64,000 nucleotides of DNA from positions 1 to 64,000 of the IMG/VR virus record IMGVR_UViG_3300036852_000134. One strand, 5' to 3'. The notes under the pieces were generated by a model. That model was not told the DNA's origin, searched no databases, and saw only the letters and a list, made by a program, of their open reading frames with translations. Source of the DNA: a virus. Positions 1-64,000 of this stretch are shown here, piece by piece (the first letter of the stretch is position 1; the number at the start of each line of letters is the position of its first letter). A program made the position numbers and the translations under genes.

Positions 1-1151
1 AGCCGGCCTAGAAGGGTCTCGACAGGCAGAATATCCGTCATGCCTGGGCCGATGCCCAGAAGGCCGGCGGCAATGATCTGCTCTTGCGTGAGCCCTGGAC
101 GCCCTGCCGCGCGTTCGGCCTGATCGAAGCGTACCGCCCGCTGCGTGGCCTCACCCATACCCATCGGGCCGAAGACCAAGGCGCCACCGGCTGGACCACC
201 TATCCACGTCGCCGGCAAGCCGGTGATCATCGAGCCTAGGCCGCGCCCCAACTGTACTGAGAACGACTGCTCAGTGTAGCCTTCGGGAAGCGGAATTAAC
301 GTCCGCCCGTATTCCTGAACCGCTGCGCCTGCGCTATACAGCGTCCGGTCCTGAATCGGTGTCGGGTTGAAGGCGGCGATCTCGGCTTGGATCTCGGTAC
401 GCAGGAGCGCGCGCTGTTCAGGTGTGGCCCGCTGGTAGCGGGCAATTAGCATCCGGCGCCGATCGTCTTCCTGTGGGTCGCCCTGTCCTCCGCCAGCTCT
501 TGGCGGCAGGCTTGTGAATGCAACGGGCTCGCCTCTGTCGATTGCACCCATGGCGCCAAGCAGCCATAGGCGCGACGCCTGGCCCGCGTGCTGCGCACCT
601 GAGACCACGACATCAGGCGCCTGCAATACACTGCCGACACCGCTGATGGCGCCGCCTGGGATCTGCGACGCCGCTACGCCAGCGCCACGGCCAACCTCAT
701 AGAGGTCACCCGCACCAGGAGCCCACATGCCGGGCATTCCCGTCGGGGCTTGCGGTCCTGTCAGCGTCTCCGGCTGGATGAACAGGCTCGGGAAGCCACC
801 AGGCGTGGAGGGCGGAGTCAGAGGTTCCGCTTGCTGGTCGGCGTTCTGCTCACCTCTGCCCTTCGGCGCCGGCTCAGGCGGTGCGCTCGCCTGCGATCTC
901 CTGATCGCCTCTTGGCGCTCCTGCTCTACCCGTGCGGCATGCGCCGTCTCCAACTGGCCAAACCAGCCGGACTGATCCAGTTCTTGAGCAAGCGGGCTCA
1001 CGCCGACAGGCGGCTCGGCTGGCGCACCCTGAGGTGCTTCCAAGCCGTTCTCTTCCCGGATCTTGCGTAGCTCTGCCTGGAAGGTGTCGGCCTCGGACGC
1101 GCCAGCGTCCTGCTCAGGCATTGCTGCCGGATCAGTGTAGTCGTCTACCAT
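1..1151 (-). CDS. Large internal virion/ejection protein, N-terminal part (runs off the window start)
   Basis: Not in the ORF track because no stop lies in the window. ATG at 1151 (MVDDYTDPAAMPEQ...) opens a frame that stays open to the edge. Ala/Gly-rich helical content; position directly after the SLT-bearing ejection protein. Confidence 0.7.
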   Translation of the reverse strand, partial: MVDDYTDPAAMPEQDAGASEADTFQAELRKIREENGLEAPQGAPAEPPVGVSPLAQELDQSGWFGQLETAHAARVEQERQEAIRRSQASAPPEPAPKGRGEQNADQQAEPLTPPSTPGGFPSLFIQPETLTGPQAPTGMPGMWAPGAGDLYEVGRGAGVAASQIPGGAISGVGSVLQAPDVVVSGAQHAGQASRLWLLGAMGAIDRGEPVAFTSLPPRAGGGQGDPQEDDRRRMLIARYQRATPEQRALLRTEIQAEIAAFNPTPIQDRTLYSAGAAVQEYGRTLIPLPEGYTEQSFSVQLGRGLGSMITGLPATWIGGPAGGALVFGPMGMGEATQRAVRFDQAERAAGRPGLTQEQIIAAGLLGIGPGMTDILPVETLLGR

Positions 1152-1205
1152 GTCGATTTTTGTCTCGTGTAGGCGGAGGTTTTGACGAAACGTCAAAAGC
1201 TGCGA

Positions 1206-4200
1206 TTACCGCCGTGGCGGTTGCGACTGACCCAGCAAGTTGAGGTAGTGAGCTGCAGTTCCAGGCCCGAAGGTGCGGTCGAACTCTTCCTGCATGGCCG
1301 GAAGCCGTGCAAGGCGAGAGATCATCTCAGGGGTAGGCCTTGGCCAAGCTTGCTGCGAGACGCCAGGAACGCCAGTTGCCCGCGGCGGCGGCGAGACTGG
1401 CAATGGTGCGCCTGACGGTCGAGCGCCTGGGGTGGGTGCGGGTCCAGGCAGTCCTGAGACCGGCCCGTAACCTGGGATGCCCGACATCGGCGCGAGGCCG
1501 TCAGACGGCGGCCCCATCGGCATCGCGCCCGGCAAGGGCTGCCCGAACTGAGAGCTGAACCCAACGGGCGGAGCCCCGATGCTCCACAATGCTTCCTCCC
1601 GGTCGAGTGCGGCAAGTCTGCGTCCCAGGGTTCCGCTCACGCCCTGAGCATCCTGGAGCCTTTCGCCACTCAGCCGCCGGAAGTGCAAGGCGGCGTCGAA
1701 TGCAGCGCGGGCATAGCGTGGCCCGAAGAGTTCCGTTGCACGGTCTGCCGCAGTGCGAAGATGCTGTGTGAACTCATTCGCTGACAGCCGCGCGAGATCC
1801 GCCGGAAGGCGGAGTATCTGCGCCGCCTCGTCACCCCGAAGGATGTACCGATCTCCCTCAGGAATACCCACCCTCGTCATGGCCGCAAGCCGCGCGTCGA
1901 TGATGAGTTGCCGGTCGGCAGGCCTGAGGCGCTGATCGGTGAGGAGTAGCCTCTGCGGTTGCGACTGCCCTTCACCAAGTGCTCCAGACTCTGGCCGATA
2001 GGTAATCTCTCCATCCTCGCCGATCTGGATCTGAAGGTGCGGGTAGCGACGTGCCAAGGCATCGTAGGCATCTTCCACCTCTCTTGCCGGACGGACCCTG
2101 AGGTCATCCTCCGCGGGCGTGGATGCAACGCTGCCGTCCTGATTATGCCTCGGCAGGCCGGCCTGCCCGAGTAGATAGGTGCCGGATGCCCACAACGACG
2201 GGTCAGTGCGGCGCAGTTGCTCGATGCGGGAGATTGCCCGCGCGGTAGCCTGCCGAACGCGCCCCGCCAAGGCGTAGTCCTCGCCATCGCCAACATTGGC
2301 CGTGTCTAGATCCTCAAGATGTTCTCCCATCTCCTGAGGTGACCTATCGCTCAAACCGTCGATCGCGCGGAAGCGAGCTTCGGCTTCGCGAATGCGGCGG
2401 GTATATTGGGCAAGCTGCATTGGGGTGAATATGCCGGCCCGCCGTGCGCGCTCTAGCCAAGTTGTGCCGTCCGGGAGCGGTCGAGGCCGACCGGTGGTCG
2501 TAATGGAGGCGATGTCGCTATCGATCCCAGCAGCCGTGTCTGTGCGCAAAGCTTGGCTCAACTCACGGATGAGCACCCGCCTGCGATCTGCCGGCAGTGA
2601 TGCATACCGGCCGGCAGGGGCATTGCCTTGAACAAGGTCGGCGAGCTCGGCGATACGGGGATCGGTGGACGGCGCGTCTGGAGACGCCTGGCCACCGGGA
2701 GCCGCGCCTTCAACGCGACCGCGCCAGTAGCCCATGAACTGCTGGCTTGTAACGTTCTCGATGCCGCCAAGCTGAGCCAGAACACGCGGCGGGAGATTCC
2801 CACTGATTGCCTGCCGCGCCCAGCGCTCTCCCCTCTGGCGTCCTTCACCAGTAGCGAGCATGCTCTGCCATGCCAGACGTTCCGGTTGCGCCATGTGCGC
2901 TGCGAACCCGCCAGCGCCCTGCTGATGAATCAAGTACAGTTCGCCGGCAGTCGGATCGCGGCCGTGCTGTTGCCGGAAGCTTGCAACGTGGCGGGCAAAA
3001 TTCGCGGCTGCTGCCTCGGCATTGTCGCCAGGGCTGAAAATGTCCCCGCGCCCGCCGAACTCCTGTTCTGACAGTTGGAAGAGACCGCGATAGCTCCCCG
3101 TTACGGCTCTGGGGTCTCCAGAACTCTCAATGGCCGCTATGCGTCGCATCAAGTCTGGATCGACTCCATGTCGTTCAGCCGCCGCTGCAATCGCAGAGTC
3201 CACCTCTGGTGCGAACCGTGGCACAGGCCGGCTCTGCCCTGGTGGAGGTGTTGTCGGCGACTGCCCACCCGGCGCCGGCTGCTCCATTGCCGTGAGCCCG
3301 CCAGGAGTCCGCATCGCCTGAGCCAGCGACGACAGCCTGCCCGGTCCCGAGCTGTTGACCGACGGCATAAGCTCTTGCAGCGCATCGGTCCCGCGTGCGA
3401 GACCAAAGCTGACGAGCGCATCATGCTGCGCTTGCGTGAGGCTGACGCCATCGCTCAGACCCTCGCGGATTAAACGAGAAACCTCTCCGGCCTGCGTGCG
3501 CAAGCCCGTCACAGCCGCCTGCAGCTCAGCCGGCGTCATGCCTGGGCGACGGGCCAACCGCTGCAACTGCGTATCCGAGATCTCTCCGGTGCTTGGAGCT
3601 CGAACGCGGGGATCGCCCGAGCGCAACTCCATGAGGGCGGAATAACCGTCCGGACGGGACAGGATATCCTGCTCGATCATCTGCCGAGCCGTCCCCCGAA
3701 GCCGCTGCTCGGTCTCTGTCGAGAAGCCGTAGGTCTGGCGACCGAGCGCGATTGTGCGCTCAGCGCTATCCAGAATGCGCTGCCTGGCTTCGTCATCCGG
3801 CGCAGCCATGTAGTCCTGCGTCAGGCCATTGAGCCTCTCCGTGGTCCACTGCTCGCCGTACGCGCCACGTTGGCCCATCTCTGCCGTAAAGGCACTGGAG
3901 TGGGCGCGGTCGCGTACGTCGGAAAGGCCATGAGCTAGACGTGTGAGTGCCCGCGGGCTTAGACCTGCTTCCTGCGCCCCCGCGAACACGCCGCGGCCAG
4001 CCTCAGTGAGACTGGCCACCGTCCTACCGGCAAAGCCTGCTGGGTCTCCGGTCAGGGTGCGCCGACTATCGTCAAGCGCGCGATGCTGCGCCTGCTCGAA
4101 TTCCAGAAGGCGCCGCCGGACGTCCAACTCCTCTTCCTGGTCGGCTCTCTGCTGAATTGACGCGCCGAGCGAGGTAATGCCCTCTCCAAGGGCGGCAGCG

Positions 4201-4322
4201 CCGCGACCAGTCGCAGTCACCGCGTCCATATCGATGCGACCACTGGGCCGCCCCGTACGCGCAGAGGGCATCTGTCCAAGATCGTCTCTGGAGGGCAGAA
4301 CTCCGGGAAGGCGTGCAGCCAT
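1206..4322 (-). CDS. Internal virion (ejection) protein with lytic transglycosylase domain
   Basis: SLT motif IAAAAERHGVDPDLMRRIAAIESSGDPRA...GLFQL; synteny with T7 gp14-16 equivalents. Confidence 0.8.
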   Translation of the reverse strand: MAARLPGVLPSRDDLGQMPSARTGRPSGRIDMDAVTATGRGAAALGEGITSLGASIQQRADQEEELDVRRRLLEFEQAQHRALDDSRRTLTGDPAGFAGRTVASLTEAGRGVFAGAQEAGLSPRALTRLAHGLSDVRDRAHSSAFTAEMGQRGAYGEQWTTERLNGLTQDYMAAPDDEARQRILDSAERTIALGRQTYGFSTETEQRLRGTARQMIEQDILSRPDGYSALMELRSGDPRVRAPSTGEISDTQLQRLARRPGMTPAELQAAVTGLRTQAGEVSRLIREGLSDGVSLTQAQHDALVSFGLARGTDALQELMPSVNSSGPGRLSSLAQAMRTPGGLTAMEQPAPGGQSPTTPPPGQSRPVPRFAPEVDSAIAAAAERHGVDPDLMRRIAAIESSGDPRAVTGSYRGLFQLSEQEFGGRGDIFSPGDNAEAAAANFARHVASFRQQHGRDPTAGELYLIHQQGAGGFAAHMAQPERLAWQSMLATGEGRQRGERWARQAISGNLPPRVLAQLGGIENVTSQQFMGYWRGRVEGAAPGGQASPDAPSTDPRIAELADLVQGNAPAGRYASLPADRRRVLIRELSQALRTDTAAGIDSDIASITTTGRPRPLPDGTTWLERARRAGIFTPMQLAQYTRRIREAEARFRAIDGLSDRSPQEMGEHLEDLDTANVGDGEDYALAGRVRQATARAISRIEQLRRTDPSLWASGTYLLGQAGLPRHNQDGSVASTPAEDDLRVRPAREVEDAYDALARRYPHLQIQIGEDGEITYRPESGALGEGQSQPQRLLLTDQRLRPADRQLIIDARLAAMTRVGIPEGDRYILRGDEAAQILRLPADLARLSANEFTQHLRTAADRATELFGPRYARAAFDAALHFRRLSGERLQDAQGVSGTLGRRLAALDREEALWSIGAPPVGFSSQFGQPLPGAMPMGPPSDGLAPMSGIPGYGPVSGLPGPAPTPGARPSGAPLPVSPPPRATGVPGVSQQAWPRPTPEMISRLARLPAMQEEFDRTFGPGTAAHYLNLLGQSQPPRR

Positions 4323-4328
4323 TGTCTA

Positions 4329-4838
4329 TCAACCCCAACCGAGATAGTTGTTGGCGCCAGCGCCAGGCGTACTTCCGGTGTTTCCGTACCGCGCAAGACC
4401 GCCGATGCCGCCAAGGATAGTGCCGGCCGCTCTGTAGTATGAGGCCGTTTGCGCGGCCTTGCCCGAGTAGCGTGCCATGTCAGCCTGTCCACGCAGTCCT
4501 GTGGCGCGATCCTCGCCACCGTATCGCGTCATACGCGCCTGCAGATCGCCGTGACTTCCGATTTCCTCGGCGAGATTCAATGCCGTCGGGTCGGTTGCGG
4601 AGAGCCCTGACGCCGCACCAACGGTCTGCAACCTGGACTGGGCCAGGTCTGCACGGCGCGAAACCTGCTCAGCTTCCCGCTGAGCGGCGGCGCGCTCGGC
4701 CATAGCCACGCGCTCATGCTCTCGGCCCTGCCACTGGCCGGCTTCTTTCGCCTGCTGGCCCGCAGCAAGCGTTCCCATTGCGGTCACGCCGGCGCCGGCA
4801 ACCTGCGCAACCATGGCGATCATTGGTAGTGCTGCCAT
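4329..4838 (-). CDS. Small internal virion protein (T7 gp14-like position)
   Basis: Ala/Gly/Gln-rich, hydrophobic Gly-rich ends, synteny. Confidence 0.65.
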   Translation of the reverse strand: MAALPMIAMVAQVAGAGVTAMGTLAAGQQAKEAGQWQGREHERVAMAERAAAQREAEQVSRRADLAQSRLQTVGAASGLSATDPTALNLAEEIGSHGDLQARMTRYGGEDRATGLRGQADMARYSGKAAQTASYYRAAGTILGGIGGLARYGNTGSTPGAGANNYLGWG

Positions 4839-5222
4839 TTAGGGTTTCCAGCGGTAGAAGTTCTCTGATCGTGGGTCCGGTTTGAACCCGATCCTTTCGA
4901 GCATCTTGTCGGCGAGTGGGAAGCGCATCTCAGCTTCCGAGTAGCAGAACCTGACGCCCTGCTTGCGCGCCTCGTCCATGACCATTCTAGCCGTGCGGAT
5001 GAGAGCCTTGCGGACGCTCATGTGAGCTTTGAGGAGCTCGCGTCCTTCCTCCGTTACGTCAAGGAATGCAATCCAGCGACCACCCATGTTTGCAAGGCCA
5101 CCCAAGGCCAAGGCCTTGCCGTCGATTTCACCGACCCAGCCGCGCAAGGTCGGCGCTTTCAGGCCACGCGCAAAGGTTGCGATGTCTTGCTTGTTGGCTG
5201 GGCGGACGGCGACGTGGATCAT
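4839..5222 (-). CDS. GNAT-fold-like virion assembly protein (T7 gp13-like position)
   Basis: VRPANKQDI N-terminus, KMLERIGF C-terminal motif, directly downstream of tail tubular B. Confidence 0.55.
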   Translation of the reverse strand: MIHVAVRPANKQDIATFARGLKAPTLRGWVGEIDGKALALGGLANMGGRWIAFLDVTEEGRELLKAHMSVRKALIRTARMVMDEARKQGVRFCYSEAEMRFPLADKMLERIGFKPDPRSENFYRWKP

Positions 5223-5279
5223 TCTGGTTTTTGTTGCGGTGTTTACGTAGGATGCAGCGCTTAACAGATGAGGATCGTC

Positions 5280-5483
5280 ATGAGCATCTATAGGAGCTTT
5301 GAGAAGACCATCGGCCCGCTGCGTTTAACGCTCTCGCAACCACACCCACGCTGGCTTGAGATCGCCAACAACCGTGAGGATTGCCGCCTATTCGGGCTGA
5401 ACCTTGAAGAGGCGCGCGACCTACACTACGCGCTCGGACGCCTCATTGCTCAAGCGGACGAAGACGACACCAAGCGAAAGTGA
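5280..5483 (+). CDS. Small hypothetical protein, antisense to the late operon
   Basis: GAGGA RBS before ATG at 5280; fills the gap between two minus-strand genes. Confidence 0.5.
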   Translation: MSIYRSFEKTIGPLRLTLSQPHPRWLEIANNREDCRLFGLNLEEARDLHYALGRLIAQADEDDTKRK

Positions 5484-5488
5484 CGACC

Positions 5489-8400
5489 TCATAGCCGCTC
5501 GTTCGTTTGTGGGGATGGGATGGCGGCGAGCACAGTCGCCGGCCTCGGCGCCTTCGCCCTAATGTGCGACCTGGGATCTGTCTTATGCGTCCCCGGCGTC
5601 GGGAAGGCGACCATGTCCAGCGTGGGGAATATGTGATCCTGATCTACGGTTGCGCCTTCGATGACGCGTGGCAGCGGATCGAGCGCACCGGTGTCGTCAC
5701 CCAAGAACAGGCCACGGGCATGCGTGTTGTAGAGCACCAGCGCCGTTTGCGCGACGCGCTTCATCTGAGCAAGGGCGGTGCCGGCCTGTGCGCCGTAGGC
5801 GAGCTTGCCGCTCCGCCAGTTTGCGTCAAAAGGCAAGCCTGCGACCGCGTGGTGGAGGCCGTCCGTCAGCCCGGTGAGCGTGATGTCGCCACCGGTGTCC
5901 GTCGTCCACAGCCTCTGCGAGAAGTCACTCCCCGTGTCCGGAGACATATCGACGTGCGGTGTAGATCCCGTGTCGAGACTTCCCCAAACGACGAGGCTCG
6001 TGCTCGGGAGGTGTGGGGCTATCGCGTGGAGGAAGGTGGTGCGCCCTGTATCCGTGAAGCTGACGCTGCAGTCAGCCAAGTAGTGAAGGCCGGTATCACC
6101 CTGGCACTCGCTCTCCTTGGCCCACTTCTCAAGGAAGCGCTTCGTGACTCCGTTGACGGTGCGCCTGACGTGGTAATAGACGGCGTCTTCATCGACGCCC
6201 GGTAGGCACATGACGCGCTCGACCGCACCTGAGCCTGAGGACCAGGTCGTCCAGCAGATCACCTCCTCGGCTGGCTCGTAGGTCAGGATCGCGACCTTGC
6301 CATCGGCAAGGGCCACATGAATTCTCGTGTCGGGCTGCCGCTGGACCGCAATCGATACGACGCCAGCCGCCAAGAGATCAGGCACCAGCACGGTCAGTTC
6401 AGATGAGCCATAGTCTCCGACTGCCGCTTGCGTGTCAGGCCCGACCATGAACACGCGCTTCCTCGATCGCTGGACGAAGATGCCCCTGCCGTCCACCTTG
6501 ATGGCGCGTAGGGGCGCCGTGCCCTGCGTAGAGAAGGTTGCGGCGCTGGAGTTGGTTGGGGTTAGCGGCTCGTCAAGGGACGAGGAGCGCAAGGTAAGCT
6601 CGGCGCCGGACGTGTGCACGATGAGGCGGAGCAGGGAGAGCAGCGTGTGGATACTATCGACCGGCCCTGATCCTAGCGTACGGATGATCGGGCCGGCATC
6701 TCCGGTTGTTGACTCATCGAAGCTTTGATAGTCATCGGCGACGGAGAGGAACAGGCTTCCGCCCTGAGCATGAGCCAGGCGCCCGCTGTGGAGCTGAACC
6801 GCCGTCGGGAACCCGCGTGCGTCGGACCAGTAGCCCTGTTGCCAGTTGTCGGAGGTGCCAGTGTCAGAGAAGCGGGAGAGCACCTCTATGCCAACTGAGG
6901 TGTTGGAGTTGTAGTCGGTGATGCGGGCGATGCCGGTCACACCTCCGCCACCGTAGGTGGCAGCGACGACTGCAACGCCAGAAGTGTATCCCCCTGCGCC
7001 TACTCCAGTATCCAGCGTGCTTCCCGTGTCAGCAACCCTGGCGCGATACCAAACTTTCAAGTTATCGTCTGTATCGGCTATGATCTTCGTAAAGGTCCCC
7101 GTATCACTGGCAGTCGTTCCAAACGATGGCGGAACCGGCTTGAACCCGATGTCCGGACCGTCGATAGAACGCTCTATCGTTATGCGTCCAGTCCACGTGC
7201 CGGACACTGAGAAAATGATGCGCCGTTCGTCATTCTCTGCCAGTGTCCCGGTATCCAAGATCCCAGTCATCGCGATCGGATCAGTGTAGGCGCCGGCCGC
7301 CCCAAGGCGCCACTGGCCGCTCTGTCCATCATGGAATGCGCGCACCAGCGCACCAACGTGCGTTGACTTGAAGAACGGAATATCAGAGTTGAGCGTCGTG
7401 TTGCCGAAGAAGTGGGAGACGGAGAGCTTGGCAGACGAGGACCGCGTTGGAAGGAATGGGCCATCATCCGGTGCGTAGTCCACCACGGACCAGGATCGCC
7501 CGGTTCCGCGACGCTCGATCATCTGCTGGCGCACGCCGTCGCAGTTGGCAAACACCACGTCCGCCGACTGGTCGTGGCGGATGTCGTCGAGGTTATCCGC
7601 TTCCCATGGCGTCGTGATCTCAACCGTGCCGCTGTCGCTGATCTCCAGCGAGGAGACGATGCGGTCGATGATGGCGTCCGACTGTAGCGTGATCCAGAAG
7701 TTGCCCTGAGGCGTGAAGGCAAGGTTGTGGTAGCCGGTGCCGATCGATGTCTCGGAGATGTAGTCGTCGTCGCCGTTGGTGGAACCGACACGCAAGGTGA
7801 CGGGGCCGCGTCCGACCTGGATGGCAAGCGCATGCTCCGTGCCCGTGTCGGAGACGATGACGCGCTTGGTGGCCTTGGCACGAGCGCCGATGGAGGTGGC
7901 GTTGAGGTACAACTGGCCGCTGGAGAACCGCGCCTGGTTGGCCGTCTGTGCATCGAACAGTTCGACCTCGGCAACGAACAATTCGTTGTCCCCAGCGGCT
8001 GTCGTGAAGAAGAACCGCCAATGCCGGCGCGCCGTTACAGTGCCAGTGTCGCCCTGATCCGTCGCGTAGGTGCGCCTTTCCGAAATGGCCCAGCCGGTCT
8101 GACTACTGCGCTCGTCTTCCAGCGTCCACTTTCCGGTGTCGGCGGCAAAGGTGCCGGTGTCAAAATTGCTCGCGATCAGGCGCCAGGCTGACGGGGCATT
8201 ATCCAAAAACCCAGACTGATCGGCCGCCCTGACCGAATACGATGTAACGGCCTTTCGATTCCCCGTGTCGCTCCCGAAATCGATGTTGAGCCACGACGGT
8301 AGAGTGCTGGCAGTGCCGCCCTCTTCGCTGGAGCCGCTAAGCCCCGTGTCGGCCCAAACGGACGAGGCGTCGTCGTCGGCTGCGCGCCAACCCTGCGCGT

Positions 8401-8890
8401 TGTTCTCAGCCTCTTCCGAGGAGGATGTGATCGTGACGCCGTTGGTCGTCGCCCCCGTCATGGTGGGTATGATGTCGTTGGGATCGCCGCTGACGACGGC
8501 CCCGCCCGTGCTGGCGTTTGTCCACCCCGTGTCGCTCAGGCTCACCGTCGTATCGACGGCCGGCCTGGACAGTAGGTCCAGATCGTGCGCGTCGTCGCCG
8601 AGCCAGATGCGCATGGCGCCACCAGCGCCGCCCGTGTCGTTGGCAAGCTCCAACAGCGCAACGTCATCCGTCGAGGCGATGAACTCTACCCAGTACGCGC
8701 CGGTGTCGCGGATTGAACTTCCCTTGTGCTTTGTGCCGGGGCGGATCGACATGCTTCCTTGTGTGGCGCAAATGAAATTGTTATAGACCTCGGCAGACAG
8801 CTTCACCCTGTCGAGATCGACGCGGGCGAGCGCCTTTGGGCTGATGAGACCGCGATTGAAAGCTACCAGACCCGCGTTGACACGGCTCAT
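5489..8890 (-). CDS. Tail tubular protein B / nozzle (T7 gp12-like), with an inserted discoidin-like domain and 20 DTG motifs
   Basis: N-terminal FNRGLISPKALARVDL...RPGT, later QSADVVF and GFPTAV..HSGRL segments typical of podovirus nozzles; synteny. Confidence 0.8.
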   Translation of the reverse strand: MSRVNAGLVAFNRGLISPKALARVDLDRVKLSAEVYNNFICATQGSMSIRPGTKHKGSSIRDTGAYWVEFIASTDDVALLELANDTGGAGGAMRIWLGDDAHDLDLLSRPAVDTTVSLSDTGWTNASTGGAVVSGDPNDIIPTMTGATTNGVTITSSSEEAENNAQGWRAADDDASSVWADTGLSGSSEEGGTASTLPSWLNIDFGSDTGNRKAVTSYSVRAADQSGFLDNAPSAWRLIASNFDTGTFAADTGKWTLEDERSSQTGWAISERRTYATDQGDTGTVTARRHWRFFFTTAAGDNELFVAEVELFDAQTANQARFSSGQLYLNATSIGARAKATKRVIVSDTGTEHALAIQVGRGPVTLRVGSTNGDDDYISETSIGTGYHNLAFTPQGNFWITLQSDAIIDRIVSSLEISDSGTVEITTPWEADNLDDIRHDQSADVVFANCDGVRQQMIERRGTGRSWSVVDYAPDDGPFLPTRSSSAKLSVSHFFGNTTLNSDIPFFKSTHVGALVRAFHDGQSGQWRLGAAGAYTDPIAMTGILDTGTLAENDERRIIFSVSGTWTGRITIERSIDGPDIGFKPVPPSFGTTASDTGTFTKIIADTDDNLKVWYRARVADTGSTLDTGVGAGGYTSGVAVVAATYGGGGVTGIARITDYNSNTSVGIEVLSRFSDTGTSDNWQQGYWSDARGFPTAVQLHSGRLAHAQGGSLFLSVADDYQSFDESTTGDAGPIIRTLGSGPVDSIHTLLSLLRLIVHTSGAELTLRSSSLDEPLTPTNSSAATFSTQGTAPLRAIKVDGRGIFVQRSRKRVFMVGPDTQAAVGDYGSSELTVLVPDLLAAGVVSIAVQRQPDTRIHVALADGKVAILTYEPAEEVICWTTWSSGSGAVERVMCLPGVDEDAVYYHVRRTVNGVTKRFLEKWAKESECQGDTGLHYLADCSVSFTDTGRTTFLHAIAPHLPSTSLVVWGSLDTGSTPHVDMSPDTGSDFSQRLWTTDTGGDITLTGLTDGLHHAVAGLPFDANWRSGKLAYGAQAGTALAQMKRVAQTALVLYNTHARGLFLGDDTGALDPLPRVIEGATVDQDHIFPTLDMVAFPTPGTHKTDPRSHIRAKAPRPATVLAAIPSPQTNERL

Positions 8891-8896
8891 CGTCTC

Positions 8897-9541
8897 TTAC
8901 CCCGTCAGCCTGCCGCGCGACCCGCGATCACGCCCAGCACTTCGCCCCCAACGCGCCTGCGTCCAACTGCCAGGAGGCGGGAACTTGGGCTGCGCTTCAT
9001 TCATCGCGTCGATGTTCTTCGCAACCTTGCGCGCCTGGTCCCGCTCCTCGCCGATCTCCCGCCTCAAGCCGGCATTCTGCGTGAGCGCCATGCAGACGCG
9101 ATGTGCTAACTCTAGCTCGACATACCTGGAGAAGTTTTCAGGCCACCGACTGAGATCGAGCCCAAGCCCAGTGTCATTGGAGACATAGCGCGCATAGATC
9201 GGCGTGTTGTCCGCCGACCAGAAGCTGTCATCGTCGTAGTATTGGGTCAGCGGGTAGGCGAAATATTCGTCGAGCGAGACGGCGATAGTGCGGACCCAGT
9301 CGGACGGCTTGGCGAAGACCTCGGTGAAGCCGAACGAAGGCGTCACACCAGTGTCGGCATCGAGCTGCACCGTCTCCATGGCGAAGTTCCAGGAGCCGGA
9401 GGCGACGCATGTCGCCACGACCTTGTCGTAGACAGCCGTAAGCTCACGAGCGGCCTTTACCGGGTCACCCGTGTCGGACAAGCGCTCGCTACCGAGATCC
9501 TGCAAGGCAGAATTCCACAGGGCGAGTTTTGTCGTGCCCAT
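8897..9541 (-). CDS. Tail tubular protein A / adaptor (T7 gp11-like)
   Basis: LWNSALQDLG, WNFA and KPSDWVR motifs; size and synteny; 3 DTG. Confidence 0.8.
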   Translation of the reverse strand: MGTTKLALWNSALQDLGSERLSDTGDPVKAARELTAVYDKVVATCVASGSWNFAMETVQLDADTGVTPSFGFTEVFAKPSDWVRTIAVSLDEYFAYPLTQYYDDDSFWSADNTPIYARYVSNDTGLGLDLSRWPENFSRYVELELAHRVCMALTQNAGLRREIGEERDQARKVAKNIDAMNEAQPKFPPPGSWTQARWGRSAGRDRGSRGRLTG

Positions 9542-9542
9542 C

Positions 9543-10028
9543 TCAGTCTTCCACCTTCACGGGGTCAACCCAGGCCTTGCCGGTATTGAGATCGATCGGC
9601 CGCGCCACGCCGGTCTTGATGTCGATGCTCGGGCCGATGCAGATCAGATCGAGGCCGCAGGGGTTCCCCAGATTGTTGCGCACGATGCCACGGATGCGGA
9701 GGACGGCGGAGAACGAGCCGCTCTCAGTCTCCAGGAAGATCTTGGAGCCGATCTTGTCCACCGTGGTGTTGAGAGGGTTGCGCGCAACCCTTGCAGCGAC
9801 GTTGGCCCAGGCGACCGGGTTCATCACGTCGGCAAACGTCCACTCTTTCGGAGCGGTGGCCGTGAGAATTTCAGTCTCCCCGTAACCCAGGGGCTGCAAG
9901 CTGCTGGGGGAGAACTGCTTCGGCTGAACCTTGCGCAATAGTTCCACGGCGGGTTTCACCGAGGGCGCAACAGTTTCAGCAGTCTTGGAAGACTTCGCGG
10001 ACTTGGTAGCCACGGCAGCATCAGACAT
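9543..10028 (-). CDS. Hypothetical late protein
   Basis: Likely start MSDAAVATK at 10028 after AAGGAAA; lies between the capsid terminator and tail tubular A. Confidence 0.6.
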   Translation of the reverse strand: MSDAAVATKSAKSSKTAETVAPSVKPAVELLRKVQPKQFSPSSLQPLGYGETEILTATAPKEWTFADVMNPVAWANVAARVARNPLNTTVDKIGSKIFLETESGSFSAVLRIRGIVRNNLGNPCGLDLICIGPSIDIKTGVARPIDLNTGKAWVDPVKVED

Positions 10029-10052
10029 ATTGGTTTCCTTGAGGTTGATATG

Positions 10053-10086
10053 AAAAAGGTGGGGCCGGCTTCGTGCCGGCCCCACC
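10053..10086 (-). terminator. Rho-independent terminator after the capsid/decoration genes
   Basis: 12-bp stem GGTGGGGCCGGC/GCCGGCCCCACC followed by TTTTT on the minus strand. Confidence 0.85.
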
Positions 10087-10096
10087 CCAGTTGAGA

Positions 10097-10408
10097 TCAC
10101 GACGTATCGCCGATAAGCACGCCGAGACCGACGGTGACCTGAGTCGCGCCGGTATCCTGCGCCTTCACGACGGTGAGGCCGTACTGCCGACGACCGCTCG
10201 TGTCGTTGGCGTTGTACGCGCCGGTATCGCCCTCGGTGAGGAACACGCGGTCACCCTTGCGCATGCCGCAGTCGTAGCCGGTGGTGAAGAAGCCCTCCAC
10301 CTCCTGCACGTCGGCAATCAGCACGCCCGTATCCCAGTAGTTGAAGGTACGCGGGCTGGCGATCGACTGGAACACGAGGGAGAGTCTGTCCTTATTGAAC
10401 GTAGCCAT
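10097..10408 (-). CDS. Putative capsid decoration/cement protein (3 DTG, 2 DTS)
   Basis: 103 aa, beta-rich, directly after the major capsid gene and before the terminator; GGAGGG RBS. Confidence 0.6.
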   Translation of the reverse strand: MATFNKDRLSLVFQSIASPRTFNYWDTGVLIADVQEVEGFFTTGYDCGMRKGDRVFLTEGDTGAYNANDTSGRRQYGLTVVKAQDTGATQVTVGLGVLIGDTS

Positions 10409-10421
10409 GGTTCACCCTCCC

Positions 10422-11255
10422 TTAGATGCCAGACGCATCATGCAGGAACTGCACGATACCGTTCTGCTGCAGCAACCGCGCGCCGGTGAACGACGAAGCG
10501 CGAGCATACGAATAGTCCTGCTCGTCGTCGTAGCCGATGGCGGTGTTGAGCCCCTCGCCGTTGTCGAAGGCACTTCCGATCGCATCGCGATGGTAGAAGT
10601 AGCACTTCTCCGAAGCGGTCCCGACGCCGGTCAGGTTAGGATGTTCAATCCAATTGAACCCAGCCCAACGCATGGTCCGACGGTTAGGACCCGTGAGGTA
10701 CTTCATATCGACGTAGTCGATCTTGGTAGCCTCAGGGAGCTGCATGATGTAGCCCATCACCGCGGGGGTAACGACGGCCCACATCTTGTCGATCTCAGAG
10801 GTTGGGACCTCGTTCTCACCCAGCGTTACTCTTGCCTTCGCAACCACGGCCAGAGAGAACGTGGTGGCACCTCCCAGGGCGTTAGTCGCCGTGTCGAGCT
10901 GAGCGATGATGTCAGCGTCAAGCCGGCGGTTCAGGACCTTCTTCGTCGTCTCCTGCATGAGACGGCGCTGATCGCCCTGAGACTGGAAGATGTTGAACCT
11001 AGTCTTGCGGACCAGGTCGTGCCACTCAACGAGCGTCGCGGTGGTCTGGGTCATATCGTCGGCGCGAGCCGGGATAAGACCGTTGATGCCGCGGGTCACA
11101 GCGGTAGCACCGCCGGAACCTGCGACGAGGAACGTGGCCTGGTTGCCCTTGATCACGGACTCAGTGACCGTGGTCTGGCGGAGCCAGGACATGCCTTCCT
11201 CAAAGGCCGCAACGAGCTCGTTGCGGTATTGAATCTGTGGTGCAGATTCAGCCAT
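10422..11255 (-). CDS. Major capsid protein
   Basis: Follows the scaffold gene; strong AGGAG RBS; sequence resembles alphaproteobacterial podophage capsids (QYRNELVAAFE, NRRLDADII, YFYHRDAIG). Confidence 0.85.
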   Translation of the reverse strand: MAESAPQIQYRNELVAAFEEGMSWLRQTTVTESVIKGNQATFLVAGSGGATAVTRGINGLIPARADDMTQTTATLVEWHDLVRKTRFNIFQSQGDQRRLMQETTKKVLNRRLDADIIAQLDTATNALGGATTFSLAVVAKARVTLGENEVPTSEIDKMWAVVTPAVMGYIMQLPEATKIDYVDMKYLTGPNRRTMRWAGFNWIEHPNLTGVGTASEKCYFYHRDAIGSAFDNGEGLNTAIGYDDEQDYSYARASSFTGARLLQQNGIVQFLHDASGI

Positions 11256-11258
11256 GTT

Positions 11259-11460
11259 GGCATCTCCTATTGAGATTGGGGATGCCGGTCGTTCAGGTTC
11301 TCCTTTTCCGATCGGTCACGGGTTGGCCTGCTACGGGAGCAAGCGCCGCTTCCGCATCCAAAGGCGCATCACGAACGGTGGGGTGCGGACGGATGTCCGC
11401 GGTTAGGTGGCCGTCTCTCCGGCGCCGGATTGCTCCGGGTTGGCCGGGTCTGACGACCGG
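11259..11460 (-). promoter_or_regulatory. Structured 5' leader of the capsid gene
   Basis: Closing stem 11450-11460/11285-11296, GCAA tetraloop hairpin 11425-11438, hairpin 11385-11400, RBS-covering hairpin 11259-11286. Confidence 0.55.
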
Positions 11461-11463
11461 GCA

Positions 11464-12525
11464 TCAAGCCCGTTGCCGGGCCTGAATCTTCTCGCGTGCC
11501 GCCAGCAGCTCGCCGTAGCGGTTCGCGTAGTCTCTGTCGTACCGACGACGGTCGGTACGCATGATGCCTTCGATCTCTTTGATCTCGTCGTCGATGCCCT
11601 TGCCACCGCGACTGGCGCCATCCTCGACAACCGTTGCTGCCGGGTTGATTTCACGCGCAAGGTTAGAAAAGAGCCGCACCATATTCGGGTCGTCGCCAAT
11701 CACCTTGCCATCAGAGGTGCGGCCTCCCATCAAGCGCGCATAATCTGACTTTGGGTTCTTGGGATCAGCTCCGCCAGAAGCCGTAGCAAACAGGCTTCCA
11801 ATGACGTTGGTGTGGCGTCTGAACGCCGCCCCCCATTCCTCCTTCAGCGCCGCCTCGGACTCGCGGCGGAAGGCCTCGTCGGCCTCGTCGATCTCCGCAG
11901 CCAACTGCTCCTGGCGCTGGTAGTACCAGTTGACAGTTGCGTTGACGGCCGCCGGCGGAGCGCCTGCCTTGTGCAGAGCCTCGGTGAAGCTGGTGAGCAT
12001 CGGCTTGTCGGCTTCGCCGATCACAGCGCCGCTCTCAAGCTTGATGTGCTCCATGTAGCCTTCGGGCTTCTCGGGCACGCCGAGGGCGGCATGGAAGGCC
12101 TTGACCTCCTCGGGCTTGGCGTCCTTCGCCGGAACCTTGACGAGTCCGCCACCGGTGAACCTGCCTTCAAGCTCACGATACATGCCGTAGACGCCGGCAG
12201 GATCGGTGATGCGCTGAAGGCGGGCGAGCTCCTTCTTGTATGCCTTCTTGTCGCCGGCGGAGGCGTGCTCGGCCCACTTCTCGCGCCAGTCGGCGGGCCA
12301 GTCGGTCTTAGCCGGCTTGGCCTCTTCCCCCTTGGCCTTGTCGTCAGTCTCGCTGTCGGCACCGGTGGCTATGGTCTTGCCAGCGGCGGGCTTGCCTTCT
12401 GCCGGCTTGCCCTCGGGTGATGCCACGGGCGGGGCTTGCGCTGCGGCTTTACCTTCGGTGGCTTCCGCACCCTCGGTATCAACCTCGGCCTCGGCATTCA
12501 GGTCGTCTGCTTCATCAGCGATCAT
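11464..12525 (-). CDS. Capsid scaffolding/assembly protein
   Basis: Acidic low-complexity N-terminus, LGVPEKPEGY and LKEEWG motifs, between portal and capsid. Confidence 0.75.
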   Translation of the reverse strand: MIADEADDLNAEAEVDTEGAEATEGKAAAQAPPVASPEGKPAEGKPAAGKTIATGADSETDDKAKGEEAKPAKTDWPADWREKWAEHASAGDKKAYKKELARLQRITDPAGVYGMYRELEGRFTGGGLVKVPAKDAKPEEVKAFHAALGVPEKPEGYMEHIKLESGAVIGEADKPMLTSFTEALHKAGAPPAAVNATVNWYYQRQEQLAAEIDEADEAFRRESEAALKEEWGAAFRRHTNVIGSLFATASGGADPKNPKSDYARLMGGRTSDGKVIGDDPNMVRLFSNLAREINPAATVVEDGASRGGKGIDDEIKEIEGIMRTDRRRYDRDYANRYGELLAAREKIQARQRA

Positions 12526-12549
12526 AGGGTCCTCTTGTTGACGGGCAAC

Positions 12550-12574
12550 AAAAAAGGCGGTCTGAAACCGCCTT
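12550..12574 (-). terminator. Rho-independent terminator
   Basis: AAGGCGGT-TTCAG-ACCGCC followed by T6 on the minus strand. Confidence 0.65.
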
Positions 12575-12600
12575 GCGTGGTATGATCCGGGGAAAGCGGA

Positions 12601-12933
12601 TTACTCGCTCGGGAACATCTCCGGCTTCAGCTCCATGAGCTTCTTGATCTCTTTCGCCACAGAGCGCCGGCCATCGATCAAAGCGGCGACGCGGCCATGC
12701 GGGTCGTTACCTGCGGCCAAGCTCGCCATGGTTCCGTTCTCATGATCTTGGCACGCATAGAATATGATCCAATCGAGTGCCCTCTTCACGTCATGGGGCG
12801 TAGGAACCGGTGGCTCATCGCCTGGAGGCCACGGTTGCACGGCGCCTCTCGCGTAGCGCTCCAGCGTTTGAATGGCTCGGATATCGGCCTTCGTGTAAGG
12901 TGGTGAGTGCCAGATTTCGGGTCGCTTTGCCAT
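12601..12933 (-). CDS. Small conserved protein between portal and scaffold (Bbp19-like)
   Basis: RALDWII and LIDGRRSVA motifs; synteny. Confidence 0.55.
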   Translation of the reverse strand: MAKRPEIWHSPPYTKADIRAIQTLERYARGAVQPWPPGDEPPVPTPHDVKRALDWIIFYACQDHENGTMASLAAGNDPHGRVAALIDGRRSVAKEIKKLMELKPEMFPSE

Positions 12934-12934
12934 T

Positions 12935-14662
12935 CTACCTCACGGGGGCCAGTCCAGCCGGGCGACGACGCGGCGCTGCCGCAGGCGCCGGCATAGCCTC
13001 AGGCGGCTGCATCATCGCACTAGCCCCCTGCGCCAGCGCACCGAGGCCCTTGCCGCTCTGCTCTGCAAGCTGGCCCGCTGTCCCGATGTCCTGCACCGTC
13101 TGCTGCGCCATCGCCTCTTCTTCCATCTGTGCCCGGCGCTCGCCCACTGCTTCCTTCGGCTTGAACCACTTCGCCTTGAAGCCCAAGGCACGGGCGGCAT
13201 CGCGTGTCGCTGTCGGCCAGTCGACGATCTCAGCAAGGGACGGATCGACCTCCATGGCCGGAGCGAAGATGCGGTCACGCACGTCGAGGAAGATCTCCGC
13301 TTCGTTCTGCTCTGCCAGGTCGTCGAGCGGAGACCGGAACTTGAACTTGATGTCCTTGTCCGCCAGCGACTCCGGCATCTGGTCACGCGGGAAGGCGTTG
13401 TTCTCCATCATCAGCTGGAACACGCCGTCGCAGAGCGGGTAGTTGTACTCCTGCTGAATGGGCTTGGAGATCGGCGCCGCGGCTCGGATGTGCTCCTGCA
13501 CACGGCGGCGCACCTCGGTGGCGGTCATCGCCCGCGTCGTCTCGGGAAGCTGGATCTTGTCCAGCATGAAGCCCTGGCGGATGTCCTCCTTCAGCGCCTC
13601 GACGATCTCCCTGCCGATGGGATAGCCGCTCTTGTCGCGGGTGATGGGGCGGAGCACGTCGGCAAGCTTGCCGTCGTACTCGATGTCGGAGGTGGTAACG
13701 CCACCCGGATACATGGCGATGTCGCCGCGGATGGCATCCATGAAGGCCAGCATCGGCGGGTTGACGTGCATCTCGCCGGCCTCCCTCAACGTGCGCATCA
13801 CGACCTGGATGGTACGCCCGTCGGGGAGAAGCACATCCGTCGCCATTGACACGCCGAAAACAGAGCCACTGACGCGCTGCCAGCGCGGGACGACGTAGGG
13901 GAAATGGCTTAGACCGACCTCCTCCAGAACCGTTTCTGACTCAACCTCGATGTAGAGCGAGACGAATGGAAATCGCTTGCCACCCTTGGTCTTGTATTCG
14001 TAGAGCCGCGACGGCATCACCACATGCAGGCAATCGAATTCCTTGTGTGGGTCTTTGTTGGGGCCGTCGCTGCAGGCCTTCTTAACGTTCTCGGATATCG
14101 TCTTTGGGAAGGTATCCATCAGCTGCCGTGCTGTGGGCTTCCATTTGCGGTAGAGGCAATCGATCTTCCTTGCAGAGTTCTCCGCCCAAACGCAGTCGCG
14201 CAAATGGTGGTTCAGGAAGAGGAGGGCGTCGCCAGTCTGATTGAGACCAAACCACAATACGCCGTTGCCGAAAGTGACGAGGTCGTTATCGACTTGGTTC
14301 GTTGCTGTCACGAGCTGAGCAATAGGGTCGCTCATCGCCCGCCACTGGGTCGTGGTCAAGTGCTCAAGGTAAGCCCGCTCATTGTCAGCCTCGTCGAGTT
14401 CCTCGTCGTCAACGTGAATGGAGAAGAACTTGTCGGGACGGAGGAACTCAGCCATCATGTTTGACAGTTCACGCCTAGCGATGACCGGGTACGACGAGAA
14501 CAGGTGGTCGGAGTACTCGTCCCCGTCATCGCGCGTAGTCGTAAAGGTTGCGCTCTTGGGATAGAAGTTGAGGGCTAGCTCCTGCCAGAGCGAGTCCACC
14601 GTCCTCTTGTCGCTGAATAGCTTGCTGCCGAGCCTGATGACAGAGCGTGCCCTGGAGTCCAT
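12935..14662 (-). CDS. Portal protein (head-tail connector, T7 gp8-like)
   Basis: LWQELA, DLVTFGNG, PYVVPRW, MTATEV and FRSPL motifs. Confidence 0.92.
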   Translation of the reverse strand: MDSRARSVIRLGSKLFSDKRTVDSLWQELALNFYPKSATFTTTRDDGDEYSDHLFSSYPVIARRELSNMMAEFLRPDKFFSIHVDDEELDEADNERAYLEHLTTTQWRAMSDPIAQLVTATNQVDNDLVTFGNGVLWFGLNQTGDALLFLNHHLRDCVWAENSARKIDCLYRKWKPTARQLMDTFPKTISENVKKACSDGPNKDPHKEFDCLHVVMPSRLYEYKTKGGKRFPFVSLYIEVESETVLEEVGLSHFPYVVPRWQRVSGSVFGVSMATDVLLPDGRTIQVVMRTLREAGEMHVNPPMLAFMDAIRGDIAMYPGGVTTSDIEYDGKLADVLRPITRDKSGYPIGREIVEALKEDIRQGFMLDKIQLPETTRAMTATEVRRRVQEHIRAAAPISKPIQQEYNYPLCDGVFQLMMENNAFPRDQMPESLADKDIKFKFRSPLDDLAEQNEAEIFLDVRDRIFAPAMEVDPSLAEIVDWPTATRDAARALGFKAKWFKPKEAVGERRAQMEEEAMAQQTVQDIGTAGQLAEQSGKGLGALAQGASAMMQPPEAMPAPAAAPRRRPAGLAPVR

Positions 14663-14665
14663 CTC

Positions 14666-14866
14666 TTACGCTCCGAGCTTCTGACCACTGGAGCCGGTTG
14701 TCTCCCGCGTCTGGTCGGTCATGATGGTGGAGAGGCGGCCGGATCGGCGAAGGGCGTTCTCGCGCGCACGCAAGCCGGCGGCCCGGACCTCGGGGTCCAT
14801 CTCTGTCGGCATGCGCACGGGTTTCGGCGCCGGCGGAAGCTTCGGGCCGCTGAACAAAGAAGCCAT
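14666..14866 (-). CDS. Small virion protein upstream of portal (T7 gp7.3-like position)
   Basis: MASLFSGPKLPPAP...GRLSTIMT...KLG; start at 14866 after AGGAAG. Confidence 0.6.
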   Translation of the reverse strand: MASLFSGPKLPPAPKPVRMPTEMDPEVRAAGLRARENALRRSGRLSTIMTDQTRETTGSSGQKLGA

Positions 14867-14871
14867 GTCAG

Positions 14872-16446
14872 TCACTTCCTTCGTGGCTGGTAGTGGGTCT
14901 TGGCCTTCGCGTAGGCCATGAGAACCTTGGGCGGGGAGCGGCGGATAGCTGCTCGCTTGACGGCATGATCCCCAGGCGCCAAGCACATGACGACAGCCTC
15001 ACCTCTGTCCGGCGAGCGCCCGATGCGCTTCTTGATGTCTTCCTTGGACTCGATCTGAATGCCGTTCGGCTTGAGCATCCAGCGGAAGGAGGCGAGGTCG
15101 GCCTTCAACTCAGGGTCAGGCGGCAGCGCGACGACCGAGCCGCCTTCCTGACCTGGGTCGAGAGCCTCGCGGAACTTCCAGATCGTCTCGGCGCGCTTGT
15201 TGACGAAGCGCAGCTTACCGTCGCGCGTCGTACCGCTGGACGGATCGAGCCCCATGTAGGTGACGACGGCAATGCCGTTGTCCTTGAGGGCAATCGCAGC
15301 GTCGCCGCCCCATCCACCCCCCATATCCACGACCACGGGGCAGTTGTCGCGTCGCAGCTTCACCACCGCTGCGGCTGTCAGGCGGCCGTCCTTGTCTTCC
15401 TCACGAGCCACATCGAGCGGAGGAAACCAACCACCGTATCTGGCGGCGATGACGCGCTTGTCGCCGCCGCCTGGTGCCACGTCCACCGCCATGGATGTCA
15501 TGGCGTAGCCATCTGGAGCACGAGTGGTCCAACGCTGTTGCGCAGCGTCAATCCACGCGGTCGGGATGCACTGCCAGTCGTCGTCTCTGAGGCCCACAGT
15601 GAAGTCGCCACCGCGGTAAACGCGCCGCAACTCTTCCGGCAAGCTTTCGAGACGATCGCCGTAGTTCGTGTCGGCTAGGTCTGGATTGTCCTCCAGCCTG
15701 GAGCGGATGAAGGTGCGCGACGACGCTCGCACCATCTTGCCGCGCACTTCATGAGGACCGGGGCCGTTGAATTCTACATCCTGATCATCGACCCTGATGT
15801 ACCAGCGCAACTCCCCGTCCTTGGCCGGGTTTGGGTGTTTCGGATCCAGCCAGGCTGCCCAGCGTCGCGTGATCCAGAGGCCCTCAGCCGTCGTTGGGCC
15901 GTTGGTTGCACCCACGACCCTGCAACGCTGCTTCGGATCGACAGAGCGGTTCCAGGTGTTGATGAAGACGTACTGGCTTTCGAGGAAGTCGGCGAGCTCG
16001 TCATAGCCGATGAAGTCCCGCGCCTTGCCTTTGTATCTCTGCTTGTCCCGCTCCAGTTCGCAGCCGCGGAACTCGATCATCTGACCGTCTGGTCCGCGCC
16101 AAGTTGCCGGATTGCGCGTAAAGCCGCTGTCATCATCTAGGATTTCAAGGAGACGATCGCCGAGTTCTGTGGCATCCTGATTTATGCGACGCAGGATGCG
16201 GGAGCGCTTGTGCTCGTTGTGTGCAAGACCTATCAGCAGATCCGACTTGCCGCCCCCAGCCTCGCCGCCGAACAGCAGCTCGTCCGCCTCGCAGTAGTAA
16301 GCCTTGGTTTGCGGGCCAGGGTTCGGCAGCCACTTGGGTTGTGCCAACTCTCTGGCGGCCTGCGCCCTGAGCTTAGAGATATCCTCGGGTGGCAGATGGC
16401 TTATGACACGGGCAAGAAGATCGTCGAGAACATTGCCGGACGACAT
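14872..16446 (-). CDS. terL: Terminase large subunit
   Basis: Walker A GGEAGGGKS, Walker B FIGYDE, coupling motif ATNG, nuclease residues AVDVA and RSPDRGEA. Confidence 0.93.
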   Translation of the reverse strand: MSSGNVLDDLLARVISHLPPEDISKLRAQAARELAQPKWLPNPGPQTKAYYCEADELLFGGEAGGGKSDLLIGLAHNEHKRSRILRRINQDATELGDRLLEILDDDSGFTRNPATWRGPDGQMIEFRGCELERDKQRYKGKARDFIGYDELADFLESQYVFINTWNRSVDPKQRCRVVGATNGPTTAEGLWITRRWAAWLDPKHPNPAKDGELRWYIRVDDQDVEFNGPGPHEVRGKMVRASSRTFIRSRLEDNPDLADTNYGDRLESLPEELRRVYRGGDFTVGLRDDDWQCIPTAWIDAAQQRWTTRAPDGYAMTSMAVDVAPGGGDKRVIAARYGGWFPPLDVAREEDKDGRLTAAAVVKLRRDNCPVVVDMGGGWGGDAAIALKDNGIAVVTYMGLDPSSGTTRDGKLRFVNKRAETIWKFREALDPGQEGGSVVALPPDPELKADLASFRWMLKPNGIQIESKEDIKKRIGRSPDRGEAVVMCLAPGDHAVKRAAIRRSPPKVLMAYAKAKTHYQPRRK

Positions 16447-17027
16447 TAGTGCGGCTCAGCGTGACCGTTCGCCATAGCGCCGCGGTGCAGCTTCAGCGCT
16501 AGCCAACGGGCGAAGTCGCGGTCGGACATCTCGCGGGTTTCGATCGGGCCGCCGTCCTTGCCGGCAACCTCGTGCTTGTCGATGAACATGCCGAGATGCT
16601 TACCGAGCTTCTCCAAGGCATTCAGCTTGTCGTGAAGCTTGACGCGGATAGTGCCGCCCTTCTCGGTGACCGTCTGGCTCACCTCGGCGACGACAGAGCG
16701 CTGCTCAGGAGTGAGATCGGATTTGCTCTTGACGGTTACGCCGTCCGGTCCCCAGTCGAAGAAATCACCGGCATCGGCGAAGGCGATCTTGACGTACTCG
16801 CCTACGATGCGATCGACGGTGATCTCGTGGCGCTTTTGATGAGCGGCCTGGAGATCGGCGATCCTTAGGACAACCTTAGGATGTTTGAGCGTCTTGCTCG
16901 CCTGAACCGCGAGTGCGTTATCGCTGAAGTTCTTGGCGCTGTACGCACGCCTATAGGCCTCACTTGCGTTGCCGGTCTCGATGTAGGCTTTGGCGAACGC
17001 CTCCTGCTTAATGGTGAGCTTCGTCAT
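16446..17027 (-). CDS. terS: Terminase small subunit
   Basis: LTIKQEAFAKAYIETGNASEAYRRAY and KLHDKLNALEKLGKHLGMF; likely start 17027. Confidence 0.9.
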   Translation of the reverse strand: MTKLTIKQEAFAKAYIETGNASEAYRRAYSAKNFSDNALAVQASKTLKHPKVVLRIADLQAAHQKRHEITVDRIVGEYVKIAFADAGDFFDWGPDGVTVKSKSDLTPEQRSVVAEVSQTVTEKGGTIRVKLHDKLNALEKLGKHLGMFIDKHEVAGKDGGPIETREMSDRDFARWLALKLHRGAMANGHAEPH

Positions 17028-17028
17028 A

Positions 17029-17217
17029 TCAGTAACTCTGCGTCTCACCGCCTGCGATGGTCGGCGCAGCAGGCCTGTCCTTCTTGCGCGGGAGGATCGA
17101 CTGTATGGCTCCCATGGCGAGCGGGGGCATCCTGCTGTCCCCGTCATCACGGCGCTTGAAGGCCATGGGGATGAGGCCGCCCATGCCACCAGACATTGAC
17201 TGAGCCAAGCCGGCCAT
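17029..17217 (-). CDS. Small hypothetical protein
   Basis: AAGGA RBS; abuts terS. Confidence 0.5.
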   Translation of the reverse strand: MAGLAQSMSGGMGGLIPMAFKRRDDGDSRMPPLAMGAIQSILPRKKDRPAAPTIAGGETQSY

Positions 17218-17250
17218 TGTGGAGTTCCTTAGGTAGAAGGTTGTCTGTGA

Positions 17251-17388
17251 TCGGTGGTTGTGATAGCCACGGCACGTGGCTGCGGCACGGATGGACGTGC
17301 AGGTAGGCTAAGGGCTCGTGAGGGACTGCGGCTCTACTGAGACCCCGAAGGCCAAGGGGAGCCGGTTTCGAGTCCGGCACACTGACCA
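17251..17388 (+). ncRNA. Candidate tRNA-like structured RNA
   Basis: Several short hairpins, T-arm-like GCCGG-TTTCGAGT-CCGGC, terminal pairing and a 3' CCA; not a canonical cloverleaf. Confidence 0.35.
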
Positions 17389-17397
17389 TTACTCAGG

Positions 17398-17598
17398 ATG
17401 AATGCGATGGACCTCGGAAACCCTGTCACGCTTATTCTGATCATCGTGTGCGCGATCGGCGGTGCGTTCGCGCTCAGCCGATTGGAGACGTACCTTGGCG
17501 GATCAAGGTGGATCGATAGGACGGCCGGGTTCCTTGGCCTCGTGATCTTTACCGCGCTCGTGCTACTTGCTGGCGTTTACGCAGGAGTCGATCAGTGA
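17398..17598 (+). CDS. Small two-TM membrane protein (moron-like)
   Basis: Two hydrophobic segments; opposite strand to the late operon. Confidence 0.55.
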   Translation: MNAMDLGNPVTLILIIVCAIGGAFALSRLETYLGGSRWIDRTAGFLGLVIFTALVLLAGVYAGVDQ

Positions 17599-17784
17599 CC
17601 ATCTCCCGCCTGCCCACTAGCAACTGGTACAAGATGCTTCCGCGATGGCAGCAGGTGGCGTTCGATACCTTCCTCATTGCGATGATCGCATGCGCCGTGG
17701 CTCTGGCGGTCGCAACGCTCATCTCGCTGACTTAGGACGGGCTACGATGGAACTCTCCCGCCGCTTCCTCATCACCGGCCTAGT

Positions 17785-18054
17785 TTAATGACCCCGCCTC
17801 GCAATGCCTTTTCCATGTAGATATAACATGAAGGCAGAGAGTATTTCGTCTCTCTCGTCTTGCGATTTGTCCCACCACTCTTCTAACCACTGCTCCCAAT
17901 CGCCTTTGTGTATTCCCCTGTCTGGGCCTGGCGGTCCGAATGTCCGGACCGCCTTTTGGTGGATTGCGAGAGCCACCAGGACCTCCCCCATAATCTCTTC
18001 TAAGGGGGCCCACCCTCTTGTCATCTCTTCAAGAACGTCTTTGGCGTTTGTCAC
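17785..18054 (-). CDS. Hypothetical protein
   Basis: GTG start overlaps the upstream stop (GTGA at 18051-18054). Confidence 0.5.
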   Translation of the reverse strand: MTNAKDVLEEMTRGWAPLEEIMGEVLVALAIHQKAVRTFGPPGPDRGIHKGDWEQWLEEWWDKSQDERDEILSAFMLYLHGKGIARRGH

Positions 18055-18515
18055 AGGTGTGACCAATCCTGACGCAACCGCTCCAAGTCCTCTCCCGCCA
18101 TCCCCTGGTCTATGAACCACTGCTCACTCCACGGGGGGGCCCACACGTGCCTCTCGTGCCTGACCACCGGCACCTCCTTGATCTCCAGTGCCAGAGCGCA
18201 GGCGACGCGGTGAGCTCCACCTAGAAGCTCACCGTTGGGGTCTACCGGGATGCGCCACTCTGGGATGTCGACGAAGCCTCTGTGGGCCATGGAGGCACAG
18301 ATGGCGGCGGCAGTCTCGATGTAGTGGTCCGTTCCGCTCTTGCCGTCCATACCGAGGTTGAGCTTGGCGTTGGAGGCCTTACGCGCTTCAAGATGCCACC
18401 GGTAGACGCGGACGGCGTCGGGATCATTGCCGGCCAACAGATGCCGGAACAGGCGCCATTTCACCGCTAAGTCGAAACGGCGTGCGGTCACCAATGATGA
18501 TGGCCGCACCCGCAT
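18051..18515 (-). CDS. ParB/Srx-like domain protein
   Basis: IPVDPNGELLGGAHRVACALAL..VPV resembles the ParB DGxHR motif; TGATG-coupled start. Confidence 0.55.
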   Translation of the reverse strand: MRVRPSSLVTARRFDLAVKWRLFRHLLAGNDPDAVRVYRWHLEARKASNAKLNLGMDGKSGTDHYIETAAAICASMAHRGFVDIPEWRIPVDPNGELLGGAHRVACALALEIKEVPVVRHERHVWAPPWSEQWFIDQGMAGEDLERLRQDWSHL

Positions 18516-18898
18516 CACTTCTTGTAGGCAGAGCTGCGTTGCCATGTCGGCAGAAGCGCCTTGAAGTCTGCCGCCTCATCAACAGCAGGAACCCAACCGA
18601 AGCTCTTCACCCTATCGGTCGCACCGCGCCTGAGCAGAAGTGTGCTGCCGGTGGGGCGATGAAGGGCGAACATCGGAGTACGCCCAGGAGGAACAGAGAC
18701 GCCGAACCCGCCCATGGGGTATGTTCTGATTGCGAGCCCTTCAGGCAAACTCCAGAGGCGACCATCAGGTCCGTGGATGGCGATCTCGTCCAAGTCCCAC
18801 TGCCTGAACGGCATGAGCGAGGACGCGCGCACAATCGCAGGTGATGCAATCAGACTTGCAGCACTGATGAGAAAGCGGCGGCGTCCTAATTCAAGCAT
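18515..18898 (-). CDS. Hypothetical protein with twin-arginine-like N-terminus
   Basis: GRRRFLISAASLIASPAIVRA. Confidence 0.55.
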   Translation of the reverse strand: MLELGRRRFLISAASLIASPAIVRASSLMPFRQWDLDEIAIHGPDGRLWSLPEGLAIRTYPMGGFGVSVPPGRTPMFALHRPTGSTLLLRRGATDRVKSFGWVPAVDEAADFKALLPTWQRSSAYKK

Positions 18899-18907
18899 TG
18901 CGCACCT

Positions 18908-19579
18908 TCACTGCCACCACGGGGGCGGAGATAGAATTTCGGTGCGGCAATCTATGCTTGTTCGCGCGGGCTCACAAGGCGGACGGTTGGCAAACGCGAG
19001 GAGCTGGGCTCTGGCGTCTTCAATTGGCTGGGTTGTATCGATCTCGATGACCGGAACACCTCGCTCATTCAGGACTTTCTTGGCAATTTCAATGGCAGGC
19101 ATCATCAAGCCCACCATCCTTGACCTGTCCTCGAACCTGGTCTCGCGCACCAGCCGGCGGGCTGCGTTGCGCTCCTCAACGATGTGCTGCGGGCACTTGG
19201 TGAAGGCCACACCGATAGACACCGGCATCAGCTCGAAGTAGTGGCGGAGCTCGTTGAGGTCCTTGCCCATGTCGTTCAGGCGCCAGCCGAAGCCTAGGCC
19301 GCGCTGGACGAGGCCGGTCTGGATGTAGGGGCTTTGGCCTTCCATCCGGGCTACGGTGGCCATCTTGCGCACCGAGCGGTTGACCATGCGCAGGGCGGCG
19401 CCGAATGTGGCGTGCGGCTTGATGAGGTGGAAGAGGCGCGTGCACTCGTTGCAGAAGTCGAGCCAAGAGGCCGGGGGTAGGCGGTTCTCAATGGTGATGG
19501 CGTGCGGGCCGTAGAGCGGGTCGCAGAGTGTTGACTTGCCACTCCCCGGCGGGCCGGCGCAGTCCAGCCAAGCGGTCAC
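18908..19579 (-). CDS. P-loop kinase (NMP/small-molecule kinase-like)
   Basis: N-terminal Walker A GPPGSGKST; lid-like ERNAARR; C-terminal IEIDTTQPI. Confidence 0.7.
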   Translation of the reverse strand: MTAWLDCAGPPGSGKSTLCDPLYGPHAITIENRLPPASWLDFCNECTRLFHLIKPHATFGAALRMVNRSVRKMATVARMEGQSPYIQTGLVQRGLGFGWRLNDMGKDLNELRHYFELMPVSIGVAFTKCPQHIVEERNAARRLVRETRFEDRSRMVGLMMPAIEIAKKVLNERGVPVIEIDTTQPIEDARAQLLAFANRPPCEPARTSIDCRTEILSPPPWWQ

Positions 19580-29464: not shown

Positions 29465-29736
29465 CAGAACGTCACTCTCTTGGTGATGATCGTTGCATCT
29501 GTCAGCGACACTTCATCGCCTTCGAGCAGCAGGTGTCCGTCTTCATCGCCCTCAAGCAGGAGCGCATCGGCGCCTCCGGTCTGCATGTCGCCTTCGAGCA
29601 GTAGAAATGAGATTCCAGATATGCCTGTCGTCTCAGCGATACGCTTGGTTTGTCCGCCAGCTGGCGTTCCCTGCACGCGCGCGGTCTGTCCACCGGATGC
29701 TGCACCTGATACCCGCTTGGTGGTGGTCGTGGCCAC
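29464..29736 (-). CDS. Small repeat-rich tail-associated protein
   Basis: LLLEGD x3 and T(K/A)R(V/I) x4; probable GTG start at 29736; coupled to the tailspike start. Confidence 0.55.
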   Translation of the reverse strand: MATTTTKRVSGAASGGQTARVQGTPAGGQTKRIAETTGISGISFLLLEGDMQTGGADALLLEGDEDGHLLLEGDEVSLTDATIITKRVTF

Positions 29737-29737
29737 G

Positions 29738-30130
29738 TCAGCTCTTGATCCAGATGTAAAGTCTTCCACCGGTGAGCACGACGCCGGTATCGGCTGGCGC
29801 CACCCTGATCTTCAGGCGATCGCCAGCGAGAACCACGGGCACATAGCCCGTATCCGAAGCGTTCCCCGCGCCAGTAACGAAGCTCACGGCCTGCCGCGTT
29901 GCGCGCACGAACTGCGTGGCTAAGTTTGCCGCCGCTGCGTCATAGATCAGCCAGCCCACCCCCGTATCGAGCGTGTCAGGCAGCACGGAGACCTGGAGCG
30001 TGGCAACCTGGCCGGTGTCGGTGGAATGCCACCAGCGCAGCTGCTGGATTTCGCCCATCATATGCGGGCCAGTATCCTGGAAGGTGACACCTCCAGAGAC
30101 GTTCACGTCGAAACGCTGACGGGTGATCAT
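29738..30130 (-). CDS. Putative virion accessory protein (5 DTG in 130 aa)
   Basis: Beta-rich, LAGDRLKIRV motif, late operon. Confidence 0.6.
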   Translation of the reverse strand: MITRQRFDVNVSGGVTFQDTGPHMMGEIQQLRWWHSTDTGQVATLQVSVLPDTLDTGVGWLIYDAAAANLATQFVRATRQAVSFVTGAGNASDTGYVPVVLAGDRLKIRVAPADTGVVLTGGRLYIWIKS

Positions 30131-30131
30131 G

Positions 30132-30224
30132 TCATTTCTTCTTGGGCTTGGGCTTCGGGGTTGACTTCACAGCCTTCACAGGCTTCTTACTGGCGTAGTG
30201 GGTGACGGGTGCGGATTCAGCCAT
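30132..30224 (-). CDS. 30-aa Lys-rich peptide sharing the capsid N-terminus
   Basis: MAESAPVTHYASKKPVKAVKSTPKPKPKKK; AGGAAAGAG RBS; stop 1 nt before the next ATG. Confidence 0.55.
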   Translation of the reverse strand: MAESAPVTHYASKKPVKAVKSTPKPKPKKK

Positions 30225-30408
30225 TGATCTCTTTCCTACTGTCTCGCGATCTTTTCAATGTGCGACGCAGGGTGCAGGCGCAGGAGCGCACAGGACCCGT
30301 CGTCACGCTGGACGCCGAACTGTCGGGCTTGCTCGCGGTCTTCCACGGGGTCGCCAGATTCATCGAACATGGCGATCACGGTGACGATCTCACCGGAGGC
30401 GAGCTCAA

Positions 30409-31083
30409 TTAGGAAGGGTGCCAGTCTGGTCTTTCTTTCGGGTCAGCGTAGGTGCCGTTGAGCGGGGTGGGTTGGTGAACTGATGGGGAATCCCCATTGC
30501 TTTCACCATTGCGCCGGAACAGATGCTGGTTGCCTTCCGCCCGCGCCTCGTAGTGCAGGCTCTCGAAGTCCGGCCGCTCAGTCATGACATCCCAGAAGGC
30601 TGGATCGGACCAGAGGATGCGGTTACTTGGGAACGCGCCGATGTGGCCGTTCTCAAGTCGGCAGAGGTGCAAGGTCTTGGACTGCGAGCTATCCTCGGAG
30701 AGCCCTGAACCTATGAACGCGATCGACCGGATGTACTGACCTTTTACCCGATCGGGTAAGATCTCGACCGCGCCGAGTTTCAGGAAGTCGAACTCATCAA
30801 CCGAGAACTGGTCAGATTGGCAATCCCAGGGCTGTAGGTAGGTCATGTCGTCCGGCATCGGACAAGGCTTGTCCACCAGGGCCTGGATCGGCACGTGCCA
30901 GAGGGCACCGCCGAGCGGGTCGAGGCAACTCACATAGAACCAGAGGCTGTTCCCCGGCTTGCAGGTGACGGCATGAGCGATGACTTGGACGAACTCGCCC
31001 TGGTAGCGCCGGCAGTCGGTCATGAACTCGCGCCTTAGGAGGCAGCGGAAGTACGGCTTGATGCTGCCGAAGATGTAGGACAT
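30409..31083 (-). CDS. Conserved phage hypothetical protein
   Basis: AAAAGGGA RBS; LQPWDC and LENGHIGAFPSNRILW motifs recalled from other proteobacterial phages. Confidence 0.6.
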   Translation of the reverse strand: MSYIFGSIKPYFRCLLRREFMTDCRRYQGEFVQVIAHAVTCKPGNSLWFYVSCLDPLGGALWHVPIQALVDKPCPMPDDMTYLQPWDCQSDQFSVDEFDFLKLGAVEILPDRVKGQYIRSIAFIGSGLSEDSSQSKTLHLCRLENGHIGAFPSNRILWSDPAFWDVMTERPDFESLHYEARAEGNQHLFRRNGESNGDSPSVHQPTPLNGTYADPKERPDWHPS

Positions 31084-31161
31084 TGTCCCTTTTCTGACAG
31101 TCAGTAACGATATTGTTACTTCCCGCGATCACTTTGTGACTTGATCCGACGTAGAACCGCC

Positions 31162-31189
31162 TTGCAGCGGCAGCCAGCCGTGCTATTAT
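31162..31189 (+). promoter_or_regulatory. Sigma70-type promoter
   Basis: TTGCAG-N16-TATTAT with extended TGn. Confidence 0.5.
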
Positions 31190-31413
31190 GTCCAATACGG
31201 ACGGTCTCTCAGACCATCCGCCTCCCCCAAAAATCTGACACGAAGCGCGAAGGGCACCAGCCCGACACGGTACGCGCGGAGCCGCAAGGCCTGTGATCGA
31301 GGTGAGAAGGGGGAGACCGGCGGAAACGGAACGACATCCGCCGGATGTTGCCGGAGGAGCGAGAGCCAACTCGCTCAACTCCGGCTAGCTCTAACGCAAC
31401 TTGGAGATGCGTT

Positions 31414-32160
31414 ATGGCCTACTTCTTCTACCTCTTTCGCCGTCTCGTTGCAATCGCCCTTGGGCTGGCACTGACCGGTTACTCGGCTTGGTGCAGCTGG
31501 ACGCATCAGGGAGACCTGATCGGCCCGCTTGCAGCGATCTCGGCAGCCGCGCTGCTCGCGTTCTGCGAGTATGCGTGGCGCGACCGTCGCTACGTTCACT
31601 TCGGGCTGCTTGGGCTGCTCGGACTGGCGGCGGCAGCAATCTCCGGCTCGATCGTGCTTGAGCGGGTTTCCCACACGCAGGAAGCCAGTTCGCAAAAGGC
31701 GCGGTCGGCCAATCTGCCTCGGACCGAAGCCCAAAAGGCTCTCACTGAGGCGTCAGCCGAGCTCAAGGCGGCGCAAGCCGAGACGAGCAAAGCATGCAGC
31801 TCCGGGCGTGGCCCTGTGTGTAAGGGTCTGGAGCAGCGGGAGGACGCGGCGCGGAAGCGCGTCGAAGATGCCCGCTCCAAGCTGGTTGGACTTGGTGCAG
31901 AAACCGCCGTAGACCCAGCGGCTGGCGTCCTGGGTGCACACGCTGAAACGCTCCGACTGGCTACGCTGCTAGGCCTGCCTCTCTGGCTTGAATTGGCAGC
32001 TCCCGCCGTCCTCGCTTACGGATTCGCGCCGGCTCCCCGCAAGGTGGAGACGCCGAGGAAGAAGAGAAGGCGGCGTAAGGTGAAGCGGACCAAACCCGCA
32101 CCGCCATCTAAGGCGAAGCGCCCGCACGGCGCCCAGTTGAGGGTGGTGTCTTCTCGCTAA
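31414..32160 (+). CDS. Multi-TM/coiled-coil membrane protein (moron)
   Basis: 3 N-terminal TMs, coiled coil, further TM, basic tail; own promoter and terminator. Confidence 0.65.
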   Translation: MAYFFYLFRRLVAIALGLALTGYSAWCSWTHQGDLIGPLAAISAAALLAFCEYAWRDRRYVHFGLLGLLGLAAAAISGSIVLERVSHTQEASSQKARSANLPRTEAQKALTEASAELKAAQAETSKACSSGRGPVCKGLEQREDAARKRVEDARSKLVGLGAETAVDPAAGVLGAHAETLRLATLLGLPLWLELAAPAVLAYGFAPAPRKVETPRKKRRRRKVKRTKPAPPSKAKRPHGAQLRVVSSR

Positions 32161-32163
32161 CCC

Positions 32164-32189
32164 AAGCCCCGCTTCGGCGGGGCTTTTTT
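32164..32189 (+). terminator. Rho-independent terminator
   Basis: AAGCCCCGC-TTCG-GCGGGGCTT followed by TTTT. Confidence 0.88.
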
Positions 32190-32457
32190 ATTTGTGCCGC
32201 CGCTTGATCGTAGGCTCTCGGCAGAGCCGCCTGATCGTCTCCATCAGGCTTGTATACACTCCACCATTTCGCAGAAGATGGAGGCGAAATTCAGCAACCG
32301 ACTGGAAGTGGTCACGCCACAGTTTCGGAGGCTGCTCTTGCCTTCCTTTCTCAAGATCTTCGAGCTGTTGCTGCACATACCGATTGCGGAGTACGTATGC
32401 TGCATCGGCAGTGCGTAAGATCTCTGGAATTGATATCCGCTTAGGGATGATGCTCAC
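32188..32457 (-). CDS. Hypothetical protein
   Basis: 89-aa ORF with distinct, AT-richer composition. Confidence 0.4.
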   Translation of the reverse strand: MSIIPKRISIPEILRTADAAYVLRNRYVQQQLEDLEKGRQEQPPKLWRDHFQSVAEFRLHLLRNGGVYTSLMETIRRLCREPTIKRRHK

Positions 32458-32949
32458 AGCACCGAAACCGTTCCTGGGCTGACACTGCCTTATTGCAACC
32501 TAAGTGCGACCACAATTAATGCCACGTTCTACTTGTTCTGCTTGGTCATCCGCCAGTCTGCCGCAATGTTTGCACGACCCAACCGCCGACGATGACGATC
32601 GCTGCAATCATTGCAAGCACCCGGTCAAACCAGCGCGGCCGTTTCGGACAGCTCGCGGCCACATGCTTGTCTGAGAGACAAAGTGTGCAGAGCATCGTCA
32701 TTGCTCCTGGGGCTTTCCGCGTTCCTCCATTGGCCGTACCGCCTCTTTGCTCGTGATCGAGACTGGGTGTGTGCGGTCGTGGGCGATTGGGAGGAAAGCG
32801 AGAAGGGGAGCGGGGAGCCTAGCCTTTCGGCACCAGGACAGCACGTCTAGCTTAGCCATCCTGGCATTGGCCCCCGCATAACCCCAAGCAGAGGCCTTAC
32901 GGCGGGTCCGCTGGGGAAAAGAGGCCGACCCCAACGAGGGGGCCGGGGA

Positions 32950-33126
32950 CCTACGGCATGCCGTAGGCGGGGATAGGCTGAGCGGGCCGTGACCCGCTCA
33001 GTTGCTGCGGAAGACGGAACTGCCGCAGCGGGGAGGATTGCTCAAGGACCTAGGCAAAGCGCTCATTGAGCCAAGCCTTGAGGGGTAGGTAGGGTGAACG
33101 ACCTCGCGGCGCCGCGCAGATCACCC
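32950..33126. ncRNA. Candidate structured RNA / tandem hairpin array
   Basis: Five consecutive inverted repeats in a largely non-coding interval. Confidence 0.4.
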
Positions 33127-33169
33127 ACCGTAGTCTGGCGCACGTCTACGCCAGAATTCCAATATACCT

Positions 33170-33355
33170 CTATTGAAGCCGCGAGAAAATCTCGAAAGCC
33201 TTGGCGTCCACCGCCTTGACCCAGCGCTCGTATGCTTTGCGATCGTCGGGGACGCGGACCAGATCCGGGAGGAGCTCGCAAAGGGCGAGCCTCAGAGCCT
33301 GCTCCTGGCGCTGTTCGTCGGCCAGGATGATCTGATCTTCAAGCTCTTCGTGCAT
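33170..33355 (-). CDS. Hypothetical protein
   Basis: 61-aa helical ORF. Confidence 0.45.
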   Translation of the reverse strand: MHEELEDQIILADEQRQEQALRLALCELLPDLVRVPDDRKAYERWVKAVDAKAFEIFSRLQ

Positions 33356-33563
33356 GAAAAGAAGGGCCGTGCCCTACCTCTTTTGCGGCTGCAGAGAACG
33401 GCCCGGAATTGAAGGAGGGTGCCCCGAAATGCAAAGCGCCGCCAGCGAGTTGCTGAGCGGCGCGGACAAATCGGGATCGTGGGAAAAACATATACCCAGT
33501 TCGCGCGGCATAGTCAACGCCAGAAGTCAAGTGCAATTGCGTTTGTCTCCGCGACAAAACGCC

Positions 33564-34220
33564 TCAGTCGTCGCCGAGCCTGAAGAACAATCGCAGGCGC
33601 CGCGCAACTTGCACAATCTCCTGCGTGCCGGCAGCAGACGCCGCGCTTGTTTCCGACCGATACGTGCTCAGGAACGCCCCGATCTTGTTCATGCTCCAGG
33701 CTTGATCGTCCCCCAGCAGGACGGGCTCCAGCGCCTGCCTGGCAGCTTCATCGCAAACCCACCGGCCGGATCGATCCTTTACACCGAAGGCGGCCATACG
33801 GGCTGCGTCGAAAATCCTTCTTGCCTGCAGCCGCTCGTCCGATGTGATGGACTTGCCCCAACTGGGCGCGGATCCGCCGCCATCGCCGTAGCGACCGACG
33901 CCAATGCTTGGCCCATCAGCCACGAAAGAGACCACCGCATAATACTGGATCGCGGTGCGCATGTTCGGCGTGATTCGGGGCGGCTCGGGATCCTTGCCCT
34001 TCCGCTCCTTCGACTTCGCGAGTTCCTCGATGCGAGGAACGATGGCGTGCGGCGATGCGAGGTGTGCCGCCATGCGAGACAACTCAACGCTGATCTTGCG
34101 GATCCGCTCTGGCGTCGGCGGCATCGCCGGATCCCCACGCCAGTTGAAGGGCTGGTCGGCGCCGCCGAGTTCGCGCTTGACGATCTTGTTGAGTGTGACT
34201 TCCCCTGCATCTCTCGTCAT
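33564..34220 (-). CDS. Putative late transcription regulator (Q-like position)
   Basis: Last sizeable gene of the early/middle operon; C-terminal sigma-region-4/HTH-like segment. Confidence 0.45.
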   Translation of the reverse strand: MTRDAGEVTLNKIVKRELGGADQPFNWRGDPAMPPTPERIRKISVELSRMAAHLASPHAIVPRIEELAKSKERKGKDPEPPRITPNMRTAIQYYAVVSFVADGPSIGVGRYGDGGGSAPSWGKSITSDERLQARRIFDAARMAAFGVKDRSGRWVCDEAARQALEPVLLGDDQAWSMNKIGAFLSTYRSETSAASAAGTQEIVQVARRLRLFFRLGDD

Positions 34221-34261
34221 TCAGTCGAACCTCGCGATAGCCAAGTTTCGGCACGCGCACA

Positions 34262-34756
34262 TCAAGCCATCCTGCCCAATATTTCAAGCAGCCGATGCGA
34301 CCAATTTCTACCACTCCATATCGCATAAATAGTTGAAGTCGCCACCCCATACAGCCTTGCATAAGTCCGAGCTGGAAGCAGTTTCCTACGTATCTCCGCA
34401 ACTGCCACTTCTGAGAGAAGTGCTCGACCGTTCCTCTCACGTGGCGATGCGCAGAGATGTGCTCGCCCCTTCGCTTGGTGGTCGCGTCTATTGTCGAGGT
34501 TTGTGCCGAGGAACAGGTGATCAGGGTTCACGCAAGTCGGCGTGTCGCACTTGTGGAGGACGTGCAAACCACCCGCATCCCCGCGATACAGCTGCCAACT
34601 TACGCGATGTGCTTGCCGCGATACCCTTCTACCTATGCTGATGCGCCCGTATCCTTGGCGATCTCCATAGAGAAGCCAAAGCCAACACCCAGTATTCGGT
34701 TCAGGAGAAACCGCTTTCTCGAACCGCTGCCTAACTGTCTTAGAGAAAAACATCAT
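34262..34756 (-). CDS. HNH endonuclease
   Basis: CWLW, GYG, AHRVSW, VLHKCDTPTCVNPDHL. Confidence 0.9.
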   Translation of the reverse strand: MMFFSKTVRQRFEKAVSPEPNTGCWLWLLYGDRQGYGRISIGRRVSRQAHRVSWQLYRGDAGGLHVLHKCDTPTCVNPDHLFLGTNLDNRRDHQAKGRAHLCASPRERNGRALLSEVAVAEIRRKLLPARTYARLYGVATSTIYAIWSGRNWSHRLLEILGRMA

Positions 34757-35244
34757 TCCGCAGCTTCCCTCACCGCCTGGATCCCAAGGGCTTCTGAGAT
34801 GTTGACGACCTGGATCTCGCCGCCCGAGTAAATGTCGATCTTGCACGCGATCTCAACGGCATGCCGCGCTGTCGCGTCGGCGACGAGAAGGCCGTAGATG
34901 TGCTGACCACCGGTCCCGAAGGCTTGGGGCAGCAGGAACTCCGTCGGGTAGGGCAATTGGGAGGCGATATAGACCTGCCGATGCGCCTCGATGACGATAA
35001 GCGTCCAGCTTGGCTGCTCACCGCCTGGCGGCACGTTCTTCGGGTCTGCCCCACCCTCATACCACTCGATCAGCGCCTGCCTCATGGCCGGCGTGCCGGC
35101 CATGGTGAAGATGCGGGCGGGCCGGTCCCCGATCGCCTCGCGCACCACGATCTTCTTGAAGTTGGTGCGGTGCCGGATATCACCGATGCAGGAGAGCCCG
35201 TCCGCTGCAATGGTGCCGAACTTGTCTATCGCGATCGTCGTCAT
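34753..35244 (-). CDS. Ntn-hydrolase / proteasome-beta (HslV-like) protein
   Basis: MTTIA start, IAADG, AFGTGG and DIYSGG motifs. Confidence 0.7.
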   Translation of the reverse strand: MTTIAIDKFGTIAADGLSCIGDIRHRTNFKKIVVREAIGDRPARIFTMAGTPAMRQALIEWYEGGADPKNVPPGGEQPSWTLIVIEAHRQVYIASQLPYPTEFLLPQAFGTGGQHIYGLLVADATARHAVEIACKIDIYSGGEIQVVNISEALGIQAVREAAE

Positions 35245-35573
35245 GCCCCCACCTCTTTCGCCAGCGTATCCAGCAGCATTCCGAGCGCTCCTTCTGGGTT
35301 TCCTTCTGCCGTTCTTGGCAGCGCAGTCCTGATTGCTTCGACTGGCGCTCCGTATTGGAGTGCGAAGGACAGGACGATGGCTGCCTCTTGAGCCTGGATA
35401 CTCACGTCGGTTCCCGCGCGGCCGGAGGTGAGGAAGACCTCGGCTAGGCGATCATCCGGGAACCTGCTGATCGACGCCGTGTAGGGGATGGAGTTGGTGC
35501 CGGAACGGGCGTAGGTCCTGAACTCCATCGTCTCGGAGCCGCGGCGGTTTTGGAGTCTGGTTCTGTTGCTCAT
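35241..35573 (-). CDS. Stand-alone TSCPD-like domain (NrdJ C-terminal homologue)
   Basis: EVFL...RAGT...AIVLSFALQYGAPVE. Confidence 0.65.
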   Translation of the reverse strand: MSNRTRLQNRRGSETMEFRTYARSGTNSIPYTASISRFPDDRLAEVFLTSGRAGTDVSIQAQEAAIVLSFALQYGAPVEAIRTALPRTAEGNPEGALGMLLDTLAKEVGA

Positions 35574-35604
35574 TCTGCCTTCCCGGGTGTCTTGTTGCGG
35601 GCCA

Positions 35605-36090
35605 TCAGTCGGCCTTTCTGAGGCCGGTCCCAGCCAATGCCAGCTCGATGCCCTGAGCCATCTGCTGCGTCTTGTGCCAGAGCATCAGCGCGACGGCGTC
35701 GGAGAGCGCGTTATGCGGATGCTCAGGCTTGGGCTCACCATCTGGTGTGTTGATGAGTTTCATCGTGCATGGGACCATGAAGCTGGACGAATAGTCCGGC
35801 CCGCACATCAGGTGCATGAGGTGCTCAAAGTCGGCGGGCCAATCCGCCCAGATGGTACAATCTGGCCGGGCGCTGATGTACTCGTTGAGAGAAAACCGCA
35901 GCACGTTATGGTCGCCCTGGATCGTCGGCTTCATGGCGTAGAGCTTCGGCGCCACATGCTCAGCGACCCACTCGTTGCCGCAATAGGCATCGAATATGCC
36001 GTACCACTGAGAGCCGTCGTCTCCGACCAGAGCAAGTGAGACGAGGTTGCCACCGTGGCCATCGAACTCCGAGTCGAGATAGAGATTCAT
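35605..36090 (-). CDS. DEDDh 3'-5' exonuclease
   Basis: LYLDSEF, WPADF and HNALSDA. Confidence 0.8.
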   Translation of the reverse strand: MNLYLDSEFDGHGGNLVSLALVGDDGSQWYGIFDAYCGNEWVAEHVAPKLYAMKPTIQGDHNVLRFSLNEYISARPDCTIWADWPADFEHLMHLMCGPDYSSSFMVPCTMKLINTPDGEPKPEHPHNALSDAVALMLWHKTQQMAQGIELALAGTGLRKAD

Positions 36091-36093
36091 GGG

Positions 36094-36627
36094 TCAATCC
36101 TCCTCCTTGTTGAGCGCTCGCGCCTCGACACGACAGGGCCGGGCTGTAATGTGACACCTGACGTGCCCAACCCCGATGAAGTCCTGGATCTTGCTACCCA
36201 CCGTGTCCGGAACTCCGGCTTGGGCGCAGGCGATGGTGGCGTCCTTGGCGTTGTCGATGCCGAGGTAGCGGTCGCCGAAGTGGAAGGCGACCTCGGCCTG
36301 CCAGGCGAGTAGAGCTCTACCCTTGGCGCTCTCCTCGGTTTGGGCCGCGCCTCCGGTGGCGGAGATCAGGCGATGGCACGTCGGGTCGCTGGGGACCACG
36401 TAGCGATGGTGGCGCGCATGGTGCTTCCGCCAGCGCCAGCGATCGCAGCCCTCAGCACGATATCTTCCGCCGCAGAAGTAGTGCTTGTAATACAAGTCGT
36501 TTTTGTACCACTTGTAGGTGAATGGCTCCGGCTCCGAGGCTCCGGCCCGCAACGGCCACAACGCCCACGCCACCGCCACCACAAGGAAGGTGGCGAAAGT
36601 CCATCGGAACATTCTATCCTGCGTCAT
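36094..36627 (-). CDS. Exported Cys-rich hypothetical protein
   Basis: Signal peptide/TM, six Cys. Confidence 0.55.
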   Translation of the reverse strand: MTQDRMFRWTFATFLVVAVAWALWPLRAGASEPEPFTYKWYKNDLYYKHYFCGGRYRAEGCDRWRWRKHHARHHRYVVPSDPTCHRLISATGGAAQTEESAKGRALLAWQAEVAFHFGDRYLGIDNAKDATIACAQAGVPDTVGSKIQDFIGVGHVRCHITARPCRVEARALNKEED

Positions 36628-36658
36628 GGCGCACCTTCGGTTTTGACGCGCACTCTGG

Positions 36659-37660
36659 TTATTCCGCAGCCTCTGTGATGGCGGCGAATAGATCAGCTGG
36701 TTTCGATTGCGTCTCGACTGATTTCAGATTGGCGACCGCCTGTCGAAAGTAGCTCGCTTTGAGTTCCGCACCGATCGCCTTTCGGCCCATCTCCACTGCG
36801 CAATAAGGCTCAGACCCGATGCCCGCGAATGGGCTGTAGACCGTATCGCCTGGATTGCTCCACAGATCGATGCAACGGCGGATTACGGTGAGCTGCAGTG
36901 GCGATATATGGCGCTCATCATCTTGCTCTCTCGCCATGCTGCGCGAGAGCACGTCGGACTGATTGATGTCGAGCCAAATGGGCTCTGCGTAGCGCTGCCA
37001 AACCGCGACAGAGTACCAGTTGTCGCCAGGATAGTTCTTGGTCTGCATCCGGCCCGTCTCCGTGACCAACGGCCCGCTAGGCGCCGCCTCGCTCCCGTAG
37101 TAGGCGTCGAAGGCGCCGGCGATGGGCTCAGGGTTGTCGCCCGGCTTGCGCATCGTCACGATGTAGTCTGCGACCGCCATGCGGGAGAGCGCCGAGTCCT
37201 TGCAAACCTGCTTGTGCAAGAGGCCGATGGACTTGGAACGCTGCATCGCGGCAACCGGGTCTTTCCTGATGCAGACCTCGCTGTGGTATATCCAGCCCGC
37301 GGCCTGGAACGCGCGGATGATCTCGCCGCGGAAGTCCCGCAACCCAATGAACCCGTCGCGTGTTTTGGACGTGGGCAGCTGCATGCAGTGCGTCGAGCAC
37401 AGCCGGCCCGGCATTGTCGCTCGGAACAGTTCCCGGATCAGGAATCCGTAGTGCTCCCAGAACGTCCCACTGTTCGTGCAATTCGACATATCGCGCGGAT
37501 GGTCCGAGAACGTGTAGAGGCTCTCGAACGGGGGCGAGTAGACCGTGTAATGGAGCTTCCCATCGGGGAGCCCGCGCGTCACGTCCACACAATCCCCGTT
37601 GTAGAGAACGAAGTTCTTCCCGATGGCTTGGTCTACGATTTTAACGGAATGATATTCCAC
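36659..37660 (-). CDS. DNA amino-methyltransferase (N4-C/N6-A, beta class)
   Basis: YNGDC, catalytic SPPF, SAM-binding YSPFAGIGS. Confidence 0.88.
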   Translation of the reverse strand: MEYHSVKIVDQAIGKNFVLYNGDCVDVTRGLPDGKLHYTVYSPPFESLYTFSDHPRDMSNCTNSGTFWEHYGFLIRELFRATMPGRLCSTHCMQLPTSKTRDGFIGLRDFRGEIIRAFQAAGWIYHSEVCIRKDPVAAMQRSKSIGLLHKQVCKDSALSRMAVADYIVTMRKPGDNPEPIAGAFDAYYGSEAAPSGPLVTETGRMQTKNYPGDNWYSVAVWQRYAEPIWLDINQSDVLSRSMAREQDDERHISPLQLTVIRRCIDLWSNPGDTVYSPFAGIGSEPYCAVEMGRKAIGAELKASYFRQAVANLKSVETQSKPADLFAAITEAAE

Positions 37661-38087
37661 GGCGCACCTCGCTCATACGATTGATCCTGCCGTCTGCTGT
37701 CATGTGGCAACGACGGCATAGGAACTTGATATTTTCCGGGTTGTTGTTTGCGGTATCGCCGTCGACGTGATGTCGTTCCGGTCTCTTAGACGAACCACAG
37801 GACCCACACGGCTTCTTATCCGGGAACCATCTCAACGCTCGCGAACGCCCGCTGCGCTCACTCACATCATCGCCTTTCCATTTATGGTGGCGATCCCGCG
37901 ACTTGGCTTCGCCGATCTTTCTCAAGTGCTCCGGCGATTTTGGGCCGCGACCAAATGTTGAAAGCCTGCACTCCTGAGAGCAATATTGCGGTCCACGACG
38001 AGACGGCCGAACGTACCGTTCAAACGACCGGCCGCAGCACACACAGCTTCCGCTCCAATTTGGCGTGGCTTCGTGCTTCACAACCAT
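37641..38087 (-). CDS. HNH endonuclease
   Basis: YCSQEC, HLRKIGEAK (NUMOD3-like), HHVDGDTANNNPENIKFLCRRCH. Confidence 0.85.
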   Translation of the reverse strand: MVVKHEATPNWSGSCVCCGRSFERYVRPSRRGPQYCSQECRLSTFGRGPKSPEHLRKIGEAKSRDRHHKWKGDDVSERSGRSRALRWFPDKKPCGSCGSSKRPERHHVDGDTANNNPENIKFLCRRCHMTADGRINRMSEVRRGISFR

Positions 38088-38575
38088 GCTGGCAACTCCA
38101 TGCTGCGTTTCGGCTCATAGGTGGAAGTCGAGACACGCCCACCGCGAACTTCAACGCGGCACAGATCGATCATGTGGGCTGCCATGGCTTCGGCCATGGC
38201 CTCGTACTTGCGCTCTTTGTCCTGGAGGTTCTTGACCACCGCGCCCTCGATTTCCGAGGCGACCATGTAGACGTTGACCTCGCGGGCCTGCCCGAAGCGC
38301 CAGCAGCGGCGGACGGCTTGGAACACCCCCTCAAAGGAGTCGTTCAGCCCGCAGAACACCATTCTGTTGGCGACCTGCCAATTGAGACCGCGACCAAAAA
38401 TCGAAACCTTTGTGATCATGATAGGAACGTCCGTCGTGCGCCATTCGCGCTCCTTGCGTATCTTGTCTTCGTGGCTGTCTGCGCCACGGATCGACACGCA
38501 ACGCCCTTTAAATGCTTCCTCAAGAGCATCTTGCTCAGCGTTGAGGGTGCACCATATGACCCACTTCTCACGCAT
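38078..38575 (-). CDS. SF2 (SNF2-like) helicase, C-terminal RecA domain
   Basis: WVIWC, GRGLNWQ (motif V), QAVRRCWRFGQ (motif VI); ATG at 38575. Confidence 0.85.
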   Translation of the reverse strand: MREKWVIWCTLNAEQDALEEAFKGRCVSIRGADSHEDKIRKEREWRTTDVPIMITKVSIFGRGLNWQVANRMVFCGLNDSFEGVFQAVRRCWRFGQAREVNVYMVASEIEGAVVKNLQDKERKYEAMAEAMAAHMIDLCRVEVRGGRVSTSTYEPKRSMELPAWL

Positions 38576-39029
38576 CCGCGTTCTCTCTTTCCTTGATGCG
38601 CCGAACAATGTCAGCCTTATCAAGATAAAGCGCAGCTTGCCGCAAGCGAGCAGCATCATCCTTGAAAGATCCAAGGGCTTGGTTGCATCTTAGGCACAGA
38701 ATGCCGCGCACGGTATTTGTGGAGTGGCAATGGTCGATGACCGGGAAGACATTCGGGTCAGACATGTCATCGTAACCGCATATTGCGCACTTGCCGCCCT
38801 GCTTGGTGAAGATTGCGTCGAACTCTTGCGTGCTAAGACCGTAGACGCGAGCTATTCTACGCCATCTCAACCTACTTCTTATTATGTCTCGATTTTTCTT
38901 TCTCCACTCAGCATCTGTTGCTTTGCGACGATCATCGGTCGGATAACGCGAGCGTCTCCGTGAGACAATGTCGTCTCTGTTTTGCCTATAGTATTCCCGC
39001 ATGTACGGCGCTTTATCTATGGCCATCAA
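38568..39029 (-). mobile_element. Endonuclease VII-family homing endonuclease inserted into the helicase gene
   Basis: YGLS, QGGKCAIC, IDHCH..VRGILCLRCNQALG. Confidence 0.88.
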
Positions 39030-39924
39030 TTATCCCTTTCACCGCTTCGACGCGTTCTTTTATTGTATCACGCCTTGCGCCTAATCGTTCAGAAAGCGTA
39101 GAAGCTTCCGTGGGGAAAAGCATTCCATTAACGTGCGTGTTCTCCACTTGGACCGTGACCTGGTGCATGGTGAGCGGCGGCAGATCGTATCCGGAATCTT
39201 CGTACCCAAGTTCGCGCGGATGCCGGATCATGACGGCCCATGACGCAACCCAGCGCCAGAAGTCATCTTGGGCGTGGCCTTTGAGGCGCCATTCCTCCCC
39301 GTTCACATCAGCCCGCACGGCGCCGTCATGGACGAAGAACATCGCCAGCATTTCCTTGGCCGACATGACGCCAAGGAACTCGGCATGCTGGCCAAGTTCG
39401 GTCCAGTCGTTCGGCGCTGGCGTGGCGGAGCCGCACAGCAGATACGGAGTAGACCGGCAAGCCTCAGTCAGATCGCGCCGAGTCTTGCTGTCCTGGTCCT
39501 TGATGATGCCGCTTTCATCAAGGATGATGCCGGCGAACTTGGAGATATCGAACTTGTCGCGGCGGTCGTAGTTCGTGACGACGATAGGCGTCTTGGCGGC
39601 GCTCTGATCGGCCGCGTAGGCGACGCCCTTGATGCCGAACTTGGCGGCCTCATTGACGGTCTGCTCCGCGACCGCGAGCGGGGTGAACAGAAGGACTTGA
39701 GCCTTGGTGCGCCTGACGACCTGCTGCCCCCAGGCGAGTTCCATAATGGTCTTACCGAGCCCCGTGCCGGCAAAGATCGCGGCGCGCCCGCGGCGACAAG
39801 CCCAAGTCGTGATGTCTCGCTGGAACGGCTTCAACGCCGCCGGCAGCCTACCCGGATCAAAGCCGGACGGCGGCACTGCTACGACCTTGCGGGCAAGGAA
39901 GCCCTCATACTCGGTGTCAAGCAT
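39013..39924 (-). CDS. SF2 (SNF2-like) helicase, N-terminal ATPase domain
   Basis: PFQ, GTGLGKT, ILDES and SATPAPND. Confidence 0.88.
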   Translation of the reverse strand: MLDTEYEGFLARKVVAVPPSGFDPGRLPAALKPFQRDITTWACRRGRAAIFAGTGLGKTIMELAWGQQVVRRTKAQVLLFTPLAVAEQTVNEAAKFGIKGVAYAADQSAAKTPIVVTNYDRRDKFDISKFAGIILDESGIIKDQDSKTRRDLTEACRSTPYLLCGSATPAPNDWTELGQHAEFLGVMSAKEMLAMFFVHDGAVRADVNGEEWRLKGHAQDDFWRWVASWAVMIRHPRELGYEDSGYDLPPLTMHQVTVQVENTHVNGMLFPTEASTLSERLGARRDTIKERVEAVKGIIDGHR

Positions 39925-40112
39925 TACGCCGCCTCCCCCATCTTCCCAGCCTCAGATGCAGCACGGGCGGAGGCCGCTTTGGCCATTTTCTGGCGCTTTA
40001 GGGTCCTCGCGGCCTTGATCGCGGCCGCCCGGCGGATCTGCGCCTTTGTTTTGATTGTAGGAAACTTGACCCACGGGAAACGTTGTATGAGCACCGACAG
40101 CTTCTGGCTCAT
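39924..40112 (-). CDS. Small basic hypothetical protein
   Basis: Start and stop overlap the neighbours. Confidence 0.5.
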   Translation of the reverse strand: MSQKLSVLIQRFPWVKFPTIKTKAQIRRAAAIKAARTLKRQKMAKAASARAASEAGKMGEAA

Positions 40113-40444
40113 GATACGCTCTCCGGCCCCAAATTCGGCTCTGGGAGCCTTTCGGCATTAGCGGCATCGGAGATGGCGGCGGAGGAGAGAACGGGCGCCA
40201 CGGGCGAAATTTGGGGGGTTCCTGCGCGATCTAAGACGGCAGCCGACTGCTTGCACCCGGCGCTGGCTAAATCGACCACACAAGCTTCCACCCTGCTCAG
40301 GGTCTCGCCGATGCTGCGCCCGTGGGCGAATAGGCCCTTGATGTCCGTGGACTCCGCCATAAAGAGGCCGCACGCATGGCGCGTCACCTTCACGGTGAGC
40401 ACGCGCTCCCAGCCTGCTGGCTCCTGTTCCTTCGCTTCGCTCAT
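40109..40444 (-). CDS. HicB N-terminal-like protein
   Basis: LFMAESTDIKGLFAHGRSIGE. Confidence 0.5.
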   Translation of the reverse strand: MSEAKEQEPAGWERVLTVKVTRHACGLFMAESTDIKGLFAHGRSIGETLSRVEACVVDLASAGCKQSAAVLDRAGTPQISPVAPVLSSAAISDAANAERLPEPNLGPESVS

Positions 40445-40620
40445 CAGTGCAACCCCACGCTCATCTTGACCTGCTCAGGCATGGCCTCGTGGATGAAGTT
40501 CAACCAGCGCTCGGCGTCTTCGGCTCTCCGCCGCTGCCGGCGAGCTTCTGCGAGAGCGGCATCCAGCCGTTGCTGGAGGTTCGCCACCATCGCGTCTCTC
40601 GGAGTTCTGAGCTTCGTCAT
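40444..40620 (-). CDS. Hypothetical coiled-coil protein
   Basis: MTKLRTP start, ATGA overlap. Confidence 0.5.
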   Translation of the reverse strand: MTKLRTPRDAMVANLQQRLDAALAEARRQRRRAEDAERWLNFIHEAMPEQVKMSVGLH

Positions 40621-41009
40621 GCCGCCACCAGCCTCTCTAACGAACGCTCGACTCTGTGCCGCGCGTGGGGCGAGGTCGGCTCGACCAGAATTTCCTCGGC
40701 AGCTTCCCGCAACTCGTCCCAGCGCCACGCCCATCCATTCGGTAATTCTCGATGGCGGTATCGGTAGCGCGGGCGCTTCCGAGGTGGTGCAAGCCGCGCA
40801 ACGCGGTAGCCCTTGGCGTGCAGCCGCCGGAGTCTCGCTGCCATGGCCCAGCGGATCAGACTCACAAGCGAGCGCCGCATCCACCCCAGGATCGCCAAGA
40901 TCACGCTGGCGGCGAAGTTGATGGCGAGCACGAGCAGCGTGATCTTGAGCCAGAGCCCGAAGAACGTCTCCCCATCGATGAGCAGGAAATGTTCGCCGAC
41001 GTGGATCAT
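40617..41009 (-). CDS. Hypothetical membrane protein
   Basis: One TM; coupled to neighbours. Confidence 0.5.
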   Translation of the reverse strand: MIHVGEHFLLIDGETFFGLWLKITLLVLAINFAASVILAILGWMRRSLVSLIRWAMAARLRRLHAKGYRVARLAPPRKRPRYRYRHRELPNGWAWRWDELREAAEEILVEPTSPHARHRVERSLERLVAA

Positions 41010-41650
41010 CTCCCCAGCACCTCCGCCCGGAGTTTCTCGCGCTTGGCGAGCATGGAGGAGCCGAGACCCTGGAGCGCCTCGGCGAACGCCATCGGCTTGA
41101 CGACCCCGTCAGCGTCGATCACTTCCCCGCGCAAGGTGGAGCGGTAGTCCTCGTCGAACTCGCGGGCGCTGCGCTTGCACTGGTCGATCTCGCGGCCGGT
41201 CGGCATCCGCCGGTTCTTCCGACAAAAGTTCCAGAGAGCCATGACCCAACAGGGATCGTCCTGGGCTGCCTGCCTACCCATGGCGGAGTGGACGAGTTCA
41301 TGGGCGAGTTTCTGGCGCTCCTTGGACCAGTCGTCGCTGGCGTCCTCGCGGAGAGCTGGCAGGACTTGCTGGCGCTCATCCGCCGCGACCCAGCGCTTGG
41401 CCTCTGCACAGAAAGCGGCGCATTCGCCCGGAGTAGGGGTGCTCCTGTCCTTGCTCGACGTGCTCTTGCGACTGCGCACCAGTTCTGTAAACGCGCGGTC
41501 AAGCACAGCCGGCGAGTAGCCGTCCAGCTCGCGGGTCATGATGGCCGACCAGGTTATCTCCTGGTCCTTGTCCCATTCCCGAAACGGCGGGTAGAGCTGA
41601 AGGCAGGTGTCCACGAAATCCGAGACTGAGTTGATGATCTTACTGCTCAT
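41006..41650 (-). CDS. Putative replication accessory/helicase loader (lambda P position)
   Basis: Directly downstream of the initiator; PTPGE motif. Confidence 0.45.
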   Translation of the reverse strand: MSSKIINSVSDFVDTCLQLYPPFREWDKDQEITWSAIMTRELDGYSPAVLDRAFTELVRSRKSTSSKDRSTPTPGECAAFCAEAKRWVAADERQQVLPALREDASDDWSKERQKLAHELVHSAMGRQAAQDDPCWVMALWNFCRKNRRMPTGREIDQCKRSAREFDEDYRSTLRGEVIDADGVVKPMAFAEALQGLGSSMLAKREKLRAEVLGR

Positions 41651-42618
41651 GAGTGCCCGCTCCACTTCTGCTTTTCGGCCCTGAGCTTTGCCTGAGCCTC
41701 TTCGACGTAGCCGCGGATGCGCTCCCGCCGGGTTGGTTGGGCGTCTTTGGCTGGCGCCGCAGCGCTCTTAGGCTCGGCCTTCATGCGCTGGGCGATCTTC
41801 GCCCAAGCCTGCAGAGGCTTGGCAACAAGGCCGCCGGTCACCAGATCGGTTTTCAGTTTGTGGTAACTCTGCGCGGTCACGTCCTGACCGAACGTTCGCA
41901 CCGTACTCGCCAGCCACTGCCGAGCGTTGGCCTTCGTGGCGGGAGGTTCCAGCCACTGCTGGATGTCGCCAATCATCAACTCAGCTGAGCCATTCAAGCC
42001 AGCCAGCTCGCCAGCAGGCTCATCGTTGGTTTCTGGGCGCAGACTGCTAGCTAGCCTTCTAGCTAGCTCTTCAGAAGTAATTATCTCCGAAGGAGATTCC
42101 TTATTCCCGTGCGAAGTTATATCCACGCGCGCAGGCGTATGCGCGGGCGCGTCTTGCGCAAGTTCGTCCGTAATTTCTACGGCAGCCACAGCCGTAATTT
42201 GCTCCTCTGATCCGTAGTCCTTACTGGCTTCGTCCGTAACTTTTACGGCTGGCGCCTCCGTAATTGTTACGTTCTGTTCTTTGCGGAACTTGTTCGGATT
42301 GCGCTGGAGCAGATCAGTAAAAGTTACGGGCGTCTCCTTGAAGGCAGGAGATACCTCTATCGTCGTCACGCGACCAATTGTGATCCGCTTGACGATCACC
42401 CACCCCTGCTCGGACAGGTAGCGCTTCCATTTGTTGTAGGTCTTATCGGCGACGCCCTTGGTGTCCATGCCGACGAGCACCGCCAGTTCCTCGTTGGAGG
42501 TGGCTTTGAAGGCGACGGCATAGATCGCCAGCGCGCGGGCCTGGTACGGCACGGCGCTCTCCGACATGCGGTAGAGCCATTCGGCTAGGGAGATGCGGAG
42601 TTCGTTGCTCTTGGTCAT
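41647..42618 (-). CDS. Putative replication initiator (lambda O-like organisation)
   Basis: N-terminal wHTH-like region, low-complexity linker that carries DNA iterons. Confidence 0.6.
   Translation of the reverse strand: MTKSNELRISLAEWLYRMSESAVPYQARALAIYAVAFKATSNEELAVLVGMDTKGVADKTYNKWKRYLSEQGWVIVKRITIGRVTTIEVSPAFKETPVTFTDLLQRNPNKFRKEQNVTITEAPAVKVTDEASKDYGSEEQITAVAAVEITDELAQDAPAHTPARVDITSHGNKESPSEIITSEELARRLASSLRPETNDEPAGELAGLNGSAELMIGDIQQWLEPPATKANARQWLASTVRTFGQDVTAQSYHKLKTDLVTGGLVAKPLQAWAKIAQRMKAEPKSAAAPAKDAQPTRRERIRGYVEEAQAKLRAEKQKWSGHS
42168..42329. repeat. Palindromic iterons CCGTAA-N3-TTACGG (putative replication origin)
   Basis: Copies at 42168, 42192 (half), 42212, 42234, 42258 and 42315. 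Confidence 0.7.
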
Positions 42619-43070
42619 TTCGCACCACCCCATTCCTCTGGAGTGCGTGCGTACTTACTCCAATTGCATCGCCCACAAGCTGGCGTCAGGTTCTCAACGT
42701 CATCGGTGCCACCTTGAGCATGGGGGATGACGTGGTCGATCTGGTAGCCGTTCCAAGCCGTACGGTCGAATGGGTTCAGCTGCTCGTTGCAGTAGGTGCA
42801 GAATCCGTTCGTCTTCTTCCAGACCTCCCAAGCGAACTGATCTGTTACCCTCCCCCGTTGTCCTACTGCTGGCTGCTCCAATCCCAGGAGCGCAGCCATG
42901 CCAGAGCACTTCTCTTTCGCCTTGATGTCCCTGCTCTTGACGATGTCCAAAATCGCCGCCAGCTTTGCTTCGTCACCCTGTGGATTGTGCGGGGATATCT
43001 TGACTTCTGTGCGGCTTTCATATACCACGGCATCACCTTTGTATGGGTCGGACTTCGCAGGTCTACTCAT
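42615..43070 (-). CDS. HNH endonuclease
   Basis: CTYC, IDHVIPHAQGG..NLTPACGRCN. Confidence 0.88.
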   Translation of the reverse strand: MSRPAKSDPYKGDAVVYESRTEVKISPHNPQGDEAKLAAILDIVKSRDIKAKEKCSGMAALLGLEQPAVGQRGRVTDQFAWEVWKKTNGFCTYCNEQLNPFDRTAWNGYQIDHVIPHAQGGTDDVENLTPACGRCNWSKYARTPEEWGGAK

Positions 43071-43145
43071 CACCACGCTCAGGCTGGCACCCCGAGCGAC
43101 ACTCTCCAGAAGGCTCCTACCGGCAAGTGGGAGCCTTCAATCATT

Positions 43146-43370
43146 TCAGGCCTCTCGATCCTCCCTATCCTCCCTCCTGGACCAGGCGAGCGCGTAGGCG
43201 CAGACGGCGACAATCCCGCAGCAGATGAGGTTGACGAGGCCCCACTTGAGATACTCCGGCCATAGGTCGAAGCCGGTGATGTCCCTGTAGGTGATGATGG
43301 CGACGGCGCCGTAGGTGGCGAGAAGGATGCCGCCTAGGAAGGCGATGTCCTTGAGGTGGCGGAGGGTCAT
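43146..43370 (-). CDS. Small two-TM protein
   Basis: Two hydrophobic helices; ATGA overlap. Confidence 0.55.
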   Translation of the reverse strand: MTLRHLKDIAFLGGILLATYGAVAIITYRDITGFDLWPEYLKWGLVNLICCGIVAVCAYALAWSRREDREDREA

Positions 43371-43585
43371 GACGTGCCCCTGTGCGTGTCTACTGTGATG
43401 CAGGTCTCAGCACGCTCACGGAGCCACTGGGCGGTGGCGCGCGGGGAGCCTCTGCGATCATCCCGGCCATTGGCGAAGCCGTGCCGGTAGCTGTAGCTGC
43501 GGTTGGCGGACGGCTCCGGCGCGTCACGGTCGTACCCGTCCATGAACCCCTGCATCATCTCGTCTTCGGCCTCCTTGCGGGTCAT
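43367..43585 (-). CDS. Hypothetical protein
   Basis: GGAAGG RBS. Confidence 0.55.
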   Translation of the reverse strand: MTRKEAEDEMMQGFMDGYDRDAPEPSANRSYSYRHGFANGRDDRRGSPRATAQWLRERAETCITVDTHRGTS

Positions 43586-43676
43586 GACCTTCCCCTGATT
43601 TTGGCGACCAAGCTTCGGAGCCAGAATGCAAGCCGATCAAGATAGGGATCGAGGGGACGGGGCTTGAGGTAGTGGG

Positions 43677-43898
43677 TCATGCGGCCTGCTCCTGCGCTGG
43701 AGAGGCTTCCTCGGATGGCGTCGGATCCAGAAGGTCGGCTGCGCGCTCGAACTCCGCAGCCCTGTCTAAGTAGCCTGCTGCGTCGCTTCTGGCCTCAGCT
43801 ACGCGCTGCCCCCACATCTCAGCGTCCCTATCCCTATCAACGGCCGCGCTGCGGAATGCGGCTGCTCTCTCCCTCAGATGCTTCGACGCTTGGTTCAT
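43677..43898 (-). CDS. Hypothetical protein
   Basis: AAGGG RBS; Ala-rich helical. Confidence 0.55.
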   Translation of the reverse strand: MNQASKHLRERAAAFRSAAVDRDRDAEMWGQRVAEARSDAAGYLDRAAEFERAADLLDPTPSEEASPAQEQAA

Positions 43899-44006
43899 TG
43901 TCTTTCCCTTTCGCTTCAGGCGTCAGTGGAGCGGAGATGGACGAAGGCGGGTGCTGCAAAGCCCTAAACACCGCCCTCTAGTGCCCATCTCCGCACCGCT
44001 GAAGCC

Positions 44007-44171
44007 TCAATTCGGCTTGACTTGATATTCTTCGGTCGAGCCGTCTGGATTGACTTTGAGGTGACGACACTTCGGGCAACCGGCCTCTGCGGCTTGGACG
44101 GCTGCATCGCCTTCCAGGTCGCATTCTGGCGGCCCAGCACAGACGATTACTTCCGGTCTCTCGTTGTTCAT
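44007..44171 (-). CDS. 54-aa Cys-containing peptide
   Basis: MNNERPEVIVCAGPPEC...CPKC...; GGGGA RBS; below track cutoff. Confidence 0.45.
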   Translation of the reverse strand: MNNERPEVIVCAGPPECDLEGDAAVQAAEAGCPKCRHLKVNPDGSTEEYQVKPN

Positions 44172-44355
44172 TGGCGCTATCCCCGGCAGTGCCGGCTCAA
44201 CTCCGTAGAGTTGAACCGGCTACCGTCCTTTGTGGTGAACACGGTGCTTACTCACACGCTACCTACGGACCCCATTCTCATTCAGCCGGCACACTGGCGC
44301 GTCCGCACTCATCCAGACTAGGACCCGGCCAGCACCCATTGAGTGCGCCGGCAGA

Positions 44356-45462
44356 TCAGACCAGAGCGTGAAGGCCTCCATTCCTCCGCGGCGTGTAAGT
44401 GAGGGAGTTGGCGCGACCCTTGCGGTCGGCCTTCACCTTCCCCCTTCCCTTGAGCCTCTGGATGTCGCGAGAAACCTTGGCCTCTGAAACGCGCAGGGCG
44501 TCAGCGATGACCCTTTGGCTGGTCACGCTCGGGTTGGTTGCAAGGAACTCCTCGACGGAGGCGTACTTGGGTTGCAGGGTCAATGGAACGGTAGGCCTCG
44601 GGGCGGGCGCCGGTACTCGCGGCGGATCGCTACTCACTTTGTGCAAAGGTTCCGGGGCTGCCTGCAACTGTGGGGGAGCCGCGATCTTTGCAGGGAGATC
44701 GACAACGTTTTCACCCCTCGGTGCAATCGTTGCAGGCTGCGATTTGTCTTTGCCGCCAGAGCCTTCCGGAGAGCCTGCAAGCTTCCGCCCGTTCGGGGCC
44801 GTCGGTTCCGGGTTCCATGAAAGCAAGAAGCCTGCACCGGGGAAGCCTATCATTTTCAGGAAGATGATCAGGATTGCAAAGTAGGCCGAGCGGATCTGCT
44901 GGACCGTTTCAAGGCTCACTCCCAACTTCGATGCAATGATTTCAGCTCCGGCGTCGGGGGCGACGATGACTTTCACCTCAGCATCGCGGAAGGATTTGAT
45001 CGCCTCCTGCGAGCCGTAGATGAAATCCTCACGTGCCGCGCTCGTCTTTGCCTTGCCGGCAAAGGTTGCCATCTTGCCGACGCTGTCCCTTGCAAGCTTG
45101 TCGGCATCTGCGATGCGCTCATTGGTGGTGGCGCGCGTCTTGCTCGCTGAGATCGCCTCGGTTGCCTGGAAGCTGTAGACGGAGTTGGCGGACCAACCCG
45201 CGCTAGCCACTAGCGCTATCCCAAAGATGAAGGCCCAACCCCACCGGCGATTCCCAGCGCAGACGCCGGCCGCGAGCCCGCAGAACAGCAAGCCCATCAC
45301 GTCGATGGAGACAGAGCCGACGCTGTTGATGATCTTGCCGGCGACAGTCACGCCTTGGTGGCCGCCCTGGAACCAATTCGTCACACCAGTCAAGATCAGG
45401 AGGGCGATGCTGCCGGCCAGCACCCCCCAGCCGCAAATCCTGAATTTCAAAGTCTGCGACAT
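44356..45462 (-). CDS. Multi-TM membrane protein with C-terminal HTH
   Basis: About 4 TMs, Pro-rich linker, SQRVIADALRVSEAKVSRDIQRL HTH. Confidence 0.7.
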   Translation of the reverse strand: MSQTLKFRICGWGVLAGSIALLILTGVTNWFQGGHQGVTVAGKIINSVGSVSIDVMGLLFCGLAAGVCAGNRRWGWAFIFGIALVASAGWSANSVYSFQATEAISASKTRATTNERIADADKLARDSVGKMATFAGKAKTSAAREDFIYGSQEAIKSFRDAEVKVIVAPDAGAEIIASKLGVSLETVQQIRSAYFAILIIFLKMIGFPGAGFLLSWNPEPTAPNGRKLAGSPEGSGGKDKSQPATIAPRGENVVDLPAKIAAPPQLQAAPEPLHKVSSDPPRVPAPAPRPTVPLTLQPKYASVEEFLATNPSVTSQRVIADALRVSEAKVSRDIQRLKGRGKVKADRKGRANSLTYTPRRNGGLHALV

Positions 45463-45522
45463 GCGCTGCACCTATGCTTGTTCTTGAACCTGTGGGGACG
45501 CAACGCACTCGACTTGGAAGGC

Positions 45523-46071
45523 TCACGCTGCCTCCAACTCTCTCTCGACAACTGGGGCAGGCGCGGAGACTGCTGGTGGCGTGCGCGGGCGCACGGGGGT
45601 GTACGCACGGGCGTGATGGCCGGCGCAGTAGGCCGACACCGGGATGCCCGGAAGCCCCATGCGGTCTAGGCCGCAGAATAGAGGCTCATGCGCGCCGACC
45701 GCTGCGGGGTCGCCAACTGGCCATTTGCAGTGCTTGAGATCCAGGTCGGCAAAGCTGATACGGGCCTTGTCGTCTGCCGCAGGCATGGGGAGTGGCGCCG
45801 GTTCCATCGGTGGACTGCGCACCATGTTGGGGGACGTGACGAAAACGAAGGGCTTACCCTTGCTTTTCGGCTTGGGCTGCCCCTTGGGTGGGACGCGGCG
45901 GCTGTATTTGATGCGTGACTTGGTGGCGCGGCCGGCGAGACCGAGGCGGTGGATCTTGCCAATCACGCCGTTGCGCGTCACGCCGCCCAGCCGGCCAGCG
46001 ATCTGGCTGCAGCTGAAGCCGTCGGCCCAGAGGCGCTTCAGGGCGGCGGTGCGCTCGTCATTCCACCTCAT
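45523..46071 (-). CDS. gcrA: GcrA family cell-cycle regulator homologue
   Basis: WNDERTAALKRLWADGFSCSQIA..LGGVTRNGVIGKIHRLGL; CKWPVGDP, FCG, YC..H...AY. Confidence 0.92.
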   Translation of the reverse strand: MRWNDERTAALKRLWADGFSCSQIAGRLGGVTRNGVIGKIHRLGLAGRATKSRIKYSRRVPPKGQPKPKSKGKPFVFVTSPNMVRSPPMEPAPLPMPAADDKARISFADLDLKHCKWPVGDPAAVGAHEPLFCGLDRMGLPGIPVSAYCAGHHARAYTPVRPRTPPAVSAPAPVVERELEAA

Positions 46072-46409
46072 GACGCGCGAGCCTCCGCGCGGCGCTCGCA
46101 GTAGGCGCGCTGCGACTGCCTCCTGCGCTCGATGAATTCCGGGTCTGCCCGGTTCCGCTCACGGTACGCCCTGACTATTCGCTTCTTGCGTTCGCGGAAC
46201 TCCGGGTCGTTGCGGTAGCGCTCAACCTTGTATTTCCTATCCCGCGCGACGTCGCACGGCAGCTGCATCGGGTTGCCGCTAGGGCTTGTGTGCTGCCGCA
46301 CCCGGTGAACGTAGGCGTAACTGAACCCGGTAAGCCGCACGATCTCAGCGTTGCTGAGGTGCAGGAGCTTCCGGATCTGATCTGCTTTGCTGAGTTGCGT
46401 CGCCATCAC
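46068..46409 (-). CDS. Basic HTH-like hypothetical protein
   Basis: SNAEIVRLTGFSYAYVHRVR. Confidence 0.5.
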   Translation of the reverse strand: MMATQLSKADQIRKLLHLSNAEIVRLTGFSYAYVHRVRQHTSPSGNPMQLPCDVARDRKYKVERYRNDPEFRERKKRIVRAYRERNRADPEFIERRRQSQRAYCERRAEARAS

Positions 46410-46649
46410 GATGCCCTAATCTGTCTCGATACTGACGCAACGCGGGGTCCGAAAGTGGGGAGAGCCTTTTGAACTCTCCCCCAAACGCAGTTAGGCGGCG
46501 CGGACTGATTAGCTGGCGAACGATATGTCCACCCTCTCGGGCAGCCCTGCAGTACCAACCAGCGGCATCAGTCCTTCTCTTGAGGTGCGACCGCCACCGA
46601 ACATGGCCGCCCCATGGGAGAGGTACGCAGGGACCACGCCTTGCGGCGC

Positions 46650-46778
46650 CGCGATTTCGACGGGCAGCTCAGCGGAGATCAACCCGCCTATCGGCTTGGC
46701 CTAGGTTCGGAGGCATCGTTGCCGGGCCGCCCCAGCTCATCCCCCTCGGTCTAGGCTTCGTCGCCCGTCGAAATCGCG
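46650..46778 (-). ncRNA. Candidate structured RNA downstream of cro
   Basis: 16-bp perfect inverted repeat enclosing internal stems. Confidence 0.4.
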
Positions 46779-47023
46779 CCGACGCCAGGAAACTCAAACG
46801 CGACTTATGCTGACGTACTTGTCCACAACCGTTGTGCGCTGCCGATCAGAACCTTGACCGTCATACCCCCGTCACATTCCGCCTTGACGCTGCATCTTTA
46901 CTGTGCACAGTGCTTGCGCAGAGCTTCTGCGTGCGGGACGCTCAGGGGTGGGCAACAACAAACAACGTCGGCGCACTCGACATACGCGGGTAACTCGGGA
47001 TGCAACTGACACTGAGAGACTAC

Positions 47024-47311
47024 TTACGCAGCCGCGCGCTCGGATTGACGCTTAGGGCGCGGCTTCTGGCCTTGCTTACGTAGAGTTTCGTTGGCCTTGT
47101 GCAGGTCGCTCTCCGTGACTTCACAGGCCGACATAACGAAGCTCCAGTGCCGCTCAGGAATGCCAATCTCGAACCACGAGTAGATCGACTTCTCGGCGAC
47201 CGCCTGGTCTGGCCGTAGCTTCCTGCTGCGCACGAGTTCCCTCATGTGAGCATGCAGCCCCTTCGGGCCGCCTGCTCTCTGGATGATCTCGCGAACGTCG
47301 AGGGTGCTCAT
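47024..47311 (-). CDS. cro: Cro-like repressor
   Basis: IIQRAGG...SIYSWFEIGIPERHW; divergent from cI. Confidence 0.7.
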   Translation of the reverse strand: MSTLDVREIIQRAGGPKGLHAHMRELVRSRKLRPDQAVAEKSIYSWFEIGIPERHWSFVMSACEVTESDLHKANETLRKQGQKPRPKRQSERAAA

Positions 47312-47318
47312 GCTTGTC

Positions 47319-47391
47319 ACCATAATCTGAGATTTTCGGAATTGCAAGCCGAGAAAATTGGAAGCATGGTGTCACGGTTAGCGGCTAAAGT
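47319..47391. promoter_or_regulatory. Divergent cro/cI promoters with two operators
   Basis: Minus strand TTGCAA-N17-TATGGT; operators at 47325-47341 and 47347-47363; plus strand TAAAGT at 47386. Confidence 0.6.
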
Positions 47392-47399
47392 CCGAACCC

Positions 47400-48023
47400 A
47401 TGAAATGGTGGGAACGACTAGGCCGCGTGGTGGAAGCACGCAAACTGTCCGTCGAGGAAATCTCGGCGCGCTCGGGCGTGCCTGTGAAGAGTGTGTACGG
47501 GTACATCAATGGTGACGTTGAGAATCCGCGTGGGGATGTCATCAAGAGACTGGCGGAAGCTATTGGTATGTCTGAGCAGGAGCTGCGCTACGGAAGTGGT
47601 CCCCAACACCTAGTCACAGCTAAACGCATCCCGTTGTTGGATATGCACAAATTGGGCAAGCTTAAGGTTGGAGAGAACCCTCTGTCACAGTGGGACGGGG
47701 TCTCTACGGCCGAAGTTCCTGTAGAGATTCCAGAGGGTTGCTTCGCCGTTCTCCTGGCTGACGAGAGCATGGAGCCAGAGTTCAAGAAGGGCTCAGTCAT
47801 CATCTGCGACCCGAACGCGCCCATCATTCCAGGCAAGTACGTCGTCGTCGTCATGCCCGATAGCGAGGATGCCTTGTTCGGCCGGTTCAGGCCTGTGGGC
47901 TACAAGGATCTCCGGCGCTTTACGCTCATCCGAACCGGTGAGGACTATCCCGAGATCGAGTTCGGCGCGAAGGTGAAGGGTTTCATCATCGCCCGCGCCA
48001 TCAAGCACGTCCGGGACATCTAA
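47400..48023 (+). CDS. cI: CI-like repressor (XRE HTH + S24 domain)
   Basis: LSVEEISARSGVP..SVYGYING..NPR HTH; DESMEPEF S24 motif. Confidence 0.88.
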   Translation: MKWWERLGRVVEARKLSVEEISARSGVPVKSVYGYINGDVENPRGDVIKRLAEAIGMSEQELRYGSGPQHLVTAKRIPLLDMHKLGKLKVGENPLSQWDGVSTAEVPVEIPEGCFAVLLADESMEPEFKKGSVIICDPNAPIIPGKYVVVVMPDSEDALFGRFRPVGYKDLRRFTLIRTGEDYPEIEFGAKVKGFIIARAIKHVRDI

Positions 48024-48089
48024 ACCACCCTTACAACTTGTGCTGACAACCGTGGCCACAAAGCCACGGCTGACTTGCTGCGACGGGCG

Positions 48090-48148
48090 TTCTGAGTTTT
48101 TCGGAAGATTTTTATTGACGGTTCCCGGAAATTCGGAAATATTCAGAA
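48090..48148 (+). promoter_or_regulatory. Early promoter with three operators
   Basis: TTGACG (48115)-N17-AATATT; TTCYGA-N5-TCRGAA-like sites at 48090, 48122 and 48132. Confidence 0.65.
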
Positions 48149-48151
48149 CAA

Positions 48152-48280
48152 CACCGACACGGGTGTTCGGCTTCCACGCCGCTGACCGCAGGCTTCCCAG
48201 AGCGCCCTGCTCACTTGCGGCGCGGTCAGAGGGGTGAGGCGGCCCGCAGTCCCCTCCGCTAGCAGCGGCCCGTGTCGGTG
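48152..48280 (+). ncRNA. Candidate multibranch leader RNA
   Basis: 12-bp closing stem plus three internal hairpins, starting at the predicted transcription start. Confidence 0.45.
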
Positions 48281-48308
48281 CCGCCTTGGTTGAGGATGGA
48301 GAGATTGC

Positions 48309-48521
48309 ATGCCACTCGACACCAGCTTTGAGACCTACGCGCCTCGTTTCGAGAAGTCGTCCGACCTCCTCTACTACCAGCTCAAGCTGGTCGAGTGCCG
48401 CCTCTCCGGAGATCGCCGCAACGTCCCCTGGTTCCTGCGCTGCGCCGCTAGCTACCGCGAGCGCGACGTGCACTCCGAGCCTCACGACCATGGTGATTGG
48501 CTCGATCGGTGCGGATGGTGA
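48309..48521 (+). CDS. Early hypothetical protein
   Basis: GGAGAG RBS. Confidence 0.55.
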   Translation: MPLDTSFETYAPRFEKSSDLLYYQLKLVECRLSGDRRNVPWFLRCAASYRERDVHSEPHDHGDWLDRCGW

Positions 48522-48526
48522 GCGCC

Positions 48527-48724
48527 ATGACCGTCTCCTTCTCCAAGACATTCCCCGACTACCGCGCTGCCGCCATGTGGTGCACCGCCCACGACTTTGA
48601 TGGCGCTGTGATCGCTGACGCCCCCAACGGCGGCGTGATCGTCACCCTGTACGACGCCAACGCGATTGCCGCCATTGAGGCGGAGACGCAGGCGAGAGCC
48701 AAGATGACACCGGAGGCTGCGTAA
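48527..48724 (+). CDS. Early hypothetical protein
   Basis: MTVSFSKTF start; tight packing. Confidence 0.5.
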   Translation: MTVSFSKTFPDYRAAAMWCTAHDFDGAVIADAPNGGVIVTLYDANAIAAIEAETQARAKMTPEAA

Positions 48725-48725
48725 A

Positions 48726-49127
48726 ATGTCGCTCACAGTTGAAAGCTGGATCGAGGCGCTGGAGAGCGGGAAGTATGGGCAGGCGACTGGTCATCTTCGT
48801 GATGACGACGGCTTTTGCTGCCTAGGCGTTGCTTGCGATCTTGCTGACCCGAAGGGATGGGAGCCACACGGAGAATTCAGTTTCACGCATCATGACTCAG
48901 CAAGTTTCCTGCCCGACGACGTGCGCCTTTCCGTTGGGCTGGACACCGAATGCGGCGGGTTCGATTTCGAGAGCCTTCCGCAGGAACTCAGGCGCGAGAT
49001 TTGCAACTACACTCGTTATGGAGCTAGCGCGCTCTCGACGCTCAACGACCGCGGTGTTCCCTTCCCCCTCATCGCCAAGGTGATCCGCGCCCGCCCGAAG
49101 GGCTTGTTCCGGGAGGAAACCCCATGA
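48726..49127 (+). CDS. Conserved phage hypothetical protein
   Basis: WIEALESGKY.Q...L...FCCLGVAC...LND.G..F..IA motif; GGAGG RBS. Confidence 0.65.
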   Translation: MSLTVESWIEALESGKYGQATGHLRDDDGFCCLGVACDLADPKGWEPHGEFSFTHHDSASFLPDDVRLSVGLDTECGGFDFESLPQELRREICNYTRYGASALSTLNDRGVPFPLIAKVIRARPKGLFREETP

Positions 49128-49474
49128 CCGTCACCACATCCTCCGAGTATTGGACCACCGACATTGATCAGGTCCGGCAGACCCTGCGAAACATCGAGAA
49201 CCTAAAGCTGACTCTCCGGGTCGCGCCGCCCCGCCTCACCCATACCGACATCCTGATCCGTGAGGTCCAAGATCTGGACCGGGCGCTGGAACAGGTTCGG
49301 ACGCTCACTCACATCTTCGCCCTGACCATCTGCACCAGCTGCGTGGTCGGAGGCAGCATCGTCGGCGCCTTCACCCAAATTCCGACCCTGAATGTGGCGA
49401 CGGCCATTGGGCTGATCACATCCGGCATCGTCGCCCTCTGGGCCTGCATCACCTTCTCGCTTCGCAACGCGTAG
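49124..49474 (+). CDS. Two-TM hypothetical protein
   Basis: GGAGG RBS; ATGA overlap. Confidence 0.55.
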   Translation: MTVTTSSEYWTTDIDQVRQTLRNIENLKLTLRVAPPRLTHTDILIREVQDLDRALEQVRTLTHIFALTICTSCVVGGSIVGAFTQIPTLNVATAIGLITSGIVALWACITFSLRNA

Positions 49475-49483
49475 GAGTCACCC

Positions 49484-49933
49484 GTGACCGAAGCTGCGGC
49501 CATGTTCGATAAGAACTCGATAGAGCAAGCGGCCAAGTACCCAGGGCTTGGCCCGGCCTACTTCGAGGCTCGCGTCATCGTCGAACGCCAGATGGCGAAA
49601 TTCGAGGCGGAGCATTTCGAGCCGCTCCTCAAGAAGTTCACTGACGCCTTTCGCGAGAAGCTGTGGGACGACGTGCGCGACCACATGCTCGGCGACACCG
49701 AGATGAACCTGCAAAGCCACATCTACCACATGGTGGACTCCTGCATGCACGCGATCCTAGCCGGCGAACAGTGGGCAATCGAGCGGTACGCGCTGCAGAA
49801 GTACGACGCCAGGAAGGCGCGCGAGGCCATAGCCAAGCACATCCCGGCCGAATTACAGAACGCCCGGATCGCCGACATGGAGGAGGAGATTGCGCGCCTC
49901 CGCCGTGACCTAGAATTCTACCACCGCCGCTGA
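49484..49933 (+). CDS. Hypothetical protein
   Basis: AGGAG RBS, GTG start. Confidence 0.6.
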   Translation: MTEAAAMFDKNSIEQAAKYPGLGPAYFEARVIVERQMAKFEAEHFEPLLKKFTDAFREKLWDDVRDHMLGDTEMNLQSHIYHMVDSCMHAILAGEQWAIERYALQKYDARKAREAIAKHIPAELQNARIADMEEEIARLRRDLEFYHRR

Positions 49934-49953
49934 TCAGTCCAAGGAGTTCCCCC

Positions 49954-50175
49954 ATGTCCCAAGACACGCAGTGCTACGACACGCCGGAGCGCATCAAAGC
50001 GAAGCGCAAGGTCTACCTGATCCCATGGGAGGTAACAGGGTTCGTGGAGGTTGTCGCCTTAAGCGCTCTGGATGCCGAGGCGATAGCCGAAGCGTGGACG
50101 CCAGAAGCGCTCATCGCCACCGGCAATTACGAGTTCGAGACCCTGCCTCCGATGGAGAAGGGTCAAGTGCAGTGA
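49954..50175 (+). CDS. Hypothetical protein
   Basis: AAGGAG RBS. Confidence 0.55.
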   Translation: MSQDTQCYDTPERIKAKRKVYLIPWEVTGFVEVVALSALDAEAIAEAWTPEALIATGNYEFETLPPMEKGQVQ

Positions 50176-50507
50176 CCATCTCCATCACCCTCACCCACTA
50201 CGACCTCGGCCCGCTCAAGGTCCAGATCTGGGAAGAGGCGACGTGGCGCATGCGCCGCCGCATCTGGACGTGTCCCGATGATCCTGAGCTTGGGTCATTC
50301 GAGAACGGCGACTTCGAGGAAGCGCCCGTCACCATTGAGACGCTGTTGCTCGCGGCCCGCAACGATCAGATCGCGAGCGCAACTACCCTCCCCCACAAGG
50401 GGGAGGGTCCCCCTCCCTTGTGGGGGGAGCTGAGCTTCCAAAGAGGGCGTTTGGAAGATGCGGCGGACCCCAGCGGCAGCGAATTCCTCCTCGCTGCCGC
50501 TGGGTGA
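50172..50507 (+). CDS. Hypothetical protein
   Basis: GTGA overlap start. Confidence 0.45.
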   Translation: MTISITLTHYDLGPLKVQIWEEATWRMRRRIWTCPDDPELGSFENGDFEEAPVTIETLLLAARNDQIASATTLPHKGEGPPPLWGELSFQRGRLEDAADPSGSEFLLAAAG

Positions 50508-50613
50508 TGAAATTCAGGGTTGCCCGGCAACGGGCGAAACGGAGGCGGTTCGGTTGGCGCCCGCACCCCGGCTGGACCGCCTCCGGTCTCAACACGAGAG
50601 GAAATTGAGTGAG

Positions 50614-50844
50614 ATGGCTGACGAGTTTCCTGACGAGACGGTGTTGCCGGACGATTACCCGATCTATGGCGACTACCTCTACGTGACCGACGGCAAGCTC
50701 TATCGCTCTGACTGGCACGGCATCACTGTCCGTCAGTTGAAGCGCCACGAAGGCTTCACGGAGGTCCGCCGCTGCAACATCGAGGCGAGACGAGAGGAGC
50801 ACGAGAAACGGAAGGCTACGCAAGCGAACGGGGCTACGCCGTGA
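50614..50844 (+). CDS. Hypothetical protein
   Basis: MADEFPDETVLPDDYP start. Confidence 0.5.
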   Translation: MADEFPDETVLPDDYPIYGDYLYVTDGKLYRSDWHGITVRQLKRHEGFTEVRRCNIEARREEHEKRKATQANGATP

Positions 50845-51098
50845 CCGATCTCTCTCCCCGCGTCCTTCCGTTCCCCAAGCAGCACCGCAAGGCAGACTGC
50901 CAAGGCGAGGTCCGCAAGGTCTCCCTCAGGTCCCCCACCATGAGTCAGCTTCTCCAGTCCATAGGCGTGGACCCCGCTAAGTGGTGGATCGAGAACGGGA
51001 CGGCAATGGTCAACCAAGGTCTCAAGGACATCGCAGCGAATGCCGACCGCGCCCATGTGCGCGAGCTGCTGCTGATGAAATTGGAGGAGTTCAAGTGA
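50841..51098 (+). CDS. Hypothetical protein
   Basis: GTGA overlap. Confidence 0.5.
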   Translation: MTDLSPRVLPFPKQHRKADCQGEVRKVSLRSPTMSQLLQSIGVDPAKWWIENGTAMVNQGLKDIAANADRAHVRELLLMKLEEFK

Positions 51099-51286
51099 TG
51101 GCCGAACCAGCACCCGAGCCCAAAGGCGTAGGGCCTCACTCCACCACCGAAGAAATCGAGGCCGCCATCGTCAGCATTTCAGAGGCGATGAAGGGGCCAA
51201 TGCCGAACACGGAGCGCATGCTGCTGCACGAGGACCGCAAGGAAATGCGGGCTGAACTGGCGCGGCGCAAGGAGCGTAAGCCATGA
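51098..51286 (+). CDS. Hypothetical protein
   Basis: TGATG coupling; GGAGGAG RBS. Confidence 0.5.
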   Translation: MAEPAPEPKGVGPHSTTEEIEAAIVSISEAMKGPMPNTERMLLHEDRKEMRAELARRKERKP

Positions 51287-52122
51287 CCCAACCAGTACCC
51301 GAGATCCAAGGCGAAGTTTTGGCGCCAGCGGCCAGGACGCGGAAGCGCGGGAATGGCAAGGCACTCGCTGTGGCAACTGAGGCTCCGCCGCCCGCGCCTG
51401 TCTCGGAGTCAGCGGCGTTTGCCGCCCTATTCGAGCGCTTGGCGCGCGACCCCGCAATTGACCCCGCCCGTATCCAGCAGTTCCTCCAGATGAAGCGGGA
51501 GGAGGAAGACCGCCAGGCGCAGCGGGCCTTCAACGCATCGATGGCCGCCGCACAAGCCGAACTGATCCCGGTGGCGCGCAACCGTCCGAATGATCAGACA
51601 CACTCCAAGTATGCCGACCTGGCCGCCATTGCGGAGGCCGCCATGCCCATCATCCACAGTCACGGCTTTGGGCTCGGGTTCAGCGAGTTCCAGTCCCACA
51701 AGGAAGGGCATATGGGCGTCGCCTGCAAGGTCTCCCATGCCGGGGGCTTCAGCGAGCGCTACGAGTTCCATGTGCCGATGGACGGCGCCGGCCTTCGCGG
51801 CAATGCCAACAAGACCGCGACACACGCCTACGGGTCTACGTTCAGCTACGGGCGCCGCTATGCTACGTGCGGTGTGTTCAACATCGCGACCAAGGACGAC
51901 AACGACGGCAACGCCCCAAAAGAAAAAGCCCCGGCAGAGCGCATCACGGCAGAACAGCTCGCCAACTTGAATGCGCTCCTGCAGAAGACCCAAGAGCCGG
52001 CCGCGAGCGTTCAGATCACCCTTCAACGCTTCAAGGTTGACAGTCTGACCGACCTGACTCCGAAGCAGTACGACCTGTGCGTCAAGAAGCTCAACGAGGC
52101 GATAGGGGCGCACAATGACTGA
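51283..52122 (+). CDS. erf: ERF family ssDNA annealing protein
   Basis: KYADLAAI, HAYGSTFSYGRRY and DDNDGN. Confidence 0.9.
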   Translation: MTQPVPEIQGEVLAPAARTRKRGNGKALAVATEAPPPAPVSESAAFAALFERLARDPAIDPARIQQFLQMKREEEDRQAQRAFNASMAAAQAELIPVARNRPNDQTHSKYADLAAIAEAAMPIIHSHGFGLGFSEFQSHKEGHMGVACKVSHAGGFSERYEFHVPMDGAGLRGNANKTATHAYGSTFSYGRRYATCGVFNIATKDDNDGNAPKEKAPAERITAEQLANLNALLQKTQEPAASVQITLQRFKVDSLTDLTPKQYDLCVKKLNEAIGAHND

Positions 52123-52762
52123 AGAATTGCAGCAGGGCTCGGCAGAGTGGATTGCAGCTCGGCTAGGCAAGGTCACGGCATCGCGCATTTCAGACGTGAT
52201 GGCAAAGACCAAGAGCGGCGCACCGAGTGAGATGCGTGCCAACTACATGGCCGATCTCATCACGGAAAGGCTAACCGGGAAGCAGGCCGAGCGGTATGTC
52301 AGCGCCGCGATGCAGTGGGGCACGGACACCGAGGCCGCAGCTCGCGCCTCCTACCAATTCGAGGCTGGCGTTCTGGTGCAGACTGTCGGCTTCGTGGACC
52401 ACCCGCGCATCTCGATGTCCGGCGCCAGCCCCGATGGATACGTCGGCTCCGAGGGGCTGATTGAGGCGAAGTGCCCAGAGACGAAGACCCACATCAACAC
52501 CTTGCTGGGCGCCTCCGTTGACGGCCGCTACGTCAAGCAGATCCAGTGGCAGCTTGGGACGACAGGCCGGAAGTGGTGCGACTTCATCTCATTCGACCCC
52601 AGGATGCCAGAGTCCATGCAGATCCACATCACCCGCGTCCACCGCGACGACAAGCTGATCACCGAGCTTGAAGCCCAGGTGCGCGAGTTCCTGTCCGAGC
52701 TGGACGCGAAGCTTGCAGCGCTCACGTCTCGGTACGGCACTCCTGTTCGCGAGGCCGCCTGA
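52115..52762 (+). CDS. YqaJ/lambda-exonuclease family protein
   Basis: QGSAEWIAARLGKVTAS, GASPDG, IEAKCP, QIQWQL. Confidence 0.92.
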   Translation: MTEELQQGSAEWIAARLGKVTASRISDVMAKTKSGAPSEMRANYMADLITERLTGKQAERYVSAAMQWGTDTEAAARASYQFEAGVLVQTVGFVDHPRISMSGASPDGYVGSEGLIEAKCPETKTHINTLLGASVDGRYVKQIQWQLGTTGRKWCDFISFDPRMPESMQIHITRVHRDDKLITELEAQVREFLSELDAKLAALTSRYGTPVREAA

Positions 52763-52971
52763 TGCCCGCCATAGCCGAAGCCCTGAAGCGCGGGCAAGAG
52801 ACCTACATCTGCGCCGAGTGCGCCTACAAGGCCGGCGGGGTTTGGCCGCGAGGGCACGTCGCCACCTTTAGCGCAGGCCAATGCGCAGAGTGCGAGGAGG
52901 AGAAGTCAACCTGCGCCCTGTCCGATTGGAATTGGCCGGGGCGGAGGACGACGCTGGAGCGGGAAGTGTGA
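52762..52971 (+). CDS. Small Zn-finger-like protein
   Basis: Two CAEC motifs; TGATG coupling. Confidence 0.55.
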   Translation: MPAIAEALKRGQETYICAECAYKAGGVWPRGHVATFSAGQCAECEEEKSTCALSDWNWPGRRTTLEREV

Positions 52972-53138
52972 TGGCCAAGCCCGCGCCAACGAACCTGGAT
53001 CTCTGGTTCGAGGTCATGAAGCTGGCGAAGCGCGGGCTCGGGTACGAGGACTGCATCGTGAAACTCAAGATGCCGCGTGATCCAGAGACGCGCGATTGGG
53101 TGAGGCGCATCGTGCTGAACAAGGGATGGGAGAAGTGA
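52971..53138 (+). CDS. Hypothetical protein
   Basis: TGATG coupling. Confidence 0.5.
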   Translation: MAKPAPTNLDLWFEVMKLAKRGLGYEDCIVKLKMPRDPETRDWVRRIVLNKGWEK

Positions 53139-53635
53139 GTAACTCAGACCACGCGCTCGCCAAGTCCAGAGCCCCGCAGGGCCGCGGTGACGGGCAAACG
53201 TGCCCGCATTGCAAGCAGCCATGGCAGCACCGCAGCGACGCCGATCACCGCATGTTCTGGAGCATTCTGGAACTCGCCTACCAGAACTGGCCCGAACATG
53301 AATTTCAGCCTCTCGGCAAGATGCACCTCTATGGGTGGCTCTTAATTGAGTCCGGATGGCACGAACCGCCGATCGAAATCGAGAGCCGCAACAAGGATTT
53401 CATCCGGGATATCGTTATGTCGTTATTTCCCGCACTGAAATCCAAGATCCACTGCATCAGGTTTTCACCGACTGCGAAAGGCGTGCGCGTCTTGATCCCC
53501 AAGAGCCTAGATTACAAGACAGCAGGAAAGCGGCAGTTTCAGGACGTGCGTGCAAAGGTTTACGAGGTGATTGAAAGCGTCCTGCAAGTTCCAGTGGAGA
53601 CGCTGAAACGGGAGTCGCGGCAGGAAGCCGCTTAA
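53135..53635 (+). CDS. DUF1367/NinB-like recombination accessory protein
   Basis: RS..DHRMFW and IPKSL...QF motifs, next to ERF/exonuclease. Confidence 0.5.
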   Translation: MSNSDHALAKSRAPQGRGDGQTCPHCKQPWQHRSDADHRMFWSILELAYQNWPEHEFQPLGKMHLYGWLLIESGWHEPPIEIESRNKDFIRDIVMSLFPALKSKIHCIRFSPTAKGVRVLIPKSLDYKTAGKRQFQDVRAKVYEVIESVLQVPVETLKRESRQEAA

Positions 53636-53646
53636 CGGAGGACATC

Positions 53647-54081
53647 ATGAAAATCCAAGGCATAGACGTGATCGACGCCAACGAGGAAATCGAGGTCACG
53701 ATCACGCCGAACGATATCAAGCTCGGCAAGAAGAAGAGCGCCCACGAGTGCGCCGCCGCTCGCGCCCTTTGCCGGGAGCATCACGCGGAAGCGGCAACCG
53801 TCCACCTCAGCCGCGCCTATATCAAGAAGAACGGCAAATGGTGGCGATACAGCGTTCCGCCAATGCTTCGTTCTGAGGTTGTGGCATTCGACCGTGGCGG
53901 AAACTTCGCGCCCGGAGATTACACGCTAAAGACCGTGCAGCCGACGGTTCGGCTCGACGCTCCGGTCAAGAGGAAATGGAAGAAACCGGCTAGTTCCAGG
54001 CCTCAAAATGGCAACCGCCCGAAGAAGCCCTATCACGTCGTGACTGGCGTTCGGGGCCAGATGGTCCCGGATTGGGAGTGA
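53647..54081 (+). CDS. Hypothetical protein
   Basis: GGAGGA RBS; CAAARAL and FDRG..FAPG. Confidence 0.6.
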   Translation: MKIQGIDVIDANEEIEVTITPNDIKLGKKKSAHECAAARALCREHHAEAATVHLSRAYIKKNGKWWRYSVPPMLRSEVVAFDRGGNFAPGDYTLKTVQPTVRLDAPVKRKWKKPASSRPQNGNRPKKPYHVVTGVRGQMVPDWE

Positions 54082-54082
54082 C

Positions 54083-54460
54083 ATGACCGCTCCCCATCCT
54101 TGGCGCCACGAGCCGCGCAAGCGGCTCACAGACCAGCAGCGCGCGGAGATATTCTTGGAGCGTGGCGGGAAATGCCACCGCTGCGAGCGCAAGCTGAGGT
54201 CCGGCGACCGCTGGCAATTGGACCACATCATCGCCCTTGAGAATGGCGGCAAGGATGAGCCTGCCAATCTCGCTCCGTGCTGTGACTGGTGCCACAAGGG
54301 GAAGACGGCTGAGGATCATGGGAAGGCTGCCAAGGGGCGAGCTGTGGCGACCTCCTGCATCATTCCCACGAGCCAGAGGCAGAAGAAGGGTCGGCCGATG
54401 GCCGGCTCGAAAGCTTCCGGCTGGCGCAAGCGCATGGATGGAACGGTGGAACGACGTTGA
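54083..54460 (+). CDS. HNH endonuclease
   Basis: CHRC, LDHIIALENGG..NLAPCC..CH..KT. Confidence 0.88.
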   Translation: MTAPHPWRHEPRKRLTDQQRAEIFLERGGKCHRCERKLRSGDRWQLDHIIALENGGKDEPANLAPCCDWCHKGKTAEDHGKAAKGRAVATSCIIPTSQRQKKGRPMAGSKASGWRKRMDGTVERR

Positions 54461-54669
54461 TGCAACCAGGGAAATCGCGCCGCAAGAACGCAAGAGTAAA
54501 ATTGCCGATCCGGCATGCGCACGAACTGGAGGCGACGCTTCACAACGTGCGGGAGTTCTGTGGGATGCACGGAGCCGGCGAGGAGCTGATGTCGCACATT
54601 CGCTCTTGCGAGCAGAACGTCAAACGGGCTGTCGCGGATCGAGACCGTGTGATCGGGAAGTCAGATTGA
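54457..54669 (+). CDS. Hypothetical protein
   Basis: Coupled to the HNH stop. Confidence 0.45.
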   Translation: MMQPGKSRRKNARVKLPIRHAHELEATLHNVREFCGMHGAGEELMSHIRSCEQNVKRAVADRDRVIGKSD

Positions 54670-54771
54670 GTTTCCTCTGACGCGGGGCAGAGGGGAAGGC
54701 GGCCGGCGCCGCTGGGTATCACAGAGGCCAATGTGATGGCGTCGGCCGCCTGAATTACATGGAGAGGGAAG

Positions 54772-54972
54772 ATGGGCGAGACCGTAACGATCAGTCTCAA
54801 AGAGGATCGCAAGTGCGCCGAGTGCGGCAAGGGCTGGGCGGCCCAAAGCGGCCTCTGCCTCAAGTGCGTCCACAAGGCCATGACGTTCACCAAGGCTATG
54901 AAGTCGGAGCTTGGGCGTGCTCTGCAGGCGCGCTACCGCAAGATATTCGGTAAGGCAGAGCGGGGAGGCTGA
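54772..54972 (+). CDS. Small Zn-finger-like protein
   Basis: CAEC..CLKC; GAGGG RBS. Confidence 0.5.
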   Translation: MGETVTISLKEDRKCAECGKGWAAQSGLCLKCVHKAMTFTKAMKSELGRALQARYRKIFGKAERGG

Positions 54973-54981
54973 GCTAGGGCC

Positions 54982-55323
54982 ATGGCCGAACCTGCCACTC
55001 TGATGACGGAGGCCGACTTGGCAACGCTGCTCAACTGCAGCCGCCAAAAGGTACGTCGCCTCCCGATCCGAGGTGTCTACCTCAAGCCGGACCGAAAGCG
55101 CGACAGGCGCTATAACCGGGAGGATGTGAACAAGTACCTGCGTAGCATCGGGATCAAGCCATGTCCATCGGAAGGCCCAAAAACTCGCCGTTCTATCACT
55201 ACGACTTCCGCATTCGCGGACACCGATTTCGCGGGAGCACTGGAGAGGCTACCGAGCGCCAGGCGAAAGCCTTCGAGCGATCAGAGAAAGAGCGCCGACG
55301 TGCTGAAATTAGAGCCGGCATAA
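54982..55323 (+). CDS. xis: Excisionase-like HTH protein
   Basis: LMTEADLATLLNCSRQKVRRL...RRYNREDV..YL; overlaps int 5' end. Confidence 0.65.
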   Translation: MAEPATLMTEADLATLLNCSRQKVRRLPIRGVYLKPDRKRDRRYNREDVNKYLRSIGIKPCPSEGPKTRRSITTTSAFADTDFAGALERLPSARRKPSSDQRKSADVLKLEPA

Positions 55324-56216
55324 CACAGGCGAATACCCCCACCATTGCTGGCGTGTTCGTTAGGTACTGGGAGGCTGAGGGCCACAAGAAGGGTTGGGCC
55401 TACGGCATACAGAAGCACATGCAAGGCATGCTGGCATTCTTCGGGAAGGATCGGTTGTTCGGGGAACTCGGCAACGCCGATGTGGCGTCTATGCTTGAAG
55501 CCTATGAGGCATCCACCGAGCGTAATAACCGTGGCGGGAAAACGACGCGTCCCGGTAAACCGACGCCGAGCACAGCCAATAGACGTCTCGCCGTGCTGCG
55601 TCGAATATATAATAAGGCGCGTATCGAATGGGAGTTGTCGGTCAAAACCATAAACTGGAAAGCGCACACACGCGCAGAACCGAAAGAGCGCGTGCGTCAC
55701 ATCACGGTCGAGCAGGCCAAGACGCTACTGGATCGTCTGCCAAACCACATCATGATCATGGTGGCCTGGTCGCTGGCGACGGGCTGCAGGTTGAACGAGA
55801 CAGAGACCTTGACGTGGGTGCGCGTCAACTTCGAGACGGTTCAGGCTGAGGTGCTGACCAAGGGCGGCGGAACAAGGTTCGTGACGTTGGGGCCTGATGC
55901 GCTCGCCGTGCTCGCCCTATGTGATCGCAACCGGGGCCACGTGTTCGACCGCACCAACCGACGCAAGCTGTGGGAGGCGGCAGTGAAGGCGGCAGGGCTA
56001 GAGGACTTCCGCTGGCACGATTTGCGCCACTGCTTCGCGGTGTGGGTCGGTAACGCCGGAGCTGACATCGCGGTCGTGCAGCAGCTCCTTGGTCACAGCA
56101 AGATCGAGACGACGCTGCGCTATAGGAAGGTCATCACGGCGGAGAGGGCACGGGCGGTGCAGAACCTGCCGACACTGATCGAAGGGACTGTGGTGCCGAT
56201 GAAGGTCAAGCAATGA
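55161..56216 (+). CDS. int: Tyrosine integrase
   Basis: TGCRLNE, HDLRH and LGHS..TTLRY catalytic motifs. Confidence 0.95.
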   Translation: MSIGRPKNSPFYHYDFRIRGHRFRGSTGEATERQAKAFERSEKERRRAEIRAGITQANTPTIAGVFVRYWEAEGHKKGWAYGIQKHMQGMLAFFGKDRLFGELGNADVASMLEAYEASTERNNRGGKTTRPGKPTPSTANRRLAVLRRIYNKARIEWELSVKTINWKAHTRAEPKERVRHITVEQAKTLLDRLPNHIMIMVAWSLATGCRLNETETLTWVRVNFETVQAEVLTKGGGTRFVTLGPDALAVLALCDRNRGHVFDRTNRRKLWEAAVKAAGLEDFRWHDLRHCFAVWVGNAGADIAVVQQLLGHSKIETTLRYRKVITAERARAVQNLPTLIEGTVVPMKVKQ

Positions 56217-56225
56217 AGGAGCCTC

Positions 56226-56447
56226 ATGACCGATAACACAAAACAGGCCAATGGCCGACATGACTACCTAATGCAGTTCTTTGCCTATGCGCATCTCCCG
56301 CCGCATCTTCAGGAGATCAGCAAGCCGTTCGGAGAATTGGCGCAGCAGCTTGTTGATACGCTGCCGTCCAACCCCGAGCGCTCGGCAGGCCTGCGCAAAC
56401 TGCTGGAGGCCAAAGACTGCTTCGTGCGCGCGAAGCTGTTCAAATGA
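56226..56447 (+). CDS. Small helical-hairpin protein, possibly Acb2/Tad1-like
   Basis: FAYAHLP...LPSNPERSAGLRKLLEAKDCFVRA; AAGGAG RBS. Confidence 0.45.
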   Translation: MTDNTKQANGRHDYLMQFFAYAHLPPHLQEISKPFGELAQQLVDTLPSNPERSAGLRKLLEAKDCFVRAKLFK

Positions 56448-56451
56448 GGAA

Positions 56452-57297
56452 ATGTCAGCTGTGACGCCTCATGGCATTCAGGACGATATGGCCAAGCTGC
56501 GAACCTTGTTCGGCGAGAATCTGTTCGACAGATTCTCGCCCGAGGCGTGGCAACTGGCGGAGCACATGCTGGAGCGGTCCGTGGTGTTTGAGTACGGGCC
56601 GGCGACGCCATCGGTTGAGCACACCCAGTTCGGCAGCGACCTTTTCGACAAGCAGCTCTTCCGGCTCCCATTCAAGGCGGTGTTCTACATCGCCAACGCC
56701 ATCCCCAAGAGCGCGATACTCGCCTACGAGGCCGAGGAAGATGACGGCTACAAGCTTTGCATGATCACGTTCGGGCCTGTCGGCATCCAAGGTCACGACA
56801 CGTTCTTGGTGGCGCCGCTTCTGACGGCGCGCATGCGCTGGGATGCGGAGAAGGGTGGCTGGATCGACTGGAAGTCATGCACAGCCGGTCAGAGCCATCA
56901 CTCGCGCAAGACTGGGCGCAAGTGGGAAGAGGAAGACTACGAGGCCGCCATCGACCGCGTGATAAACTTCACGATGGGCGCAACCGCACTGCTGATGTCC
57001 AAAGAAGTGACGACGGATGTCGTGCCCGCACCTGATAGGCTGAACAAGCAGAGAGAGGCGAAGGGCCGGCTACCGATCCGGGAGAGGCGCGTCATCCGCA
57101 TCCGGCCAGAGTACAAGGTGGCACACGCTAGATCGGCGGAGGGCTTTAATAGCCGCTCCTCGCCTCGCATGCATTGGCGGCGAGGTCACTTCCGTCGCGT
57201 TCGAGAGGATTTGGTAATACCGATCGCACCCATGTTGATCAATGCGACGGAAGACGCCAAGCCGCTGGCGAAGAAATACGTGTTCTCGCAACCATAG
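56452..57297 (+). CDS. Conserved phage hypothetical protein
   Basis: C-terminal SPRMHWRRGHFR motif; GAGGA RBS. Confidence 0.65.
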   Translation: MSAVTPHGIQDDMAKLRTLFGENLFDRFSPEAWQLAEHMLERSVVFEYGPATPSVEHTQFGSDLFDKQLFRLPFKAVFYIANAIPKSAILAYEAEEDDGYKLCMITFGPVGIQGHDTFLVAPLLTARMRWDAEKGGWIDWKSCTAGQSHHSRKTGRKWEEEDYEAAIDRVINFTMGATALLMSKEVTTDVVPAPDRLNKQREAKGRLPIRERRVIRIRPEYKVAHARSAEGFNSRSSPRMHWRRGHFRRVREDLVIPIAPMLINATEDAKPLAKKYVFSQP

Positions 57298-57321
57298 TGA
57301 GGCCAACCAACCGACGCACGG

Positions 57322-57557
57322 ATTTACCTCATAAGTACCCGCAGCGTTTCGTCTAGCTAGATAAGCACCAGTATTTACTAGCGTTTCTGAAGCAGGCCAC
57401 AGGTTCCACAATCTAGCGCTCTAACCAGCTGAGCTAAGGCGGCTTACCAATGAAATCAGGGGGTTCCTACCACGACATGGCCCGCAACGTCCATGCCCAG
57501 ATTCGCGCAGACGTATCGAGAACGGCTGCAGAGAGTCACCGCACAAGTTACCGCACC
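57322..57557. other. attP: 39-bp core equal to the 5' half of tRNA-His(GTG) (57405-57443, minus strand), with flanking arm-like repeats
   Basis: GCCGCCTTAGCTCAGCTGGTTAGAGCGCTAGATTGTGGA ends exactly at the anticodon loop. 12-bp tandem repeats at 57322-57345 and 57534-57557. 1.2 kb from int. Confidence 0.75.
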
Positions 57558-57633
57558 TGGTTCACGGTTTGATCCGAGTTGTATCGTCAGGCGCTCCTGC
57601 CTGACGGGGGATAAGGGAAATTGGAGGAGGAAG

Positions 57634-57849
57634 ATGAGCGAGCTGCACCACATGGACGAGCGACGATACATCGTTGAAGAGCCGGTGGGCCGTGTCCGGT
57701 GGGTCGAGCGTGATGGTTACCGCGTCCTGCAGCAACGCTGGGCAGTCAAGGAGTACGACGCCAAGCACAACTGCATCGGCGTGACCGGCGAATGGAAGGA
57801 CGTACCGGTTGAGGCCGACGAAGACTACCACCCTGGGGATCATCCATGA
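57634..57849 (+). CDS. Hypothetical protein
   Basis: GGAGGAGG RBS; LQQRW...EWKDVPV. Confidence 0.6.
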   Translation: MSELHHMDERRYIVEEPVGRVRWVERDGYRVLQQRWAVKEYDAKHNCIGVTGEWKDVPVEADEDYHPGDHP

Positions 57850-58226
57850 CCCCCACATCAGAACCATCTCCACCGGGAGAGACGGAAAACATCGAAGCCG
57901 ATATCACGGAGAGACTCCAGCGTGCGGCTCCGTTCATGCGTGCGACGGGCAACGCGGGAATCGTCGGACAGCACGCGAACACATGCGAGGAAGCGGCGTC
58001 AGTAATTGACGACCTGCGCCGCCAGAAGACCGGCCTAGAGGCTCTCCTAGTCGATGCGCAGGAGGAGATCGCAGCGGCCGAAATGACAATCGCTGACCTC
58101 CAAGTCGCCCGAGAAGAGATGCGCGCCGCGCTACGGCCTTTCGCGAACGAGCACCGATGGGCGAGCATTGCCCCACGGGCGGCTTTCGCCAGAGCGGCCG
58201 AGCTCGTGCCGGAAGAGAACACCTGA
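57846..58226 (+). CDS. Coiled-coil hypothetical protein
   Basis: ATGA overlap; C-terminus similar to 63007..63267. Confidence 0.55.
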   Translation: MTPTSEPSPPGETENIEADITERLQRAAPFMRATGNAGIVGQHANTCEEAASVIDDLRRQKTGLEALLVDAQEEIAAAEMTIADLQVAREEMRAALRPFANEHRWASIAPRAAFARAAELVPEENT

Positions 58227-58286
58227 TTTCGCGTCGAGTCTCCTAGTTGCGTACGTGTCTAAACTGAACCAACTCGGAGCATAAAA

Positions 58287-58898
58287 ATGCTACTTAGGGA
58301 CAAGATCGCCGCCGTGATCGCGGTGGCCATTCTCGCCGTCGGCTATTGCCACGATGCCTTCGCCGATGGGCCTACCAAGACCGCCTCCATCCTGCCTGAG
58401 ATCCCCGGCGTAACGGTGAAGGGTGGGTGGACCGGCTGCGGCGTTGGCGTCAGCGGTGCCGGGGTCATTGGTCAAGCTGACTTTGGCGCTCCCGTCAATA
58501 TCTCCTCGGAAGGCCAACTCGTCAGCGTCCTGCTCGCATGCGACGTGCAGGCGGGACAGATGGTGTTCGGCGGAGCCATTGAGCACGGCTGGTTCTTCGG
58601 CGATCTGAACAAGATCGGCCTCGATACCGATCTGACAATCCGGGGGCGGGCCGGGTTCCTTATCGCCCCCAACACGCTCCTGTTCGGTCACGCCGGCTGG
58701 TCTCGCGTCGAGACCACGGGCGCCGGCAGCATCGACGGTTGGAAGTTCGGTCCCGGAATCTCCATCAAGCTTCCGAACTCCTCTGCGTTCCTCGACTTCC
58801 GGTACGACTACGGAGTGTGGGACTCGCCTTTTAGCGGTGTTGATCTGACCTCGCATGCCGCAGTCGTTTCGCTGACGTTTAAGTTCGGCGCGAAGTAA
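58287..58898 (+). CDS. Outer-membrane beta-barrel protein (Omp25/RopB-like)
   Basis: Signal peptide, WTG..G..G, IRGRAGF..NTLLFG.AG, amphipathic strands, terminal FKF. Confidence 0.8.
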   Translation: MLLRDKIAAVIAVAILAVGYCHDAFADGPTKTASILPEIPGVTVKGGWTGCGVGVSGAGVIGQADFGAPVNISSEGQLVSVLLACDVQAGQMVFGGAIEHGWFFGDLNKIGLDTDLTIRGRAGFLIAPNTLLFGHAGWSRVETTGAGSIDGWKFGPGISIKLPNSSAFLDFRYDYGVWDSPFSGVDLTSHAAVVSLTFKFGAK

Positions 58899-58930
58899 GC
58901 GCGTTTCGCTCTTTCCCATCGTAGACGCAA

Positions 58931-58962
58931 CAAAGGCGCCGCCTCACGACCGAGGCGGCGCC
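58931..58962 (-). terminator. Terminator between convergent units
   Basis: 11-bp stem GGCGCCGCCTC/GAGGCGGCGCC. Confidence 0.7.
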
Positions 58963-59104
58963 TATATATAGCAGGATTCCCGGATAACTGCTCCTCATCC
59001 CTCGTGGCCGATCATCCGCAGCCACTTGCGCAAATCACGCACCAGCCAGAACAGGTGCCACCGCACCATCAGTCGAGCCCAAATCCGGCGCATTGGTCGC
59101 TCCC

Positions 59105-59308
59105 TCACCTATCCAAGTACTTCCGCAACAGCACCGCCTCATGCTCTGGCAGCGGCGAGAAGATGCGCAGCACGTCGGCGCCCCTCATCGCCTTGGACTC
59201 ATCGACCGGGCGGCAGTCGCATGCCTTGCTGCGGTCCTGCACAAACGGGCACTTCACCGCATGGCGGAGACCGTCGATCACGTTGTCGGCCATGGCCTCC
59301 TTATCCAT
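59105..59308 (-). CDS. Hypothetical protein
   Basis: Member of the tightly packed leftward cassette array. Confidence 0.5.
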   Translation of the reverse strand: MDKEAMADNVIDGLRHAVKCPFVQDRSKACDCRPVDESKAMRGADVLRIFSPLPEHEAVLLRKYLDR

Positions 59309-59519
59309 TCAGCGGATCGTGTCGAACGATGTTACCCGCGTCGTCGTACTGGTCGCCGTGGCTCGATTGCGTGCGCCCGATAGAAGCGTTCAGCGCATTA
59401 CTGATGCTCATGAAGCGCCCGCGAAGATAACCGTCCATGGCTGTCCCGAGCGTGGCCGCAATGTGTGCCGTTTGGTAGACGACACGCTTCAAGCGCTCGA
59501 CCTCTGCCTTGTCGTCCAT
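59301..59519 (-). CDS. Hypothetical protein
   Basis: GAGGAG RBS. Confidence 0.55.
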   Translation of the reverse strand: MDDKAEVERLKRVVYQTAHIAATLGTAMDGYLRGRFMSISNALNASIGRTQSSHGDQYDDAGNIVRHDPLNG

Positions 59520-59525
59520 GGCTCC

Positions 59526-59708
59526 TCACCCAACCTTGCGCTTGTCTGCCCGCGCGAAGAACTCGCGCTCCCACGCATCGAGCGCATCCCGGTACCGCCG
59601 ATCGGCGTCAAGGAATTGGGACTGCGCCCAGGACAGCCGCTCGCGCGCCTCTTCCATCGCTGCCTTCGCCCTCTGCACCCGCTCTGCGGTGTAGGTCGAT
59701 ACGCTCAT
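59526..59708 (-). CDS. Helical hypothetical protein
   Basis: GAGGAG RBS; similar to 60445..60657. Confidence 0.55.
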   Translation of the reverse strand: MSVSTYTAERVQRAKAAMEEARERLSWAQSQFLDADRRYRDALDAWEREFFARADKRKVG

Positions 59709-59988
59709 TGGCTCCTCATCCCTCTTGGTTCAGTAGCGCCCGTGCTCTCTTCAGCGCGTCGGCATGCGAGCCGCAGGAGTACACTACGCCGTCTACAGTG
59801 CTGAGGTCGGCGTACATGCACATCGCACGGAGCACCGCGCGCAGGTCATCAACTTCCTGGCGTGTGGTGTCGAGCGCTTCCTCCATCTTGACGAGGTCGT
59901 GACGCGCGGCTGCGAGGGCGACTTCGGCGTCTACCGCCCGCAATGCAAGGCGGGTGCTTCTCTCTTCCTGGGTCTCGGCCATTGGCTC
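59706..59988. repeat. 283-bp direct repeat, copy 1
   Basis: Matches 62724-63006 with about 8 mismatches. Confidence 0.95.
59716..59982 (-). CDS. Duplicated coiled-coil protein, copy 1
   Basis: MAETQEERSTR...; 84/88 aa identical to copy 2. Confidence 0.65.
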   Translation of the reverse strand: MAETQEERSTRLALRAVDAEVALAAARHDLVKMEEALDTTRQEVDDLRAVLRAMCMYADLSTVDGVVYSCGSHADALKRARALLNQEG

Positions 59989-59989
59989 G

Positions 59990-60253
59990 CTATCCTTGCT
60001 TGAGATTGCCAATCGTTAGGCCGCTCGCGGCCTTCACCGCTTCGAAGATGTGCGTAGCATCATCGCCTGTCGGCCCATGGTAGCTGTAGGCGCCAGGCAC
60101 GGTGCAAATGTCCCAACCCTTGATCGCTTCCCAGATCGCCTGCCAGACGGGGTCGGCATGCAGGCTCTTGATATACTCGGTGGAATACTCCTTGCGGCCC
60201 ATGGCGCGCTCCGTGCTGGCGACGGCTTCCTGCGGGTTGTCTGTCGGCATCAT
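59990..60253 (-). CDS. Hypothetical protein
   Basis: AGGAGAG RBS. Confidence 0.55.
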   Translation of the reverse strand: MMPTDNPQEAVASTERAMGRKEYSTEYIKSLHADPVWQAIWEAIKGWDICTVPGAYSYHGPTGDDATHIFEAVKAASGLTIGNLKQG

Positions 60254-60262
60254 TTGTCTCTC

Positions 60263-60454
60263 CTATTCCTTCCTATCGAGTGCAGAGGCAATCACCGTCC
60301 AGGCGACAGACGCTGCCAGACCGACGAACAGCCCAAAAGCAATGTGCTTGGCCTCAAAGCCAAACCCGCTGAGCAGAGCCACCATCACGGCGCTAGAGCC
60401 AACCCCGAGTGTGAACCCAAGTCGCCATTCCATCTGCTCGCTCCCTACGGACAC
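60263..60454 (-). CDS. Two-TM small protein
   Basis: Hydrophobic helices. Confidence 0.5.
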   Translation of the reverse strand: MSVGSEQMEWRLGFTLGVGSSAVMVALLSGFGFEAKHIAFGLFVGLAASVAWTVIASALDRKE

Positions 60455-60657
60455 ATGTAGCGGTCAAAGAACCCGGCGATACCGGTGCGCGGTGGGTCAA
60501 GATAGCGAGCCGCATAGGCTCGACTTGCCTCGTTGTAACGCCGCTGCGCATGGATCAGGTCGGACTGCGCCTTCGCATAGCGTTCGCTCGCTTGGTCTAA
60601 CTCCTCCTTGGCTTGGCGGAGGTGCTCATCCGAGCCGGTCGCTACGGGCTTGCTCAT
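60445..60657 (-). CDS. Helical hypothetical protein
   Basis: MSKPVATG start after GAGGAG. Confidence 0.55.
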   Translation of the reverse strand: MSKPVATGSDEHLRQAKEELDQASERYAKAQSDLIHAQRRYNEASRAYAARYLDPPRTGIAGFFDRYMCP

Positions 60658-60665
60658 GGTGCTCC

Positions 60666-60908
60666 TCATCTCTTGCCGTTATGACGCACCAGGGCACTGA
60701 TGGCCGGCAACACGTCCGCCATCACCGCATGCGGGTCTCGATGCGAGAGGATCAGCCCAAGCACATCTGGACTGCTAACCCGCAAGCCGCCGTCCTCCCT
60801 GCGCTCGCACACGAGCGTGAACCTCTCCAAAGGCACGGCGCACCCGCACGTCTCCGGGTGCCCATAGCAGCTGTGGGGGTGATACGGGCATAGGCAATCA
60901 GCTGGCAT
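60666..60908 (-). CDS. HicB/DUF1902-like small protein
   Basis: EDGGLRVSSPDVLGLILS. Confidence 0.4.
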   Translation of the reverse strand: MPADCLCPYHPHSCYGHPETCGCAVPLERFTLVCERREDGGLRVSSPDVLGLILSHRDPHAVMADVLPAISALVRHNGKR

Positions 60909-60925
60909 CCCGGCTCTCCTCATCC

Positions 60926-61126
60926 TCACAACCCGCCCAGCGCCGCACGGGCGCGCTCAGGTACGGCGTGGTCACAGCCCTCCATGCCCCGACAAATCGG
61001 GCACGGCAGCCATGGATACCCTGGGATCTTCCTCAACATCTCGGCTACGCGCTCTCGCTGGTCGGCATCGATCAATGCGATAATCTCGCGCCGAGATGTC
61101 TCTTTGAGACCGTCGATCAAACCCAT
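60926..61126 (-). CDS. Hypothetical protein
   Basis: GGAGAGG RBS; CPIC..C.H. Confidence 0.5.
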   Translation of the reverse strand: MGLIDGLKETSRREIIALIDADQRERVAEMLRKIPGYPWLPCPICRGMEGCDHAVPERARAALGGL

Positions 61127-61136
61127 CTGCCTCTCC

Positions 61137-61430
61137 CTATCCTATTGGCTCGATACCTGGTTGCTTGGCGCACCACTCACACCACGCAACGTGCATTTCT
61201 AGCGGCACTCGAAACTCAGGCACTCGTATCTCGCCAAGGTGGTCGTGCCCCACAAGGCGACCTGGCAACCGCTCAACGAGCCCGTGGTTGACGAGCCATT
61301 CCAGCGTCGTCTCGTGGCAGGACGGCCGCTGACCCGTCGCGACGGCTTCAAAGGCCCTCACGTGACTGCGCCGCCCGCCAGCCTCTAATACCGGATGCCG
61401 CATATCAGCGCTCCCAGCCATCGGCTCCAA
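61137..61430 (-). CDS. Hypothetical protein
   Basis: 97-aa ORF filling the gap in the array. Confidence 0.45.
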   Translation of the reverse strand: MEPMAGSADMRHPVLEAGGRRSHVRAFEAVATGQRPSCHETTLEWLVNHGLVERLPGRLVGHDHLGEIRVPEFRVPLEMHVAWCEWCAKQPGIEPIG

Positions 61431-61438
61431 ATCCTTGC

Positions 61439-62425
61439 TCAGGTTTCTGCAAATAGGTCCATCGTCTCGGTGTCCCGCTGCGATGGCCGCGTCGTCTTGA
61501 TGCTCGCGTCGTAGTCCTCAAACCGCACGGCCCGATAGAGCCCGGTCACCACCCAGCGCTGAAACCGCTTCAGGTCTTTGCGCTGGTGATCGTAGACCAT
61601 GGGGTAAGGCCGAATGCCCCGCTCGACCATCCGGTGGAAGCGGTGCCAGATGCGGTCCCAGGTCTCGCGTTTGTCGTAGCCGATCAGCATGTAGGCCATC
61701 AGCTGCCTGCCAGGCACGCCGACAGCCTCCAGGGTATCGACGCCGCGGAAGAACACCTCCTCGTCCTTGAGGTTGTCCCAGGCGGTGTAGAGCCGTCGCC
61801 GGCCGAAGCCGTCATCGCGATACTCGATACTGGCGATCGCCGCGGCGACCTCGGGCGTCATGGCCCGTACGTTGATGCCCTGTGTGAAGGACACCCGGAA
61901 ACCGCCAGCCCTGATCTCGGCCACGCGTTCACGCCACTCCGGCCCGCCGAAGAAGTCGTTGTCGAGCAGGTGCAGGTGCTTCGGCCACGGCACGCCACGC
62001 CAGATGCCGGCGATGGTGTTCTCGTGCCGCGGCTTGCCCTCCTTGGCCGGTACCACGCAGAACTTGCAGGCGAGACGGCACCCACGTTGCGTGAAGCCGA
62101 TGCTGGCGTCGAAATCAGGGTAGAGGCTGTAGTCGAGCGCCTGGCTCTCGCCCACGATCGGATCGACCGTCGCCGAGCTCGCCGTGCCGGTCCCGCCGAT
62201 GATGGCATCGGGAAACTCCAGTCGCATGCGCTCAACGCGAGCCTCGGAGAACTTGAAGATCGCGCTGGCGTAGACGTGCGCGTAGGCCGGCTCGTCGAGA
62301 TGCCGGTACGGCGTGCGCGTGAAGTGGATATCGTCACCCCGCGCACGATGGAAGCCGGCCAAGCGCATCAGCGCGAGGTTCGGCAGCTTTCCATCTAGCT
62401 GGGTGATGCGCACGGCTGGCACCAA
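61439..62425 (-). CDS. Radical SAM protein
   Basis: TQRGCRLACKFC (CxxxCxxC), LLDNDF, N-terminal PNLALMRL. Confidence 0.88.
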   Translation of the reverse strand: MVPAVRITQLDGKLPNLALMRLAGFHRARGDDIHFTRTPYRHLDEPAYAHVYASAIFKFSEARVERMRLEFPDAIIGGTGTASSATVDPIVGESQALDYSLYPDFDASIGFTQRGCRLACKFCVVPAKEGKPRHENTIAGIWRGVPWPKHLHLLDNDFFGGPEWRERVAEIRAGGFRVSFTQGINVRAMTPEVAAAIASIEYRDDGFGRRRLYTAWDNLKDEEVFFRGVDTLEAVGVPGRQLMAYMLIGYDKRETWDRIWHRFHRMVERGIRPYPMVYDHQRKDLKRFQRWVVTGLYRAVRFEDYDASIKTTRPSQRDTETMDLFAET

Positions 62426-62438
62426 CGGGCTCCCTTTC

Positions 62439-62726
62439 CTATGCCTTAGCCGCTGCAGTGCAGTCGCCCCTGCACTGGCTCAGCACGCGCACGAGAAGCT
62501 CGTCCTTCTGCGTCTCCAGTTCCCTGACGCGCGCCTCAAGCTTCTCTATCCGCTCGGCGGCCTCATGCTGAATGGGCGGCGCCTCGAACTGACGCCAGCC
62601 AAACTCGGGACGCCCATTCGGCAGGTGCGGGCCACTGGCGTACTTGCCGCGCAGACGGTCCACCAGGCGGTTGCTGACTTGCACGTCTTGCCCGGTGAAG
62701 GGATCGTGTACGGTCCTCGTCTCCAT
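62439..62726 (-). CDS. Hypothetical protein
   Basis: GAGGAG RBS; EAAERIEKLE coiled coil. Confidence 0.55.
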   Translation of the reverse strand: METRTVHDPFTGQDVQVSNRLVDRLRGKYASGPHLPNGRPEFGWRQFEAPPIQHEAAERIEKLEARVRELETQKDELLVRVLSQCRGDCTAAAKA

Positions 62727-63006
62727 CGGCTCCTCATCCCTCTTGGTTCAGTAGCGCCCGTGCTCTCTTCAGCACGTCGGCGTGCGCGCCGCAGGAGTAC
62801 ACCACGCCGTCTACAGTGCTGAGGTCGGCGTACATGCACATCGCACGGAGCACCGCGCGCAGGTCATCAACTTCCTGGCGCGTGGTGTCGAGCGCTTCCT
62901 CCATCTTGACGAGGTCGTGACGCGCGGCTGCGAGGGCGGCTTCGGCGTCTACCGCCCGCAATGCAATGCGGGTGCTTCTCTCTTCCTGAGTCTCGGCCAT
63001 TGGCTC
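62724..63006. repeat. 283-bp direct repeat, copy 2
   Basis: Matches 59706-59988. Confidence 0.95.
62734..63000 (-). CDS. Duplicated coiled-coil protein, copy 2
   Basis: AGGAG RBS. Confidence 0.65.
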   Translation of the reverse strand: MAETQEERSTRIALRAVDAEAALAAARHDLVKMEEALDTTRQEVDDLRAVLRAMCMYADLSTVDGVVYSCGAHADVLKRARALLNQEG

Positions 63007-63267
63007 CTATTCCTTGATCAGTTCGGCGGCGCGGCGAAAGTCCTGCGGCGTGATCTCGCTTGCACAGAGAGAGCCGATGACGTTGGCGGTCACTCCCATG
63101 CCGAGCAAATCGCGGTATGCCTTCGCGAACGGCCGCAGCGCCGCCTCAAGCTCCACGATCCGATCCGCCATCCACACAGCCTTTCGGCCCAACGCCTCAA
63201 CATCTGCCTTCGTCTCAAGTTGGAGCTTTATGACATCCGCTAACTTCTGCTGTATGTCGTCGGGCAT
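63007..63267 (-). CDS. Coiled-coil hypothetical protein
   Basis: GGTGGA RBS. Confidence 0.55.
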   Translation of the reverse strand: MPDDIQQKLADVIKLQLETKADVEALGRKAVWMADRIVELEAALRPFAKAYRDLLGMGVTANVIGSLCASEITPQDFRRAAELIKE

Positions 63268-63279
63268 AATCCACCATCC

Positions 63280-63510
63280 TTAGACATCCCAGCCGTGCGA
63301 CCGTGCGCCGGCCATGTGCCATTCCTTGCGGCCTTTCGGGCCGCGTCCCATCCAATCGCAGAGCCGGTTCACGAACTCGACCGAGCCGAGCCGCCGCCCC
63401 TTCTCTAGGTCGCAGAGATACTGCGGCGTGAAGCCGAGCGCCTTGGCGAAGTCCGTTTGGGACATCTCCATCTCGGTGCGCACAGCAATCAGCATCTCGA
63501 CGAAGGTCAC
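63280..63510 (-). CDS. XRE-family HTH protein
   Basis: MSQTDFAKALGFTPQYLCDLEKGRR. Confidence 0.8.
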   Translation of the reverse strand: MTFVEMLIAVRTEMEMSQTDFAKALGFTPQYLCDLEKGRRLGSVEFVNRLCDWMGRGPKGRKEWHMAGARSHGWDV

Positions 63511-63519
63511 GACCGCTCC

Positions 63520-63843
63520 TCATGGTTTCTGAGGCAGTTCGGCAAACCTGCCATCGAAGAACTCCGTTGCGGGCCTGACCCACAAGGTTCCGTCCTGTCC
63601 CTCATAGACGACGGCCGGCGTCATGGTCTCCTCGATCACCGCGCGGTGCCGCAGTTGGTAAAGCCCGTCCGTTTTCCGGTGCTGGTGCGTTGGCTCCCAG
63701 TCGGTGTAGGCGCAGTCGGCGCATTGGATGGCGCGCTTGTCGCCCGTGAACGCCTCTTCGCAGACACGGCATGAGCACCAGTAGGTGCCCGGCGCCCAGT
63801 TCTTGCGCTTCGGCCTGCTGTCCTCTGGCTTGGCCCGCCTCAT
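63520..63843 (-). CDS. DUF1653-like protein with N-terminal Zn-ribbon
   Basis: H.K..GLY...VVYEG.DG.LWVRP..EF.DGRF. Confidence 0.6.
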   Translation of the reverse strand: MRRAKPEDSRPKRKNWAPGTYWCSCRVCEEAFTGDKRAIQCADCAYTDWEPTHQHRKTDGLYQLRHRAVIEETMTPAVVYEGQDGTLWVRPATEFFDGRFAELPQKP

Positions 63844-64000
63844 GGGTGCCTCCTAATCCTTGTTCTCGTAGCGGAGCGGCACCCCAGCGAGCAGGCACAC
63901 GCCGCGCACGATCCTGATGGCGTCCTTGATGCGGTTTGCCATCTCATCGTCGTAGTCGGCCAACTCGCCGTTCGCGATCATCCGATCAAGTTCTCGCCCA

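Follow-up and report, generated by a model that had tools for sequence, protein, structure and literature searches.

An Asp-Thr-Gly tripeptide enriched in the outer virion proteins of a phage clade as a probable attachment signal for a phage-made sugar coat

The tripeptide Asp-Thr-Gly (DTG) is present in about 20-fold excess on the tail, neck and fibre-type proteins of the uncultured phage whose DNA is analysed here (the window, a stretch of 64,000 nucleotides) and of the whole clade to which it belongs (clade A), where its enrichment is a selected feature at the amino-acid level. In the light of this strong enrichment and of its constant inheritance with a cassette of sugar-transferase-like genes, DTG probably serves as a signal, not described before, for the attachment of a sugar coat that the phage makes itself. 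The best reading, given a probability of about one half, is that virion proteins are O-glycosylated at a D-(T>S)-G sequon.

The tripeptide in the late proteins of the window

Five late proteins of the window (1,868 aa) contain 37 in-frame DTG against 1.82 expected (log10P -34), and are listed here with the untagged tailspike:

5489..8890, minus strand: nozzle (tail tubular protein B-like), 1133 aa; 20 DTG, 1.01 expected; phrog_376, E 3e-114
8897..9541, minus strand: adaptor (tail tubular protein A-like), 214 aa; 3 DTG, 0.09 expected; phrog_394, E 2e-35
10097..10408, minus strand: 103-aa protein encoded between the capsid and neck genes; 3 DTG and 2 DTS, 0.14 DTG expected
24382..25248, minus strand: 288-aa tagged protein with a predicted ConA-like lectin/glucanase fold; 6 DTG, 0.47 expected
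29738..30130, minus strand: 130-aa tagged protein, upstream of the tailspike; 5 DTG, 0.10 expected
26441..29464, minus strand: tailspike, 1007 aa, pectate-lyase-like beta-helix (PF12708, E 3.6e-13); 0 DTG

When residues were shuffled within the proteins (20,000 rounds), DTG reached a maximum of 9 against the real 37, and each of the remaining orderings of these three residues is seen 0-7 times in the tagged set. The major capsid, portal, terminase, scaffold and ejection proteins and the tailspike contain no DTG in 4,356 aa, where 1.9 would be expected; the tailspike (0 against 0.72) serves as an internal negative control. The recount reproduces exactly the per-protein numbers of the original prediction, as well as the absence that it had claimed for the capsid, portal, ejection proteins and tailspike, and its labels of nozzle and adaptor are backed by phrog_376, phrog_394 and the tail tubular protein B of named phages. 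The sole PHROG match of the 103-aa protein is phrog_18004, a family of unknown function, and the 130-aa protein has no match in Pfam or PHROG.

Within the five tagged ORFs, 37 of the 38 matches to the DNA pattern GAYACNGG are in frame, and the 37 copies are encoded by 19 different 9-mers, whereas every alternative reading frame of the whole 82.9-kb genome yields just 3-5 DTG. Even at the invariant nozzle sites, 5-9 different 9-mers per site are used among 9 relatives. Such free codon variation places the signal at the level of the protein. When all tripeptides were scanned without bias, the enrichment of DTG exceeded that of any other by a wide margin in three clade genomes (log10P -10.5, -14.3 and -17.9), with nothing comparable in relatives outside the clade. 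No extended consensus was found in the flanks of the sites, which show only a mild preference for S at -1 and for T at +1/+2. Thus, the earlier description of a tripeptide enriched in the protein, with differing codons and unrelated flanks, and not of a DNA repeat, is upheld.

Conservation within the clade and absence outside it

Clade A consists of about 25 related contigs with GC contents of 51-68%, and the tag is present in every one that covers the tagged genes. About 12 nozzle sites are invariant or nearly so in 13 relatives, while the remaining ones turn over; the adaptor keeps 2-3 DTG in 17 clade-A proteins, with sites 63 and 123 invariant. Homologues of the 103-aa protein carry 2-4 DTG and those of the 130-aa protein 4-5 (6 in contig G003), and each of the 120 database homologues of the 288-aa protein carries 4-10; the last two proteins are restricted to clade A. 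In the 288-aa family conservation is 0.90 at DTG columns and 0.55 at the other columns; in the nozzle it is 0.82 at DTG columns and 0.66 in their flanks. Many sites appear in the alignments as invariant islands amid diverging flanks. Among relatives, the non-conserved sites arise and disappear at differing loops.

At conserved columns the commonest replacement is DSG (8 cases), against at most one each for DAG, DLG, DTS and DTA. In the 120 homologues of the 288-aa protein DTG occurs 821 times (39 expected) and DSG 114 times (26 expected), whereas the near misses are depleted (observed against expected: DAG, 2 and 40; DVG, 1 and 34; ETG, 0 and 11; NTG, 3 and 20; DTS, 1 and 17). Exchange of Thr for Ser is the sole tolerated substitution, and the hydroxyl group the feature that is kept.

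The outgroup set comprises about 45 genomes and loci with homologous adaptor and nozzle genes, among them four clade-B genomes, all complete, and some 20 prophage-like loci from MAGs of Alphaproteobacteria. No DTG excess was found in the homologous adaptors and nozzles of this set: those of clade B and of the Alphaproteobacteria MAGs have 0-1 DTG, and the adaptors have none in 23 of 25 cases and one in the other 2. At the DTG-aligned sites these proteins hold unrelated residues or gaps, and in clade-B nozzles residues ~145-325 are missing. The adaptor and nozzle folds thus do not require DTG. The four-gene block of glycosyltransferase (GT), methyltransferase (MTase), P-loop protein and p164, described below, is missing from these outgroups, in line with the expectation that nozzle homologues of phages lacking the GT cluster would not be enriched. 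Untagged proteins show a similar deficit of DTG in both clades (clade A, 7 observed and 18.3 expected; clade B, 10 and 19.3), so that an 'avoidance' of the tripeptide is not specific to clade A.

The AF2 model of the 288-aa protein (pLDDT 86.7) is all-beta, and its Foldseek matches (7eo3, E 3.9e-8, plus legume lectins) indicate a ConA-like sandwich. The 6 DTG of the model all fall in inter-strand loops or termini, as do almost all of the DTG columns in the homologues. The predicted surface-loop location is thereby supported in the one modelled protein, as a placement in secondary structure.

The enzyme cassette in the late operon

The candidate modifying enzymes are encoded within the late operon:

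18051..18545, minus strand: 164-aa conserved protein (p164) with a GxHRxAC motif in the family alignment
18908..19579, minus strand: P-loop NTPase, NMP-kinase-like; invariant Walker A GPPGxGKS, weak AAA_33, UMP-CMP kinase E 0.03
20007..20678, minus strand: class I SAM-dependent methyltransferase; PF13649, E 3.4e-7, and PF08241
20682..21494, minus strand: HNH homing endonuclease inserted within the cassette; phrog_374, E 5e-67
21470..22189, minus strand: GT-A-like glycosyltransferase, 239 aa; phrog_1962 glycosyltransferase, E 2e-11; LDLD (DxD)
22617..23714, minus strand: FAD-dependent oxidoreductase (DAO family); PF01266, E 3.8e-16
23681..24382, minus strand: 233-aa protein with a CstII-type (GT42-like) transferase fold in the predicted structure (pLDDT 89.5)

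The 239-aa protein shares with GT8 and other retaining GT-A enzymes, such as glycogenin, an invariant DxD (D100 and D102) and weak profile matches (glycogenin, E 0.6), and among named Atlas clusters GT8 and Nucleotid_trans lie nearest to it; however, no match exceeds a curated threshold, and its family of 604 database members is unnamed and nearly all viral. At least one such gene, in 1-3 paralogues, is found in every clade-A contig, and all five longer relatives have it. Since two contigs (G005 and L058) possess solely a paralogue 33-34% identical to the GT of the window, no conserved DTG-reading GT is evident.

The start ATG of the 233-aa gene overlaps the stop of the 288-aa gene. Its product has no Pfam match, and its model matches 1ro8 (E 3.8e-4, probability 1.0) and aligns with CstII, Cst-I and P. 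multocida sialyltransferases over 150-162 residues (Z 9.0-9.6, 14-18% identity), which points to a CstII-type sialyltransferase fold. Its glycine-rich loop reads G-S-x-P-(S/T), of which the CstII counterpart is presumably G-N-G-P-S. The fold is common to CstII/Cst-I (GT42) and to the MptE-like/Maf flagellin nonulosonic-acid transferases, but the protein belongs to neither at the sequence level; its 1,934 database relatives are all unnamed, and every one of the DTG-free clade-B genomes has the gene, which is also widespread in other DTG-free relatives.

The SAM methyltransferase is found in all clade-A contigs covering its region, and the P-loop gene invariably adjoins those of the methyltransferase and of p164. 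The latter is present in every copy of the block; no PDB match was found for it, and a ParB/Srx-like resemblance (Atlas ParB_N at 0.87) is a lead only. The FAD oxidoreductase is optional, being missing from three clade-A contigs (G001, L042 and L045). The HNH endonuclease, which differs in position or is absent among relatives, is mobile and stands outside the function of the cassette.

The original prediction had made these enzymes the modifiers of DTG. Two transferase-type proteins are indeed present, but their link with the motif is inferred from one evolutionary co-occurrence: tag and block share a single origin and count phylogenetically as one data point.

Weighing the alternatives

All of clade A has both tag and block, as foreseen, but the expected co-occurrence fails in a group of siphoviruses (G006-G010). 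These carry the same four-gene block between capsid and head-completion genes, with a GT 40-48% identical, and their cassette also has an MptE/sialyltransferase-like gene (PF01973, E 8e-6; phrog_4603), yet over as much as 40 kb no excess of DTG or any other tripeptide was found. Hence possession of the block does not by itself bring the tag.

The siphoviruses would fit an enzyme-free role of DTG in structure or assembly, as a hydrogen-bonded or metal-binding turn or as a site where a virion protein specific to the clade docks (for instance the 130-aa protein or the ConA-like 288-aa one); the tripeptide would then have spread among the clade's outer proteins, the cassette doing something else. 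D-(T/S)-G with Thr/Ser tolerance also suits a hydrogen-bonded turn, as in the DTG/DSG loops of aspartic proteases, and all modelled sites lie at loops and turns. Furthermore, the genes whose presence matches the tag perfectly are those of the 288-aa and 130-aa proteins, and no enzyme; in fibre-like relatives DTG heads each unit of true sequence repeats of three kinds, and unrelated phage fibres (L221 and L226) have DTG-containing repeats with no cassette in the surrounding 14 kb. Such a role is nevertheless unlikely: the same adaptor and nozzle folds are built without DTG in the outgroups, sites come and go while the number per protein is kept, the flanks have nothing in common and the tag is found on at least five unrelated folds. 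No structural motif is known to us that a single protein uses 20 times in unrelated contexts.

With a lower probability still, DTG may be a sequon whose adduct is not a glycan or not on Thr (phosphorylation, a phospho-linked methylated group or modification of Asp), a phospho-type adduct being installed by the P-loop protein, p164 and the methyltransferase. The genes of these three always lie side by side and make up the core of the block, conserved more tightly than the rest, and Asp is as invariant as Thr; methylation of a mycobacteriophage tail protein is reported to be needed for infectivity (PMC13445384). On the other hand, the likeness of the P-loop protein is to nucleotide kinases and not to protein kinases, the GT-A-like gene of every clade-A contig suggests sugar addition and the caveat of the DTG-free siphoviruses applies equally.

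Least probable is a cassette targeting phage DNA or a host surface polymer, with the tag read by a host enzyme or by nothing. In its favour, sets of kinase, flavin oxidoreductase, methyltransferase and GT are likewise found in the DNA-hypermodification clusters of phages; an integrase and ERF mark the phage as temperate, so that the cassette genes could act on the host; and the siphoviruses keep the cassette without DTG. Against it, the late structural operon houses the block in two unrelated morphotypes (podovirus clade A and the siphoviruses), and the block travels with the structural module, the early genes not being conserved. Furthermore, no nucleotide-hydroxymethylase was matched by Pfam among the ten largest early-region ORFs, the GC span of the clade makes a single host enzyme an unlikely reader and periplasmic host oligosaccharyltransferases cannot reach virions assembled in the cytoplasm.

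Relation to known systems

A close precedent is that of mycobacteriophages, whose virions are reportedly glycosylated by phage-encoded glycosyltransferases (a finding echoed in PMC11256854), with the chemistry proven. Both systems have soluble phage GT genes inside the structural operon and, presumably, virion proteins made in the cytoplasm as targets. In mycobacteriophages, however, the modification is on subunits of the capsid and tail tube and follows no defined short sequon, whereas here the capsid lacks DTG, a strict tripeptide tags nozzle, adaptor, fibre-like and small accessory proteins, the enzyme families are unrelated and the system is known from sequence.

Bacteroidota are said to have a general O-glycosylation at D-(S/T)-(A/I/L/V/M/T), a signal that, like DTG, has three residues with Asp directly before the hydroxyl residue and occurs on many unrelated proteins. 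To our knowledge its third (+1) residue is aliphatic or Thr, never Gly, and the glycan is understood to come from a lipid carrier and to be transferred in the periplasm, outside the cytoplasm. The phage motif, by contrast, requires its Gly (DTA, DTS and DTN are depleted) and stands on cytoplasmic targets, and the phage system showed no oligosaccharyltransferase, so that the Bacteroidota sequon offers an analogy only.

A proposed route to a sugar coat

The proposal that DTG is the acceptor for a coat is strengthened by its clade-wide selection, its absence from outgroups, its loop location and the Thr to Ser exchange, and weakened by the siphovirus counterexample and by the indirect link between enzymes and motif. 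In this proposal the cassette would act on proteins, reading DTG as its signal and modifying Thr; the choice of initiating enzyme and the nature of the adduct, which we likewise infer, are part of it. Late in infection, soluble phage enzymes of the same late operon would act in the cytoplasm on D-(T>S)-G, a short acceptor signal on loops of outer virion proteins (tail, neck and fibre-type). A modified sugar would be transferred to the Thr/Ser hydroxyl by the CstII-fold transferase together with one to three GT-A-like enzymes, while the SAM methyltransferase, the P-loop kinase-like protein, p164 and sometimes the flavin oxidoreductase would serve in tailoring or in making the donor. The outer virion proteins of this clade would in this way probably acquire a sugar coat of the phage's own making.

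Distribution of DTG in the late proteins

The tripeptide Asp-Thr-Gly (DTG) occurs 37 times in five late proteins encoded between positions 5489 and 30130 of the window, namely the nozzle, the adaptor and the proteins of 103, 288 and 130 residues (1,868 residues altogether), where 1.82 occurrences are expected (log10P -34); the highest count in 20,000 shuffles was nine, and the numbers given for the individual proteins in the original prediction were, without exception, exact on recount. The capsid, portal, terminase, scaffold, tailspike and ejection proteins hold none in 4,356 residues. The remaining five orders of the same three residues are found 0-7 times each; of 54 x-T-G tripeptides 37 begin with Asp and, in the five tagged proteins, 37 of the 47 D-T-x tripeptides end in Gly; no extended consensus surrounds the motif. 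A repeat or binding site at the DNA level is ruled out by the fact that the signal is confined to the reading frame (37/38 GAYACNGG matches inside the tagged ORFs, as 19 different 9-mers), with varying wobble positions, while every other reading frame of the genome contains 3-5 DTG, i.e. background. DTG shares with the sequons of protein O-glycosylation its shortness, the obligatory hydroxyl residue and an enrichment, beyond what composition predicts, on a defined set of proteins. The receptor-binding tailspike (window 26441-29464, minus strand), a pectate-lyase-like beta-helix, lacks DTG despite being rich in D, T and G.

Conservation and tolerated substitutions

All 13 IMG/VR relatives retrieved with the nozzle (50-79% identity) encode a DTG-rich nozzle (16-20 copies when full-length), adaptor (2-3) and small protein (2-4), and searches with the cassette genes added further members of this tagged group, termed here clade A (capsid 72-87% identical, GC content 51-68%). 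DTG stood far above any other tripeptide in an unbiased scan of all tripeptides in three clade-A genomes, and the major capsid ORF was absent among the DTG-rich ORFs listed for the relatives. Their fibre-like proteins hold 29-35 copies, partly the result of duplications; where fibre-like proteins take the place of the window's tailspike, they are tagged 9-35 times.

About a dozen of the nozzle sites are (nearly) invariant, while the rest turn over, and across nine relatives the invariant ones are encoded by 5-9 different 9-mers. DTG columns form islands of conservation in the 288-aa family (0.90 versus 0.55, alignment of 73 sequences), and those of the nozzle reach 0.82 versus 0.66 in their flanks. 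Each of 120 database homologues of the 288-aa protein contains 4-10 DTG, and 120 homologues of the cassette glycosyltransferase (GT) have none. The excess is real, extreme and a clade character under selection. A clade-A-specific avoidance of DTG in the untagged proteins was considered and rejected: 7 are found where 18.3 are expected, yet the DTG-free sister group, clade B, is alike (10 versus 19.3), so that the depletion is general.

Among 30 mostly conserved DTG columns of five families, DSG is the commonest replacement (8 cases), with DAG, DLG, DTS and DTA found once each. The homologues of the 288-aa protein give a similar picture.

Table. Tripeptides in 120 homologues of the 288-aa protein; the sequences are related, and the counts are not independent.
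DTG: observed 821, expected 39
DSG: observed 114, expected 26
DAG: observed 2, expected 40
DVG: observed 1, expected 34
ETG: observed 0, expected 11
NTG: observed 3, expected 20
DTA: observed 8, expected 27
DTS: observed 1, expected 17

DTN is likewise depleted in this set. The pattern is clearly D-(T>S)-G, and the hydroxyl is the feature that is retained.

Outgroups and location of the sites

Three sets of outgroups with homologous terminase, portal, capsid, adaptor and nozzle genes were compared: four complete clade-B genomes (about 49% identity in the capsid, 35-39% in the nozzle), roughly a dozen additional clade-B loci, and some 20 prophage-like loci in metagenome-assembled genomes (MAGs) of Alphaproteobacteria (capsid 50-63%), several of them within contigs of 0.2-3.5 Mb. 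No ORF with a DTG excess was found in any of these sets. The outgroup adaptors contain no DTG in 23 of 25 cases and a single one in the other two, the nozzles 0-1, and the residues aligned to the invariant DTGs of clade A are unrelated residues, D-x-x variants or gaps. Judged from these alignments, the adaptor and nozzle folds do not need DTG. Three of the capsid relatives (L135, L155 and L158), all DTG-free, are integrated in large alphaproteobacterial MAG contigs. No prophage with the 288-aa protein was found in reference genomes, and, apart from a single clade-A fragment of 3 kb in the bin of a Burkholderiales MAG, the capsid-based scan returned only DTG-free outgroups.

Of the 20 sites in the nozzle, about nine are in insertions specific to clade A, among them a domain of about 180 residues. 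This domain (window 7900-8480, residues ~134-331) is absent in clade B, carries six of the 20 DTGs and, on visual inspection of the sequence, resembles a discoidin/F5-8 type C carbohydrate-binding domain; its only matches are to the PHROG tail-protein families 17517 and 38477.

The 288-aa protein is predicted to be a ConA-like lectin/glucanase sandwich (AF2 model from 73 sequences, pLDDT 86.7, pTM 0.88), the model matching 7eo3 (E 3.9e-8), legume lectins, GH16 glucanases and the esterase of phage phi24B. The original prediction expected DTG in surface loops; in this model, according to DSSP, all six copies are at strand ends, in hairpin loops or in the C-terminal tail, and the extra DTG columns of the homologues are in loops as well. 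Loop positions of this kind suit a structural turn no less than they suit a sequon. That DTG is a structural or docking motif independent of any enzyme is considered unlikely. If it were one, its selection 20 times in one protein, in unrelated loops, would itself call for an explanation.

Genome organization and the enzyme cassette

The source record (IMG/VR, 82,864 bp, direct terminal repeats, rated complete) has the window as its first 64 kb. The late genes are on the minus strand in the order 130-aa protein, tailspike, 288-aa protein, enzyme cassette, terminase, portal, scaffold, capsid, 103-aa protein, adaptor, nozzle and ejection proteins. Adaptor and nozzle match phrog_394 (E 2e-35) and phrog_376 (E 3e-114), respectively, and are of the T7 type by homology to tail tubular proteins A and B and by gene order after the capsid gene. 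No named phage relative was found at the DNA level, and at the protein level named phages show only a distant similarity to the C-terminal half of the nozzle (in tblastn, 25-30% identity with tail tubular protein B of podophages, those of Pelagibacter among them). At the ends of the record, an open-ended 398-aa ORF (window 3-1196, minus strand) and a 4,325-aa ORF (genome 69888-82862, same strand) both match one 3,447-aa ORF of the related genome G001 (36% and 28% identity) and probably make up a single giant protein (virion or ejection, about 4,700 residues) that spans the record ends; it contains only one DTG. The phage is probably temperate, as it encodes an integrase, a recombinase and a DNA methylase. 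These genes and an endonuclease gene within the cassette are:

51283-52122, plus strand, ERF recombinase
55161-56216, plus strand, tyrosine integrase
36659-37660, minus strand, N6/N4 DNA methylase
20682-21494, minus strand, HNH homing endonuclease carrying an HTH at its C-terminus, encoded between the GT and the methyltransferase

In clade A the gene order is always 288-aa protein, 233-aa protein, an optional FAD oxidoreductase, one to three GT-A-like genes, SAM methyltransferase, P-loop protein, a 164-aa protein (p164) and terminase; in the window the cassette occupies positions 18051-24382. The HNH gene is irrelevant to the function of the cassette; since relatives have copies elsewhere or none, it is a mobile insertion. 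Terminator and promoter sites between 16000 and 31500 are no more numerous than in shuffled sequence, and the case for co-transcription of the region therefore comes only from the shared strand and the tight or overlapping gene spacing.

The GT (239 residues) matches PHROG glycosyltransferase family 1962 (E 2e-11) and contains the DxD motif of GT-A/GT8 enzymes as LDLD, with D100 and D102 invariant in nine sequences. It gave no match in Pfam and NCBIfam searches and a weak one to the glycogenin profile (E 0.6); its nearest named Atlas clusters are GT8/Nucleotid_trans, with a lead of 0.94 to a cluster in which GT8 is carried by 21% of the members. The 233-aa protein, listed as 262 residues, starts at the ATG at 24382, which overlaps the stop of the 288-aa gene. 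Its AF2 model (pLDDT 89.5) is predicted to share the GT42 (CstII-like) fold over most of the domain: Foldseek finds 1ro8 (E 3.8e-4, probability 1.0, TM only 0.40), the best VIA-align row has Z 9.6 and an rmsd of 3.4 over 153 residues, and the first nine rows are taken up entirely by CstII, Cst-I and Pasteurella multocida sialyltransferases (Z 9.0-9.6, 150-162 residues). It has no sequence match in Pfam or the PDB. The methyltransferase and the DAO-family oxidoreductase score above the Pfam thresholds; in the P-loop protein the Walker A motif is invariant and the likeness to NMP kinases weak, and a ParB/Srx-like motif in p164 is only a lead. Pfam, NCBIfam and PDB searches assigned no significant family to the GT, the 233-aa protein, p164 or the P-loop protein, and database searches for homologues returned unnamed proteins only.

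Does the tag follow the cassette?

The expectation that DTG enrichment co-occurs with the GT cluster holds for clade A as compared with its outgroups, all clade-A contigs that cover both regions having tag and cassette, and the outgroups (about 45) lacking both the tag and the block formed by the GT, methyltransferase, P-loop and p164 genes. The block is inherited with the structural genes, the early genes differing completely. Against a link between tag and cassette, the co-occurrence represents a single evolutionary event. Also against it is a siphovirus group (G006-G010), in which the same four-gene block lies between the capsid and head-completion genes (GT 40-48% identical), adjoined by an MptE/sialyltransferase-like gene, and neither a DTG excess nor any other enriched tripeptide is found in up to 40 kb. 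A different sequon in this group or in clade B was sought by the all-tripeptide scan, and none emerged. Furthermore, the CstII-fold gene (1,934 database relatives) is present in every DTG-free clade-B genome, two clade-A contigs have as their sole GT a paralogue 33-34% identical to that of the window, and the genes whose presence matches that of the tag perfectly are those of the tagged 288-aa and 130-aa proteins themselves. The cassette is, therefore, demonstrably not sufficient for the tag, and plausibly necessary.

The siphovirus cassette of G006 (locus L069, 5573-9855, between capsid and head-completion genes) comprises the MptE/sialyltransferase-like gene (phrog_4603, E 3e-38), a second methyltransferase-like ORF, GT, methyltransferase, P-loop protein and p164, with a possible, weakly matching further GT (DUF6716/Capsule_synth). 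It is probably a virion-modification system without a recognisable sequon. An hhalign comparison of the 233-aa family with the siphovirus MptE-like protein was not significant.

An independent second lineage was sought by scanning IMG/VR for closely spaced DTG codons; most of what this returned was collagen-like GDTGxxG proteins, tandem repeats or spurious frames, and no match was usable as a replicate. Collagen-like G-X-Y proteins with 20-70 GDTG triplets occur in many unrelated phages (e.g. loci L164, L200, L206, L196 and L227), including a 276-kb contig, and represent a phenomenon distinct from the tag. The scan also returned, from unrelated phages, two fibre-like proteins (L221 1915-4230 and L226 3261-4094) that contain repeats of about 17 residues, each starting with DTG (DTG-x-G-x-D...), which resemble the DTG-headed modules of the clade-A fibres; the surrounding DNA examined contains no cassette genes, and DTG can, thus, belong to fibre repeats elsewhere.

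Interpretation and comparison with known systems

The most economical reading, to which we assign a probability of about 0.5, is that D-(T/S)-G is the acceptor signal for O-glycosylation of outer virion proteins by a phage-encoded, cytoplasmic multi-enzyme system. Clade-A phages would place a strict three-residue address on loops of tail, neck and fibre proteins; soluble phage-encoded enzymes in the cytoplasm would read it and build a tailored glycan there, and the particle would gain a programmable sugar coat, the density of which would evolve through gain and loss of tripeptides. That DTG would be the first viral sequon, with its own cytoplasmic enzymes and such a coat on the particle, is a possibility we rate slightly below even. 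A DTG-directed modification other than a glycan seems improbable, and that the cassette acts on something else is a little more improbable still.

The O-glycosylation sequon of Bacteroidota is D-(S/T)-(A/I/L/V/M/T), with an aliphatic residue or Thr in third position. The clade-A tag differs in having Gly there, with DTA, DTS and DTN depleted. To our knowledge, virion glycosylation by phage enzymes is known only from a few mycobacteriophages, with no defined address. As in those phages, GT genes are found among the structural genes: those of the GT-A-like and the CstII-fold protein are on the late strand between the tailspike and 288-aa genes and the terminase gene. Unlike in mycobacteriophages, where the target is the major capsid or tail-tube subunit, the capsid of the present phage has no DTG and, since the phage is a podovirus, there is no tail tube. 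Literature searches for a sequon in phages, or for DTG as a motif, returned nothing relevant.

The glycosylation hypothesis is directly testable, given the small natural substrates (103 and 130 residues, with 3-5 sites each) encoded beside the candidate enzymes. If true, a compact tag-plus-enzyme system would become available for cytoplasmic glycoengineering; a portable three-residue O-glycosylation tag with soluble enzymes would explain how the phage chooses which proteins to coat, with implications for receptor shielding and adhesion, and for the stability and immune recognition of phages.
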